Shown here: piece by piece, positions 1 to 64,000 of the stretch | Layout of the letters: each line of letters begins with the position of its first letter | How positions within the stretch are numbered: the stretch's first letter is position 1 | Assembly: GCA_905178155.1 (NCBI GenBank) | Contig: CAJINV010000003.1 | Coordinates: forward strand, 1,731,557-1,795,556 | Direction of reading: 5' to 3' | Source: Amoebophrya sp. A120 | Taxonomy: Eukaryota; Protista; Dinoflagellata | DNA: 64,000 bases | Program-made: the position numbers and the translations under genes | The notes under the pieces: model-generated | The model's input: the letters and a program-made list of their open reading frames with translations, nothing else | What the model was told of the DNA's origin: nothing | Databases searched by the model: none

Positions 1-381
1 GGTCGTGTCTTGGGTGCGGTACAGGGTGCAACACTTCTCGTATGTCACTACTCCGTCCCAGCATCCTGGATGGCCCGTGGGACCGTACCTGTTGATATTC
101 ACGAAGAGAAAATTGATTCGCGTTTTTCTCTGTAGTGATTGCGTTTTCTTCTTACTTCTACCCACGAACATCAATATGCAGTTTATTGTTTCTCCAAGAC
201 ACTGAGATCGATACTCCCATATTTATCGCAGCGAGAACAATTTGCGACCCAAATTTGAGCCGCGTGACAAGAATAGTTTTGTTTCTGCCTTCCTTTTATT
301 TGAAAACAATTTGAATATACAAAACGGAAGACAACAACCACAAGCACAACGAAGAGAAAGATCGCAGAGTTACTGCTTATT

Positions 382-2439
382 TCAATACCACGGGCTGCAG
401 CATATCTCCGGGGTGAAAGTCTGGGCCCAGCACCCCATGGGATCCTCCAACACGGGACCTCGCCTGGTGACGAACATCCTCAGCATGTTGAGACTGGTTT
501 CCGACTTTTTGTACTCGCCGATCGCGCGGTTGTATTCTTTCATCATGCTGTGATACTCGTGCTTGTAGGATAGCAGTTCGTCGGCACACCTTTGCACGGC
601 GGGCTCGCAGGACTCGGCTTTGGTGGTGCCTTGGGTGAGCGCTTCCAGCGTCGTTGTCACGATCTGCTCCTGCTTTTGGGGTGGCAGTTCTGGTGCCAGT
701 TCCATTTCGTGAATTTTTGGAACGGGCTTACTGCAGACAAACGCGTTCTTCTTACTGTCTTTCACCAAACAGCTTCCATCGTGGAGGCGGTAAAATTGGC
801 AGGCACGCGACGCGACAAAGCTGGTGAACGAGTTGGCTGCTCGCCAATTTTTGGTTATCAGTGTAGCTCTTTCCGTGCTGCCGTCACACAGCGTTGACGC
901 CAGAGCGTCGCTTGCAGACGTGAGACCGAGGGTGTCAAGTAGGAAGGAGTCAGAACCGGCAGAAAAGCTCTGCTCTCGTGCTATCCCTACATAGGTTGCG
1001 TACTCCAGCAGAAAGTGCAACACCGTGAAGAGGACGCAAAACAGGAGAAGTGGTAATTTGACTATCCAGTTAAAAAAACGTTTCTTCATGCTAGTGTTCT
1101 TCGGACCCCGCGTGGATTGGTGTTCCCCGGCCGCTGCGCCAAGTATCGTTCCAGCGCGACCGGTATCTGCACTTCCATTTTCTCCTCCTACTTCGATTCC
1201 CGCTTTTCTCTTTAGCTCTTCGAACTGCGCCTGCCGCTCTTGTTCCTTTTCGGCCAGAAAGGCGTTCACCTGGCTGCAGAGCGTGTCTGACGCGTCCCGG
1301 AGCACCTCGTTTACCTTGTTCATCTGCTGGCTGCGCTCCTTGCGGAGGTCCCGATTTTCGTTCTGCACGTGGTCCATAAACTGCATCATCTTCTGCAGCA
1401 ACTGCGGCTGACTCGACAACTGACTCGCGAGTTCAAACCGCCACTCCTCAAACATCGACTCGTGGTCGTTTTCCATGTCCATTTGCTCCGTTTCTGATCC
1501 CTCCATCGGCATGTCCTGGTCTTGCATCGAAAACTGCTCCGTGGTCGCGGAAATTACCGAGCGTGACCGGTTGTTGCTAGTTCCGTAATCGTAGTGCATC
1601 TGCTGGTGGTGCTGCTCTCCTGCTTGATGTCCTGTAGACGAGGGCGTTGTGCCGAAGGGTCCGGAACCCGCAGCACTAGAAGCAGGTCCCCCGGGACCGG
1701 TCGTCGTGGCACTACCACTACCAGCTGCTCCAGGATGCTGGACGAATTGCATGCCGTGCTGACTCGGGCTCGCTTGTGCCAAATCGAAGGCACCACCGCC
1801 GATTTCTGAGGACTGGCTGATGCGGCCCCGCTTTTCCGGCGAGCTGCGGGTGCTGGAAGCCGCGCCAATCGGGAAGTCAAAGTGCTTGCTGCTCGCGGTC
1901 GACACGGACTCCTCCAACAGATTGCGCAACACCGTGGGCGAGGAGAGCTTGTAGGCCGGCAGCTCCTGCATGCGCGGGTCCGCGATCACGCTGGTCATGC
2001 TCACGTTTTCCACGCAGGAACTAGAGTCGGAAGTTGTGCTGCTCGCGCCCTTCACGATCTTCAGCTCGTCAGAAGACGAGTTGGAACTGGAATCGATTAG
2101 CGTGAAGTTCTCCGCGTTTGTTCGCTGGCTTTTTCGTGTCAGCGCTGGGGGCTTCTCGTTCTCCTTGTTAGAGGCGGCGTTGGTCGCCGTTGGCGCGCGC
2201 GGTGGTTCGATCTGCGAGGCAGGCTCGGTCGGCGCGGACGCTGAAGCTGAAGGTGAGGGTGAGCCTCGGTCTTCTGCGGCTCCGGTCCTCGCGCCCGAGG
2301 TCGTCTTCTTGTGCGTCGGGCTGTTCGGGTCAAAGCCCCCCAGATCTTCCGCCGCCCCTTGCGAGGCAGACTTCCGACGAAAGAAGTTCATCTTGAAGAG
2401 CCGTGGCCAGGTGGCCGTTGACAAGAGAAACAATAGCAA
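382..2439 (-). CDS. Hypothetical coiled-coil protein with one transmembrane segment and a C-terminal Cys motif
   Basis: 685-aa ORF (likely start MNFFRR). Low-complexity N-half, heptad-rich segments, hydrophobic stretch WIVKLPLLLFCVLFTVLHFLL, ends CWAQTFTPEICCSPWY. Confidence 0.75.
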   Translation of the reverse strand: MLLFLLSTATWPRLFKMNFFRRKSASQGAAEDLGGFDPNSPTHKKTTSGARTGAAEDRGSPSPSASASAPTEPASQIEPPRAPTATNAASNKENEKPPALTRKSQRTNAENFTLIDSSSNSSSDELKIVKGASSTTSDSSSCVENVSMTSVIADPRMQELPAYKLSSPTVLRNLLEESVSTASSKHFDFPIGAASSTRSSPEKRGRISQSSEIGGGAFDLAQASPSQHGMQFVQHPGAAGSGSATTTGPGGPASSAAGSGPFGTTPSSTGHQAGEQHHQQMHYDYGTSNNRSRSVISATTEQFSMQDQDMPMEGSETEQMDMENDHESMFEEWRFELASQLSSQPQLLQKMMQFMDHVQNENRDLRKERSQQMNKVNEVLRDASDTLCSQVNAFLAEKEQERQAQFEELKRKAGIEVGGENGSADTGRAGTILGAAAGEHQSTRGPKNTSMKKRFFNWIVKLPLLLFCVLFTVLHFLLEYATYVGIAREQSFSAGSDSFLLDTLGLTSASDALASTLCDGSTERATLITKNWRAANSFTSFVASRACQFYRLHDGSCLVKDSKKNAFVCSKPVPKIHEMELAPELPPQKQEQIVTTTLEALTQGTTKAESCEPAVQRCADELLSYKHEYHSMMKEYNRAIGEYKKSETSLNMLRMFVTRRGPVLEDPMGCWAQTFTPEICCSPWY

Positions 2440-3313
2440 TACTAGCCGTTGTACTTCTTTGGTAGTGCTGGTGCTGACTCTGTGCTATACTTCTCTTGGA
2501 GCAAGATAAACAAAAAAATGGAGTTGACTTCGCTCCGTGCTGAGATAGATGAGCTTCAACAAGTTTCGCGCAACAAGGCCAGCGCGCTCTAGACGGAAAA
2601 AGAATTGTTTCTGAATGACACACGGGAATAAAATACAAATAGGCAAAATCCATGCTGGATTCCACTGGACCTAATCCATCAACTATGCTAGACGACAGGA
2701 AAGATTGATTCAGCTGCTTCATGATGACGAAGTTGAAATATCAAAATCTTCAATCTGCTTCAATAGGGCGCGCAAAAGGTAATAAACGGGTCAGAACCAA
2801 AAGTTAAGTGGCTGGATGGCAACATCAAAAGTAGATCAAAATTAAATTCTAAAGTAGGTGCGTTGGTGTTCCGCTCTATTGAGTTCTCTACAAAAGGAAC
2901 TTAGAGATAAGTTTATTAAGTCTTGCCCTTCCGTGCTGTCTTCTCTACAATTGCGACTCCTCGTCCTTTGTGCATTCGCGTTTCTCAGAATTTAGAGCTG
3001 TGATGCTCAATTCTCACTCTGACTAGGATTCTGAATTCAGAATTCTCACTCCCCACTCATTGAAACTACAATCCTATAAGCATACTAGCTGCTAACATCA
3101 CATCACGTCTGTGATCATCAGAACCCACACTCAAGGCGTTGCTTCATGGGACCAAGCCCTTGACAGACTTCGCGATAGTATATATCGACAGAGAAAGGTA
3201 TTGGTATGTTTTTGTTTCCGGTGTACCACGACCGTGTGGAGCGAGTCGTTATTACCTCCCACATATATTCAAGGTCTTGTCCTATTTTACCAATAATAGC
3301 CGCCTCAGCGGGG

Positions 3314-4908
3314 GTAGTGAGGTCATGGCTGTTTTTTTGTCTTCACGCCAAAAAAAGACGCGACTTCTTTGCCCGCCATGCCATCGCGAGTAACGTTATG
3401 CACGACGGCACGGCGGTCACTGAAAATCTCGACCCAGGGCTGGCCTCCATTTGTTTTCGAATCGAAAAGCCTTTCCCGCATGCTATGGCCCCGCCAGGGC
3501 CCCCGCCAGGGTTGGCCCCTTGGGAGCCCCAAATCTGGCCCGTAGCATGCGGATTGGCTTTTCGCCTTTGGCGGATTTTGTTTTTTTTTGTTCTTTTTGT
3601 CAAAATGCCGCATCTTCTGGCCTTGAGTCCGCCTCTGAAATGGCGGATTTTGGTGGCGTCTTTTACGGGGCTGGAATGTGAGCCAAAACGAGGCCCATAC
3701 CATGCGGATTCGCTGTTTTTTCCGGACTGCTGCTTTTTGGGCGCCCCTTTTTGTCAAGTAGGTCAGTTCTACCACAACCGCTAGGGTCTTTAAATGCGTT
3801 CAAGATTTTAAATATTTTTTTTCATACATGGGATCCGCCCAAAGCGCCGCGCCTCCGACCGGGGTCGCCACGTTGGCCGCACAGCCCGCCGCCATGATCT
3901 GAGCCAGGGTCTTGCCGCTTTTCAAATTTAACACCGAGAACGCCGCACTTTTTTCGAAAATGCGACAGCACTCTTAGCCTGGGGCCCCTACCTTGTGGCC
4001 CGAACACCTGGACCACCAGCGGCCAGGCCCCGAGACTTCCAGCCGCCGCGAAAGCGGCGGCCGCGCGCCCACGACCGCTCGCGCCGCTCGGAATTCCGGC
4101 CTGGCGCCGCCCGCGCCGCTCGGAGCGCTTCCGGCCGCTCGGGCCCTTGCCGGCGCTCCGGGCCGCTGCCGGGAGCGGGACGGGCTCGAGCGGCGCAGCG
4201 AGCGGCCCGGGCGGCTGCGCCGCTCGGACCGCCCGGGCCGCTCGCGCCTCTTCGCTGCGTTCGCGGCGCCCCGGTGCGCTCGGTGGAGCGAAAGGCTTCC
4301 AGGGGCGCGAGCGGCACCGCCCTGCGCCCCGGCGCGGGGGCGGCCGAGCGGCCCGGACGGCTGCGCGACGGCTTCGCGCGCGCGACAGTTTTTTTTTTTT
4401 TTGCTGCTACACATTAATTTGAAAAAACGAGCGCGATTTTCTTCGGTCTCGCTCTCCTGCCATTTTGCGAATCCGAAAAAACGAACCGACGAGCGCGCGC
4501 GCCCCACCATCTTTGTCCCCCATGTGAGCCAGACTAGAATAATCTTGCGTCACTGGAATGTGGTTAGCCATGCTAAACCAAGTGCAAGCTTTCATTTCGT
4601 GAACGCATTTAAAGCGCCGAGCGGTTGTGGTAAACTGACCTACATAATTTTTGGGCGCCCCAAATCGCCAGAAACTAAGGCGGCGGGCGCCTCAGAAGGG
4701 CGCCCCTTTTGCCGGCTCCCCTGCGTCGTTTTATCAAGCGAGAATCGATAGAATCCGCCCGGGCTACTTTGCCGCTAAAGCCCCGGCCGCTTAATAATTG
4801 AAAATCTTTTTCGTCAAAAAACACTTCCGCCCGCTTGAAAACTGCCGGCCATTTTGCAGGTGAGGTGGCAAAAAAACAACTAGGATAGAACGTTCGTGAC
4901 CTCACTAC
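3314..4908. repeat. Extremely GC-rich palindromic island bounded by a 12-bp inverted repeat
   Basis: gtagtgaggtca (3314-3325) and tgacctcactac (4897-4908). The core at about 4020-4385 is almost pure G/C with repeated gccgctcg and overlapping inverted repeats. Flanks have A/T homopolymer runs. No credible protein. Confidence 0.45.
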
Positions 4909-5550
4909 ATACAACTGCCAAAATCTTCCTCGTTCTAGCATCTCGTGTTTGTTTCTGATATGATAACTATCCGTAAGCGCGTGCGCGGCTTCTTGGGTCA
5001 TAGATAACTACTTGTACAGTAATCTCGATTTCCTCACTGCAGCTGCAAATGTAGTTCATCAACAAATTTTCATCCTGTTGGTAATGGTATTTTTTCTAGA
5101 TTTAGGTGGATAACTAGTAAGGATAACAACAACAACATGCACATCTACTACATTCTGCTACTAGGCAGAAGAGTTTCTCTTCCTGTCTCCATCCCGAATC
5201 GTGATAAAGCACTTCAACAAATTCAAAACTGTTTCTTCTGCTCCCCCTTGATACGAATCACACTGGCACAAAAAGCGAAAGGTCAGAAAATGAAAAGAAA
5301 TCAAAAAAAAAGTAAATTTTGTGCTTGTAGCACCTGTGGAGCTGCACACCGAAATATACACGTAGCACAAGATAAATTTCATCTTGCTTGCAAAAATCTT
5401 CCGAATGTCCTGCTCGAAGTTATTTTTTGACACAAAACTTTTTTTTAGCTGCTTTAGAAACTGTGTTACAACTTGCAATCTGCTGCTACTAATATCTGTA
5501 GTGTCGTCCTATTCGTACAACAGGAGTGCTATCCCTGGCGGGGACGCACG

Positions 5551-7434
5551 CTATTCCTGCGGATGGAATGGCGGAAAAAACATCCCTGCGTTGATCGTAC
5601 TGAAGTCCCCATCTTCGTGAGCGCCGTCCTGAACTGCCCTTTCCTGGCGCTGCTGCTGGGTCATATTGAGTAACGCTCGCTGCTCATCGGTCAAATTGTA
5701 CAAAAATGGTCGCGCTGTGGTACTCGCCGGAGGTCCGCCTGCGGGCCCGGAATAACCGATCGCACCTCCAGTTGTCGAAGTTGTCATTGCAGCTGACGGT
5801 GGGCCCGCACCGACAATGGGGCTCGATAAGATCACAGAAATGGGCTGCTGCAACTGTTGTTGCTGGCTCACTTGCAAGTTGTTCGACGTCGCGGCTGGTG
5901 CCGCCACAAGAGCAGGCGCAACGGAAGTAGGTCCGGATAAAATTACGAACCGCGGATCTACTGCCGGCGGGAAGGGTAAAGTGCCTCGGTTTATTTGCGT
6001 TTGCTGCTGTGCGGTTGTTGTGCCACCTCCACTAAGTTCCGCGTCGCCTCCTGCGCGATAATGTTCGCGAGGCATTGTCGTGTACTGCTCAGTTTCGTAC
6101 GCTGAATTGCTGAAAAAGGGTGCCGCGGACCTCGCCTGTGCGTTGTTCTGATTGTCCATGATCTGCCGGGTTTGTGGATGGTCACGCTGTCGCTGCTGCT
6201 GGGTCTTCGTGTAGCCGTGATTGCTCCAGCGGTTCCAGTTCCTGTTTGTCGCTTGTTGCTGCGAGTCTTTGTCTTGATGATCTGATTCATCTGCTGGCGC
6301 TCCTCCTGCTGGCACAACACCTCTTTTAGAATGTTGCACCGTGGCCGCGCCGCCTCGCTGCATTTGATGTTGCAGCGCATTGATACGGTTTGCTTCTGAT
6401 TGAAGGTGGATGAAACGTGGGTCATTCTGCATCGCTGAGCTGTCTTGCTGATCTTCTTGACCACGCTGGCGGCTGCCTCTTCCGGGATTCTCGTAAGTAG
6501 CTCTGCTGCTCCAGTTCTTCATAGCACCAGTGCTACTGTAGGAACTGCTGGCGTTGTAGTTGGAATTGCTAGTTGTATACGCAGGAGCGTCTGAGCTTGC
6601 ATATGGGTAGTTGCGTGAAGCACTAGCGGAACTCGATTGGGGATCATCACGGGCAGGAGTGGTGCGGTACCTGTCTACTGTGGTCGCGGCACCTCCCGGA
6701 GGGCCATAATTATATCCACGACCCTCGGGCGCCATCATCCCTTTCGCTCCTTTACCGCCACTTGACTGGTTCTTCTGGTGTTGAGCGTGAGGAGAAGCTG
6801 AAGCTGTTGAAGCAGCAGGCACAATGGCAGATCCGTGTCTACTGGTGATGTGCGAAGAACCGTCGTAGTAGTTGTTTCGATACAAGACTTCGTAGCCCGT
6901 TGTACTTCCGGAGGAGGTTGAGGCTCTCGGAGGCATATTCAGCAGATGATCATTGTAGTTCACATAGGTAGTTGATGAGGCCGCGCCTGCGGTGGCGTTA
7001 GTGTGCGCGTTGCTGCCCGACATGTTGATACTCCTTCCAATTGTAGAAGTCTCCCCCCTGGCGACGTCGGGACGCAGCCTGATGATATCATGCAGGTTTT
7101 GATCAACATCACCGAACAGCTGTTGGCCAAGCTGTTCGTGTTCCTCTCTGAATCGGCGCTCTGCCTCCGCAGCTAAAAATCTCTGCTTCGCTGCTGTGCG
7201 CCGCTTGCCACCACGCCGCCGCTTCTTTCTCTGACGTGGTTCTTCGCCCTCGGCGGGATCTTGGTCCTCCTCCTCTTCCTCCTCCTCGTCCGCATCGACG
7301 TCGTCCATGTTTTGCCTCACCTCCGGCTCTGCCCTGTTCTCTGCCTGTTGTTCCAATGGGAACGGGCGGCTGCCTCTTGCAGGAGTGATGCGCGAGTTTT
7401 TACCTGTGTTTGCATTTTTTTTGTATTGATTCAC
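5551..7434 (-). CDS. Low-complexity Q/S/T-rich hypothetical protein (possibly the last exon of the 7530-15062 gene)
   Basis: 627-aa ORF, open upstream to about 7497. Acidic tract plus basic NLS-like KKRRR. Junction to upstream exons unresolved. Confidence 0.6.
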   Translation of the reverse strand: MNQYKKNANTGKNSRITPARGSRPFPLEQQAENRAEPEVRQNMDDVDADEEEEEEEDQDPAEGEEPRQRKKRRRGGKRRTAAKQRFLAAEAERRFREEHEQLGQQLFGDVDQNLHDIIRLRPDVARGETSTIGRSINMSGSNAHTNATAGAASSTTYVNYNDHLLNMPPRASTSSGSTTGYEVLYRNNYYDGSSHITSRHGSAIVPAASTASASPHAQHQKNQSSGGKGAKGMMAPEGRGYNYGPPGGAATTVDRYRTTPARDDPQSSSASASRNYPYASSDAPAYTTSNSNYNASSSYSSTGAMKNWSSRATYENPGRGSRQRGQEDQQDSSAMQNDPRFIHLQSEANRINALQHQMQRGGAATVQHSKRGVVPAGGAPADESDHQDKDSQQQATNRNWNRWSNHGYTKTQQQRQRDHPQTRQIMDNQNNAQARSAAPFFSNSAYETEQYTTMPREHYRAGGDAELSGGGTTTAQQQTQINRGTLPFPPAVDPRFVILSGPTSVAPALVAAPAATSNNLQVSQQQQLQQPISVILSSPIVGAGPPSAAMTTSTTGGAIGYSGPAGGPPASTTARPFLYNLTDEQRALLNMTQQQRQERAVQDGAHEDGDFSTINAGMFFPPFHPQE

Positions 7435-7529
7435 ATCGGCTTTTTGGGCTTCAACAAGTAGCTTACACGTTGCTTGTCCAGTATACTGACTGTCACATCA
7501 ACGCTCGGTGTAACGCAACTGCGCTGGGA

Positions 7530-10500
7530 TTACGAAAACCTTCTACTTGACCTGTTACAAAAAGCACCAGATAAGGTGGAACCAGTTTCCACTTTCTGCG
7601 GCGCGTGATCTGTTCCAGATGCGGCAAGGCCGCCAGCACCAGCAGCTGCAGAAGCCTTTGTCTTCTTGCCTTCGTGGTCCCGCCGACCGCTTGCGTGCTG
7701 TCTTGCGGTACTAGTAGTTTCTGGTGCGACGATCCGGCCACTGGTTGCTGCAGGGCTCTTCGAGCGCTTTTTCTTCCCGATGGCGATGGGTGCCGTTGGA
7801 TCGTCGGCATTGACCTTCACGGGCACCACCACAATGGCACCGGAGCCGTTGCTGGTAGAGTGGGACCCCGTGCCGTCGCCGTTGCTGCCGCTGATGCCGC
7901 CCGCGGTCGTGAAATTCTTCTGCACGGTGAGAGCGGTTTTCGCGGCCTGCAGCTGCAACTCAAACTGCTGCCTCTCGGCGAAGTGGGCCAACTATCCTGT
8001 GCAAAAGTATCGTACTCGTATTGCAATCATGCATTACAAATCCTTTTGTTGAGGTAAATCCGCATTACAAATTTTATTTCTCATGTCGAGGAAATTTGTA
8101 ATGCATTTATACGAGTACGATACTTTTGCAGTTCATACCAACTCGATCTCGACAATGTGCTCCTCCAACTGGTTGATCAGGTGCTGTTGCTGCAGCGAGA
8201 GGGTTGACAGGTTCTGCTGCTGCGCCGGGTTCGTATTGTGGACGATGGTCTGCTGGTTCAGGACATTGTAATTCAGCGTAATCGATTTCGTAGAGCCGCT
8301 TCTGGTTCCCGTTCCGCCCGCTACCGCTTCGGACTTTTGGCGAACCGCCGCAGGGGGCGTCGGCAGCGGGACTGGAGACGGAGCTGGCGACGGCGTCTCT
8401 CCCATGTATTGCGGCTGGTTGACGTCGTCCTCTTCAACGGTTTGGTGCAGCTCTGTAGCAGCATTTCGTTGATGATCCTGTTGCGGAGGCGGAGTCTTTG
8501 AGGAGTGCGTTTGAGATTTTTTACTTCCACCATCTGAAACCACCACGTTCTGCACCTTCGGAGACTCATCTGAAGATTCCAGTGGTCCTTTACCGATATC
8601 GTCCGTGGTGGAACTGGATGCTGGTTTTGTGTTTATCACTGGAAGAACAGCCCCGGTGCTAGTACCGCCCTCTGCATTTGTAGCCGCAGCAGTACTAGAG
8701 TGGAGCCCCTCTTGCGTCGCACCGCTGGAACACCTCGAAACTGACGTTGCAGGAGCTCCTCCTGCACTACTCGTCGCTCCTTTTGGCAGTTCTTGTGAGT
8801 CTCCCCTACTGGCGGGCAGCTGCAGCTGCGCACCATCCTGCGTCGCTGCCTTGGTTTCTTCGGCTACGCCAGACGAGCCGCGCGACTGGCGCGCCGTTCC
8901 GGAATGCTGCGAGTGTGACTGCTGCGACTGCGAGTGCTGCGACTGTGAAAGCTGCTCTTCGCTCAAAATACGGCCCCCGCTGACGCTCGAGGAGTGCGTG
9001 GACGTTGCCCCGTCCACAAGGAATCCCGCCATGATGTTGAAATGACCCATCGTGGAGCTGTTTTCCGAACTCTTTGCTGGCCCGGAGCTGCTCTGCCCAC
9101 TGTAGAGGCCGGTCTCCGAGAGCCGCGTGTTCCCGTGGACCCTCCGGTGGTTGTTCATTCCGCCAGCGCTGCTGCTGTACGTATCACTGGATGTCCCGCG
9201 TTCCAAGAGCTCCATGGCCAGCAGCTGAACCGCCTCGTTTCTGTTGTCGTCCAAGACCAGCTGCCCGGACGACTCAGTAGCCGGCTGTAGTAGTCCCTGT
9301 TGCAGCGTCGTGCTGGATGAAGAAGCCGCGGCGAGCAGCACCGGTCCCGGTGCTGCACCGTTGGTCGCTTTTGAAGATGAACCGTGCAGGAGCAATTCCT
9401 GCTCAAGTTGCGGTTCTCGGCGCGTATGACCACCTGTTCCACCTGGACCTGGCGGAGTCCGTTGTTGCTGCGCGACTGCGTTGGAAGTGGACCGGTGGCG
9501 GTGCCATTGTAGTTCCGCGGGGATGTTCAGCACAGCACTATCCCGCTCGTGTACGAGCGGCTCATCTCGATATCTCTTCGCGTTGATCGTGTCCAGACGA
9601 CTGTTCTCTTTGATGACCGGCTCCACGACGATGTGATCCGCACCCACACCGGTGCCACCTGTGCCGGTAGACGACGACGCGACGTTGGACAAAAAGAAGG
9701 GCAGGTCCGGCGTGTTGTTACTTTGCTCGAGAACCGGAGCGTAGCTGTTGTTCGGCACGAGTCGGAAACCCTTCTCCCACGGGGCTACAAGAACCCCGCT
9801 GCCACCAGCGGTGGTTCCGGACGTGCCGGAAGTAGATTCCTGTTGCGCGTTGCTGCTCACAGAAGGCACAAGATTGTTGTGCCCACTGGTGGTGACCGGG
9901 GGTGGAAAAACGCCCTTCGTCGTGACCGTGAGGTAGTAATTTTCAGTAGACCCACGAGCTGGTGGAGATGACGTGGACGAAGACGACTTCTCCTTCTGAT
10001 TGTGCATGAATCCAGGGGCGGATGCCAGGGGCGGCTTCAACTGCTTTGCCAAAAACCGATTCAGTTTCTCTGGCGCGGACCGGTACATAAGCGTCTCATC
10101 ATCCTCGTCCTCCTCTCCGCTCACAACGGAATCTGAGTCGGAATCTGGGACCTGAAATTTTTTGATAAAGTTGTACTCAAACAACAAGTGTTGCAACTAG
10201 CTATTCGAAATTCAAATATGCGCCGTTTGTGCATTATTTCCTCAAGTGTTGGACGAGACCTCTGCATTTGATGGCTACCGTGACGAGCAGAAGCATTCCA
10301 TATACCTGCCGAACTTGAAGTGCCGCGTCAGTGCCATCCCGCTGCTCGTCCAGTTCTTCTTTCGCAGGCTGCAAGGACGTCCCTGTTCGAGAGTCTTTCG
10401 AGCGCTGCGACGTGGTGAGAATGTCCTTCGGTGCTTGATCTCGACCGCGCGTCCTCGCCGGCGACTCGTCGTCTGCTACATCGGGAGTGCTGGCGCACTG

Positions 10501-13500
10501 CAGCTTCAAAACGCGGCCCTTTGAAGACGCGGATGGGGCGGGTGTGAAAGATGAGTCGCCGTCCGCATCTACTACAGCTTTGATTCGCGGCCCATTTTTC
10601 GTTGCTGCGTCCGAAACCGCAGCTGCCATTGTTGATGCCGTTGTTGCGAGCGCACCACCACCAGCACCTCCTTGTTGAGTACTAGAGGTTGATGCTCTTG
10701 ACGCGGCGAGCATTTTGGAGAACGACAGGCTGCGGTTAGTTAGCACGCGGATGCGGCGCTGGAGCAAGTCGATGTGATGCAACAACCGCTGCTCGATAAT
10801 GCGTGCGGAGGAGAGCCGCGACTCCACATCCTGGATCTGGTTCAGGTAGGCCTGCGCGGCGGAGAAGAGGTGTTTGGTTAGGTCAAACACCTTCTTGATT
10901 AAGTGCGGCAGCTCGATGAAACTCTTCATACTGTACCCGGTGGTCTGGCGCAGCGTGGACAACAGCTGAAACATGGCTGCGTCCTGAATGGAGGACTCCA
11001 TTTCCGGAGCTTCTTTCTCTTCTGCATGAACAGCATCTACTTGTTCCGTCGCTGGTACAACCTCCAGAGGGGAAGTGATCATGGTGGTTGTCGAGGTTGT
11101 GGTAGTGCTAGTGGTGGTGACCACCTGCTGGTAATTGCGAAAACGGTTGTACTCCGTGTTTCGCCCGAGCTCCGTCTTCAAATACTCGTCGTAGGTCAGG
11201 CCATCGTTCAACTCGTCGGGCGACCCAACATCAGAGTCTTCGTGTGCAGCACCAGATGTAGTTGCACTACGATCAGCTCCGCTTCGGTTCGAAGCTTGTC
11301 GCGTCAAGGTCTCCGCGGCCGAGGTAGCTTTATGATCGTCGAGCATCATGCGTCCTCGACTGGTGTCCTCACCGGCTGCAGTGCGTTCTCCGCTCTCGAT
11401 ACTGGAACCGATTTTATCAAGAAGTTTTTGCGATGAAGATGCTGCGGGTTGTTCTGAAGTTGTGCCAAGCTTCGTTCGACTCGATTTGCGACTGCTGGAC
11501 GCGCTCACACAGCCCGAACGTTGCAGCTGCCGTTGCGCAATTCTCGTAGACGCGAAGAAGATGCCCAACTCGCGATCTCCCTGCCGTAGCTTCTTCTCCA
11601 CATTCAAAACGGTGCTGGCAATTTGCTTTTTGATCTTGCGGAAATTCATGGCCATCTGCTGCGTGATCAGGTGCCGCTCCGCGAGGTTCAGCGTCACTTG
11701 TGGCTGCGGGGGCGCCTTGGACGTGAAGCTGCCCATTCGACCGAACTGTTCTAGGGAACTTAAGCCACCCGATCCCGTCAGGTCGGACGACGTTCCGGTG
11801 CCTGTGCCCGCTCGATTGGCGGCAGAAGTGCCGCCGCTCGAGGTGGTCGCGTGCGACAGGAAGGGGGAGTTCACACCACGCACAAACTGGTTGGCGCCTT
11901 CAAAGGCGGTCAAAGCGGCATTGCCCGAGGTTTTGTTCGCGTCATTCTGCTCTTCATCAGGAGCGCCAGCTACTTTGCTGCTACTCGACTCTACTCCGGG
12001 CCGTGCAGCGCTTCTTTCCTCCGCTCCTCCAGAAGTTTGCTGAGCGGCCGAATTATGCGAGTCGGTGACGCCAGCCCCGTTCTTGCCAGTTGGGGTCCCA
12101 GCATCTGCATCTCTCGCCACCCCAGGAGCCCCTCCTGCGTTTTCTGCTGAGGTACTACCAGTTGTTAGCTGATGTGAAGATCGGCCCTTCGACCGTCTTT
12201 TGCTCGCACCGCCCTCCTGGACCTCGTCCGGGTGCTTGATGGGTAGTTGGGCGCCGGGGCCGGGCAGCCGCTGCAGGTGCGTGACGTCCTTCAAGAGACC
12301 CTCCAGAAAGTCTACGGGCATGGTGGAGGAACGGAGACAGAGGTCGGCCGTGCAGAGATGGGTGATGTCGAGGCCGACCCCCGCCTGGCCGCGCAGGGGG
12401 GACTGGTGTCCTTGTTGGTGGCTTTTGGGCGTTGGGCCGCTGTTCCCGGACGAGGAGGTGTTGATCGTCACCTCCTTTCGCGTGCTCGGTGGTACGCGCT
12501 TGGGAATGCGGCTCAACGACATCGAAATGGTGTCGTTTTCGCCGGCGGCACCGGTATCCTCCTCGCCGTCCGCGTCGCCACCGACGTCCCCACCACTGCT
12601 TGTTGTATCTGTCGTCGTCATTAGATTCCGTGTGGTCCTCGTGCTGCTCGATGGCTGATCAACATTAAGAGGATCATCTCGGACGACCAGATCTTCTTCT
12701 TCATCTTCTGTGGCCGCGCCAGTTGTCGGCGGGGCGTCCGCACCAGCCGCAGTGTCCACCTGCTGGTTTTGGTGCTGTTGGGCCGAAACATCCACGTTGC
12801 TTGAGTTCGTCAAACCAGACCCCGCCAGGCCATCGGGGTCCTCCCCTTCCGTGGTTACCTCACGACTGGTACCGGCACCGCTACTCGTGTCTTGCCGCAG
12901 GGCCGGCTGGGGCCCTCCAGCAGTCGTTGTGCCGGTGGAGGTTCGCAACGCGCCCTTGTATCGAAAAGAAAAATCCCCCCTCCCCATATCGAAACGGAGA
13001 TCTGTGCTGCTGGATTTGCGTACACAAATCAGATTTGTCTTGCTGAAGGGACGGCAGGCCTACATCAAGCCTGAGTAGAGAGGTTTTGGCCTAGTCGCTT
13101 AGCATCAGAAACTCCTGCGCTGTCGGCCTAACCGCATCACAAACCGCCTCCATAATGTGGCGGAGCCTGTGGAGTTGCCTTCTTGCAAGACAGAGATGAT
13201 TTGTGGTCGCAAATCAGCATTGCAAATTTTCTGCGACGTACCTTTTCGATATGGGGAGGGGGGATTTTTCCTTTCAATACCTTGCTTGGCCGCTTCAGAA
13301 CGCTACTAGCGCCCTCGCTGCTGTGCGCACGGCGCCGGTGGGCACTTTTTGTCGAAGAGGAAACCGCACTCGGGGGGTTCAAGCGCTGCATTTCCAGAAA
13401 CTTCTCGATGATCCCCGCTAGCCGCTTGCAGGTGTTCTCCCAAAAGGCGTCCGAGCGCTTCTTACCGTGCTGCATGCCGTGCATTTCTGCCCTGTTCTTG

Positions 13501-15062
13501 TTCAGTTCTGCTGACAAATGAATGGTCATTTTTTTCAGCTGCGACGATTCCTGCGTCATCTTTTCGTACTCTTTCTGGGTAAGCTGCACGTTTTCCGCGG
13601 ATTGCTTTTTGATGTAGCCCTGCAGCACCTGGATGCGATCCTCCGCGAGTTGCAACTCCCTCTCCGCGCGAACCCCACGAGATGCTTGCAATTCCAATTC
13701 GTGTATTCTGCCCGGGGTCCTTTCATCAGGATGTTGGTCTTGTTGCCCCTGGTAGGAGAAAGAAAGCTGCCTTTGCTGCTGTTCCCGTTCCCCTTCGGTG
13801 GAATTCTCGGAGAAGTCGTGCTTCAGGACTCGCTGTATGTTCTCCTGTTGCATGAAGCGCCGCTGCGCTTGCATCTTCACATGATGGCTCAGCTCGTCTA
13901 CGCGCGCTCGCAGGGCTGCGTTCTCCGCGAGCAGCTGTTGACTGACTTCTGCTGGAGACGTTTTAATACTATCCTGCTTCTGTTGGGCGTGTTGGAGCGC
14001 AAAAAGCTGGTGGCGCTGTTGCTCCACTTCATGACCTCCAACTCTTCGAGGCGAGGATCCGTTCACTGCACCGCCAAACTGAATTGATCCGCTATCCCCT
14101 GCAATAAACGGTGGTGAGTGCAGCTGCTGGGCACCACTAGCACTACTAGGAGCGACGACGTGCTGGTGCAGCTGCTGTGAAGAAGACCCGGCGTAGCGGG
14201 GAGGCTCGATGCCTGGCGGCGGTTGCCAGAACAAACTTTGGTTACCCCAAGCGGGATCAGGGTCCTCCTCGTTGGTGCCAAGTAACGCGATCGACGGCTC
14301 CTTTGGCTCCTGCTGATACTTCTTCACATTCGCTTGTTTTGAGGAAGACACAGCAAAGCCGTCGTCGTTGTTTGCGTTGTAGGCATCAAAAATGCTACGA
14401 CCGCGGTGGTGCTCGCTGAGATCCAGGCCACCCTTTGTCCCCTGCTTCCCGAAATGATCTGGAGAAGTGGTCATACTCATTGAGCTAGCTGCCTGCGAAG
14501 CCTGTTGTCGGCCAAACGAAAGTGCGGCGAAAATTGCGCTTTTGTTCTTCTCCACCGGCTCGTCGCGACTGGCCTTCCGCGTGGGCTTCTTGTTCATCAC
14601 GTGGTCCAACATGTTGTTCATCTCTACCGAGGTCGTCGCCCTGCTACTAGTCTTAGTACCGTCGCTCGGTAGTTCACCACGAAAATTCTGCTTCAGTTTT
14701 TCCAATGGGTTAATATTACCAGCCCCAGGACCGCCGGCAGCGCCTCCCACCGCATAAACCTGTGCACCTCGTCCACCAGCAGCGGCTTTCGCCTTGCTGG
14801 TACTACTGCTTGACGACAGTTGACTCGCGCTCGTCAGGCCGCTGAACAAAGGCGGTTCGTCCGATTGAGGCCGTGGTGACTTGGACGTGCTAAGTAATTT
14901 TGGGAACACCTGGTCATACTGTACGAGGTTCTTGTTGGACCGCGCTCCCGCTGCAGACGGGCGGTTCTCCTCGCGGTCCGGACGGTCATATGAGAAAAAC
15001 GACTGTGCTGCGTCCGGGTCCTTCCGACGGTCGCTGTTCCAACTACCCTCGTCACGATACAT
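7530..15062 (-). CDS. Very large low-complexity/coiled-coil protein, multi-exon
   Basis: ORFs 13137-15062, 10234-12987, 8133-10196 and 7530-7991 join in frame via introner 12959-13279 (PSK|GALR), a GT-AG intron 10152-10305 (VRQ|VPD) and introner 7993-8137 (EIEL|AHF). Confidence 0.75.
7993..8137 (-). mobile_element. Introner-like MITE, family 1
   Basis: Perfect 21-bp IR tgcaaaagtatcgtactcgta (8000-8020 / 8110-8130). Ends tatcctg...gttcata. 5-bp direct repeat ccaac (7988-7992, 8138-8142). Removal restores the frame. Confidence 0.9.
12959..13279. mobile_element. Introner-like MITE with long imperfect TIR
   Basis: tatcgaaaagaaaaatcccccctccccatatcgaaa versus tttcgatatggggaggggggatttttcctttcaata. 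Direct repeat ccttg (12954-12958, 13280-13284). The duplication CAAG|G also provides in-frame GT-AG ends. Confidence 0.9.
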
Positions 15063-16703
15063 CTTGATCTTCAGCTGTTAAATCATTTAAGTATTTTTCA
15101 TACAAAATAAAACAGACCTTGACCCGAGCCCGACACCGTTACCGGCACCGACTCGATTTGAAAAAGTACAGCTAGTTCGTTGTAGCCTAAGGAGCATATG
15201 CTAATGCTTTTAGGTGTATCTTTCGTATTTTTCCGCAACATGCAAATGCATGAAATTGGCCACGTGAAGCTGGTTTCCAGGAGAACAAGCGAGCGCAACC
15301 AACAGCTGCCCAAGCCCCAGAGAACAAGCGAGCGAAAAAGATCTTCTACATCAATTATGCATACGCCGGGCAGTACGTCGCTGGTGGACGCTGGTGGACG
15401 TGGAACAAACAGACCCGTGTCACAAGATACTTCACTTCATAAGACTTGGACTTGTCTCAAATTTGTAGAAGATTATGAAGCATTTATTGATTTGGATTTT
15501 ACGTGCCCGAAAAAAACAAAACCTAAATAGATATGGTACGCTCTCAGTCTCACTATATTTTGATGATATACACTTCTATCTTCTGAAGAGGGGTTTGCAA
15601 CGATCATGCAGAATCATTGTAGTCTTAATCTACGACCTAGGATTAAAAGCCAGGGGCAAAAATGATTCGTCCTACTTCATGTTCATGGTGAAGAACAAAA
15701 GACGAAAACCAATACAACAAGTTTCAACTACATCACTGGTACGATACGTTTACCAGACGCTGGCACGGAAGAAAGAAACACAGACACAAGCGCTTATTTT
15801 CCGAATAAACATTGTGACAATTCATCATTGGATTCTCCCCTGCACGCCAGGTCGGTTATCGAAAAAGAAAAACTCATTGCCTGCTGAAGCATTGGTTGCT
15901 ACCCGTACCCGCCAACTACAAATCATCAGAGACCAACATGAAACTGTCTTATACCAGCCGAAAAAGGCCAAGGAGAAGGAACTCTTACCGAAAAAAAGCA
16001 GCATGGACCGACACACTCACAGAGGACGAACCAATAACAACAATCGATTCATTTCTACTCTCCGCAACCGCACCAACTTCAAAAACGAAATACAACAAAA
16101 ATAAAATCGATTTGGGTGCTAGATAACGAAAAGGAAAACCTAAACCAAACAGATCATCTGCGACCGACAACATGAAGATTTTTGTTGTTGGGACTGCACG
16201 ACATAAACAAACCGATGACTATATTGTGTTCCATCACATTCAACATCAACACACGGTTAGGTTATGAGAGCGCGACGGGGCGGTAGTTCCGGTGCCTTTG
16301 ATCACGAATAGACTCCTACACATCAATATAGCCTTCGTTATGCATTACACATACACACCCATGGCTGCGAAACATCTTCATTATGTTTTTTCATCAATCA
16401 ATCCAAGGGGATGCGCTGGCTAACGCTCTATATTCATTCAGCATTTTCAACATTTTTGAACGTCGTAGTCTTTCATATTCGTTTACCTTTCCTCATTCTC
16501 GTCCCGATGAGCGGACGGGGAATGCTGCATTGTTAACCAAAGACAAACTTGAACGAAGATGATCGGAGTCACCGGATGCTGATCCCATTTCGATTTGTGT
16601 GTGGATTTTCTATTGTGCTAGTACGACACATCGAGGTGCGTCATTTTCATATTTTTTATGAGGTCGAAAATGTACTCACAAGCTAGAACCTCATGAATTA
16701 AAC

Positions 16704-19655
16704 TTAAAGATCGGGCGCTGGTAGTTGTTCTTGCTCGACCTGCTGGTCTCCTGTCGGAACTTCGTCGTCAATCTGCCACCAGTACATCCAGTCCATGGCA
16801 AGGAAAACCCTTTGATTCGGTCGGTTCTCCCACACGGCACGCACCACTCCGGGCCATTGAGGACTAAAATCGTGCCCGAGCACCAGCCCCCCAGGAACGA
16901 TTTTGGGGATCCAGAGCCGGAGATCCTCCTCGACGCAGTGGTAAAAGTGGCATCCGTCTACAAAAACTGCATGGATGGATTGGTCGGGTACGTTTTTGAC
17001 CTGTAAAGTGCGATCGGATTTTCAGTCCTCTCAGAAACCGTCGTGGTTCTGCGAATTGCAGCATACAACGCTTGTTGTGCATGCGTGGGAGAAGGGAGTT
17101 GGTTTGCATCTATGCAAATGATCATGTTTTGAACGAACGATGAAACCCGAACAAATACAAATGCACAACGATAAATTCTTGTAACGTAAATAAATTCTAT
17201 ACGGCCTCCAATGACGTGGTCGGCCACAGCGTCGCGCGTCCGGGCCCTGACTCTTCGTATATGGCCATGGCGTTCGAGTAGGCGACGGATGGGTCCAACG
17301 TCTGCGAATAATCGCCTGGAAAGGTCTCGTCCGTACCCACGTACGGATCAATACCTAAGGAGGTGGAACGTTCATGCGCAAAGCGAATTTATTATTCGAC
17401 CTGAACGGACCGTAAAATACACTATTCTCACAGCCATGAATAACATCAAAAACAATCAACAAGCCGAAATGTTGAGAATAATCAAAGAAACGCACCTATC
17501 AGCTGAAGTTTGGGGAACTTCTCGAGAAGAAACTTCGAAAAGTGGCCGGCAAACACGCCTACTTCTACCACCCGCAGCTCTTCTACTCCATACTCTTCCA
17601 GCAACGAGTTCACGATTTCCCACCGCATACCAAACTTCTCGCTGAAAAAGAAGCGTGGCTTCGACGTTGGGAGGGGGTACGTGTTGTTGGCGTCGTTAGC
17701 CCCGAGCTTCTCCCATCGCTTTATATTGCCCCACTCCGTGTGAACCACCTGCTTCGCCTCTATCACGTCTTGGACCTGTGCAAAGGACGATAATCGGATG
17801 AGTGCGGAATAGCAATAGGTACTTACCCCGCAGCTGGCACGATTCCCACCTCTTTTTCATTCGCATTCCTATTTGCATATAATATGCCGACGATCATTTC
17901 AATTTTTTCTCTGTTATATCCTTATTGGATTTCGTGCTAGTGCTGGTCCTCTGGCTTGTTCTGCATTCAATCAATACGATTCGGTTTTCCTGTAGTTTCT
18001 AGACTTAAACCACATCGGTTGCAGTCGTACCCACAGAAAGTGGTTAGCCTGCCACGCGTTCCATCGGACCCACTGCGACACGTCGTTGACGACGTCCACG
18101 GAGAGGCGCCAGAAGTATGAACTGCAAAAGTATCGCACTCCCACTCGTATAAATGCATTACAAATTTCCTCAGCATGAGAAATAAAATTTGTAATGCAGA
18201 TTTGCCTTGGAAGCAAGATTTGTAATGCAAGACTTGCATTTGTACGAGTACGATACTTTTGCACAGGATAAGAAGGTCGAGGGCGGAATTTTCCCCGCGT
18301 TCTGGTCCTGCTTGGCCATTATGCATTGCAAAAGTATCCCTTGCACTTGCTTTAGTAAAATTAGCATCACAAATTTCATTGGCAAGAGCATAAGTGGGAT
18401 TTGTTATGCTGACGCAGCTTGGAAAAGACATTTTTCATGCCTGGATGCAATTTATACGAGTCAGTTGCGCGATGCTTTTGCAGTGCATAGCTACCAGGCC
18501 TTCCAGGTACTTTTTGCGCCACTTGCCGACCTGGTCGGCTACGTAGTATTTCAGGGGGCTCAAGTAAAATATCAAGTGCAAATATGTCTGGGTCTGGAAG
18601 AATGGAAGGTTTGGTTGGTTGGTTGGTTGGGTAGCGCCTGTCGCCGGTGCAGGTCCCGCCCTCCATCGATTGCGATCCGGAGTAGCCGGAACACAAGGCC
18701 CTAGTGGCGCAATCAAGGTTTGTCATGCATATTTTGAATGACCCATGACGTCTGCAATGCATGCCCTAGCATCACAGATTTTGAGAGCGCTTTGCGATGC
18801 TTCTACCGCATGAAAAATGTTGCCCTCTCAGCGTAGCACAAACTACTGGAGTCCTCTTGCTGGTCTTGCAATACAAATTTTTTTTAGGATCCAGAGACAG
18901 CATCACAGGTTTAGAACCTTCCCGACCCAGACATATTTGCAATCCATATAAAACCGCTCCTCGCACCGCTCCATGCGGCCCCGGATGTAGTTCGCCGCCA
19001 TGTTGAGAAAGGGCTGGCAGCCCACCGTGTCCCCGTACAGGTTTACCGCGTTCTCGTGGTATTTGTCGTCATCACTGCCGCACAGCACCATGTAGCCCAA
19101 GCTCATGGCCATCAGGTCGAAGGACAGCACCGTTAACGCCTCGCAGCCCCGCTTCTGCACCTTCTCATTCCCAGTGACCTTGCAGGTCAGCATGGTCTCG
19201 TTCACGCCGATAATCAAATCCTCTATCCCAGGACTGGTTTTGGCGGCACTGTAGGCCTGCTCGAGGCAATACTCGCTGTCGGTATTCATGAAAAAACTAA
19301 AACACCCATCCCGATCCATTTTTATTTTTTGCATGACAAGCAGAGGAGTTTATGATTACTTTGCATGACAAATTGTATGGGGATGGGTGTTTTAGTTTTT
19401 TCCTGGATAGTCGGCGAGCGAATGTTCCTCATCGGAGAAGCAATCCAGAATGCTACCAAAGGTACGCGTCGCGAATGGCTGGAGCGTGTAAAGTGACAAG
19501 GGGACGCCGGTGCTGGTGTGGGTATCGTTCTTCGCGCTCGCCAGGGCGAAGTTTGCCACTAGTCGGAAAAATGCGTAAGAAAAGGCTACCAGGCTGCAGT
19601 GGGTCGCGGTTTTTGCCCCCACATTTTGTCTTGGTTTCGAGGACGCTTCACCCAT
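16704..19655 (-). CDS. Class I SAM-dependent methyltransferase (Methyltransf_24-like) with N-terminal signal/anchor; multi-exon
   Basis: Motifs VEVGVFAGHFS, IGIDPY, AVFVDGCHFYHCVEEDL and KIVPGGLVLGHDF after removing GT-AG introns. 5' exons joined through four introners. Start codon and the 17.8-18.0 kb junctions are uncertain. Confidence 0.75.
18116..18270 (+). mobile_element. Introner-like MITE, family 1 (opposite orientation to 7993-8137)
   Basis: tatgaactgcaaaagtatcg...cgatacttttgcacaggata. Direct repeat agaag (18111-18115, 18271-18275). Removal gives PSTF|WRLS. No GT or AG at the boundaries. Confidence 0.9.
18320..18489. mobile_element. Introner-like MITE, family 1-related
   Basis: tatgcattgcaaaagtatc...gatgcttttgcagtgcata. 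Degenerate duplication gccat/gctac. Removal gives EGLVA|KQDQ in frame. Confidence 0.85.
18570..18948 (+). mobile_element. Introner-like MITE, family 2, with a nested insertion
   Basis: IR tgcaaatatgtctgggtc / gacccagacatatttgca. Direct repeat taaaa (18565-18569, 18949-18953). Removal gives ERFY|LSPL. Homologous to 33685-33949 and 46343-46615. Confidence 0.9.
18614..18714 (-). mobile_element. Short retroposon-like insertion with (AACC)n tail nested in an introner
   Basis: Flanked by aaggtttg (18606-18613, 18715-18722). A (ggtt)n run lies at one end. The segment is absent at the equivalent position of the copy at 46343. Confidence 0.65.
19283..19409. mobile_element. Introner-like MITE
   Basis: IR aaaaaactaaaacacccatccc / gggatgggtgttttagtttttt. 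Ends tat...ata. Direct repeat gtcgg (19278-19282, 19410-19414). Two gcatgacaa motifs. Removal gives HSLAD|SEYC. Confidence 0.9.
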
Positions 19656-21918
19656 TCTCCTGCTTTGCGTGTCCGTGTGTCTAGTAGCGTGTGGTGACAT
19701 TCTTGTAGAAGCTGACAGCGTTCTACTTCTCGGAGCTTCGCAGCTACATCGCGCCTCACCTTTCTTGGGTCCACCTGGAGCTTCCATCAAGTCGACAGCT
19801 TCTTTTTTTCTTACTTTCGAGAGAGCAAACGACCAGCAGTTGAGAGACGACGAAAAAGAGCTTCTGGTTGAAGTGCTGCTGCGTGTAGAGTCGCAGGAAG
19901 ACATCGACGAGGGCATGCGCATGGTGCTGACTGTACGAACAAACTCACGAAAAGATATAAAAAGTAAAATCCCAAAGTAAACTCAGGAAAACATATGAAT
20001 ATACACAAACTGTATACAAGATCCACACAACTTGTTTACTTGCTTGAGCTTGGGTACGCTTCGCCCTCGCTGATGTCACACACTGTTGATCGTGGAGCAA
20101 CGACGAGAGGCGGCCCGTTTCGCACTTCTGATGGTGCGCGTAAGGCTCGCGTAAGGCTTGCCGCTGGTACGGCGTCGGTCTTATACGGGTAACGGTGATC
20201 GTATTTGATCCTGCCCCCGTGAAAGCGATCTAGTCAACGTTGTGCGGACGATTAAGAATCATGTGAAGCAGCCACACTCTGCATTCGTGATCTGGGCGAC
20301 CAACTCAAGACGTGAACAAGGATCCTCACGGTGCCTGGGCCACCCGTGGCTGCTGGGCGGGGCGACTTAGCGCGCACCGGCAAGCTCTATTTCCGATGTT
20401 TTGAATGGCGGCGGCGGGCTACAAGCCTTGCGCCGCGTTCACCGTGCATTCTGCACTCTAGCGGATGCTGCTGCCCCTTTGCAGGAGCAACATACAGACT
20501 AGGTCTATGGAAGACGCCACCTTTGGCATGGCACTGCTGTCCCGGCATGGGCTGCGTGCTGCTCGTCATCTGTGCTATTGTCTTCAGTTGCCTGTGCAAT
20601 GTGCGAGAAGATCCGCGCGAGACGTTTTTTCTAACACTAACAGAACAACGGAGAGTAATCGGGGAGTTGTCACGTCGTGAAAATACAACAATCCACGACT
20701 CGTCTCCAGCACGACCTTCCGATATATATTAAGCAATGGCTAATATAATAGAGATCATCATCTTCCAAATCCAAAGCCACGCGTCAAAGCAGTCGCGCGA
20801 AGTCCCCTGCACTGTGTGATCAAAGACGCAGCTATTGTTCCCTGCAGATGTTGTAGATGGTCGATCGCCTGGTTGTACAAGAACCAGGCTCCTAGTCAAT
20901 CTTAATCTAGGAGACTGCGCACACTGTCGCAGCTGTAGGAGATGCTACTCGGAAAATGAAACTCTTCTACGTCCTGTACCTCCAACCGAGGGAAGAAGAA
21001 GAAATCTTTCTTCCGATCTGGAGGATTGCCACGCAATTATGGGTCATGCATTGCATCACTCGGTAAAAGAGAATGATTGTAACTTTGAGTGTTTCGTTTG
21101 TATTTGATAAAATTGCTTCCGGATGAAAAGAAGTGAAGATGAAAACCTATCAGCAAGGGATTGTATCTTTTTCCGTCGCCGCTGTACGGCAAGGAAGCAG
21201 ACGAAGAGCAAGAGCATCTCGATGAATAAATACTTAAAAAACAAACAAGGCTTGCACCACGTTGTTCTCTATCTCTTACTCTTACGAGAAGCGTTGGCTG
21301 CTTGTGTTACTGTGGTTCTTTGTTGCTTATTCGTATTTCTTAAAAAACTTTTGTAATCATACACGTAGATCTCGAATACAGTGCTTGCTCTATCCTTCTT
21401 TTCGCTGTTAGTTGTTGTTTGCAGTTGCTAGTCGCCCGCAGGTCAGTCACTAGTCTTTTGTAAAATACGAAGATACGACATCACTTGGCATTGCACTTTT
21501 CTGCCACCTCCCACCTAGCATAACAATCGCACCGGACAGAAAAAAAGCAAGATGCCTGTCAAGAAGTAAAGAGTATTCTAGTACTTGATCGTTGTTCTTC
21601 CAATTGCCACCTCATCTTGGTAACATTCGCAATGGGCCAAAAGAGGTCAACATAACTTTGCCTGTCATGCAAAAAAGTATTGTATTACTTTTGGTTTTGC
21701 CATCACGCGGAATACGCAAAAACTCACATCAATAGCAGCTCAAAAGCTCCTTGTCAACAAGCTTGGCTGCGTATTGCAGTGCGCACATCATTCACTTTTT
21801 TTTTGCACGATAACTTTTCAGACCCAGATGTAGTTGCAACACATGATGCAGTTTCCTCGTCTAAAAGTCACATTAGCATTACACCACATGGTACAGGTGC
21901 AGGTCTCGTTACAGCAGG

Positions 21919-23925
21919 TTATACAGTTGCCTCGACTCTGAGGTACAGACGATAAGAAATTCCTCGAGTGCCCCCATAGTTCTTTTGATACACTTTCGCA
22001 GTTACGAAAATATGAATTGCAAAACTATCGCACTGATACTACTTGCAAATCGCATGACAAGTTTTTCCCGCAGCAGGAAAAAATGGAGTTCGTAGTGTTC
22101 TTTGAGCCGAAGAAGGTGAAGGAGGTTTGTAATGCATGAACCTTTTTACCCCTCAACCACTATCATCCAGATTTGTAATGCATGACGAACGCTCTTAGTA
22201 CGACTACGATACTTTTGCACAGGATAGACAAGCTTATTGGACAATGTTGTTGTGGTGTCCATCAGCACGAGGAATCCCCCCGCGACGCTCCCGACCACTG
22301 CGCTCCCACCAATAGAAATTCCCAGCTTCCCAAGGTCGTCCTCGGAAAGGTCCGCGCATCGCAGGCAAATGTGTCTGGGTCTGGAAGAAACCGAGTTAGT
22401 TTGTCACACTAGGTCTGACCGAGACCGACGCAAAAATCTGTATTGCATGAGTAGTAAAAGTCCACGCTTTTGGTTGCCAGGAGAGAATACAACTTCTCAT
22501 GCACACAATTGGCATCGACGTCGAGCCATCGCGAAGCTTGTGACGCTAGAGCTCGCAATCCAAACCTTCTGGTTCTGGCAGGTGGTGGTAGTATTTAATG
22601 CTAATGCGCAAGAACCTGAACCCGTGTGACAAACCTTGCAGCTACGATCCTGGAGACCCAGATCGACATTTGCAGCGCATATCACGTAGTGGCAGTCAAC
22701 GGAAAGGCTGCCAACGGCGACGACCGGCCTCTGGTCCGTCTGGCCAAGAAAGAAAATCTTGGCCTCAACAGCGCTCACACGAGGGCGCACAGCTGGGGGG
22801 CGAGGAGGGGCGCCGAAATCGTAGTGAATATGCGCGTAGCGAAAGAGGCCATTTTCGTACATTGGAATTGTACGGTGATACTTCAACCCCTGTCTTCTCA
22901 GGGCCCCGTCGACGAGTTTTAAGAAGTGCAGGCGGAACGAAGCAGGGCGGGCAGCTGGTCCTCGTCCAGCTTCGTGTAGGCCCTGGCGTTCGACGGCTGC
23001 AAGCACGTCGCCCGCGTGCGCGTGGTTCAGGGGGTCCCGGCACTTATTAGCGCCGTTGGCTTATGCACTGCAAAAGTATCGCACTGGACTCTTACTAAGT
23101 AAATTCTTGCGCTAGTTACATATGCACTGCAAATCATGCAAATCTCTTTTCTACTGAGGGAAGTCCGTGGCTAGCAATTTGATCATCATGCTGAGTAAGT
23201 TAGAATTTATCGAGTTTGTCTTTGTGAGTGATGTAATGCGATTCCTACTCCTAGTACTTCTAGTAGGATACTTTTACGATGTCGATGCATATGGCTCCTC
23301 CGTAACACGCCAACTGCGCAGCCAAACCATACGGATGGCCGATAACTGGAAGAGTGTTAGGAAGCTGGTGGTGCAGACTCTCAACAATTCGATGGCTGAG
23401 GATCAGAGATGAAGAGGCATATCTCTCTTGGCTCCGAAGGTTCTCGTAGAATACTTGCCAGCGTGCCTCGAGCTCCGTCTCGACTAATGCTTGCCAGCTT
23501 GCCTCGTCCGTCCAGCTTGGTTGCGGCGTGCCTCCCGGAAACAAAGTGTCAAAAATCTTGTGCAGGGCAAAGGCGTCCTTGTTGGCGAAAGAGGCAACCT
23601 GCGCCCAGATTGCTCTGGGGAGCAGTGGGGACGCATCAACACCACCAGCAGTTGCCCTTGGTGCTAACTGTTCAGGCGCAGTATCTTCCCCATCGTCCGC
23701 GGCCCCAAGACTTGAACTTGATGGCGGCAGCATGCTGGGCACTGCTGTTCCGGTGCCTCTATTGCGCCGGGAGCAGCGGCCTGGGCACCTCCACAACCCT
23801 TGTTGGGACTGACTGCGGCCCTGCACTTTTCCCACAAAGAAAACGGATCCGAGGACAAGGAAAAAAAGAACACGCGGTAAACCGCCGCGCGACATCGGCA
23901 TCGCTGCACTTCCGTTGCTGTTCAT
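21919..23925 (-). CDS. Hypothetical secreted protein interrupted by three introners
   Basis: Signal-like VLFFLVLGSVFFV. Removing 23062-23291, 22357-22681 and 22011-22226 (each plus 5 bp) gives one continuous frame ending ...YRLYLRVEATV*. Confidence 0.75.
22011..22226 (+). mobile_element. Introner-like MITE, family 1
   Basis: tatgaattgcaaaactatcg...cgatacttttgcacaggata. Duplication gaaaa/gacaa (4 of 5). Frame restored on removal. Confidence 0.85.
22357..22681 (-). mobile_element. Introner-like MITE, family 2 (inverted relative to the other family 2 copies)
   Basis: gcaaatgtgtctgggtctggaag...gacccagatcgacatttgcagcgcata. Internal aaaatctgtattgc is the reverse complement of gcaatacagatttt in the copy at 46343. 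Degenerate duplication ccgcg/tcacg. Confidence 0.8.
23062..23291. mobile_element. Introner-like MITE, family 1-related, decayed IR
   Basis: tatgcactgcaaaagtatc...gatacttttacgatgtcgatgcata. Direct repeat tggct (23057-23061, 23292-23296). Removal gives YGGA|NGANK. Confidence 0.85.
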
Positions 23926-24434
23926 GGTTATGATTATGCCTTGTCTTATTTGATGCGCGGGGATACTAGGGTTGAATATTTATTGTAAACTTGAAGAAAG
24001 TAGGAGGAGAAAATGATCGTGATCGATGTAAACGTAAAGTCACTGCTAGTTAGTAGACGAGCCCAATCTTGTTGCTGTTACTGAGAAATCAAGGTGAAGC
24101 AGGTGCAAGTCTCCGCGATTTTGGCTTTGAAGCTCGACGAAGTAATCTCCTGCAAGAATCAGAATTCTACACGAAACGTCAACTCAACAATGGATTAGAT
24201 TCTACACGTATTTATAGTAAGTTAAAGCGGAAGTAGCTGGACTTGCAGTCAGGTGAAGATAACCATAACTCTGCAGCGAAAAGGAAAAGGCAAGGTAGCC
24301 GCAATGAAGGTAATCACATCACGACGAGCTCCTGCGCCTGCCGAGCGAGGATCATGGCCCGCTTTATTTTATTTTATTTTTTGCGCTTGTTTTGATCTTC
24401 AAGTTCCTGTTTCTCTGACTCTTATCTCGGTGAA

Positions 24435-26223
24435 GGAGGAGGAGGAGGAAACCTCTATAGTCAGCTTCTAACTACTAAGCTACTTCTGTCTTAAGCTTAA
24501 CTATAGGACATAGCTCTGGAGACGACTAGCCGAGCTGGGGATAGGTTTTTATATCGTGGACAAATAGCCCTGCCAGGTGTACAAAACCTAGGACTTCAGT
24601 GCCACGACCCATGAAGATCTCCTTTTCTCCGCTCAAGGCCCGTCCCCGAGTCTGTACTGCAAACGCCCCCATGGTGTCGCTGGCCGCTTGAATGTAGTGG
24701 CTCGCTGGATCCGCGGTAGTTGTATCTGCCTGCTGTACGTCTTCACTTGATGTCGTAATTTCCCGGTGGAGAGACGACGCAACATACTAGCTACTACACC
24801 GTGATGCGTGTCAAACCACAGCGAGAGAGCTCGGGGCGCAAAGTTTGGATTTGTGGCGCTGGAGCGACAACAGGGTCGAGACCGAAGCCCGTAACCAGAG
24901 TGCCCAACGCCACGCCTGCTCGACGAGAAGAAGTGAGCCACTACTGTCGAATGGTTGTGAGGGCGAAGCAACAGAGTTACCTGTCGGCTGAAGCCCGCAG
25001 TGGAGGACTCCCTATCCCTCCACCGTCGACATGAAGTACTCCAGAATGATGATATTATGAAAACGCCGCCCGATCCGACGCTGTACAGAATGCTCCCCCG
25101 TCGTCGATCCTCGGTTACCCCTCCCCCGTCGTCGGCGGAGGTCCTTCTGTCGCGCGTGTAGGCGCGTCCACGTCCGACTTCGTTAAGAAGGGCGTTGTTC
25201 TCGAGCAAGCTGGCTGTGCTGATGCACAAAGAAAGATAGCCTGGGTGAAATCAAAGAAATAACCAGGGAAACGACAAAAGATCGATAAGGACAAGCCCGC
25301 GGGTTCCTCTCACTGACATGTCCTGCGCCCTCGTCCCTAAGAAAAACGCAGGCCCTTGTCGCGTCGCTCGATCACGGCACGAAGGTCACGACCACGGCGG
25401 GCGCGGAGGTGGAGTGTGTTATTTACTACTAGTCGTTATGTTGTAGGCCCGGTTACTAGTCTTCTGTTTTGGTTTTGGTAAAAGGAAAACGCGTAAAGTA
25501 AAGTAAATGCCTTCGACACGCGCCTGCGCTGTGATCGCGGGCGGCAGTTTCCGTACCCGTGCCTGCAGTGTGCCGGGGCCATCGGAGGGGATCAATGCAC
25601 TATGCAATTTCTCAAGCCTGAGAAGTCTCTTTTTCAAAGTTCTACCTGTGCAATCTAAGTGAGTATTTGTATCTATCCGCCCTTCCACTGCCTAGCGCAG
25701 TTGGCACCTCCGCTCACACATGACATCATGCCGACTCCTGTTGCGGCGGGCAAGCATGCCTTTTCGGTGCCTGGTGCACGACTCCCCCCTTCCGGTCCCC
25801 ATCCGCGCCGGCCCTCATGGCACACCGCGGCTAGTCTGCTGTTTGGGATCTATGCCTCTTTTCCACGATATCCCGCGGGGAGGGGCGTATCCCTGCGGGT
25901 CCGGAGTTGGCGGGCACGCCTCGCGTATCACCGAGCTTGTGTCTCCAGCCGCTAGTCTTACTGTTGCTTTCTATTTACTACTCTATCCGGAGCCTTCTAT
26001 CTAACTCCACGACGGGGCTATGCGTTGGCCCGTGCTGCGGCGGCGCTGTCAGTGAGGGGGACGACGTCATTGTTTTTGTTCTACTTTTGACCGACTTCGT
26101 ATGTTCCTAAAGGGGCGAGGCTCACCGGGGTCATTAGGCTCGCTATGGCCAACCTGCAGCATCCAGGGACCCTCACGAGGCCCTCGCCCCCACGGTTTTT
26201 GGTTGAATTTCAAGTAGTATCCG
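24435..26223 (-). mobile_element. Degenerate non-LTR retrotransposon-like insertion
   Basis: Exact 18-bp direct repeat gactcttatctcggtgaa (24417-24434, 26224-26241). A (gga)n run lies just inside one end. Stop-riddled minus-strand translation has weak RT-like fragments (FFDFTQA, SADD). Confidence 0.55.
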
Positions 26224-26767
26224 GACTCTTATCTCGGTGAAAGTGATGTCGTTCGCTTTCGAAACATTTTCATCTTGATGGGGATCAGCATTTATTCGTG
26301 AGCGCTGCAAGAGCACCTTCGATATTTTTCACAAGGAAGAGAAATCATAGTACAAAGAATTCACGAAAAGGAAAACATCTTCAAAGAAGTCAGAGACTGA
26401 CACAGCTGCCATTGCCAGTCCGTCCAGATCATAACGATAGAAGTGGCCAGCGGCAGCGCTCCAGCTGGTGCGCGAGCTTTGACACGGCTGCTGGGGAAAG
26501 CATTCGCGAAGCAGACGCGAATAGACAGATGCAAAAAGGAGGACGGACCTACCGTCTACGAACCAGCAGCGCACGAGGACAACACGGAACCCAGGTAATT
26601 CCGGTATGTTGAAACCTCGTCGCTTCTTCAACAAATTGAAATTTCTTATACCGCGTCTGTGTCTGAAGAAAAAAAATATCAACGCGGCGACGTGCCTTCT
26701 TCAGTTTCGTCTTCCTTCATGATGCGTTAGGGTAGTTAGCGTCATATCAATATTTTCACAAAAATCT

Positions 26768-27844
26768 TCACATCGACATCGTTATCCATTGTTGTGGCAT
26801 ATCTGGGAGTGATGAAAATTTAGCGCTACTAGTCGTGTTGCTACATGCCCACTTCGTGAAAGCCTGTACGTTTCTCTGTCTCCAAAGCCCGGAACGGACT
26901 TTTTTCTTCCTACCCAACTCCACATTCATTTTCTGCAGCTCCGCCGTTCGCGCAGGCTCCGGCATGGCGGCCAGGGCTCTTCGCTGCTTCCACACAAGGT
27001 AGCAGAACACCACAGCTCCGCTGCGCCCCTTCCCGCCCTTACAGTGCACGTAGACGCGCTTTTTTTCTGCGGTATACTCCACCAGCATCTTCACGCCGGA
27101 GTAGAGGTCTGGCAAGGCCGGCTCGTGGTGGTCGAACGTGGGAAGGTGAAGGATATTTTGTTCCAAATCCAAATCCACTTGCTTCGCAACCTCTTTCCGC
27201 AACGTCCACTCGTCCTGCATGTTTATCATACCCGAAATTTTCTCCTGCGCCATGAGCTTTTTCAGGAAGAAAACCTCGCCTGACTCGGAATTCCGTAGAC
27301 TTAACGCCCCTCCTAGTAATAACACGGAGGGAAGACTACCGTACAGCATCGGGCTGCACCCAAGCACCACGGTTTCGTCCACGCTCTGCCACGGATTGAA
27401 GTAGTGTGCGAAAAAGGAGACCCAGCTGAAGGGAAAAGAGGGGGAAATTTTTCGCGAGATCAGCCTGGTCAACCGGGGATAGTTGTCCTTGCGAAACACC
27501 TTCCACGCGAACAAGCGATCCAGGCACACCGCGACGGAGAGGTAAATCAGCGGGAGAATTGCATAAATCGTTGGCCGGTTGCGGTGGTAGAAAAACGAAG
27601 GAACGAAACTCAACGTTCCAGTACCAATTCCACCCCCCGACCCTGACGCCAGTTTCGGCCCATCGGTAATATTGGCTCCTGCTGTGATGTTCTCCGGATG
27701 GATTTTTCCCGAAGCCGCCCCTGCCGACCATTTCTTCTCGGCACTAAACAGGCCACCCATGATTATCCGCGGATGCGGATAGAAGAGTCGCAAGCGAGGA
27801 ATAACTACAAATCTGCTTGGTTTCCTGACTCTAACTTTATTCAT
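26768..27844 (-). CDS. Dual-specificity phosphatase, PTPMT1-like
   Basis: P-loop VYVHCKGGKGRS, upstream PWQSVDETVVLG and LHLPTFDH. N-terminal TM segment. Likely start MGGLFS. Confidence 0.85.
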   Translation of the reverse strand: MNKVRVRKPSRFVVIPRLRLFYPHPRIIMGGLFSAEKKWSAGAASGKIHPENITAGANITDGPKLASGSGGGIGTGTLSFVPSFFYHRNRPTIYAILPLIYLSVAVCLDRLFAWKVFRKDNYPRLTRLISRKISPSFPFSWVSFFAHYFNPWQSVDETVVLGCSPMLYGSLPSVLLLGGALSLRNSESGEVFFLKKLMAQEKISGMINMQDEWTLRKEVAKQVDLDLEQNILHLPTFDHHEPALPDLYSGVKMLVEYTAEKKRVYVHCKGGKGRSGAVVFCYLVWKQRRALAAMPEPARTAELQKMNVELGRKKKVRSGLWRQRNVQAFTKWACSNTTSSAKFSSLPDMPQQWITMSM

Positions 27845-28321
27845 GTTTCATCACATTCATCATTGCGTATAACATAATGTCAAGATCTATGTATCATGAT
27901 CTTCATCTTTCTTGTTCTTGGATAAGAGACTGTGACAAAAAGGACAACAAGCTGCATCAGCCTGATTCTGATCGCATTACCGACGGGAACAATATTGAGG
28001 CGCCACGGCACACGACTGAATGATCCTTGGATCCATTATCTTAACCTGGAGGAATATTCTTTCGTTGGTGCTGGCTTCTGCTTCGTCATGGACCCTCTTT
28101 GTCGGCATCAATGAATAATCCACCGAAGTCACGGAAACCCCTCTACAACGCACTTCGTCTTCGGTAACGCTTTTTTTTGCCTCATCAAAATGCGCAAGCG
28201 CAAATCATACAGGAGCGAAAAGACCCACCTTAATGAACAAGAAAGTTTCACTTTCATCAATACCGTAGGGATAACCGACAGTTGTATCGATGAAGTGCCT
28301 TACCTATAAAATCAATCATCT

Positions 28322-30199
28322 TCACATTTCTCTAGGAATCGCGTAGAAAAATTCGCGATGCTGTAGAACTTCGTAGTTGAATTTCGTGAGCAGCCGCAGT
28401 ACGTGACGCAGCGGAGGCTCCTTTTCTGCTGCGAAGTCTGCGAAATTCGCGTAGCCCAGTCCCCAGAACCAGTGCAAACGGATGAGCCGAGGCATCGTCG
28501 TGCGATGCGATGAAAGTACATGTTCACCTCCTGCTGCTCCTTCGCGAGGGCGACTACCCTCTTCCAAATTGAGTAAGAAGTCGAGGACTATGTCCACCGA
28601 ATTTGGCGTGTCTACGATGAGAATGTCGACGGCCACACGATCTTCGTCGAGTTGCACTACCCCAGGAGGAGCTGCAGCAGGAACAAGTACATCGGAAGAT
28701 AGTACGTTGATTACGCTCCTTTTCACGGGCACTCGAGTTTCCACTACGTAATCTGCCCACGGAATATCTTTCGGCACATCCTCGTCTTCCACTCTGCTAA
28801 AGAGCTCCAGTTGCTGCACCAAGTGGGTCGCTGACGAGTAGGCTTGGACGCCCACAGCATCCGCAATGCGTGTGGGTACGGGGGTCGGGGTGGCCGAACG
28901 TGGTACCATGCTGTTCATCTCGACATCGTTGGCATTCGCTGCTCTACTAACTCTAACGTCTCTTTTTTTGCTTTCGCTTTGGTACAGCAAAGGGAAGTTC
29001 ACCGTGAAGAATGATATGGTCGTATATCTATATGCAAGGAAAAAAGTGTTACAGTATACACATTGTGTTGCAGGCCAAGCAAGACAGACAAGCTCTGTCA
29101 TGCCGGATATGCATAGCAGCCTCGCTTCATAGGTGTTTTCCCGTAGGACTTCTGCATTGCAAGTTTTCTTTCTCATGCAGATAAATTTGTGTTGCTGAAT
29201 TGACAACAAATGTGTAGCTGTAACACTTTTTTCTTTGCATATCGTAGTCTTCTCTCCTACTGCTCCGTCGTCCGATTCAAGAAGTGCTGGTGCTGGCGAA
29301 GCTCGTTCATTTTCAGCACTACTTTTTGTCTGCGACATGATCTTGGGCGGGGGCACAATGGCTGCCTGCACTATCCTTGTGCTGTTTGTCCACGAGGGAA
29401 AGCGGATGCGAATTGTGTTCCGCAGCTGGTTTAGAATAAAGGGATTTGCTTCCACTAAAACCAACTCCACTCCACCTGGATCAGACGAGGCATCGTGTCG
29501 CTCGGTGATTGCCTGGTAAAGCTCTGCTGTGGCGGGGCTTTCGCGCAAATGGTACGGTCCAACATGCACCACTCGAAAGGGCCTGGCCATAGGTCTCGTC
29601 GTTCGCTCGTCGTTATTTTTTCCCCTCATGTGATGATCGGAGGCGCCATCGCCATCGGCTACTTCTAGCCCCATCATATCCAACTCCACGCCGCTATTTT
29701 CACGACCTGCCTCTCGTGCTTTCCGATAGTCCTCTCCATGATCGCCCTCCTCGTCTCCCGATAAGAACTGCCCGATCACCTGGTCGCGGGCTCCTCCTGC
29801 CTCGATCGCGTCGTCGTGATCTCCCTGCCTACTTCGCCCTGCTCCAAGGACTCTCCCGGATATCGCCCGCACAATCCGTGCGAACGATGCTGGTTTTAGC
29901 GTGACCTCCGTGTCAGCAGCGGCTCTGCGTAACAACTTCTCCTTTGGAAGTACGCATGATCCGCGAGTTGAATCCACACTTTCGCATACTCCGTCGGAGA
30001 GCGGGCGTGGGGGCTCTGCCAACTCCAGCTGCACACTCGCTTCTTGGTCGATGAAATTTCCTCTGTTTCTGTTGCCCCCGTTTGCAACAACCAATACGTG
30101 CTGGTGACCAGCCTTGAGCAAGAAAATTGCGGCGAGCGCAATATATTTAGAGTTGGAATAAACAAACAACAACATGTGGCTCTGCTTTTTCATTCGCAT
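28322..30199 (-). CDS. Secreted/anchored FkbM-like methyltransferase-fold protein
   Basis: 625-aa ORF with VVHVG, LVLVEANP and VDILIVDT motifs in FkbM-like order. Contains a stop-free introner at 29025-29241. Confidence 0.6.
   Translation of the reverse strand: MRMKKQSHMLLFVYSNSKYIALAAIFLLKAGHQHVLVVANGGNRNRGNFIDQEASVQLELAEPPRPLSDGVCESVDSTRGSCVLPKEKLLRRAAADTEVTLKPASFARIVRAISGRVLGAGRSRQGDHDDAIEAGGARDQVIGQFLSGDEEGDHGEDYRKAREAGRENSGVELDMMGLEVADGDGASDHHMRGKNNDERTTRPMARPFRVVHVGPYHLRESPATAELYQAITERHDASSDPGGVELVLVEANPFILNQLRNTIRIRFPSWTNSTRIVQAAIVPPPKIMSQTKSSAENERASPAPALLESDDGAVGEKTTICKEKSVTATHLLSIQQHKFICMRKKTCNAEVLRENTYEARLLCISGMTELVCLAWPATQCVYCNTFFLAYRYTTISFFTVNFPLLYQSESKKRDVRVSRAANANDVEMNSMVPRSATPTPVPTRIADAVGVQAYSSATHLVQQLELFSRVEDEDVPKDIPWADYVVETRVPVKRSVINVLSSDVLVPAAAPPGVVQLDEDRVAVDILIVDTPNSVDIVLDFLLNLEEGSRPREGAAGGEHVLSSHRTTMPRLIRLHWFWGLGYANFADFAAEKEPPLRHVLRLLTKFNYEVLQHREFFYAIPREM
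29025..29241. mobile_element. Introner-like MITE hidden inside an open ORF
   Basis: IR tatgcaaggaaaaaagtgttacagtatacaca / tgtgtagctgtaacacttttttctttgcata. Direct repeat tcgta (29020-29024, 29242-29246). Element plus duplication is 222 nt with no in-frame stop. Confidence 0.85.
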
Positions 30200-33130
30200 G
30201 CCAGAAACACACGAGAATCCCGATGGAAAAGAAACACTTTGTGATGGAAAAGAAACACTTCTTGATCCTCATATGCCGCGATACTCTAATTGAATGCGGA
30301 AAACCAAAAGTGTTTCAGAACCAACCAGGTGGACGCCGATAGTAAAACAAATGATCTCACTTGAGAATCACCATCCTACCAATGTTGACCTGCGTCTTTC
30401 TGATCCTTATCAATCTACTCGTCAAGGGTCATCTACATGTTTTTTTGGAAAAAAACCGACGCCACAGATTTACCGGACGAGAGAGTGTTCAGCTTCGTCT
30501 AAGACCGGCGAATGGCCTCAGCGAACGAGAGCGAGAGGGCATTACAAGAAAGGACGCAAGGGAAATACCAGGTTAGAACCGTTCGGTGACCTCACTACAT
30601 ACAATAATGCCACATACTTCAAAATCTGATACGCCGGAACAGACAAACACAAACCACAAGAAGCACAACCCATGCTAAGAACGACCTCTTGCTCTTTAGT
30701 GTCAGGAACAGGATTCGTTTTTGTGGGCAAGTGTGATGCTTCTACCCATAGATTGCTTCTTTGTCATAGATACCAAAACCAGGCTTTCGTTTATCGATAT
30801 CCGAACCAGTCCCAAATACGGTTGCCTCGCACTGCTCTGACAACTGACAGCGAATCGCCTCCTCACAGTCAACTTAGATCGAAGTATCAGATTCTGTTCG
30901 TCGAGCACACTTCTAGTACTCCCCGCAGCTAAGAATCATATAAAACAGGAGAATCAGCTTTCATTTTCTGAAGATAATTACAGTAAATTCGTGTGTTTGC
31001 TATTTCTATATTGCTCCATCTTCGCTTCTCGTCCCCGATCGGGGTGATGACACAGGAGCACGTCTTGTTGCGCATCTTGTGCATCTTCCAGGCAATAGAT
31101 GTAGTGGCACCCATAATTCGCCGCCGAATCATGATACGGAGAAAAGATTGCTCAAAGCAGGTATATATACAGATTGGTATAGAGAAGTCCTCTTAAACAA
31201 ACTTGTAAATTAAAAATATCACTCCGCGCTATACGCACTGGAGGCATGATCATAGGTATGTGATAGCATTAATGTGGTCTTTCTATTTTATATTTTTTGT
31301 TGCGCTCCTCCTTGTTCCGATTTTGTTTTTCGGTCACAAGATGCAGCCAGTATTTCTGATTGCTGGCTTACGGCTCCTATTCGTGAGATAAAATTGTTGA
31401 TAGTTTCCTGGAATCCGTATTCTCGATCATACTACATATCAACGAAGAAAAGCATGCTGATAATTATATGATCAACGGCAGTCATCGGACAAAACTGCGT
31501 CCTCTATCTCCTCTCCCGAGCGTAGAGCGTGATAGAGGAGCAGCTTTAGCCGATTTGTGTGCTAGTACTAGTGTTTGTCCTAGTTGTCGAATTTCGTGTA
31601 CTTGGACTTGCTCGCTTTGAAATGTTTGGTCATAAAGCATGAGCATCGATAAGTGTACTGAAATCGATAAACAGGAGGAAACGCCATACAGTTCTTCGTA
31701 GAGATGCTTGTCGTGGTTCTGTCCTCGTTCTAACGCTTCCGGGATTCTCTTGTAAAGACTTTACACCGGAAGACTTTACAGCAAGAGCAAAAAGCCACTT
31801 CACTTTAGCTTTAGTCTTTTCGTTGATTTTTTCATGTTTTCGCGAAAAAAACAATTCTTGAGTCCAACTTCTGTCTGAGATACAAAAAATCAGGCCCAGC
31901 CTCGCAATAGGCCCTTACCGCTTGGTGACGGATTACGGAACCTACCCGGATTTTTTTGCGTCTACTACTCATCCACAATGGTATCGTGAGCTACTATACA
32001 TAGTTGGACTTCTATATAGCGATTTAGGTGCAAAAGCAAATATTCAATGTCCTGTAAACTAATAAAATCATTTCATTCATGCGCACGATAGCGGTTTCAT
32101 GTTCCTTCCCCGTAATTGTCCGCCCAGTAGCACACCGTCAGTTACAGGTGTACGACTTCTGGCGCACGAGCAGAAAGTACGGGTGAGTCATGTTGGTGAC
32201 CGGCAAGGTCGTTAATCTTGATATTAGAATGTTCTACTTCTCGCTTTATGTCTAGTTTCGCGGTCATCTTCTTTTCAATACACAACGGGACAGCTGCTTC
32301 GTAGCTGTTTTTCGTAAGCAGGAGACCCAGCTGGAATGGTCGCGAGGGCGACAACAATCCAATCAGCTACTTAGTATCTACGTCGGAAGATGTAAAATGA
32401 GTGCGCTAGACGAGATCATATCTGATGCCGAGCAACCGGGCAGGCTATAGTTCTGGAGTAGAAATCGCCGACTCGAAATTCTTCTTCTTCAACTAGTCAA
32501 AGGAAATCACATATGTTTGATTCCCTGGAGTCGTTCTGTAATATCTTCAAATTCTCATTAGGTGTGGGTGTGGCCTCGCTTTCTTTACAAGCACTGCAAT
32601 TATCGCAGATCGCGGAATAAATCTGTCTGTCGAGGAAAGGATAGGCAGCAATTGTATACCTGTGGTCAGGCATTGCGCTAAAAGTAGAACTACGCGACCT
32701 TGTCGTCGTAGACTTTTTGTTGCCAGGCCCTTAGCAGAAACAGAATAGCTTACAGCGACAAGTAGATGCGAGTTGCATATGCATTCCTCTCGGTTCACAT
32801 TAATTGCAACTACAACTCTAGAGCCAGCAACATGAGCGATAATTCACTCATAGCTTGGAGTTGCACTGGGACTTGAGCCAGAGACTCGCAAGGTTTACCT
32901 TTTTTGCATCATGATAAAAAGATTTTTTCGCAATCAAAAGTGGTCGAGCCGATTCTTTTAGCACCAGTTGCTCCACTGACTCCTTACCACTAGAACTTAG
33001 CCACAATTTAGAGGCTGTTCGTTTTTGTTTTATGCACATTATTTTGTTTACAATTTTTAGACAGCTACTACTAGTACAGCATAAGGATAGACACGAAGTA
33101 GTCGTGCAGAAGTATCAATCTCTGAGTTCA

Positions 33131-36100
33131 TCAAAGCCGTGCTTTCGCCGGGAAGTCGCGCATGGCCATCCTGACTCCTAAGTCGGCCATAATCTCTTCG
33201 CTGCCGCCCAATATGGAGGCGAACTTGTAGGTCCGGTTGAATTTTTCGCAGCCGTCGCCCAGGCCGGTCTTTGTGATCGCCCGGCCGCCGAACACCTGGC
33301 ACGCTTCGTCTGCCAGCATGGTCATCGTGCGCGTGGTGTTGTACTTCAGAAAAGAGATCGGGCCCGCGAGCTTCGCGACCTGGGTGAAGTAGTATGAGAG
33401 TGCGCAACTCCCCCTCCCCCTCATTTGTGTGGCATGAGCAGCAATACAAATGCCTGCACATCTGGAGCCTGTGCTTCACAAGTTCACGGGCCGATGGTAG
33501 TACTGACTTCTTGAAATTTGTCATGCAAACAGCGCCACAGGGGCAGGGCAGCAATAGCAAATGGCTTTGCAGTTTTGCATGACAAATGAGGGGGAGCAGG
33601 GGGTGTTGTGCACTCTCATAAGTAGTCCATTTTGTGCATCTGGTAGGTGATCTGTTCGAGGTTACTTTGCACCGCCTCCACCGCTATCAAATGTAAAAAT
33701 GTCTGGGTCTGGAAGAGTCCGAAATTTCTTATGCTGTTTTTGCATGACACAGAATGTCTGTCATGAAAGCCCTAGCATCACACATTTCTAGAGGCCTTCC
33801 TGATGCCGATTCCGCATGACAAATGCCCTCCACGCGTAGCATAAACCGGACTCCTCTACTTGCTGGTCATGCAATACAGAATTTTTTAGAGTCCAAAGTT
33901 AGCGTCACAAGTTCCAAACTTCCAGACCCAGACACTTTTGCAATCCATAACCGCCGCAATCATTTTGGCGAGCTTCTGCCGGATCACGGGTTCCTCCGCG
34001 AGAATTTTGCCGAAGACCTCGCGCTGCATCGCCCACTGGAAAGTTTCCTGGACCAGCTGCCGCATGATGCCAAGACACTGGCAACTGATGAACCACCGCT
34101 CGTGGTTGAAGCTATCCAATGGAAAGATGTTCTTGTTCATCCCAAACACGTGCAAAATGCATCGCAAATTTCGCTTTTGCTTAAGTACTTCGAGGATATA
34201 TATCACTTGTCATGCTAAAGTAAATAATAGAATTTTTGAAGAATATAGGAAACTTTTGGCATGCAGATGAAACCGCATTCTACTATTACGTGTGCCTGTA
34301 GTGAACAAGAATGTCGTGATATTTATCATTTCCAGTGGATAAAAGTTCGCCATGATGCACTTGAAGCCTTGGTTTTCCTTGCCCATGAGATTCGCGACCG
34401 GCACGTACACATCGTCGTACATTACCAGTGCCGTGCCCGCGCATTTCGAGTAGCTGGTTTGAATCTGCTTGGTGGTCACATCGTTGCCCTGGTTGTTGGC
34501 GAGCTGTTTGGCGTTACGCGGGACCAGCATCATGCTGATGCCTTTCATACCCGGGCCCCCGGTGCGCACCGCCGTGACGAAGTATGCAATACAAATTTCC
34601 CGCACATGTACAAAATGCATGACAAATTTCGCTATCGCTACCTTGCAGAGTCCAACTTGTCAGGCAAACTAGGATCGAAGCCAAGTTTTGTCATGCGGAG
34701 ACGACCGCATTTGTACGTGTACGGGAAATTTACTGTGGATACGAAGTAGTCGGAGAACATGCCGTTGGTGATCCATTTTTTCACGCCATTGAGGATGTAG
34801 TACCCGCCGCACGCGGATTTTTTCCCAGTCAGCTCAATGCGGGCGACGTCGGACCCGGCGGACGGCTCCGAGATCGCGAGGCAGATGCGTTTCTGGCCGA
34901 GCAGGCACTCGGAGGCCACAGTTTGCGCCAGGTCGGGCTTCGAGAAAATCAGAACCGGGGGGAGGCCGATGCAGAGCCCGGCGCCCAGGCCGTCGCCGTA
35001 ACCCGGCTGGCGTAAGCGGCCCAGTGCCTCGTGTGCCAGCATTTCGTGAAAGACATCAAAGTCGTCCGGCGATACGTTTGCTGGCAACTTGATGCCCAAC
35101 TCCTTCGCGAGCTGATAGTCATGCGCGGTAGTAATAGTGAGCGTGTTTTCTTTATCTTTTGGAAGTACTTATAGGCGCCCAGCAGCAGCTGGAAAAGTGA
35201 AACGCACTCGCCCGCGCGAATGCTGCGGCAGCTTTGCGGCAAGAACGCCCGGCGGCACGAACCAACGAAAAGCAAAAAAATCCGCGGCGCAGGGATCGAA
35301 CCTGCACCACCCAGCCGCTAGCGGTCTTCTGAAGCCACGGGGGACTCCTTCGAATTCCGAAGGCTCTACTATACACGAGGCGCCCCCTCCTACTTGGTAG
35401 GACGGCCATCGTCAGACTTTAACTGGGTGCACTACCAATTGTGCTAGCCGCGGTGTTGCCTTGAACGGAAACGACTTCACCCGGGTCGCCAGAATAGCTT
35501 TGCTAAACACGGGCATTCGGGCAAAAAATGCGACAAAAAACCAAAAGTTATTCGATAAGGAAGGAATTCCTTTGTTCTTGTGGGTGAAAAACTACACAAA
35601 TAACTGAGAAAATCAAAATGTCGAACTCCAACAAGACCAAGGGTGACGAAGATTAATAATTGTATGTACCGGCATTGCGGCGGTTCCGATCCGGGAGGCG
35701 AGATAGCCAAACGCGCCCATTTTTTCGTACACCTCCTTGGTCGGGTATTCGTCGGCAAGTTCCCCCTCAACGGCATCCTCGAGCAACTCGTGCTTTACGA
35801 ATTCGCGGCACGCACGGTAGAACTCCTTGTGGCTGTCGTTCATGTACGGCGAAACCGCCCATCCCTCCCGGTTTAGAGGTGCTTCCGCGTAAGGCACCTC
35901 ACTGACCACGTCCTCCTCTGCCGCTGAGGGGATTGCCTGTTTGTGTTTAGTTTTCTTTATTGCAGAAAAAGTGCATATATTTTTAACTACAAGTACAACT
36001 TCTAACTGTGTCCGTATGGGTCTCGTCCCTTGTCGTCAGCATCACGTAGTTCACGAAGTGCACAGGTAATAGCTCTGGTTCCCAGAAGGCAAGAGCAAGA

Positions 36101-36477
36101 CTAGAACTAAAAGTCTCCCTATGCACAAAATATCGAAGAAGCACTAGAACTACGTCCTCCGCCGCGAAATTTTCCAGGGATCCCACGCGGAGCCGCTTGT
36201 ACTTATCCAAGATCGCCTTGTTGTGCAGCGCGTAGAACTGCTTGGAGGCGTCTTTTCCCGCCACGGCCAGGAGGACAGCCCGGCCACCCGGGTGGAGCTG
36301 CGAAAACTTGGTGAGATCGTAGACCTGGCCATTGATGGCGATCCACAGGTCATTAGGTTGGTCGTGCTTCTTCAACTCCTCGAAGCTCACGACCTTGTTG
36401 ATGCCAACATTTTCTGATTTTGCTGTCTTGGTAGTAGAGGACGACGAGCTGCTCGAGGACGAGGCAACCGTCGCCAT
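33131..36477 (-). CDS. Acyl-CoA dehydrogenase with N-terminal cytochrome b5-like heme domain
   Basis: WIAINGQVYDLTKFSQLHPGG (cyt b5). CLAISEPSAGSD, LNGVKKWITNG, ANFNHERW, QREVFGK, ACQVFGG and ILGGSEEIM (ACAD). Four introners plus two other introns. Confidence 0.93.
33393..33620. mobile_element. Introner-like MITE, family 3
   Basis: tatgagagtgcgcaactcccc / ggggtgttgtgcactctcata. Direct repeat agtag (33388-33392, 33621-33625). Removal gives KMDY|FTQV. No GT-AG. Confidence 0.92.
33685..33949 (+). mobile_element. Introner-like MITE, family 2
   Basis: tgtctgggtctggaag / cttccagacccagaca. Direct repeat accgc (33680-33684, 33950-33954). Removal gives IAAV|EAVQ. Confidence 0.92.
34113..34341. mobile_element. 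Introner-like MITE
   Basis: tatccaatggaaagatg...ttcttgttca / tgaacaagaa...tttccagtggata. Degenerate duplication gaagc/aaagt. Splits the conserved ANF|NHERW motif. Confidence 0.88.
34583..34741. mobile_element. Introner-like MITE
   Basis: tatgcaatacaaatttcccg / cgggaaatttactgtggata. Direct repeat cgaag (34578-34582, 34742-34746). Removal gives SDYF|VTAVRT. Confidence 0.92.
35281..35453 (-). tRNA. tRNA-like gene, anticodon AAA by canonical numbering, with a 101-nt insert at 37/38
   Basis: Acceptor CCGCGGC/GCCGCGG plus A73, D stem GCAC/GTGC, anticodon stem CCCAG/CTGGG, T arm GCAGG-TTCGATC-CCTGC. A and B boxes intact, T7 run directly downstream. Lies in GT-AG intron 35112-35669 of the ACAD gene. 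Confidence 0.8.
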
Positions 36478-38309
36478 AGTTGTGTGTGGAAGTGGATGTG
36501 TATCTGATGCTGGTAAATAACCTTGGAGTTGGAGCTGGTGCGCGTAGTTCCACAATACCGCAGCTCTTTTCCTCTTCGCGTTTTCTCGTCCTCGCTACTG
36601 CTGCTGGAGCTGAGGGACCTGCAACTTCTAGAGGTTGCGGCAGCGGGGCGTCAGGGACAAGTAGTTGGAAGATTATATTGATGAAAATGACACAGGAAAG
36701 CTGCTGGGCTTTTTCAGCATCAGCGCTTGTTGCAACGAAGGACGACGAGACGGCCTTGTCCTCATCATCCGCTGCGACTCCGTGCAGGCGTACTATGGCA
36801 ACATGATTTCTTTACACTTCCTTTACAACCACGGAACTACGTTTTTCTCCCTCGTCCCCTCAACACCAGCATCCTTCGTCTCTACACTCGTCTTTGGAAA
36901 AAAGATATTGGCACCGCAGGAAGGCTTCTTGCCGTTTAACTTTAATATTTCCGGGCGGGAGTTTTTGTTTTATGAATGCGGTGGAAGAAGTCCAAAAAGT
37001 GAAAGTTGAAATTTGTTTGTCGGGGAGCTTCTCAAGGACTTTAGGCGGATAACTCTATGCTGCGGGCACAAGCACATAGATGGTAAGCAAGATTGAACAT
37101 AAAGCGGGTGGGTCCGGGTTGTCTATTTTGATGTTGTCAATTGCTGATGCTGGCGGGTAAAGAATTCTCATTTTGGTTCGAAGAAGTGAGAATGAACGAT
37201 CTTGTCCACAAAGCGACAAGGACAAGAACCATGAAAAATGTTGTCACGGTCGAACGACGCTCCGACTCACATCTCAGCCTCATACTCAAGGCAACGGCAA
37301 CGCAGTACTTACTTACCATCACAAACCGTCAGCAGGTCATCAAGCTCGACATCTTTGTTAAATGCAGTTTCTCTTTCTTACTCGTCGTTCGTAAACCAGT
37401 CATGCAATGCGCGAGTATCAACTCTGCATAGAGAAGCAAGTTCAAACACTTCTTTCTCGCATGGAACTTAACTGCTCGTCGCACATTCCAATTCCTCACG
37501 CTCAAAAAATTGCTTCTTACTACTTGTTCAGGGCCCATCCTTTTGGTCGATAATTCCGGATATGTGGCATAGTCTATTTTTCCATATATACAGTGATTCT
37601 AGTCCGCCGGCACGCGGCCGCTACCAACGATTCAATGAACGGCATAGCGCGGAAGGAGCGGATCATGAACAACTACTACAGCTTCTGGGACGCTTCATCT
37701 GCAACTTTGGTCTCTGATTTTGGGTTGCATTCCGAAAGCATTGCTGTCGCTGGATGGACACATCGTCCACATGGGTGCGTCTGTAGTGCCCGCGACTTTT
37801 TTTAAAGTCCCTGCCGATAATATTACTGTAGCTTGCACGTCGGATCGATGTCGATCATATTCATAAGTGAGCCGCCACTATTGTGCTTTCCTTTGTTTTC
37901 CTCATCAAGATGTTCAGCGTTGACATTTGTATTAAAGAGCGTTGTCCATAAACATAATTCATTCCCAGCGTTCAAGAAGAAGAACTGTAAAAAAAATGAT
38001 ACCTCAACCTCAGGAACACTTGAAGTACACGGCGGAAACTGAAGCCGTCGCGGAAAAAAAAAACGACATTGACATAGGAAGTGGACTCTTAGTACTCTTG
38101 ATAGATAAACATCGGGTGAGCGAAAAAGAAAAGCGCACAGTAGTGACTCCACAGCTAAGATGGAACAGCGCAGGCGCGATGCAGAAAAGCAGCTTGTTTG
38201 TGAACCCAATTAATACACGCGCAATGCTGGAGCTCGCAATGAGGACCGCAACCTCACGAAATTTCCTGAAATTGTTGCTCTTGCTCACCACAATCATACA
38301 TAGGAGACT

Positions 38310-41300
38310 TCACGCACCCCAGGCATCGAAAGGCGGTTGGGGGCTAGAGAACCCGGGCCACGTATCGCTGATAAACTTGGACACCCCGGCTAAGTGGGTC
38401 GGGGTCTCCTCCGGCGCCGGCTTCTGGTCCGCAGGACAACGGCCGTAACAGTCAAAGCCTCTCCCTCTCTCCAGCGATGGCTGACTCCATCCTGGCCAAT
38501 AACGACGAGCTGGCTTGTTCTCCTTGTCGCCCGTCCTCCCAACGGAGGATGCTGTGGTAGAGGACTCCGCGTTATGAACGGACAAAATACAATTTGACCC
38601 CAGAAAGAGCATATACTGTCACGAGAATGAAACTAGCGGCCTACGAGAATGAGGAAGCAAATGGGGCTCCACCCGCTTACAACTTTTCCCGCTCCGGACG
38701 GGGTAGACGCTGCACTTTTCATAGGGCTTGTGCCCGTTTTTTCGCGCAAAGCTACTTGTTTTGCGCGCGGTTTTTCTTCGCTCGAGCGGTCGGGTGGCGA
38801 AAAACTGCAATACAAAATTGGAAAACCGGCCGGATGCAGATGCAGCTTTTCTCCCCGCAGGAGAAAAGCCGCATCACAAATTCGCAAACTCCGCTTCCTC
38901 CGGTTGGAGAAAGACCGCGCCTCCGGTTCTCCGCATTACAAATGCGGAAAGGTGCCCATTGCCATTGCATTTGTAATGCGGAGAGCCCGACCTTTCAAAG
39001 GTCGGGCTCTCCGCGTTACAAATGCAATGGGCGGATGAAAGGTCGGGCTCTCCGCATTACAAGTGCGGAGTGCGGGGCTCCCCAGAGCTCGGGGTTCGGG
39101 TTGTGGGTAAATGGGGAAAGGGGAAAGCCCGGAGCCTCGGGTTCTCCGCAACCCGGGCTCTTCTCCGCATCACAAATCCCTCCTTTCGCCACAAGCGGCT
39201 GCCGCAGCCGCTGCACACCGTCGTGCGTAACCTTTTGCGCGATGCTATCCCCAAGCAGCAATATTCGCGCTCCCGATAGCATCGGGCATGAGGTTATGCT
39301 GCATGGTATCGCTGCGTGCGAATCCGAATTTCCCTCGCAGCCATACCATGCTGCATTAGGTTACGCCCGACCTGTGGCTGTCTTTTTCTGCCCCCCTTGG
39401 GCGTTTGTGCAGCTTCTTTTTACCCTCAAACACGACCGGACTCCGGGGAAAACTGTGGCTTAGGGAGGAAGCACAACTTTTCCGCGGACCACCCCGAGCC
39501 GGCCCCATGGTCACCAAAAGGCGCCCGCGAGACACGCCGAGGCCGCGCGCAAAATTGCAGCGGTTGTCTTTGTTTCGCAAGCACGCACGCCCGTGAGAGT
39601 GGCCTCCCCATTTTGCGCGCCGGCTGCATCTTCTACGCCGGGCCCGGGCCGGGGGGGTTCTGATTGATGGGAGGCCGTCGGCCGTTCATTCTTTCTCTTC
39701 GCTACCTAGGCTACTCAAAATGTCGCGGCGCGACCGGCGCTTTTATTTTAAGGGCCAGCGCACTCTCGTGCACATTTGGCCCGGGGGTGTCGTGCGAAAA
39801 AAACGCGGGAAACCAGGATGGACCAACGCAAAGAAGGCCACCAACCACCCCCACAAACCGGGGCGGAAGACAGACTGAAAGACACCAGGTGGGCCCGGCA
39901 ACACAATATGCGGGGCGCGCCCCGCCTGTTTAGTTTCTGCGATAGAATCACCGGGCGGGGCCCGCTTTTGCGCGTCGCCTGCCTTTCTTTTCGTTCCCTG
40001 TCCGTCGCCCCGGCCCCGGCAAACTTGGGCACATTGCGCGAAGCCCTTGGCGTGGTGGGGCTTGCACGGGGTGGGACAATTGCCGCCGCGCGCCCAAAGC
40101 TGTGCGCGGCCAGCGGGCTCTGTCTTCTCTGTGGACCGAAGGGCCGGCGCATGTATGTAACGGAGGGCGAAGGCCGCCGGTACTAGATGCATTGGTGGCC
40201 GCGTCATGCAATAGCGCAGCTCCTGCCCGCTGGCCAACAGGCTGGCCGCGCCCGTCTCGGCCCACAATGTCCAGGGCCCGCCGGCCGGCACGGCTTGTGG
40301 CGGGCGCGCGCGTGCGGGCAGGCGGTGCCTGCGCTGCCACTGCATCGGCCTTGCCAATATCCGCCAGCCCCGCCTCCTCGCCTCCCGCTTTCGCCGTTGC
40401 CCCCGGCCCCACTGCGCCTGGGCCCCATCCTGCGGGCGCCGAACAATTTTCAGAAAAAAGAACGTCGGCAAAGCGCTGGGGCCCCCCGGCCGGAAAGACC
40501 TTGGGCAGAAATTTGCCCGAGGGGCGCCACGCGCCTGCCGCCTCCCGCCCCCCCTCTGCCCTTCTGGCCGGCCCCGGTATTGCCGTCGGCGCGCTGCATT
40601 TTTGGCCAGCGCCCGCAGCTTTCCCCCAGTCCCCGGGCATTTCCCGTGTGCTTCCGGGTTGCTGCGGGCAGGGTCCCGTAACTTGCGGCGCGAGAATGAT
40701 TCTCGTGGCGGGCTTCGCATCTGCATGAAATTCCTTGCCATTCTCGCGCAAACGTAGTGTTTCCGCGAGAATGAAGAGGTGTTTCACGTCGAAAGCTAGG
40801 CCCTGCGAAAATCATTCTCGCACCGCTCTTTCTCGGGTCCGCCCGGCGCGGTTCCGAATCCCACTTGCCCGAGCGGAAATATCGCGTAAACCCGGCTCGC
40901 GTCGGCCCGGCGGGCAGCTCCGCGCGAGGCATTGGGGCAGTGCCGCGCAGGGAGAAACAGGGAAGCGGGCGCGGCTTGGGGGGCGACATATGCGGGCTGG
41001 CGCAACGAACGGAACAAGGCGCCGGCGTGTGCCTCCCAATCTGACGACCACCAGGCAGCGGGCCCGCGCGGGCGCTGAATACAACAGGCCCGGGCGTCGG
41101 GCGGTTTCTTTTCAATCGCCAGAGGCTGTGGCCGGCCGCTGCTCGACGCGGCCGGCCCGCCCGCCCGTTCGTTGTATTCTATCTGGGGCCGCCCAGAAAG
41201 CCAACCGCGCCCATTGTTTGTGGCAAGAATGAACGGCGGCGCGCGCGCTGGGAGTTGAGGCCGGCGGGGTGGGTGCAAGCCGAACTCCCAAGGCCTGACT

Positions 41301-43568
41301 GTCATGCCGCCGCGGCCCGGTCCCTCCGACAGGGCTCACGACAGTGGGCTCGGAAGATGCCCTGCCAAACATGTAGAAGACATCGGGCCCGGGGCCCCCG
41401 CTTCCGGTTTTCAGTTTGTTAGTTCGGCCCCGGCTCCGCGGTTGCGCGCGATCGAAGGTCTGAGGAAGGTGCGTCACAGCGAATACTTGGCTGGGCCTGC
41501 CATGGCAGTGGCCCTGCCCCACGAATCGCCGGGGCCCCCGCCTCCTTCACGCCTTGTCGGCCGCCCGGGCAAGGCGGGCCACCAAGCTGGTATGCGTGCG
41601 CCCGTCGGACTCTCTCCAAAGGCATGCGCATAACCGGCACCGAGCCGCCAGCGGGTCGCGCTTTTTGCAGAGGCGCCCTCCCCCCTCCACTTGAAGCATC
41701 GCTACCGGCGCTGCCCCAGAAACACCGCCAGCGCACCGGCGCCCCTAGCTCCGCACCCTTTCTTTGGACCCCAGTAGGAAAAGAAACGGAAAAAACAAAA
41801 CGAAAAGCCACGCAGCTTGCCACAAAAAGCGCGCCGGCTACACAACGAAGGCGCGCGCTGGCCCCTCATTGCTAGCGACCGGACCCTCGGGGCCCGGCGC
41901 AAAAACGGCAAACGCCAAAAATCGGCCGTGTCTGCGAAGGTGTTTGTATGCTTGCGAAACACCGAACGCCGCGGGAATTTGGGCCATTGACTGCACGAGG
42001 GCCCGCGCGGCCCCGTGGTTTGATGCGGGAAAAGGGGCACCGCGGGGCCGGCTCGGGGTGGTCCGCGGAAAAGTTGTGCTTCCTCCCTAAACCACAACTT
42101 TCCCCGGAATCCGGTCGTGTTTGAGGGTAAAAAGAAGCTGCACAAACGCCCAAGGGGGGCAGAAAAAGACAGCCACAGGTCGGGCGTAACCTAATGCAGC
42201 ATGGTATGGCTGCGAGGGAAATTCGCACGCAGCGATACCATGCAGCATAACCTCATGCCCGATGCTATCGGGAGTGCGAATATTGCTGCTTGGGGATAGC
42301 ATCGCGCAAAAGGTTACGCACGACGGTGTGCAGCGGCTGCGGCAGCCGCTTGTGGCGAAAGGAGGGATTTGTGATGCGGAGAAGAGCCCGGGTTGCGGAG
42401 AACCCGAGGCTCCGGGCTTTCCCCTTTCCCCATTTACCCACAACCCGAACCCCGAGCTCTGGGGAGCCCCGCACTCCGCACTTGTAATGCGGAGAGCCCG
42501 ACCTTTCCGCCCATTGCATTTGTAACGCGGAGAGCCCGACCTTTGAAAGGTCGGGCTCTCCGCATTACAAATGCAATGGCAATGGGCACCTTTCCGCATT
42601 TGTAGTGCGGAGAACCGGAGGCGCGGTCTTTCTCCAACCGGAGGAAGCGGAGTTTGCTAATTTGTGATGCGGCTTTTCTCCTGCGGGGAGAAAAGCTGCA
42701 TCTGCATCCGGCCGGTTTTCCAATTTTGTATTGCAGTTTTTCTCCACCCGACCGCTCGAGCGGAGAAAAACCGCGCGCAAAACAAGTAGCTTTGCGCGAA
42801 AAAACGGGCACAAGCCCTATGAAAAGCGCAGCCTCTACCCCGTCCGGAGCGGGAAAAGTTGTAAGCGGGTGGAGCCCCATTTGCTTCCTCATTCTCGTAG
42901 GTCGTTAGTTTCATTCTCGTGACAGTATATGCTCTTTCTGGGGTCAAATTGTATTTTGTCCGTTCATACTCCGCGTCGGAGGAGACTTCCAGAAACGACT
43001 CCACGGGCTCGCCCTTGGACCAGAATGCTTGCTCCTCCGCACAACTCACGACGCCGTCGTTGTTGATGTCCGCGCCGGCGCGCAAGAGCCGCTGCGTCTG
43101 CACAGAGCACTCAATGGCGTCCAGATCCGCCATCGTGACTAGGGCCGTATCATTGATGATCTTTTCGATGATCTTGACGGAAACTGATTCCGCCGCTGCG
43201 AGCATCGGCGGCTGTTGTGTGTGAAGTTTGGTGTGAAAGCGAATGAGCTGATGTCCTCAATGTACTTATGTCACAAGAAAAGAAAGAGCTTTATGTATAT
43301 GTCACAAAAGAAAGAGCAACAGCTATTCCTACTGCCACGCGGACGGAACAAATGCTGGACCTCCTCAATACAGAAATACCATGATGACATCGGAGCTTTT
43401 GCGCGCGGTTTGCTGCAGCGACTGCGGCATCCCTTCCGCGCCGATCTTCTTGGTGCTCGTCCCAGTGAGGTCGAATTTGCCCGCTTCCATGTCCGTCATC
43501 GCGGCTTGGTTACCTCGGACATAGAGCGCCAAACAGCTCACAACGATTTTCGGGAAAAAAAGCCGCAT
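38310..43568 (-). CDS. Putative secreted EF-hand-like protein interrupted by a 4.4-kb foldback element
   Basis: Signal-like MRLFFPKIVVSCLALYV, EF-loop-like DINNDGVVSCAE. Removing 38573-42968 plus one 8-bp duplicate joins SSDAE|SSTTAS in frame with ORF 38310-38612. Confidence 0.6.
38573..42968. mobile_element. Foldback DNA transposon with about 930-bp terminal inverted repeats
   Basis: Arms 38573-39506 and 42044-42968 are near-identical reverse complements. Ends tatgaacggacaaaa...ttttgtccgttcata. Target duplication ctccgcgt (38565-38572, 42969-42976). GC-rich 2.5-kb interior with no recognisable transposase. Confidence 0.93.
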
Positions 43569-43977
43569 CTTCACAGACAGTTTATTTTGTTTCACTCACC
43601 CCGGAGGGGTGAGAGCTGTCTTACTTCACGATAACTTGGCTTCGTCGACTTCTAGAAAAAGAAGAAAAACAACACGTCACGTTGTATTCAAGGAAGAGTG
43701 TGTTGAATACGCGATCCAAAACACCGATTTTCGTCCCGATCCTTTCAAGGACAAGATGAAGATTCTGATGTACTGCAGCTTTGTTTGGTCCTGTCACGAA
43801 ACACAATTGTAGGCGAAGCGAGATCAGCGAACACTCACTGACTTGGGACAGCACACTGGGCCCATCTTGCTTCTTTATCGACTTCGACAATTCCGGATAT
43901 TATGTAGCATAATCTATTGATGTTCCACGAGACTGAAATACAAATATTGCATACAACAACAGTATCTTCTATCAACA

Positions 43978-44808
43978 TCAAGAAGCAATGTAAATTGTGA
44001 AGGGTAGGGAAGCCAAGAAAAAACGACCCTCGCGGATGTAATCTATGAGTTCGCCAAGAGTATCGTAGTGGATGCGGTGTATGAATTCCTCAGCGGCCGG
44101 TAAGCCACTCATGGCAGCTTTAACAATCTGTTTTAGTGCGAAATTGTGGTGCTGCCGCAGCGCGCTCTTCCCGTAAGCCTCTCGCCCCAACGCCCCAATG
44201 GACAGCTTCGAAAAGCGGGTGAGGCTCTGCGCCTTGGTTTCCGAGTAGTACAGACTGATCTGGCTGCTCTTGCTGGCTGAAGATGTACTTGTTGATCCTT
44301 CTTGGACAAGCGTTTGATCATGCTCCCCCAAAGCAGGCTCTACCACTTTGGCAATCAGACACAGCGCCAGGTCCATCGACCGTGCGGCCCAGAGAGCACC
44401 GACGGTTGCGCTATCGTCTTTGGGCAACTTTGGCTTCGACTGCTCCGCCTCGATATCCAACAGCTGTGCCAAACCCGTGCTCGATGAAGACGAATTGGCG
44501 TCGTTCAACAAATCTCCTGCGTGCGTTGTCGCTGCTTTCCGGACCTTCGCAACGTTTTTATCCAGATCGTTCTTTACGACGTTCATGATCGTCCCGAGCC
44601 CGCTCAGCACCTCGCTGTGCATCTCCAGGCACCGTAGAAAGCAGTCGACCGACCGCCTATCTACGTCCTCTTTTGCAAAGGCGCGAAAAGACTGCACAGC
44701 GCGTCCAACCGCACTAGTACTCGCGACGTGCTTGTCTGCATCGAAATTTCCCGCCTCGGCGCTCTTCTGAACGTTGGCCTGCGGCTGCGCCGCTGAAGTA
44801 GCGGTCAT
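43978..44808 (-). CDS. Glycolipid transfer protein (GLTP) domain protein
   Basis: LGTIMNVVKNDLDKNVAKV, SATVGALWAARSMD and AYGKSALRQHHNFALKQIVKAAMSGLP match the GLTP motif order. Confidence 0.85.
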   Translation of the reverse strand: MTATSAAQPQANVQKSAEAGNFDADKHVASTSAVGRAVQSFRAFAKEDVDRRSVDCFLRCLEMHSEVLSGLGTIMNVVKNDLDKNVAKVRKAATTHAGDLLNDANSSSSSTGLAQLLDIEAEQSKPKLPKDDSATVGALWAARSMDLALCLIAKVVEPALGEHDQTLVQEGSTSTSSASKSSQISLYYSETKAQSLTRFSKLSIGALGREAYGKSALRQHHNFALKQIVKAAMSGLPAAEEFIHRIHYDTLGELIDYIREGRFFLASLPFTIYIAS

Positions 44809-45704
44809 GATTGTGAGCCCAGGCAGCTGTCAGCTTCTCTGTAGTCTGACTTCGACTCTTGTTGTGAGTGTAATTGTGTCTTGGTGTTGTGGCTGCGAGC
44901 GAAAGAACACCTGCGTGCCCTTGCTCTACATTTGCTACACTAGTACCTATTCTGCACCTAGATGCCAGTACTGTCATCAATGAAGCGGAAGTCAGCTCTT
45001 ACTGACGTACACTATATACATTCTCGTTTTCTAGCTACATCAACTCTCTAGCAGCCCTACACCTGCTACAACTCCTTTGGGGGCCACGGGATACTTGCCC
45101 TGCATTTTCACTTGGCAAAAAGGTAAACGGTGACACATCTCCCACACTGAAAATTCCTGAACCTGCTGCTGGTACGCTTTTTTCAATAGAGAAGAAATCA
45201 GACGCTGAAGCAAGATGGAAAGACATCAACCGCCAGCACTACGTTACACAGAGTGCTGAGAGTGCGGTGGTTCGTCCGTCAGCGCTCAAAACTCGGTCAC
45301 ATCATCGATCCAGACACAATGAAGACCAGAAAGATCACTTTGAAATTCGTCGGCGCACGCTGCTGCAATCCACTGCTTCAAATAACGGAGAAATGACATC
45401 CACATCGTCTGCGCGAAAACTGTAGCGATTCCCTGAAAAGGTTTGAATGATCAGCCTCGATTCTGATTGTGAAAGTTCAGATTTCTATGTTTCTCCTGCA
45501 CAGCACCTTGGATAACATTTTGTTTTTCCTAATCATAATCAAGTTTTGCACTTGATGTTGTTGTTGAGTGATGTTGTTCTTCATCTCATATCGCTTGGCT
45601 GAGACTGTCGCATACTTTATGAACTTCAATATTTATTGGAAGTTGTCCGCTGCTGCATGATAAATCTGTAAAATCTTTTCTTCACGGGCAACTTTCGTGT
45701 TTCT

Positions 45705-47701
45705 TCACGTGAAACCGTCGCCGTCCCCCGTATTCGTGTTAGTTGCTGGATTGTGTAATTTAACTTTGCTTGCTCGCGACGAGGGTGGCCGCGAGGTACT
45801 TCGAACCCCAGGAGGTGGCTGTGGTTGCGGCACCACTTTGCCCAGGTCATCTAGGTCCACCAGTGGTGGGAGTGAGACCGACGACGGTCCTTTCTCTGGT
45901 GACTCTGCAGTGACCCGTTCATCCGGAAGTCTCCCTTGTGTTGGCTGCGGCGCAGGTCTATTGTCGCGACCTTCCACTTCAGTTACAGTTCCCGTTTCTT
46001 CTTCCCCTCCGACACGACCTGCGCCAGCTTGTAGTTGTAGTTCCAGCGGCAGCAACGTTTCCGCTTTCATCGCTTGTGCGTTGTCGTCAGAGTGCGATCC
46101 TTGATGATCGTGTTGCTGTGACGTTTTTGGTTCGTCTACTGTGGCCCCGCCTGCGCCTTCGTTTTTCCCCTTCTGCAGAAGCAAAGCATCTTTTGCTCCA
46201 GTACTGCTAGCCTTAGTCTCGTCGTGGGCAAGAACATAGTTCCGCTCCTCCAGTACCTCCGTCAAGTCGGCGCCGTCATCTTCGCCTTCTTCGTTCCGTT
46301 GGCGTATGCCGTCCTGGATCTCTTGCGCATACTTCTCAACGCGATCCACTGCAAATGTGTCTCGGTCTGGAGGAAAGCGAGGTTTGTCATGCACGTTTTT
46401 TATGTCCCACGATGCCTTGCCTGTAATGCATGACCTAGCATCACAGATTTTTAGACGTCGGCTTCCTGATGCCTATCCCGCATGAGAAATGGCGTACTGG
46501 CGTAGCACAGACTGGACTCCTCTGGCTGCTGAAGCAATACAGATTTTTTTCGAATTCAAAGACAGCATCACAAGTTGCAACCTTGTTCCAGACCCAGACA
46601 TATTTGCGATGCATAAACGCGATCCACCAGATCTTCGTCGCAGTCTCGGCGCAGGTGCTTCTCCTGCTGAAGTTGGAGTCGGAGCTCGTAGAAAATTTCC
46701 AGGCAGTAGGCGTGGAACTCCTCTGCCGGAGTGACCTGCACGTCGGCATTCGGACTGGTATCAACGACGGGCGACACGCTGCGGACTGCGTTGAGGGAAT
46801 GAAGCTTCTCGGCAGTCTCAGCGACATACTCATCCATCTTCGTGTTCAAGGTCGGGAAAAGCGTGTCCAAGGTGTCGGAGAAGACCTTGCATAATAAATC
46901 AGAATAAAGAGGGAACTTCAACATTTAGTTTTTCATTTTTCCGCCTCGAAAAATGAGAACACGTCCGTGAGGACTCGGCAGCTGTGTCGTCACCATTTTC
47001 TATTACACCTTGAACTTCTAGCTGTGAGTGGGTTCTTTTGCAGCTTTTACTTGTAACTTTAGCTAGACCAAGATCATCAAATTCAAATTTGAAGTTGTAC
47101 AACTTTGTCGACAGCAGCAGCGCATGGTGTTGCTAAGTACCTGGTGCCCTTGTGGAGCATGGTCTCGTTCCTTCTCGAACACTTTCCGAATGCTCTCCGT
47201 GCAGTTTTCCAATCGAGACAACTCCTGTTGCAGTTGCTTGATATCTGCGGCGTTTTCCGTGTTCTGTTGCGCTTTTTTCACTTCGAGAGCTTCGCAGCGA
47301 ACGTGCAGTGCGCGAAATGAATTTTGCAGCTTCTCCACTTTTGCCTGCACCTTCTGCTCGACGTGAAGGAAAATTTCGGTCCCCGCGTCTTCGTGCAAGT
47401 GGCGAAGTGCCTTGTAAGCCGCTTCCCTCCGTCCCTGTTCTGTGGCCAGCGTGCGTTCCAAGAGGTCGAGGTGCGCCTTCGCCGCTTTTTGCTCCTCCGG
47501 TACTTCCTCTAAGGCGGCAGCGTCTCGCTCGCTCTGCAGCTGCTGGGCGCATTCTTGCAGCGCGGCCGACCCTGCTGCTAACTTCTGCCGCAAGCGTGCA
47601 TTCGGACTGGAGGCTTCGATTTTTGGCGATGGAGGAAATTCTAGCTTTTGCTCCTGCAAAAGAGTTGGCGACGAGCAGGCAGGAGAAGCTGTACTGGCCA
47701 T
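45705..47701 (-). CDS. Hypothetical coiled-coil protein, multi-exon
   Basis: ORFs 47063-47701, 46568-46924 and 45705-46394. The last two join via introner 46343-46615 (LVDRV|EKYAQ). Confidence 0.7.
46343..46615 (+). mobile_element. Introner-like MITE, family 2
   Basis: tgcaaatgtgtctcggtctgga / tccagacccagacatatttgc. Direct repeat aacgc (46338-46342, 46616-46620), extending to the 12-mer aacgcgatccac. Confidence 0.9.
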
Positions 47702-48897
47702 CTCGGTGATTGGAAGTACTTATAGCAGAAAAGTAGAGACTGAGACCACAGGAGAAGGCTTCTTCAAGACGGTTCTAGTGCTCTTGGCTTCCGAGGAGAA
47801 CCCACCCTCTGGACGCAGACGCTCTCGGCAAAGACAGCAGAATACTTAAACACTTACTCGACCACCACAATATTTCGTGGCTTTAATAGCGACCGAAGAT
47901 ACAACAGGGCGAAGGCATGAGCCGGCCGTATGGATGCTGTGTGGTCAGATCCTCGTCATGAAATGCATTTCGTCTACTGAGTTCGGGCCCTCCGGAGGCT
48001 GAGTGAACATTGTCGCATTTTTAGCGACGGAGAATTCATCCCCGCACGGAAAGAGCACGAGTGCAAGCCGTGACCGGCTAGGCAAATCATTTTTTTTTTC
48101 TTGGTATATTCGTCGTTTATTATCTGGGAAGTGGCATTGACATTGGTCGCGGAGGGAATACTGTACGGTGGTCCTGCCGATGAACGCACGTTGCATACCT
48201 CGGCTTCTGGGGTAGGAGCTACTTTTCCTTCTGTTCATAGGATGCTGGGGTAGGACTAGTAGGTTTCATCACTTACACTTGCGGCTGGATGTCTCAGAAA
48301 AAAACGCCTAAACTCTATTCGGGTCGTGCTAACGTAAAAGCGTCACTTCCCGCAGGGTCGCCAGATAAGTGACGAGCAATGTCGGCGAGCGCGAGAAGAA
48401 GGGCGCGCGCCCGTTCGACATACCTTTTCCTTGACGGAGATATTGGCACAGACTTTGAGTCAAATTCCGTTCCTGCGGAAACGTGACCGGTGTCTTGATG
48501 TTGAGAAAACTGGGGTACTCTAAGCATGCGTAGCAGCACGACGGTGCACATTGCCGCAACTGCAAGCTGTGCAGGGTGTAGACGCTGTACTTTTTTGAAA
48601 CACAGACTCTAGGTACAAATACATTTACTGGCATTTTCAAATTCCTTTTCTGCTCATCGAGCAGTTCCTGCCTCTGGGTGGTGTACTTCGCTTCGACATC
48701 GTTTTATTTCGATTTCTGAGCGGCTGATATTAGTGATCATCGTATTTCTAGCAAATGAGTTTCTTTGAGCTGTTGAGCGCGACCGTGAAAATAGGTAATA
48801 TTGTCAAGGTAAGAGCAAAAGTTCTTGAGTGAGTAGTATCGCCCCCACTGTGCGCAGTACCGGTGGGCGATTTTTATTCAAGGAATCGCGGCGCTGT

Positions 48898-50712
48898 TTA
48901 CGACTTGGGTAAAATGCTGGTTTCCAGCTTGTCGGGAAACATGACCTTGGCCCTGGACGCGTTCGAGATTACGGACTCGAAATCTTCGTCGTAGCGGGCG
49001 ATTACCATCGGGTAGCGACTCTTGAGCAATACGTTCCCTGATACGGACCCGAGGTACGATTTTGCCTGCTGCAACCGCTTCACGTTCGTGCCCATGCAGA
49101 TAAAGTCGACCTGGAGAAGTGTATTGATTAGATACAGGGCACTTAGATGAACATGAAGACGTGAGTCGTAAGCTTCATGAGCACAACATATGGAAGACAC
49201 GCATCATCAAAAAAGAGAATGAGAAGGCAACTTGCTACGAAGACAACGAGGCCGGGGCCGGTTAAGCTTAAGTATAGGGCTCAACGATTGAAGAAAAGAT
49301 GCACAAAATTAAAACTGAATGACACTATTTATTATACGTCAGTCTCGGATTCGTCCGCCCACTTGAGGATGGTCTCCGAGACCCCGGCACCACCGCTGTT
49401 GACTGTGACGAGCTGGATATTACGTGGCTTGTGGAACTTCTTGGAAACTCGGTCGATCAACTTCTCGTAGTAGGCTACCTGAGACTTCTTGTCCGCGTCA
49501 TCCTCAAAGATCACCCTCAAAACCGTGATTTTGTCCCCGGGTGACGAGAGAACCAAAGCGTCGTGGAAGGCTTTCTCCGACCTGATTTGTATTTTTGATT
49601 TATCCACCGCCCGACGTTTTCTTTTCTTTCCCGCCATGCAAATAATGTATGAATGTTCTTGCTGCCACAAAGAATGTTTCTATCGTCCTCGCAGAAACAA
49701 GAAAGCACGATCGTATTGATGTTGATTTCACATGATTCAACACCCGCAAGAGCAGTAGTTGGCCCACACGTGCTAGCACTTTTTACTGACGTTGCATCCA
49801 TCACCAGGGCCAGGAGCTTCAACGTCGAGAAGTGAAAAGCAAGCAGAAAAAGTACCACTTGCTGAGATCGACTGGCACCAGGTAGTGCAATTTTTGGTTT
49901 GGTGCGTCTTCGGCGGGAACCCAATCGCGGAGGACGATCATGGAACACCTGCTGTAGGCCAGAGCGTAGGAAACATCACTGGCCAGGAGCTGCTCCTCGG
50001 ACGCGTTTTTGCCGCCCTTGAAGCCCATCAGCATGAAGTCGATGCACTGCCCCTTCTGCTCGCGCTTCATGGTCCACTCGCATAACTGCTTCCCCTCCTT
50101 CTCGACCTTCTCTAGCATGAGCAGCTTAAACCGATCTCCGTGCGCGATATCAAGGCTGACAAGTGTTTTTTTATTTTTTTACGGCATGATTTCATTTCAT
50201 TCTTGGACGGGTACATGACTAAGATACCCTGATGATCGATCTTTTATTAGCCACGAAATTTCGTTTTTTTCCGAATGATGTTGACAATGACAAGCTTTAC
50301 TACGACGAGCGTGAGTGGGACGGGGGTAGAGCAAGAAGTTGTTTACAAGAACAGAAAGGCTGCAATTGCAATCGCTGCACCTGCAAGAAGTACTATACAT
50401 AGTTCCTTTTATTCAACGTTAAAAAAAGTAGTACGCTGTGATGTCCGAGGCAATGACGTCCTTCTTGAAGGGTCGCATAAGGTCTCCCTGTGCTGTGGTG
50501 TCGTAGATGTGCACTATCTCGACAGTGGAGTTGGGCTTCTTCGGGAAGTACTGATTGTAAGCGAGGTCGATGCATGCGCGGGCGCCCTTAGAACCGTCGT
50601 GCGCAACGGCGAAGGCAACCGGCTCCTCGTCGAGATCCTCGACCGCCGTCAAATCGGGGGCGAACTTCGGGAGCTTCACCCCGGAGTGCCCCGTGGGCAG
50701 TGGCGCCGCCAT
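48898..50712 (-). CDS. Tandem universal stress protein (USP) domain protein, multi-exon
   Basis: FAVAHDGSKGARAC, IDFMLMGFKG...SDVSYALAYSRCSMIVLR, YLVPVDLS and VDFICMGT...YLGSVSGNVLLKSRYPMVIAR. Confidence 0.85.
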
Positions 50713-51575
50713 GATGTCGCTCCTTCTTGATCGAGATAAACTTCTGTATAGCTCTATGAGGCGGCTGCAATGAATACTTTGACTTTGTGTGGGTTTCAAA
50801 AATTTATTCAAAAGTTAGTTCGACACTTTGGTATTTCAGGGGGAAAAAGTAGAGGACGCAGGTTTATAGAAACACCAGGAATTATTGTACTACTGGGTCG
50901 AGCGAGTTTTTTGATAAACAAGAGCTGGCTCATGACGACTCCTCATGACGGCATTGGCTACCTACTCCTACAACTTTGCGCTCTCAAGAGATATCACTCT
51001 CGAACGATATTTTCATTTGCTACCCACTCGTATACATGTACATCTCGCAACAAGTTCCTGTGCGATGAGCTCTCGAAATATAAATACTCAGAGCCTCTCA
51101 GTAGAAATAAGCTTCTGAGCAGGAGCGACGGCAAGTAAACGACGGCTATCTCTCATTCACAAGTTGTCATCAACAGATTGACCACCGAGGACCATCGAAG
51201 TAATGCGACTGGCGAGAGAATCCGGTCTCGTTTCTCTACTACCAGTTGCGATACCTAACGAACACATTAGCACGGTAGTGCTGCTTAAGTACCCTGTTGC
51301 CAACATTCTTGCAACATTGGAAGGTAACATAGATCTAGCAGAGAATCACGTTTCGTTGTACTTCTTCCACACAAACATCACAGATAGTATGTACAACAGC
51401 TGCGCGTGCGCATGAATGTCGTTTGAAAAAATCGTTTTCGTATCTTGCCGCTCGTGTTCTCACGATGTACGTCGAGTACGAGGTAATATCAAGATCATGT
51501 CGCCGTGAGCACCCATGTTTGCGCTCGCCAATTTCTTTGTGGTCAAGCCAGTACTAGGATGGCAAGAAATCATGT

Positions 51576-53554
51576 CTACGCGCCCTTGGCCTTATTCTCC
51601 TTGTCTTTTTCTTTTTCCTTGTCCTGTTCTTTTTCTTTGGCTTCTTTTTCCTTCTTGTCCTTTTCTTCCTTTTCCGCCTTAGCTTCATCCTCACGAAACT
51701 TCTTGGAGTTGATCTTGTTCTGGACGAGGTTGTGCAGCGCGAGCATAGACCTGAAGTTGTATGTAAATGGAGGAATTCGTGCACGACCATTGGCAATGGC
51801 ATTAAAGGTTTTAGGGCGGCTGCAGGTAGCTGTGAATGAGTACGAAGTAGCCAGAATATGACTACCAGACGGCTGAGTTGCCTCCTAGCGGCTGAGTCGC
51901 CTGACGGAAAATAAAAGCACAGTAACAGCACGCTCCTGTTCGATGTTTCTACCGTACCTGAGCATGACTCCGGAGTATATTCCCATGTACTGGTCGTTCG
52001 TTTCGTGGGCGCAAAATTCGACCATCTCTGCACTGTCCTGCATTTCTGGAAGGTCGTTGAAGATTCGCTGCAGCTTCTCCAGTATGACTGCATTGTAAGG
52101 AAACTTGCCTTCATGCACCAAGTGCAAATACTCCTTCACGTCCTTCAACTTGCCGACTAGCGTACGCAGCGCACGGCTCTTGTTTCCTATTCTGGCGGCT
52201 AGCGTGGACGTCGCGCGGTTTTGGATGTCGCGCAGCAAATGCTCGGTGCCGACCTAGAATCATTTTCGATTACGAAAAATGCATGTGACGAGCTAGTACA
52301 CATGCGAACGCGAACCGGAAAGGAATGAAGAACGGGAAAAAAAAATGTAAACTGCCTCTTTGTGCTGAAAGTGGATGTTGAAAGTGTAGGGATTTCATTC
52401 CGAAATACCTCTTCTGCTTCGTCAGCTCCGAAAGCGGAAGGAATGGTTCGGAATGTTCGTGTGAATGAGCCGTCGAACGTCTTTTCAGCGACCGAGTAGT
52501 ACCTAGGTCGCAATGATAGAAGACACAAATTGCAGAGGGGAAGACGAAGATCACCAATTTTTTTTTTTGCAGATGTAGTCTCGCTAGAGCCGGCCGCGTG
52601 GGTGCGTGGTCTTCATGTAGACATACGCACCAAATGATGATGTAGAGGTTGAACCAGAAATGCCTGAAACTTACAAAAACAAAAAGTGATACGCTTCCAT
52701 GGGGAGCTCGTTTTCCTTGGGCTGGACTTCCATGATGAGAAATACTGGCTCCTTGCAATACTTCCGATAGAGCTCGTGAATTTGTATATCCGCGGGTTTT
52801 ATTTTTGGGCCGCTTGAGTACCTGAATCATTGTCATGTGCAGGAACATCAATGGCAATGGGCTTCGGCTTGGACACAATGAGAAAATGAAAAGAATCATC
52901 CTAGGACGAGGACGCGCCAGAATCTTCTTCACATAGTGAGTTCCGTTGCAGCTACTTGCTATTGCTTCCAATTTTATAACATGAAACAGCAAGAAGAAGA
53001 ACAACTTTCTTACCAGCCTACTATGTGCTCCTTCGCGTTGACCTTTTTGTGCATTCCCGAGAGTTGCTCGTGATAGTTGTGGTCGAGGAACCAAACATTC
53101 GGATCCCGTGCTTCTTCTTCGAAGGGAACGGCGAAGCTTGTCAGGATGTGCATCTTATTATCTCTTACCTGTTGTAGTTGAGCATCGTCATGTTTTCTTA
53201 CCTCTACTACTGCAAAGACAGGAGTATTGTGTAGTTTTTGATAACATCAAGATCAACTGGTACGTAAAGCCAAGGGCAAGGAGTCATGATCTATGAATGC
53301 ATGCAAATGCCAATGCAAACCGGTTGTTTGTACGTACTACGTACTAAAAATACGCTACTTCAAAACAAAAATCCTCACTCTGATAAGATTACCTCCCCGA
53401 GCAGCGTGCCGACGACGCGCTTGCTGGTGCCCTTGGCAACTCGGTTATAGTGGTCCACAACGCTGAGCAGGACGATGGGGTGGACTACCACCTCCAACGG
53501 GGGTGTTGGACTCTCGATGAAAGTCTCCCCGGCTTCCTGTACTTGCGTCGACAT
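51576..53554 (-). CDS. RPN8: 26S proteasome regulatory subunit Rpn8/PSMD7 (MPN domain), multi-exon
   Basis: [55 protein letters not shown] and a KE-rich C-tail. Introns appear GT-AG. Confidence 0.92.
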
Positions 53555-55284
53555 CGTGTCGCAGCGGATGTAGTTTTGTCGTATTTAATACCAAGTCCTC
53601 GATATCGGCCCTTGATTTTGATGAGCAAGAGCAAGCCTCTCGAAGCTGCTTATTTCGGGTTCCTTTGGTCGTCTGATTTCGAGGAGATAAATGCGCTTGA
53701 TATCGAACCCCTGTGCTGCTGGGGATGATTGAGGCGCTATAGGAGGTCGGTAAACTCACTGGTGGCTGGCGTTGGTGCGGTTGTCCGTTTCGGTTTATTT
53801 TTTCGGGGCACGGGGGGCTCCGGTACGGGGCGTCTTCCTTCGGTGCTGCTGTGGCGGTCAAAAATAACTGTCGTCGCTATGCCGTCTGTGCCAAGTTCGC
53901 GTTTACCAGCGACGACGTGCAACGCGGGTAGCGAGGATTGTTCGCACCCAACATCGTCAGTAGGTGGCCTTCAAATGAGGTTGTCGCGCTCAGACTTACT
54001 TTGCTTTCTTTGAAGACAGGACCAGGACCCAGCTAAAAGTTCAAAAAAGTCGCCTAGGACTAGTACACTAAATCAACTGCTATACTACTCGTTCTTCTTG
54101 CTTGAAATACGAAAATCTCATAAATTCTTTTTATGTCGCTATTTAAATTTGCTGTGAAATCGCTGGAGAAACTCAGGATGGATTCGCGCGAATCAATACA
54201 GATCTAATTGAACAAGATCTGGAGCATCTTGGCAACTGTGTTGTTCTTCTAGTTCTACGTCTGATGATCATTGCGGAGCTTGCTACCTTATGTATGTAGG
54301 ACGGATTAATCCCTCGCTACTAGAGCTGCAGGAAGCCAAGCAATAGAATTGGCATCTTGATGAGATGAAAGGGATCGCCAAGCCGAACGAGAGATGCAGC
54401 ACGTGGAAATGGAATCGTGGTCTCGAGGACGCCAAATAAATGCAAAATATGCAGGCGAAAGCGAGACGTTATTTCCTCGAACAAGCACGAACATGTTGCT
54501 GTTGTGAAACAATTCCAACACAGCGGTGTGATATCATCTGTTTTTTCATAATATTTTCATTTTTCTACTTTCATCAAATTATGTAGGGTGGTACTTGCTT
54601 CGTTTCATCAAGGACGTGCTACGGTTTCGTTTGAGCCTCACACCAGTTGTGCAATAGAGATACTATGCTGACGAGAGTAAATTGTGCTCAGCAACTGCTT
54701 TGTTTGTAGATGGATAGAATAAGTATTCGTGGTCAATCGGTAGGCACAAGAGCTTGGTTCGTTTTCTACGTAAATGTTTCCGTTCATTTGAGCAAACCTA
54801 TCATGGGGCCGGCCCTCCGTGCCGGGAAGGAAGCCGGATTGTCTTGTCGTTTCATCCAAAAGCAGAAGTAAAGAAATCGCTTTCATCGTTTCTACAACAT
54901 CTGAGGCATTTCAAAAAATATTCATTCGCAGCGACATCTTAGATGCGTGAAACTCAATTGCACATTGGAGAGGATAGTCTTTTTGTGTCGCCAAAATTTA
55001 ACATCAACTTTTTTGCTTGATGTTTCAAGGTGCTATACAACTAGTGGCTGCACATCTGATCTGCACGAGCGCAACAGCGGTTGGTGTAGACAGTAGACAG
55101 AGGTAGACTGCTCGAGGACATGTGCGCCCATACGAGTAAAGCCGACACTTTTTGATGTTCCGACTAGTGTGTGTGAATGTCCGCAAAGTGAAGAGCAGCA
55201 ATAAACCAAATCCTCCCGCCGTCCTCGCAGCATAAAGTTTTATTCTAAACAAAACAATATCCATATCGCACCACGTCGAAGGAA

Positions 55285-58235
55285 TTACCGTCGGCGTGAT
55301 GAGCGACAACTGCTTTTACTCCTCGCGCGGTCTTTCGACGTCGAGAGGCTCCTGCTCCGTCGCCGGCGGTCTCGTTCGCGTCCGTGTCTACTGTAGTCGC
55401 TTCCCTTTCTCGCCTTTCTAGGAGACGCCCTTTCTCGACTGCGGTCTCGGTCCCCACGAGGCGTGCGTGCGCGATGCCGACCACGGTCCTGGCTGCGGCG
55501 CGGACCACCGTTGGTGCCGTTATTTCCAGAGTTGTTTTGGATCTGCTCCCAGGACCGGTGCAAACGCTGGCACTTTTCCGGCACCTTCTGAGCAACCATC
55601 TGCAGATACTCCGTGTGCTTCTTGTTTAGAATTTCTACCTCCTCCGGGGGGTGATACTTGCTGCACTTGCCCTCACCATAGTACTTCCACGTGATGCAAT
55701 CCACACCGCGCTCGCACCGCGGTTTCTCTTTATTGGTAGCGTTGTTTGCCACCAGCGGTTTCATCTGCAAAACATCAGCCATACTATTCGTAGAAGGCCG
55801 ACGAGTTGTTGGTGCGGTCGCAAGTCCACCGCTAGTACCTTCTCTAGTACATCCACTTTTTGCGACCTCCTTGTCGCTCGCCATTGCAGCATCACGCTCG
55901 AGGAGAATGACCTTATTCTTCTCCACCGCCGCTTCTAATTTGCAGGTGTCTAGTTGGACTGGAATGGAAGGAATCAGGTGCTGGTGCGTCGTGGAGCCAC
56001 CGCCGGCGTTTTGATCGACAAGGGCGCACTGTGGTTGGTCGGTAATCTGAATGTCCCCAAGCGACGGCGGGTGGATCCTGCTGTAATCGGCCAAGTCAAT
56101 CGTTGCTGGGGGATAGACGGCATTTGCGTCATCATCGAAATCTTCCGAAGGGGATCGAAAGCTGGGCGGGCATTGAGAATGACTACTTCCAGTTCCACCC
56201 GCCCATTCTTTTGCTAAAATCAAACGCTCGTGCTGCAAATGGAACTCTGTGCTGAGTGATGAAGCCGTGGCTTTGTTCAACAAACTTCGATCTGCTACCG
56301 TGGTCACCCCCATCGGGACGCTGGAGCTGGAAGTAGATGAAGGTTGCACGACACTGAGATTCGGATGGTGATTGTCGCGGAAAAATGGGCTGTTCTGGTG
56401 ATCACCTGTCGCGGCCGCCGCTGCACCAAACGCAATTTGTCCCGCAGAATGCTTTTGATGTCCTGCTACTTCTTGAAGATGAGAAAGTTTTTGTTGATAA
56501 TCCGCGCCGTGGTCATCTTCTTGTTCTTCTGCAGTACGACCAAGGCCACCATTACGACGCCGACCACGCTCGGCGTTGCTCGTCATAGCCTGTGCTGGAG
56601 TCCGTGCTGTCCCCGGATTGTTGCATTGCAACGGAGTCGACGTCCTCTTTTGAGCATGATCTTGATCACTCTGTTGAGCCCCTACTGCAACTGCGTTCTT
56701 TTTGGTACTTGTGCGCGACGAGGACATCTTCGGCGTTTTGCGCTTGGACGACCCAGCAGCTGCAGTGTCGTTGTTCCGTTTTTTCTTGTCAGAAGCAGGG
56801 TCGTTGCGCCTTCGACGATTTTTCCTTCTGCCGGAGCTGCGTCGCGAGGACACGGAAGACGAAGATGCCTTCACCTTCTCGCTGTGCTGTCGGCGTCTTC
56901 GATCGCGCCCGCGACTGCGGCTTTTGCTGCGAGAGTACGTCTTTTTATGCTGCTTCTTTCTGTCCGAGGTGTTTTCACGGCCAGTGATGTGGTCCCTGCG
57001 GGCCTGTGTGTTGAGTCGATATTTGATAGAAGATGTAGATGTGGAAAAATCAAAAGGCACGCAAGAACTACGAGACGAGTTACAATACTCGATAGGGGTG
57101 CGAAAAGTAAAAATGCAAATATGGAAGATTTTCCAAACCTGCTTCGGTTGGAGAAGCACAAGCAAGTAAGTAGGTAAGTAAGTACCTCCGAACGTCGACT
57201 CCCTTCTTCATCTTCACGACCCGCAGATGACTCTTTAATGTGCGATTTTCGCTTGGAAGCCGTGCCTCCCCCTTTGTTGTCCTCTGCGATTTCCTCCTGG
57301 TCCGTTTGTTTGTTATTGCTGCGACGTGCAGAGCCTCCACCTCCTGCAGTATCCAGGTTTCGGTTTGAGGAAAACCCGCTCCGCACCGCAACGTTGGAGG
57401 CCGCTCCGTCGGGTGTGTCGTCGTCGAAAATGAGGTTTTCGTCCACAATTTGGTCCAGCATTTTTCGGACCGTCTCCGCGCCCTGCTCGTGGACAAATAG
57501 CTCTAAAACGAACTTCGTCACGTCTTGCAACGATTGCTCCACCTTGTCGTTCTTCTCCTGCAGCTTCTGGACCTCCTCCTTCCGATTTCTTTTCTCGTCC
57601 TTCAAGTCCTGCTTCAGCTGGTCGACTTGCTTTTCCAACCGCTTCCTCGCGGCCCTCTCTGTCTGGTCTTTAGTTCCGTGGTTTTGGTCCCCTCCTGCCC
57701 GTACCCGGTCGCGTTCCCGGTCATCGCTTTTGACTCTGTCCGCCCTGTTTTCTTGCTGCGCGGACCTGGTTCTGGCGTTGGCCGCATTCACTTCTTGCTT
57801 TTTCTTTGCCACGTCCTGCTTCAGCCTTTCAATCTCCGCATCCTTCGACACGCATAGACGCTCCAGCTCCGGCTTCTGCAGACCATGCAAATCTACTTCT
57901 AGCGCGTTCATCTTTATTCCCGAGGCTTTGTCTTTGTCGGTGCCACGACCTGTTTTCGGTCGCGTCGCCTCTTTGTTTTTGCTCGAGCCTTGTCTGGACT
58001 TCGATTTTGACTTTTTCTCGTCACCACGGCCGCGCTCCCGATCACGGTCTCGATCCCGGTCGGTTCGACGGTCTTTTGGGGACCGAGAACGTTGCTCACG
58101 GTCCCGGTCGCGGCGGTCCATTCGCTTGTCGTGGATGTTGTTCGCCTGATGATGGTGTTGGCGACTGACGTGTGAGGCAGTCGTACCACGTGTTCGTCTT
58201 CTACCAGCAGAGGCGACTCGAGCTGGCTCCTGCAA
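55285..58235 (-). CDS. RS/RD-rich coiled-coil protein with a CCCH-like zinc finger
   Basis: Two long ORFs joined by a probable GT-AG intron at about 57003-57185. RS/RD repeats at both ends; motif CERGVDCITWKYYGEGKCSKYH. Confidence 0.7.
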
Positions 58236-58981
58236 TTACGAGTAGGAGTAAGAAGGAGTTGCGTCTTCAGATATGAACCCGGTGCGGTCGTAGTCGAAGG
58301 AATCTGTAGGCAATCGTGGAATTCGTGTCAAATACCCAAATGGGCTGATCGCGTGTCAACCACAAGTAGCCGTGGAGGACCACAACAACTTCAAAGAGAA
58401 GAAAGCGTTTCAGCTTCTTGCTCCTCTCTTCACGAACACGACTACTGGAAACGAAAGAAACAAAATGTGAAAATTTCTTGGTAATGCCCACGCTCACGCA
58501 AAATAAGAGCAAGACAAGATGATGATGATCAAGAAAGTACGAGGACAAATAAAGGTGAGGGTATTGAGGCAGTGGAAACTCGTCTGATCTTCACTTTGGT
58601 CTGGTTTCTTATTCTTGATCATGAGTAGGTAAGATCCTTGACCTTGATGCTCCGGAGTTACAGGCTTGCTTTTCACGCAAAAAAAAAAACTGACGTGCAA
58701 AACTTGATCCGCTATCAGCCACTTTGCCAGCTGCGGCAGAGAGGAAACGGCATCCAAAACCGCAAGAACACTTGGAAGAAAACCTCTGTCGCGGACGAGG
58801 GTTTGGCCATTGGGGGCATCAGGATGGATGCATGAAGCAATCAAGCTTCTATCCAAGGAGCACCGAAGATATATTTATAACTGGGCACAAGGATCATGAT
58901 GCGCGCCGCATTCACTACAGGTTGAAGTTGTCGACATCGAGCAGGAGCATGCGGCAGCAAGGATCGCGTTCTGCTACACAT

Positions 58982-61900
58982 CTAGTACCCCGGTGGATCT
59001 GTCTGCACACGGTGTTGAAACTCAATAGCAATTTGCTCCAGATCGAGTCGCTTCATGAGCTCCCGCTCCCAGACGTAAGCGCGCTGCTGGTGCACGAGCT
59101 GCTTCAAAGCGCTTTCCTTGCCAACAAGACTATCGTAGTCCACGTAGCAATACTTTCCGACTCTCTGGTTCCAGCTCAACGGCCGGTCCGCGGGACAAGT
59201 GGCAGGTTCCGCAGTTTCGTCGCCTTCGCCAGCAACAGCGGAGGTAGAAGAGGAACTACGGCAGGTACTCGCGAAGTCCGACGCTTGCCGCCCGTAGTGT
59301 TGCATTTGGTAGTCCGAGAGGTGGATGTACGCTGCTGACTGCGAGTACGCCAACCGGAAATCGACTAAGAAATCCTCGACGTTGATATCATACACGCGGG
59401 TATGAAGCTGCTCATCCTCCGTCGACGAACCTGCCACCGCATCCTCCTCAACTGGTCGGCGAGACGTCAGCCCCCGAAACCTCGACGGGGCCAAGTTAAG
59501 GGAGTGGAGAAAGCTGAAAAAACCGCTGCGATCGTAGTGGCCATGAACATCCGGTGGATACAACAACATGACGATGGCATGTTCCGGCATGAAGGCGGCA
59601 TACTGCAGCGTCGCCTTTGTCAAAGTAGTCACATACACAGCACACTGGGAGAAAATCTGCATTCTTCGCGACAAAGAAGCACCACTACTCGACGTCCCGC
59701 TCTTGTTAGCTGCAGAAGGAACTGCTCCTGCACCAGCGGCAAGAGCATCTCCTTGCGTCAAATCTATTAGCTGCGATTTGGCCGGCGCAATGAAGAAGTA
59801 GTGACCGTCAGGATCGTGCAAGAGCGAGAGATGGTTCTGAATAACGTCGCGAACCTGTTTCTGTGCGACAGCGGAAATCCGGTACGCCGTGTCTTGCGGA
59901 TTTGAAGTCCCTGCACCTTCACAACGATCCGGATCATGGCCTTCCAACCGGCAACTACCCGGCGTTAAGTCGAGTACCACCTGCATCCTGCGGAAGCCCT
60001 CGTCAACGTATCCGGCCTTGGAAAGGTACGCGCGCCAGTAGTGAGCATCGCGCATGCCGCTGGCGGGAAAATGGTATCTGTATTTTTCTCGCGGTTCATC
60101 TTCTTTCCGCTCGTCCTGCTGCTCCGACATCTCTGCTGTCGTCTCAGGTCCTCTGCCAGAACTCGAATCACCGGCGAAAACCAGACGGGCCCGCGACTCG
60201 AATTGGATCTCTCGCATTATCGTCGTAGACGGACCGGCGGCGCTTTGGCTTTGCTCATGATTCTGAAGAGAAAAAAGCTGGATCTCCTCGCCTGTCTCAC
60301 CTGCGGAGATCAAGTGTGTCTTTGAATCTTCTTCAGCTGCACGACCACATGTAGCAGTGTCTTTCCTCAGACCCTCCACGCCGTCATCATCTTTGGCTTC
60401 CCCGCCGCCCGCCTTGTGTCGCGCCAATCGGTCGACTAGAGCTTCTGCGCTGACTCTTCCTGAAAGGTTACGTAACAAAACGTCATCCCGAAAGCGAGGA
60501 AGCAAGATTTTGTTTTCTTCCGTGACACTGCTGGCGTCTCTCGATCGGGACCGATAAACGACTACGGTCACGGCACGCCGTTTCTGGTGCACAAAAATCT
60601 TCACAAGAGTGGAAAATTCCGCAAGCTTCTGCCCGGCACACATTTCGAACAGTACACGGGAGGACTCCGAAGTCGAAGTGTTTCGTGTTACATCTTCATC
60701 TGCAACCGCATCTGTCTCGCTTATTGGTGTTGACGTGACCTCCGCATCTTCGTCCCGCACCTCTTCAATGAGCACCAGCGACCGCCAAGATCGAACATTG
60801 TGCCGCATTCGCGCACGAAACATGCCGTAAAGATCTGCGAAAAGGTCCCACGAAGAGGTGCTGTAGGAGTTTGGCTTTTGCGACTGTCGTCGATGCGTGA
60901 AAAGAACGAGGCCTGCAAGGCCAATATGCTGCTCGGCAGGTACTAGCTTGTGCAGATCGGTATCCAGGTCTATTGCGCACTCAGGCCTTGAACCTATTGC
61001 GCTTGTGGTCATCGAAGCCTCTGTGCGAGTGCCTCCGTCCGAGTTGTTCGATAGCGCACTGTTTGTACGAGGTTCAAATTCCTCCATCCCGAGCTGCTGC
61101 AGGACTTGGGTCAAGCTTATGCGGACTGTCCCGCTTTGCGGCGCTGGGTCCAATCTACAAAGTGGGGTGGGGCTCCAGTCTGCAGTAGAGCACTGCCGCT
61201 TTGCCTGGCCGTCATGATGGATGTCGGAGCGAGCTTCTCGGAAGAAAAAAGTGGACAATGGTGATGCCGTAGGTCGTGCTGGGTCATAATCTTCTCCTCC
61301 AAAACTAGCACTTTGGCGCAGACTTACGCTCCTTCCCCTTTCAATGTCCTTGCCTCGTCCGCTCCCGTCTCCTCCAGCACTGTCTTCATGCAGGAAAGCT
61401 GCAGGCCAGAGATCTTGAAACTTTCGCATAAAACGGTCCGGGTCCAGCACATAGCTGCAGTGACGCATGAGAAATTCGTAGTGGGGTCCCGTGCGAATGG
61501 ACAAGATTCCGGCGCTCACATTCATGACACTCCATACCTCGGAGTGCACCCAGGGGTACATCAGTTTGTGTGCGTGCCGCCCGGGATGCGTCAGGTCGCA
61601 GAGCGGTTCCAAAGACTTGATCTCGCTACCGCTAGGAAGGTGTCGTTTCTCGTCTTGGTTGTTGTACAGCCGCAGCGGCATGGCTACTCGGTCCACCTGA
61701 ACCTCGCGGAACACCGCAGAATTTGTCGTTCCATAGTAGGTTTCCAGCATGGTTTTCTCCGGATACAACAGGAGCACCATCGCGTCTTTGGGCATGAAGG
61801 CCATCCAGGCGCTGGCTTGCCCAAACACGTGCACCAAGAGACCCGCGCCCGCGAACAAGGCCAGCTGTTCTTCGAAGGGTTCGTAACCGTAGTGGATCTT

Positions 61901-64000
61901 CAGCTGCGTGCCACTAGTTGTACCGGTTCTCGTACTTTCTTGGCTCTCGTCGCCTTTCCTTTTGCCTCGGAGAAAATCCCGCACTCGCTCGAGGATCTCG
62001 TCCTGGTTCACGATCTCCCGTCCAAAGCGAATCCGGGATTCTGGCGCTGTTGCAATCCTCGCGCGCTTTCCGTCGTAATTGACAGCTGACGCTTTTATTT
62101 CAGCTTTTGGTTCTTGTGCCTGAGGAGCCTGAGCAGCTCCGCTTTGATTATCGTTTTCGTCTAGTCCTCCTCCCTTGCCAGAAGTTGAAGTGCGCTCCTT
62201 GTACTGTGCCTGGCTCTCGCGCAGCGAAAAAAGAACGTGAAACCGCCCCTGCTGCAGACCCGGAAAGAATGCTTGCAACATTTGTCGCCAGAGGTCGCCG
62301 TCTCGCGGCCCCGAGGCAGTGATGGAACCAGTTCCGGGAAAATGAACTCTTCCGTCGAAACAGGAATGTAAACGGTGGAGGTCGTGCGCTTGGTGTAACT
62401 TTTCCACCACAGGATAAAGTGGCTGGCTCCTTCCTTCTTGATGTTCGGATGTGCGGGCGGTGGCATAATTATCGCTTTGGTCACGCTGATGTTCATTGGC
62501 GTCTTCTGTATCCTCCTCTGGTTGAGGAGGGCGAACGAAGAGCACGAACTCGCTAGGTAAAGATGCGTTCGCGTGGTTTTCCTTTTCGCCTTTGTCTTCG
62601 CGGCCCCCTGGACCAACACTTTCGTCCACGTTCTCCGACAAGTACAGAAGAGACATCCGCATCGGTTTACCCGAAGAGTCGACGTCGGCAACTCGAGCAT
62701 GATGGGACTCTTCCTGGAACGTTCGGAGCGCGTCTTGGACACCGGCCTGCGTGTAAACGTCGAAAAACACTTTTTCGAAAAAAGAGTCGTACAACGTATT
62801 TGTGCTACGAGACGACCGCGCGGGTTCTCCTGCGTCGCCTTGTTTAATGTCACGGTAGTACACGACGCGCCCCCCGTCGTTCAATATTTTTACCAACCGG
62901 CGCGTTTCTAGCGAGATAAAGGTCGAGAAAACCATGCGCAGGATCTTCTGGTTGACCTCGGTCTGCCGCGTCCAGGCACCCGCGGGGTCGGCGAAAACGA
63001 TGCTTTCGAATGATGCTTCCTTCGTGCTGAGATAAAAGACACCGTAGAGCAGCTCCAGTACGTGCCAAATGTTGGTCACCACGTTTCCGGATGGCAGTTC
63101 CAGCGTGCTCGAGAAAATCAACGTGTTCATCTTATTCGCTGCACTTTGTGCTTGATCATGCTCCTCGCTTTTAATACCGGAGGTCTTCGTCTTACTCGTG
63201 TCCCTACTCCGACGTCGGAGAAGTCTCCAGCCGTAGGCGATGTTCTTCCAGGTGAAGTCCCACGTGAAGCCGCGCGGGAAGTCGAAGCCAATGCTTTTCT
63301 CGAGTGCGTGCACCGTCCGAGGATTCGCGCGAGTATCCCAAGTCGGCGTAGACCGCCAGGGCGCTAGCAAAAGCTGCCCGAAATAGTTCATGCTCTTATT
63401 TTTGTTCTTTCCTCGCCCAGCTGCAGCAGACGTGGTCTTTGTAGCATCGAAAGCTGCGTCGGCATGGTGTCTCTCGTCAGAATCTTCAGCATACATGAGC
63501 ATGCGATTGCTGTGCGTGAGGCACATGCCGTCGTGGACGCACGATTGCCTTCCCAAGGAGGATATTTCGCAGTTCGGGGAGACCCGGGCCTGTTCGAAGA
63601 CAGGAGCAGCAGCCTTCTGTAGCGGTTGGGCTTTATTTGTTTCAGATGAAGCCAAAGGTGATGTCGTCGTACCATCCTGCCGTATTGCTTCTTCAGCTGC
63701 ACTGTGATTCAATGTAGACGAAAACGAATCCACGCCTTGTTCCTCTTCCTCAACCGCTTGTACTTGATCGAAATGCCAGCGAGGCGTTCTCGTGCTAGAC
63801 TTTTTGGCCGCAAAGTTCCCCGAGTTGTTGCCCTCCGCACTATAATCGCTCACCGATGTACTTGTTGTTGTTGTTAGGCCGTACAAGTCGAAGCGGTCGG
63901 TTTGTGTTTTCGGGAGTCCGCAGCAGAAATCCAGGTGAATATCGGGGCGCACCCAGAGCGCGTTGGGGTAGTGGATGGCATACCACCGCTCGACCCCGGC
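58982..64000 (-). CDS. Large protein with two glycosyltransferase family 61 (DUF563)-like segments, probably 5'-truncated by the window edge
   Basis: ORF of 1656 aa or more. FEEQLALFAGAGLLVHVFGQASAWMAFMPKDAMVLLLYP and MQIFSQCAVYVTTLTKATLQYAAFMPEHAIVMLLYP resemble the GT61 'Q..LF..A..LV..HGA.L....FM' signature. Confidence 0.7.
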   Translation of the reverse strand, partial: AGVERWYAIHYPNALWVRPDIHLDFCCGLPKTQTDRFDLYGLTTTTSTSVSDYSAEGNNSGNFAAKKSSTRTPRWHFDQVQAVEEEEQGVDSFSSTLNHSAAEEAIRQDGTTTSPLASSETNKAQPLQKAAAPVFEQARVSPNCEISSLGRQSCVHDGMCLTHSNRMLMYAEDSDERHHADAAFDATKTTSAAAGRGKNKNKSMNYFGQLLLAPWRSTPTWDTRANPRTVHALEKSIGFDFPRGFTWDFTWKNIAYGWRLLRRRSRDTSKTKTSGIKSEEHDQAQSAANKMNTLIFSSTLELPSGNVVTNIWHVLELLYGVFYLSTKEASFESIVFADPAGAWTRQTEVNQKILRMVFSTFISLETRRLVKILNDGGRVVYYRDIKQGDAGEPARSSRSTNTLYDSFFEKVFFDVYTQAGVQDALRTFQEESHHARVADVDSSGKPMRMSLLYLSENVDESVGPGGREDKGEKENHANASLPSEFVLFVRPPQPEEDTEDANEHQRDQSDNYATARTSEHQEGRSQPLYPVVEKLHQAHDLHRLHSCFDGRVHFPGTGSITASGPRDGDLWRQMLQAFFPGLQQGRFHVLFSLRESQAQYKERTSTSGKGGGLDENDNQSGAAQAPQAQEPKAEIKASAVNYDGKRARIATAPESRIRFGREIVNQDEILERVRDFLRGKRKGDESQESTRTGTTSGTQLKIHYGYEPFEEQLALFAGAGLLVHVFGQASAWMAFMPKDAMVLLLYPEKTMLETYYGTTNSAVFREVQVDRVAMPLRLYNNQDEKRHLPSGSEIKSLEPLCDLTHPGRHAHKLMYPWVHSEVWSVMNVSAGILSIRTGPHYEFLMRHCSYVLDPDRFMRKFQDLWPAAFLHEDSAGGDGSGRGKDIERGRSVSLRQSASFGGEDYDPARPTASPLSTFFFREARSDIHHDGQAKRQCSTADWSPTPLCRLDPAPQSGTVRISLTQVLQQLGMEEFEPRTNSALSNNSDGGTRTEASMTTSAIGSRPECAIDLDTDLHKLVPAEQHIGLAGLVLFTHRRQSQKPNSYSTSSWDLFADLYGMFRARMRHNVRSWRSLVLIEEVRDEDAEVTSTPISETDAVADEDVTRNTSTSESSRVLFEMCAGQKLAEFSTLVKIFVHQKRRAVTVVVYRSRSRDASSVTEENKILLPRFRDDVLLRNLSGRVSAEALVDRLARHKAGGGEAKDDDGVEGLRKDTATCGRAAEEDSKTHLISAGETGEEIQLFSLQNHEQSQSAAGPSTTIMREIQFESRARLVFAGDSSSGRGPETTAEMSEQQDERKEDEPREKYRYHFPASGMRDAHYWRAYLSKAGYVDEGFRRMQVVLDLTPGSCRLEGHDPDRCEGAGTSNPQDTAYRISAVAQKQVRDVIQNHLSLLHDPDGHYFFIAPAKSQLIDLTQGDALAAGAGAVPSAANKSGTSSSGASLSRRMQIFSQCAVYVTTLTKATLQYAAFMPEHAIVMLLYPPDVHGHYDRSGFFSFLHSLNLAPSRFRGLTSRRPVEEDAVAGSSTEDEQLHTRVYDINVEDFLVDFRLAYSQSAAYIHLSDYQMQHYGRQASDFASTCRSSSSTSAVAGEGDETAEPATCPADRPLSWNQRVGKYCYVDYDSLVGKESALKQLVHQQRAYVWERELMKRLDLEQIAIEFQHRVQTDPPGY

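Follow-up and report, generated by a model that had tools for sequence, protein, structure and literature searches.

Introns without GT-AG ends that carry inverted repeats of 8-20 nt starting with TAT, direct repeats of 3-5 nt and a hairpin were described as introners in Amoebophrya sp. A120 by Farhat et al. 2021 (PMC7789003). In that work, the intron analysis was restricted to 40-1000 nt, the border position is given as variable or unsettled, U1 was not detected in the A120 spliceosome, and all nine predominant non-canonical classes of A120 (Table S4) start with N-T. Long A120 introner families with TIRs have also been reported (PMC9860276, PMC12130899). The TIR introners of Aureococcus, Micromonas, Symbiodinium and Polarella are likewise non-autonomous DNA transposons that make introns, but they carry or co-opt GT/GC and AG, whereas the A120 elements do neither; codon gain on insertion is known in Aureococcus (+12 bp) (PMC9860276, PMC12130899). 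The non-canonical introns of Fritillaria borealis are likewise MITEs bearing TIRs and TSDs and removed without GT-AG, but their removal is spliceosomal with preferred ends AG-AC and AG-AT (PMC11282704), whereas the elements studied here prefer no end dinucleotide.

The nonconventional introns of euglenids and diplonemids share with those of A120 non-canonical ends, an end-joining stem at fixed asymmetric offsets, TSD-like repeats, a wide length range and a proposed MITE origin, and circular excised products have been reported for those of euglenids (PMC6221363, PMC11282704). The euglenid type is characterised by release as full-length circular RNA, later than the canonical introns. The IS3EU/GingerRoot DNA transposons have TA..TA termini as do the elements studied here, but their duplications are usually 6 bp (PMC10045372), whereas those described below are 5 bp.

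Elements in coding sequence and their removal from transcripts

The window analysed is a 64,000-nt stretch of Amoebophrya sp. A120 DNA, four exons of which are identical (100%) to named proteins of this organism. Fifteen TAT-ended elements were located within 7993-46615, all in minus-strand coding sequence. They are presumably the fifteen reported in the initial annotation, which gave coordinates for some only; a 16th element in the same range (38573-42968), with an 8-bp repeat, had been overlooked. In the following list, t is the number of upstream-repeat bases leaving with the intron.

7993..8137, minus strand: introner, family A, reverse of 18116; perfect repeat GTTGG (transcript sense); predicted intron GT..TG; CAD7939154.1 reads ELAH and thus lacks the additional codon expected from splicing at the neighbouring GT-AG
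12959..13279, minus strand: introner; perfect repeat CAAGG; a -1/+4 cut yields GT-AG by target coincidence (sequence basis only)
18116..18270, minus strand: introner, family A; perfect repeat CTTCT; predicted TT..TC; RNA joint 18110/18271 in 4/4 runs
18320..18489, minus strand: introner; imperfect repeat GTAGC/ATGGC; t=0-2; RNA joint 18314/18490 in 4/4 runs
18570..18948, minus strand: introner, family B; perfect repeat TTTTA; RNA joint 18564/18949 in 4/4 runs
19283..19409, minus strand: introner; perfect repeat CCGAC; hairpin z -6.2; RNA joint 19277/19410 in 4/4 runs
22011..22226, minus strand: introner with family A-like ends; imperfect repeat TTGTC/TTTTC; t=0-2; RNA joint 22005/22227 in 2/4 runs
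22357..22681, minus strand: introner with family B-like ends, 3' ATG; imperfect repeat CGTGA/CGCGG; t=1-2; RNA joint 22352/22683 in 3/4 runs
23062..23291, minus strand: introner; perfect repeat AGCCA; RNA joint 23056/23292 in 2/4 runs
29031..29241, minus strand: introner; decayed repeat TACGA/TAGAT; t=1 exactly (AT..GA); RNA joint 29026/29243, zero ambiguity, in 3/4 runs
33134..36477, minus strand: cytochrome b5/acyl-CoA dehydrogenase (ACAD) gene with two canonical GT-AG introns and four introners; P0001 maps exactly, in 7 exons
33393..33620, minus strand: introner in ACAD (MDY/FTQ); perfect repeat CTACT; RNA joint in 3/4 runs; CAD7939170.1
33685..33949, minus strand: introner in ACAD (AAV/EAV), family B; perfect repeat GCGGT; RNA joint in 3/4 runs
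34113..34341, minus strand: introner in ACAD (ANF/NHER); imperfect repeat ACTTT/GCTTC; t=1-4; RNA joint 34108/34343 in 4/4 runs
34583..34741, minus strand: introner in ACAD (YFV/TAV); perfect repeat CTTCG; RNA joint in 3/4 runs
38573..42968, minus strand: 16th element, foldback-like insert of 4396 bp; TATG...CATA ends; perfect 8-bp duplication
46343..46615, minus strand: introner, family B, 3' ATC, in an SF-assemblin-family gene; perfect repeat GCGTT; basis CAD7939176.1, which reads RVEK, where the in-frame GC-AG alternative would read RVYK

In transcript sense, all 15 elements start with TAT and 13 end with ATA, the two exceptions already recorded in the initial annotation being ATG (22357) and ATC (46343). 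The 5-bp direct repeat, previously claimed for every element, is perfect in 10 and imperfect in five, with 3/5 (18320), 4/5 (22011), 3/5 (22357), 2/5 (29031) and 3/5 (34113) matching bases. The element ends are predicted to fold together in all 15, and two families, A and B, are repeated inside the window; the family-A elements 7993 and 18116 are 84.5% alike and lie in opposite orientations. When a perfect 5-bp repeat and complementarity at 10 or more of 14 end bases were required, the scan gave nine matches, and 10 dinucleotide shuffles gave 0-2 apiece; at 11/14 the figures were four and none, and the 9/14 threshold was noisy (15 matches, six of them outside the final element list, against 1-8 in the shuffles). 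Elements 22357 and 34113 were missed by the scans and spotted by eye, and RNA joints then confirmed both. DNA depth at the elements is 100- to 1000-fold over that of unique bins, a ratio that is not a copy number. A decayed family-B copy suspected at ~21600-21860 gave no alignment above shuffles and was dropped as a control.

The 16th element has inverted arms of ~935 bp, in which 915 of 930 aligned bases are identical. Its 10 long ORFs had no Pfam matches, and no second copy of its end was found in a metagenome contig collection; nor was a family-B end motif found in a viral contig collection. Rfam and ARAGORN gave no matches anywhere in the window. Pfam matched only P0122 (SF-assemblin), with no matches for P0121 and four exons, and none for the 'methyltransferase' label of the initial annotation in three exons scanned from two candidate genes.

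Removal was assessed on Logan contigs for region 17950-34900 from four runs (X1-X4) of one sample in one study, typed only 'RNA?'; contigs lose minor forms, so low-level sliding or retention may also occur. At all 12 elements in this region, the transcript contigs skip the element plus 5 nt. Run X9 yielded 96 raw reads, all partial and nearly all at one element end, and X10 yielded none; coverage by these two runs does not extend to the genes. GenBank models join across six of the 15 elements (7993, 46343 and the four ACAD sites), and those at 7993, 46343 and 38573-42968 may stem from the same transcripts as the RNA contigs. As proposed previously, removal restores the reading frame, leaving open frames of 939-4515 nt, and the four ACAD elements do split that gene, its orthologues aligning without gaps across all four sites.

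An exact GT-AG is found at the observed offset in only one of the 15 elements (12959), as the initial annotation held, and the set as a whole lacks the GT/GC-AG ends of canonical U2 introns. Canonical-looking options are passed over: the GT-AG at 7993, which would insert a codon, and the GC-AG at 46343 are not used in the annotation, and the exact GA-AG that 29031 offers at t=2 is not used in the RNA joint. Neither retention as the only form nor use of cryptic GT/GC-AG sites was seen. The inserts are transposon-derived introns of A120, removed without GT-AG, with the inverted repeats, direct repeats and families of Amoebophrya introners. The class is already published and annotated; the introners of Farhat et al. 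come from the same organism and the same loci, and CAD7939170.1, CAD7939154.1, CAD7939176.1 and CAD7939172.1 join across them (PMC7789003).

Position of the cut

The register of the cut rests on five imperfect copies in one window. These allow t=0-2, 0-2, 1-2, exactly 1 and 1-4, which intersect at t=1. Such a cut lies 1 nt upstream of the TAT and 4 nt downstream of the ATA; only 29031 pins this value by itself. The chance of five uniform offsets sharing any register is 0.051 and that of all five fitting t=1 is 0.009, the latter being fair only if t=1 is preset from the GT-AG of 12959. With t=1, intron positions +2 T, +3 A and +4 T are invariant (15/15) and +5 is G in 9/15. The cut thus probably follows a fixed -1/+4 ruler from the element's own ends, whatever bases lie there.

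The gene model of the 4.4-kb element, which constitutes the evidence at this site, agrees with such a ruler. CAD7939172.1 drops 4401 nt, the element plus 5, and reads SDAE-E-SSTT, so that one codon is gained, t is 0 or 1, and 5 flanking bases are lost, not 8. Because this element is annotated as losing 5 nt and the imperfect copies all fit one offset, the ends rather than the duplication likely set the cut. The earlier proposal that the terminal hairpin and the duplication direct excision is thus upheld, as likely, for the ends but finds no support for the duplication, since the offset does not change where its two sides match at just 2-4 of 5 bases. The term 'terminal hairpin' is also better replaced by the TAT/ATA end sequence plus the stem just inside it, as the outermost TAT/ATA pairs are predicted to be weak (p 0.06-0.27) in three of the 15 copies.

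The stem pairs positions +2..4 with -7..-5. As in euglenid-type introns, the offset is fixed and asymmetric, -1/+4 fitting all five informative copies, but the offsets differ (pairing +4..6/-8..-6 in euglenids), and the lineages are unrelated (PMC6221363). A start with N-T in all nine predominant A120 non-canonical classes of Table S4 is expected from t=1. That table implies the 5' offset, whereas the accessible text of PMC7789003 contains neither the fixed -1/+4 offset nor the 4.4-kb element with its 8-bp duplication. No paper giving the offset or an enzyme was found in a literature search that was poor in subscription journals.

Mechanism of removal

The elements would have been inserted by a DDE transposase as non-autonomous TIR elements. 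In pre-mRNA, their inverted ends would fold back and draw the exons together, and the usual 5-bp duplication would merely make the loss of 1+4 nt seamless; an 8-bp duplication would be tolerated because 3 nt are left behind. The chemistry may, as a tentative analogy favoured by a narrow margin over a remodelled spliceosome, be a non-spliceosomal, protein-guided cleavage-ligation of the kind put forward for the nonconventional introns of euglenids. It is conceivable, with a little more reserve, that A120 possesses a second, spliceosome-independent splicing system convergent with that of euglenids, reading folded TAT...ATA ends in either orientation, up to at least 4.4 kb, by a sequence-blind 1-nt/4-nt ruler.

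Related copies were examined in the public assembly JACKZZ01, where 129 family-A copies were counted after exclusion of 13 matches without the left end, one near a contig end and two duplicates. The 5-bp duplication is perfect in 97 of these, and no perfect 6-bp or 8-bp duplication occurs (0/129 each). An open-frame test on the 129 copies (at least 45 open codons: +5 67, +8 65, +6 52, +3 56, +4 50, +7 47) was set aside, as it barely told the removal lengths apart. The later set comprised 123 copies, six longer than 175 nt having been removed; 81 of the 123 were strand-called for orientation and ends, and 49 of the 123 were left out of the codon-phase test.

These copies bear on a serious competing possibility, which concerns the enzyme step only, namely that a remodelled U2-type spliceosome, no longer needing G+1 or AG, makes the same end-anchored cut and reads TAT at +2..+4 plus a fixed distance past the stem. 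A120 retains 83 of 89 spliceosomal proteins and U2/U4/U5/U6 (PMC7789003), removal of comparable introns in Fritillaria offers a precedent (PMC11282704), the bases at +2 to +5 given above resemble the canonical donors of the window (GTAGTT, GTACAT, GTATTT, GTACTT), N-TAT(G) aligns with GTA-type donors, and the JACKZZ01 copies show an excess of phase 0 (36/74, p=0.014). However, among the 81 copies neither G+1 nor AG is preferred, with G at +1 in 25, 3' AG in nine, GT-AG in one, and all 16 possible 3' dinucleotides represented. Both element orientations are removed, as seen within family A at 7993 (annotation) and 18116 (RNA), and the 81 copies divide 56 to 25. An internal motif, GCAW[GCT]ACA, at 11.9 per kb inside the elements against 0.25 per kb outside (eye-picked, hence in part circular), was discarded as a candidate branch point, since its distance to the 3' cut varies and it is present on both strands; the 3' cut also lies 4 nt past a stem within which a branch point would be buried.

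Guidance by the direct repeat, with joining anywhere in the duplication by matching of its two copies, is unlikely. It would account for the loss of exactly one repeat length in all 15 short elements and for the variable border positions of Farhat et al. 2021 (PMC7789003). In the JACKZZ01 copies, repeat mismatches at codon positions 1/2/3 number 6/1/12 against an expected 6.2/5.6/7.2, and this depletion at second positions could mean that both repeat copies are sometimes translated. But 29031 is joined where neither side has homology, all five imperfect copies fit one offset, and the element with the 8-bp duplication loses 5 nt in its gene model.

Excision from DNA, somatic or programmed, in the transcribed stage is very improbable, although the elements resemble DNA transposons. 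TA-bounded DNA elimination occurs in other alveolates. Among the joints listed, contigs of the DNA-like run X6 span 22357, 23062 and 34113 with the element present and at ordinary depth, and runs X1-X4 have the traits of mRNA, with a canonical GT-AG intron removed (the loose end at 18029 in X3 corresponds to window 17744-17773) and, at 30770, an X2 contig that ends in poly(T); a transposase would, besides, be expected to cleave right at the termini of the element (t=0 or 5) instead of at t=1. False joints from reverse-transcriptase template switching in retained-intron or dead genes can scarcely be credited, even though all the RNA evidence is cDNA-based and a hairpin with short direct repeats is a classic substrate, since removal is seen at 12/12 sites, the joint at 29031 bypasses the only bases that are homologous there, and the element interiors have stops in most reading frames, yet the joined ACAD is gap-free against its orthologues.

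An end-anchored -1/+4 cut would give exact intron ends and would predict, from the length of the duplication (5, 8, ...), which transposons are able to turn into introns, and the question of how tens of thousands of GT-AG-less Amoebophrya introns are removed would become testable. The rule would mend gene prediction for the Amoebophrya lineage. If a second splicing system does operate, transposons with duplications of 5 bp or 5+3n would be invisible to coding exons.

Elements in coding sequence and their removal from transcripts

Between positions 7993 and 46615, minus-strand coding sequence is split by fifteen elements, each 127-379 bp long and with inverted ends of the TAT...ATA type. We infer them to be the set described in the initial annotation, which gave few coordinates. 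Searching for perfect 5-bp flanking repeats combined with complementarity at 10 or more of 14 end bases returned 9 matches, as compared with 0-2 in ten shuffles. The 5-bp direct repeat ascribed to every element is perfect in ten and imperfect in five. Taking the elements out leaves open frames of 939-4515 nt, as expected from the claim that removal restores the frame. An exact GT-AG was again seen only at 12959, and element 7993 again allowed GT-AG at the cost of one extra codon; at 29031 an exact GA-AG is present, and at 46343 a GC-AG that keeps the frame lies a few bases into the element. All genes examined in the window lie on the minus strand, like the blocks of co-oriented genes described in Amoebophrya.

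Four elements (33393, 33685, 34113 and 34583) split the following gene.

33134-36477, minus strand, cytochrome b5/acyl-CoA dehydrogenase gene (ACAD)

One ACAD exon is a 100% match to an Amoebophrya sp. A120 protein. The gene model CAD7939170.1 has seven exons on the window, already joined across the four elements, and aligned orthologues, A25 among them, are gap-free at these sites. The available portions of Farhat et al. 2021 (PMC7789003) report for A120 inverted repeats that begin TAT, direct repeats of 3-5 nt and 29,850 repeated non-canonical introns, with neither a transposase nor U1 snRNA found; the intron analysis spanned 40-1000 nt, and the border position was left unknown. As CAD7939170.1 joins across the ACAD elements and such elements are described in that text, the class and these very loci are already known, and the identification as Amoebophrya introners (transposon-derived introns) stands. 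By eye, the stretch at ~35260-35455 within a canonical ACAD intron resembles a tRNA interrupted by a long insert; neither ARAGORN nor Rfam gave a match there.

Four contig runs typed 'RNA?', from one sample of one study, were aligned to 17950-34900. At all 12 elements in this interval, joints present in two to four of the runs drop exactly the element plus 5 nt, which bears out the claim that an element leaves with one repeat length without GT-AG. The runs behave as mRNA, because a canonical GT-AG intron is spliced out in X3, whose loose end at 18029 corresponds to window 17744-17773, and X2 has a poly(T) end at 30770. Contigs of another run, X6, which we take to be DNA because its coverage is even, span 22357, 23062 and 34113 with the elements in place. 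The gene models, which are transcript-derived and may share data with the RNA runs, read ELAH at 7993, without the extra codon, and RVEK, not RVYK, at 46343.

The last ACAD exon continues in unbroken contigs for ~2.4 kb (30750-33133), and these reach a poly(A)-like end near 30750-30770, which makes for a long 3' UTR. A ~32-nt motif was seen twice by eye (30571-30602 and ~4885-4915), one copy lying ~170 nt past a poly(A) site, and many DNA and RNA contigs match the motif alone. A lone remnant resembling the ends of family B (18570, 33685 and 46343; 22357 has family-B-like ends) is kept in RNA contigs in a 3' UTR at 21812-21845; the sequence around it gave no alignment to family B above shuffles. 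Raw RNA reads of X9, a run that carries the same species name, match the family-B end at 33681-33716 alone, in a single flanking context, and do not match any of the genes. To the repeated region at ~24430-26200, possibly a transposon relic, RNA and DNA contigs of other copies map at ~94-99% identity.

Position of the cut

Perfect repeats hide the cut position, and the imperfect repeats were therefore used to place it.

Values of t, the count of bases from the transcript-upstream repeat that depart with the intron, allowed by RNA joints at elements in minus-strand coding sequence
18320: t = 0-2
22011: t = 0-2
22357: t = 1-2
29031: t = 1 exactly
34113: t = 1-4

The sole value common to the five is t = 1, which puts the cuts one base upstream of TAT and four bases downstream of ATA. 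For five uniform offsets, the chance of some shared register is 0.051 and that of a fit to t = 1 is 0.009. The single GT-AG case likewise sits at t = 1. The joints show loss of the element and 5 nt, with a single compatible offset. At t = 1 the 15 introns start with GT (3), TT (5), CT (3) or AT (4) and have assorted 3' dinucleotides, and all share T, A, T at +2 to +4 and A, T at -7 and -6. In Table S4 of Farhat et al. (PMC7789003), nine of nine predominant A120 non-canonical classes start N-T, which agrees with t = 1, though border placement within the repeats is not stated in the available portions; the 5' half of the offset rule is thus already implied there.

Probable recognition of the ends, and candidate enzymes

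In all 15 elements the ends are predicted to pair with each other inside the terminal 14 bases; three family-A copies have weakly paired outer TAT/ATA bases (p 0.06-0.27), and the 127-nt element has a fold z of -6.2. An internal motif shared by the elements, which occurs on either strand and at varying distances from the 3' cut, is read as a putative transposase-binding repeat. Elements 7993 and 18116, of family A and 84.5% identical, point in opposite directions in genes of the same strand, and each of them is removed.

A search of the public assembly JACKZZ01 with a 22-nt end of family A returned 140 loci. In 97 of 129 unique and complete copies the 5-bp duplication is perfect; a perfect duplication of 6-10 bp occurs in none. 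A codon model, which called the strand of 15/15 window elements correctly (strand and frame of 14/15), assigned a strand to 81 of 123 short copies, 56 versus 25 by orientation, a 2:1 bias relative to the transcript. As judged from genomic sequence, G stands at +1 in 25 of the 81, 3' AG in 9 and GT-AG in 1. At t = 1, phase 0 is in excess (36/74, p=0.014), as with spliceosomal introns. Repeat mismatches fall at the second codon position in 1/19 (5.6 expected), mostly at the third, and rarely at repeat position 5 (1/19). The second-position scarcity could reflect synonymous change in the exonic copy, or might reflect some sliding; the phase-0 excess and the mismatch pattern point away from sequence blindness.

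Insertion would have been by a putative DDE transposase; the TA..TA ends are like those of IS3EU/GingerRoot, but duplications there are 6 bp. The folded ends would probably then be read by a ruler, with cuts at fixed distances (-1/+4) from the element's own ends. For the enzyme step, non-spliceosomal cleavage and ligation is tentatively favoured, because end base and orientation show no preference and because euglenid nonconventional introns have a similarly offset stem (+4..6/-8..-6; available text of PMC6221363). The latter reportedly exit as circles, according to the accessible part of a review (PMC11282704). A remodelled spliceosome follows closely as a second candidate: nearly all spliceosomal proteins are kept in A120, N-TAT(G) aligns with GTA donors, and Fritillaria provides a precedent.

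The 4.4-kb element and the proposed joining by the duplication

The initial annotation overlooked a sixteenth element.

38573-42968, minus strand, 4396-bp element with TATG...CATA ends

Its inverted arms of ~935 bp are identical at 915 of 930 aligned bases, and a perfect 8-bp repeat flanks it. The element is foldback-like with a GC-rich core and is annotated as one intron of a 229-aa gene; no coding capacity was found, ten of its long ORFs having no Pfam match. A join guided by the duplication would cost 8 flanking bases and give SDAESSTT. CAD7939172.1, one annotation rather than RNA, reads SDAEESSTT, with 4401 nt out (element plus 5) and t either 0 or 1; neither t = 2 nor a join at the available GT...AG would yield this product. 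The annotated loss of 5 rather than 8 bases, together with the t = 1 shared by the five imperfect copies, argues against the proposal that the direct repeat guides excision, and duplication-guided joining fits poorly and is improbable. Decay of a 5-bp duplication into the 8-bp repeat is unlikely, as three of four bases would have had to change next to arms that are still 98% identical. A search for an orthologue with an empty site found none. Excision at the DNA level and a template-switch artefact also fit poorly, the former being very improbable and the latter even more so.

A GC-rich intergenic stretch at ~3200-4900, possibly another transposon, contains a 43-nt inverted repeat (3770-3812/4590-4632) and, at 3361-3405, a weak 45-nt likeness to the arms of the 4.4-kb element.

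In the open-access text returned by literature searches, neither the -1/+4 rule nor the 8-bp test case is stated. The instance itself is an ordinary case of a published oddity, but one with a sharper, directly testable rule.

Follow-up and report, generated by a model that had tools for sequence, protein, structure and literature searches.

A tRNA-like gene of Amoebophrya sp. A120 with an AAA anticodon and a predicted K-turn in its insert

The 64-kb stretch of Amoebophrya sp. A120 DNA analyzed here (the window) contains a real tRNA-like gene, interrupted by a 101-nt insert and carrying AAA as its anticodon in the canonical register. The gene is read from the minus strand (35453→35281), which an earlier note describing it had left unstated. 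Our preferred reading, to which we assign a probability of about 0.4, is that the gene descends from an intron-bearing tRNA-Tyr and is kept not for decoding but as a shell, from which an intron RNA closed by a K-turn would be transcribed and released.

As the earlier note had claimed, all four stems are perfectly paired: 7/7, 4/4, 5/5, and 5/5 pairs, or 21/21 in total, are Watson-Crick. The invariant residues (U8, A14, G18, G19, A21, U33, G53-C56, A58, and C61) are all present, both Pol III boxes are there, as had also been stated, and the B box is the only one in the window. The claimed oligo-T terminator is a run of seven T, and our numbering agrees with the AAA register and the C1:G72/A73 acceptor of that description; CCA is not encoded after A73. 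The cloverleaf, invariant residues, A and B boxes, and oligo-T end are those of a eukaryotic intron-containing tRNA gene. No other interrupted cloverleaf was found in the window, and none in 30 shuffles of it. When introns were allowed, ARAGORN called the gene as Val(AAC) with a 101-nt intron; without introns it found no genes in the window. In model scoring, which the earlier note had suggested, an Rfam search with the whole gene returned no match; its two halves gave only weak matches to RF00005, of 9.8 bits (E 7.8) and 11.9 bits (E 2.2). Coordinates are collected in Table 1.

Table 1. Features of the tRNA-like gene, its insert, and its host gene (positions in the window)
Feature	Position	Strand	Description
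Host gene, first three exons	34741..36477	-	Fusion of a cytochrome b5 domain with acyl-CoA dehydrogenase; continues to lower coordinates
Host spliceosomal GT-AG intron	35112..35669	-	558 nt; same strand as tRNA-like gene
5' exon, tRNA positions 1-37	35417..35453	-	Acceptor 5' strand, D arm with A box, anticodon stem 5' strand, U32 U33 A34 A35 A36 G37
Insert, predicted tRNA intron at 37/38	35316..35416	-	101 nt; canonical numbering
3' exon	35281..35315	-	G38, anticodon stem 3' strand, 4-nt variable loop, T arm with B box, acceptor 3' strand, A73
T7 run	35274..35280	-	Pol III terminator-like
Acceptor stem	35453-35447/35288-35282	-	Canonical numbering
D arm	35444-35429	-	Canonical numbering
Anticodon stem	35427-35423/35314-35310	-	Canonical numbering
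U32 U33 A34 A35 A36 G37	35422-35417	-	Canonical numbering
Anticodon 34-36, AAA in canonical 37/38 register	35418..35420	-	Canonical numbering; contigs without other letters
G38	35315	-	Canonical numbering
T arm	35305-35289	-	Canonical numbering
A73	35281	-	Canonical numbering
Intron positions -5 to -3	35318..35320	-	Predicted pairing with A34, U33, U32 (anticodon-intron helix); leaves 3-nt 3' bulge
K-turn bulged strand, predicted	35406..35417	-	C helix 35417-35414, 3-nt bulge 35413-35411, GA 35410-35409
Box-C-like	35412-35406	-	5/7 match
K-turn non-bulged strand, predicted	35324..35332	-	GA 35329-35328, C helix 35327-35324
Box-D-like	35331-35328	-	3/4 match
Insert hairpin A	35388..35402	-	6 bp, 3-nt loop
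Insert branched domain, predicted	35340..35387	-	Helix 35387-35382/35345-35340 around hairpins C and D
Hairpin C, predicted	35379-35364	-	3 bp, 10-nt loop
Hairpin D, predicted	35363-35347	-	6 bp

The gene lies within a spliceosomal intron whose joint (35111-35670) is present in contigs of three of four runs (X3, X4, and X6). The host gene is identified by PF00173, by homologs with PF02770/PF02771, and by 320 residues that are stop-free across the joints. To the earlier concern that AAA might be a misread GTA or GAA, the contigs give a clear answer: contig 8 of run X1, which is DNA-like and covers 34715-36600, contains no differing letters, nor do the contigs of X3 and X6 that cover the anticodon. 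Since the DNA-like contig is identical, AAA is not a sequencing or assembly error. Contigs of X3 and X4 keep the host intron unspliced and an X6 contig spans 35370-35529; contigs of the runs guessed to be RNA have no joint inside the tRNA-like gene and are uninformative on tRNA splicing. The raw RNA runs X9-X11 yielded no reads on the stretch, even on the host exons, and thus are no test of the tRNA-like gene, while X8 yielded one 151-nt host-exon contig and short partial matches. We considered whether AAA might be edited to AGG (Pro) or GAA and set this aside; the contigs over the anticodon are unchanged, but they are probably pre-mRNA.

A young tRNA-derived SINE had been another suggestion, along with a check for many copies. 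Repeated intronic elements are abundant in this genome, and an introner nearby (34577-34740) draws hundreds of contigs in run X1. Unlike the introner, the tRNA-like gene has in the same run a summed depth over 35281-35422 equal to that of the single matching contig (45.6), and among the records retained by the alignment, which left some out, no second contig covers the insert or the 3' exon. The many dispersed copies of a SINE are thus missing, and a young SINE family is unsupported. The insert also lacks the 8-20-nt terminal inverted repeats, 3-5-nt direct repeats, and repetition described for Amoebophrya introners. Both a young SINE and a tRNA gene invaded by an introner are therefore largely refuted and very improbable. 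A repeated segment does lie upstream of the tRNA-like gene, at about 35470-35560.

The insert fits the usual tRNA intron position between 37 and 38, which gives AAA; shifted cuts give AAC or AGC. Among eight cut positions considered, 37/38 alone keeps the full anticodon stem together with three of four central pairs and a 3-nt bulge, and none of the eight gives GTA. At this register U32·G(-3), U33-A(-4), and A34-U(-5) are predicted to pair, so that the gene has the Y32:R(-3) pair and the bulge-helix-loop of eukaryotic tRNA introns (defined, with the anticodon-intron pair, in PMC10275265). This helix is energetically weak (probability ~0.05; 2.5 kcal/mol above the fold that pairs U32 with G38), and by our own estimate three such pairs would arise by chance about once in 20. 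The same 32:(-3) pair occurs in 5/5 distinct intron-bearing Tyr genes that we fetched. The canonical anticodon-intron helix had been overlooked in the earlier note, as had the Val(AAC) register and the K-turn.

C1:G72 and A73 are identity elements of TyrRS, and the gene has both, yet not the GUA anticodon of tRNA-Tyr. From tRNA-Phe one expects G34 A35 A36, G20, and G1:C72; the gene has A34, U20, and C1:G72, and its fit is limited to A35, A36, G37, and A73. An exact 24-mer search in metagenomes gave no matches. A D-arm pattern matched at least 121 viral loci, none beginning with CCG among the matches listed. Relaxed CCG patterns matched 66 viral loci (mostly bacterial-type Pro, one Tyr), 2 loci in prokaryote genomes, and 24 in metagenomes (12 Tyr, one of them cut off, 7 Gly, and 5 other). 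No homolog was present among these viral, prokaryote-genome, and metagenome matches, and hence no covariation could be drawn on. Within the 24 metagenome loci, all 12 eukaryote-type tRNAs with a CCG start and the same D arm are intron-bearing Tyr(GTA) genes. Going by the part of the source available for it, a Mesodinium tRNA-Tyr (10.64898/2026.07.09.736142) shares with four of the eukaryotic Tyr(GTA) genes (L175, L190, L196, and L213) and with our gene the C1-C2-G3 start, G72, A73, an 8-nt D loop, G37 followed by the intron, and the 32:(-3) pair. These five differ from ours in having 11-23-nt introns, GTA, C32, A38, and a 5-nt variable loop. Tyr ancestry is plausible from the acceptor end and the D loop only, body identity being 33-37 of 61 positions to Tyr(GTA) genes versus 44 of 61 to bacterial-type Pro in comparison sets that were both pattern-selected.

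The earlier note had credited the insert with several helices of its own. The strings named are all present, but structure was overrated, as the fold of the whole insert is no better than that of its shuffles (-33.5 versus -32.4 ± 3.5 kcal/mol, z −0.3; 355/1000 shuffles as good). The sole standouts are two perfect 6-bp hairpins (two or more in 44/5000 shuffles and in 21/1266 window tiles), and the proposed TCTGA/TCAGA pairing (probability ~0.2) competes with GUCU/AGAC (~0.43).

A standard K-turn consists of a Watson-Crick C helix, a 3-nt bulge, tandem G·A/A·G pairs, and an NC helix (PMC5061560). As a sequence pattern, the ends of the insert together with G37 supply all of these: the C helix has 4 Watson-Crick pairs, the bulge is 3 nt long, and the tandem GA pairs are followed by three further pairs. 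The span is 94 nt, a snoRNA-like size. We spotted this pattern post hoc, after several other motifs had been tried, and its frequency by chance is to be read in that light: under strict rules it occurred anywhere in 43/10,000 shuffles and closed the loop in 4/10,000; under relaxed rules the counts were 1648 and 148. Strict sites number 3 in 128,000 window positions, the insert's own included. The predicted closure of the insert is a standard K-turn or a degenerate box C/D motif. Compared with box C/D snoRNAs (RUGAUGA, CUGA, and a uridine in the box C loop), the boxes match at 5/7 and 3/4 positions and the loop base is C; in the available part of PMC7994747, that uridine is required for L7Ae binding. 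In the insert we see neither a C'/D' pair nor a free guide, and an Rfam search for a box C/D snoRNA gave no meaningful match. Guides of box C/D snoRNAs pair over 10-21 nt with rRNA, snRNA, or tRNA; complementarity between the insert and its own exons reaches at most 7 nt. A 7-nt match of hairpin A with the D loop is expected by chance.

In the model that we favor, Pol III would transcribe the gene from its internal boxes, and RNase P and RNase Z would trim the transcript. The tRNA splicing endonuclease would measure to 37/38 and cut there, aided by the three anticodon-intron pairs. The freed intron might stay linear or be circularised by RtcB, and circularisation would again place a G before UCU, restoring the 4-bp C helix. 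Its K-turn would be bound by a Snu13/L7Ae-family protein, letting the intron persist as a small RNP, and the ligated 72-nt product (AAA, G38, U20) would probably be poorly charged and unused. Selection would act on the tRNA shape and not on the anticodon, which would fit the intact stems beside a forbidden triplet: all 21 stem pairs stand, yet in the loop positions 32, 34, 35, and 38 differ from Tyr. ANN anticodons of split boxes are universally missing (PMC8007984), and a sister strain has no tRNAs for UUU and 10 for UUC (PMC6394959 supplement). Against this, no homolog appeared in the sets searched, the K-turn was recognized post hoc, the C/D boxes are degenerate, the insert is unremarkable in stability, the anticodon-intron helix is weak, and the C helix of the K-turn covers the predicted 5' splice site.

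Precedents exist for the parts of this model. Eukaryotic tRNA introns range from 6 to 133 nt, and in euryarchaea a K-turn-closed guide RNA is nested in the pre-tRNA-Trp intron and released by tRNA splicing (PMC7994747 and PMC4090602, as far as their available text goes). There the C/D boxes are consensus, the guides are directed against the RNA's own exons, and the tRNA is functional; the A120 gene, in contrast, is eukaryotic and nuclear, with degenerate boxes, no C'/D' pair, a forbidden anticodon, and a release that is predicted. The Drosophila gene CR31905/tric31905 is likewise of Tyr type, with a conserved, structured 113-nt intron at 37/38 that yields a stable circular RNA (PMC4536317), and it too is overlooked by default tRNA scans (PMC8450103; both in the portions available). 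It has a normal GUA and an intron known to be conserved and expressed, whereas the A120 gene has AAA and a K-turn-like closure and is known from its sequence. An unlikely extension is that, in this eukaryote, a tRNA gene has become devoted to producing a novel small RNP RNA: its anticodon would be freed from selection, and tRNA splicing would release a Snu13-bound K-turn RNA, as a nuclear counterpart of the archaeal tRNA-Trp intron guide. The lineage has tens of thousands of non-canonical introns, we know of no U1 snRNA detected in it, and unrecognised small RNAs are to be expected there. Kruszka et al. 2003 reportedly described plant dicistronic tRNA-snoRNA genes, in which a small RNA is expressed through a tRNA gene that acts as its Pol III cassette; the plant snoRNA is said to lie downstream and to be released by RNase Z, not from an anticodon intron as proposed here.

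Two other accounts accept that the AAA triplet does not decode, and we consider each of them rather doubtful. The RNA might remain unspliced, as a tRNA-shaped scaffold of ~173 nt with a branched domain, bent by the K-turn, in place of the anticodon loop; the anticodon stem would grow to 8 bp (A26-U44, U32·G38, U33·G), AAA would merely line one side of an internal loop, and the C1:G72/A73 end would possibly be tyrosylated. This is the minimum-energy fold (probability 0.73 for U32·G38 and 0.83 for A26-U44), it accounts for the odd G38, and it leaves whole the K-turn C helix, which takes in G37 and so covers the predicted 5' splice site. Such an architecture exists elsewhere, since tRNA-like genes on two phage contigs (L215/L216) have structured extensions of the anticodon loop. 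However, the anticodon-intron pair and the 3-nt bulge lie at the exact register measured by the eukaryotic endonuclease, and cleavage would be expected. Alternatively, the gene may be recently inactivated or neutral, with an ordinary long intron and a chance K-turn, either without a product of consequence or acting only as a TFIIIC-bound chromatin element. Introns of ~100 nt are within the known range, insert stability is unremarkable, conservation was not seen, and the tRNAscan-SE authors, in the available part of PMC8450103, regard unexpected anticodons as probably non-functional. Decay usually hits stems first, yet there is no mispair in 21 and both boxes are whole beside four loop differences from Tyr; moreover, run X1 has no second contig on the 3' exon, as would be expected of a recent parent copy, although 35-nt matches are near the detection limit.

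A true decoder is less probable again. After canonical splicing, an A34 tRNA might read UUU, carrying either Tyr or Phe; the Phe could, for example, be attached by the monomeric mitochondrial PheRS in the service of the AT-rich mitochondrial cox1 fragment. Splicing would leave a clean cloverleaf of 72 nt in which G37 follows A36. Against it, PheRS wants G34 (in the cytosol also G20), TyrRS wants G34/U35, and inosine at 34 would misread UUA; on such identity rules the "non-standard decoder" of the earlier note is unlikely. A120 does encode a mitochondrial monomeric PheRS and has AT-rich mtDNA (PMC7789003, PMC8136515), but A34 in the Phe-Leu box is universally missing (PMC8007984), and G38 is atypical. 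Usage of UUU versus UUC in the window's long ORFs is ordinary (78 versus 96 of 5609 codons), and this canonical version is improbable. The odd anticodon would vanish if splicing occurred at 35/36, giving tRNA-Val(AAC), or further 5', giving tRNA-Ala(AGC). Val(AAC) is the choice of ARAGORN, the 35/36 register forms a bulge-helix-bulge-like motif (two outer, three of four central, and four inner pairs), and non-canonical tRNA introns are known in some unicellular algae and nucleomorphs. However, re-pairing the anticodon stem would cost ~8-10 kcal/mol (-61.0 versus -68.8 and -71.3). Val and Ala tRNAs carry A37, where these registers leave G37 G38, and Ala needs G3:U70, where the gene has G3:C70, its lack of that pair having been correctly noted before. 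The Ala(AGC) loop pointed out at the same time has no splice geometry, and we hold splicing at these sites to be more improbable still.

If the shell model is true, it would mark a route to new small RNAs in which the tRNA shape serves Pol III and the endonuclease, decoding is dispensed with, and the intron is what is used, and it would account for the perfect pairing that some "forbidden-anticodon" tRNA genes retain. Such genes are overlooked by default scans, so more may hide in protist genomes. A spliced AAA tRNA that was charged and used would break a rule reported to be universal (PMC8007984); a pseudogene would be ordinary.

Several other resemblances were followed. The phage tRNA-like gene of L215/L216 (the same as L062/L112, one lineage) shares the D arm, a CCCAG stem, and scattered words of the insert, but the similarity past the D arm was equalled by 21/1000 shuffles and the phage insert, a plain helix of 36 nt, lacks a K-turn, so we treat the likeness as chance or convergence; a third match (L214) is protein-coding. 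An H/ACA RNA was rejected, since the insert has two ANANNA and three ACA/AGA sites, yet lopsided pockets. A missing U1, RNase P, SECIS, U6, or telomerase RNA had no Rfam support, and a telomere template was lacking. The long ORFs are open throughout when translated with the standard code, which excludes the Karlodinium strain with reassigned stop codons as an explanation. Apart from two additional bases, the 10-nt loop at 35376-35367 is similar to the U2 branch-site sequence, a likeness that may well be chance.

In canonical numbering, the tRNA-like gene has a 7-bp acceptor with C1:G72 and A73. The D stem (4 bp) carries a loop of 8 nt and the T stem has 5 bp; between them come a 5-bp anticodon stem, in which 108 nt stand in place of the 7-nt loop, and a variable loop of 4 nt. 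Seven T follow the gene. As claimed in the earlier note, its four stems are perfectly paired (21/21 Watson-Crick pairs), and all invariant residues are there. The same search found no second interrupted cloverleaf in the window and none in 30 shuffles of it. ARAGORN with introns allowed detects the gene, labeling it Val(AAC), but default ARAGORN and Rfam do not, and the exon halves searched separately match RF00005 weakly (E 7.8 and 2.2). We conclude that the gene is real and odd.

Features of the tRNA-like gene and the intron that holds it
Feature	Position or extent	Strand	Basis
tRNA-shaped gene	35281-35453	minus	canonical numbering
K-turn C helix	35417-35414 with 35327-35324	minus	sequence pattern
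Rest of K-turn, in order	3-nt bulge, tandem GA pairs, then U-A, G-C, G·U	minus	sequence pattern
Host intron	558 nt, between 35111 and 35670	sense with tRNA-like gene	GT-AG

Contigs of three presumed RNA runs (X3, X4 and X6) show two joints, 35111/35670 and 35935/36153; the gene therefore sits within an intron of its host, a cytochrome b5/acyl-CoA dehydrogenase gene. Another host-gene intron, noncanonical and 164 nt long (34577-34740), is skipped in X3, X4 and X6 contigs and has hundreds of related contigs in X1, a DNA-like run. It is an introner; many-copy noncanonical introns are described for Amoebophrya A25 and A120 in PMC7789003, and the intron type and standard genetic code in the window agree with A120. 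Runs X3 and X4 have a contig across the whole tRNA-bearing intron and its edges (35083-35699), and the adjoining intron (35936-36152) has no cover. The tRNA-bearing intron may be spliced more slowly, or the difference may come from intron length; contig depth cannot discriminate between the two. Elsewhere, near-perfect terminal inverted repeats of ~940 bp with internal palindromes surround ~2.5 kb at 38573-42968 (repeats I1-I3), a probable TIR or foldback transposon. A second repeat family with inverted ends lies at 18570-18949, 33685-33949 and 46343-46615 (D7/I17/I19), one copy being within the later part of the host gene.

An X1 contig spans 34715-36600 with zero differing letters; AAA is therefore genomic, and not a sequencing error for GAA or GTA. 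Across 35281-35422 the summed X1 depth is that of this contig alone; at the threshold of this count, at least 80% identity, nothing else in X1 covers that stretch. The gene is apparently single-copy, which speaks against the young SINE suggested earlier. Over 35423-35564, extra X1 contigs add about 56 + 160 nt (~216 nt) of single-contig cover. They are most simply explained by further genomic copies of a short segment just upstream of the tRNA-like gene, and a match to the 5' exon may instead be responsible. The presumed repeat, probably ~35470-35560, folds as an imperfect ~55-nt hairpin, has no meaningful match in Rfam, and could be a Pol III upstream element or a small mobile element.

The branched structure claimed for the insert was borne out only locally: a pair of perfect hairpins, each of 6 bp, is somewhat uncommon (44/5000 shuffles; 21/1266 window tiles), but the overall folding energy is ordinary (z -0.3; 355/1000 shuffles). 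Absent from the earlier note is a standard K-turn pattern (as defined in PMC5061560) that closes the insert. In 10,000 dinucleotide shuffles it arose anywhere in 43 and loop-closing in 4 under strict rules, and in 1648 and 148 under relaxed rules, figures that overstate significance because several other motifs had been tried before. The window has 3 such sites in 128,000 positions, the insert's own counted. By this pattern the insert would be a K-turn-like RNA. PMC4382518 states that a Watson-Crick pair next to the GA pairs marks K-turns unable to fold in ions alone; the pair found here would imply a protein partner, for which Snu13 would be a candidate. A box C/D snoRNA was rejected: the boxes are degenerate (box C 5/7, box D 3/4), and the insert lacks the box C loop uridine, shows no evident C'/D' pair or exposed guide, and has no meaningful Rfam match.

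Removal of 101 nt is possible in eight registers, giving AGC in four, AAA in three and AAC in one. Eukaryotic tRNA introns lie at 37/38, and the endonuclease measures from the tRNA body and uses the pairing of Y32 with a purine three bases from the intron's 3' end (PMC10275265). The 37/38 register, which yields AAA as canonical numbering had indicated, leaves the anticodon stem whole, forms U32·G, U33-A and A34-U pairs, and has a bulge of 3 nt. The Val register (35/36) forms a bulge-helix-bulge-like motif, but re-pairing the stem costs 8-10 kcal/mol, and with all eight registers folded the Ala (AGC) registers, offered earlier as an alternative loop, form no splice motif. For these reasons AAA is the likely anticodon if the gene is spliced. 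Against this, the anticodon-intron helix has ~5% probability in the computed ensemble, U32 pairing with G38 instead.

The Tyr-type acceptor claimed earlier holds for C1:G72 and A73 under synthetase identity rules, but less well for the rest of the molecule. Among 24 pattern-selected metagenome loci with a CCG start and this D-arm type (12 eukaryote-type Tyr(GTA), 7 Gly, 5 other), all 12 eukaryote-type tRNAs are intron-bearing Tyr(GTA), and the pair between base 32 and the third-last intron base is present in 5/5 distinct intron-bearing Tyr genes parsed. Body identity to Tyr genes is only 33-37/61, the top among 125 tRNAs, likewise pattern-selected, being a bacterial-type Pro (44/61). Tyr ancestry is thus no more than plausible, because of how these sets were chosen. 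Pattern scans of viral, prokaryote-genome and metagenome sequences found no homolog.

We favor, at a probability of about 0.4, a gene whose tRNA shell is retained so that Pol III can transcribe it and the endonuclease can cut it, because this reading covers the flawless tRNA shape around an anticodon loop unfit for use, the canonical splice geometry and the K-turn. The retained shape would permit transcription and cleavage would free the intron RNA as the gene's product; we infer each step past the DNA pattern. An unspliced tRNA-shaped RNA would account for G38 and leave the K-turn intact, but the endonuclease should cut it, and we consider it unlikely. A fresh pseudogene, in which changes must have struck the loop and spared the stems, is equally unlikely. 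A true AAA decoder is improbable; A34 anticodons in split boxes are described as universally missing in PMC8007984, and the PMC6394959 supplement gives no tRNA for UUU in a sister Amoebophrya strain. Splicing in a Val or Ala register, matching the ARAGORN label in the former case, is more doubtful still, and a SINE origin for a gene with one contig of cover is very improbable.

The gene is a new form among intron-containing tRNA genes. Long tRNA introns have precedents, at 6-133 nt (PMC4090602), in a circular 113-nt Drosophila intron (PMC4536317) and in a predicted 323-nt C. elegans intron (PMC8450103), and archaea have a C/D RNA within a tRNA intron (PMC7994747). Neither this gene nor a eukaryotic tRNA intron with a K-turn RNA was found in the literature searched, which leaves out most subscription papers. 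The combination, based on a single sequence, would surprise a tRNA specialist.

Among viral and metagenome contigs, a phage tRNA cluster (L216:2984-3089, 3354-3451 and 3468-3634; also L215) has two or three tRNA-like genes with a structured 25-71-nt extension replacing the anticodon loop, the first with compensating changes between the two contigs. In several other tRNA clusters (L048, L049, L076, L094, L106 and L203), a tRNA 5' half with its D arm has no 3' half to go with it, and L048 and L076 give weak matches to YrlA (Y RNA-like).
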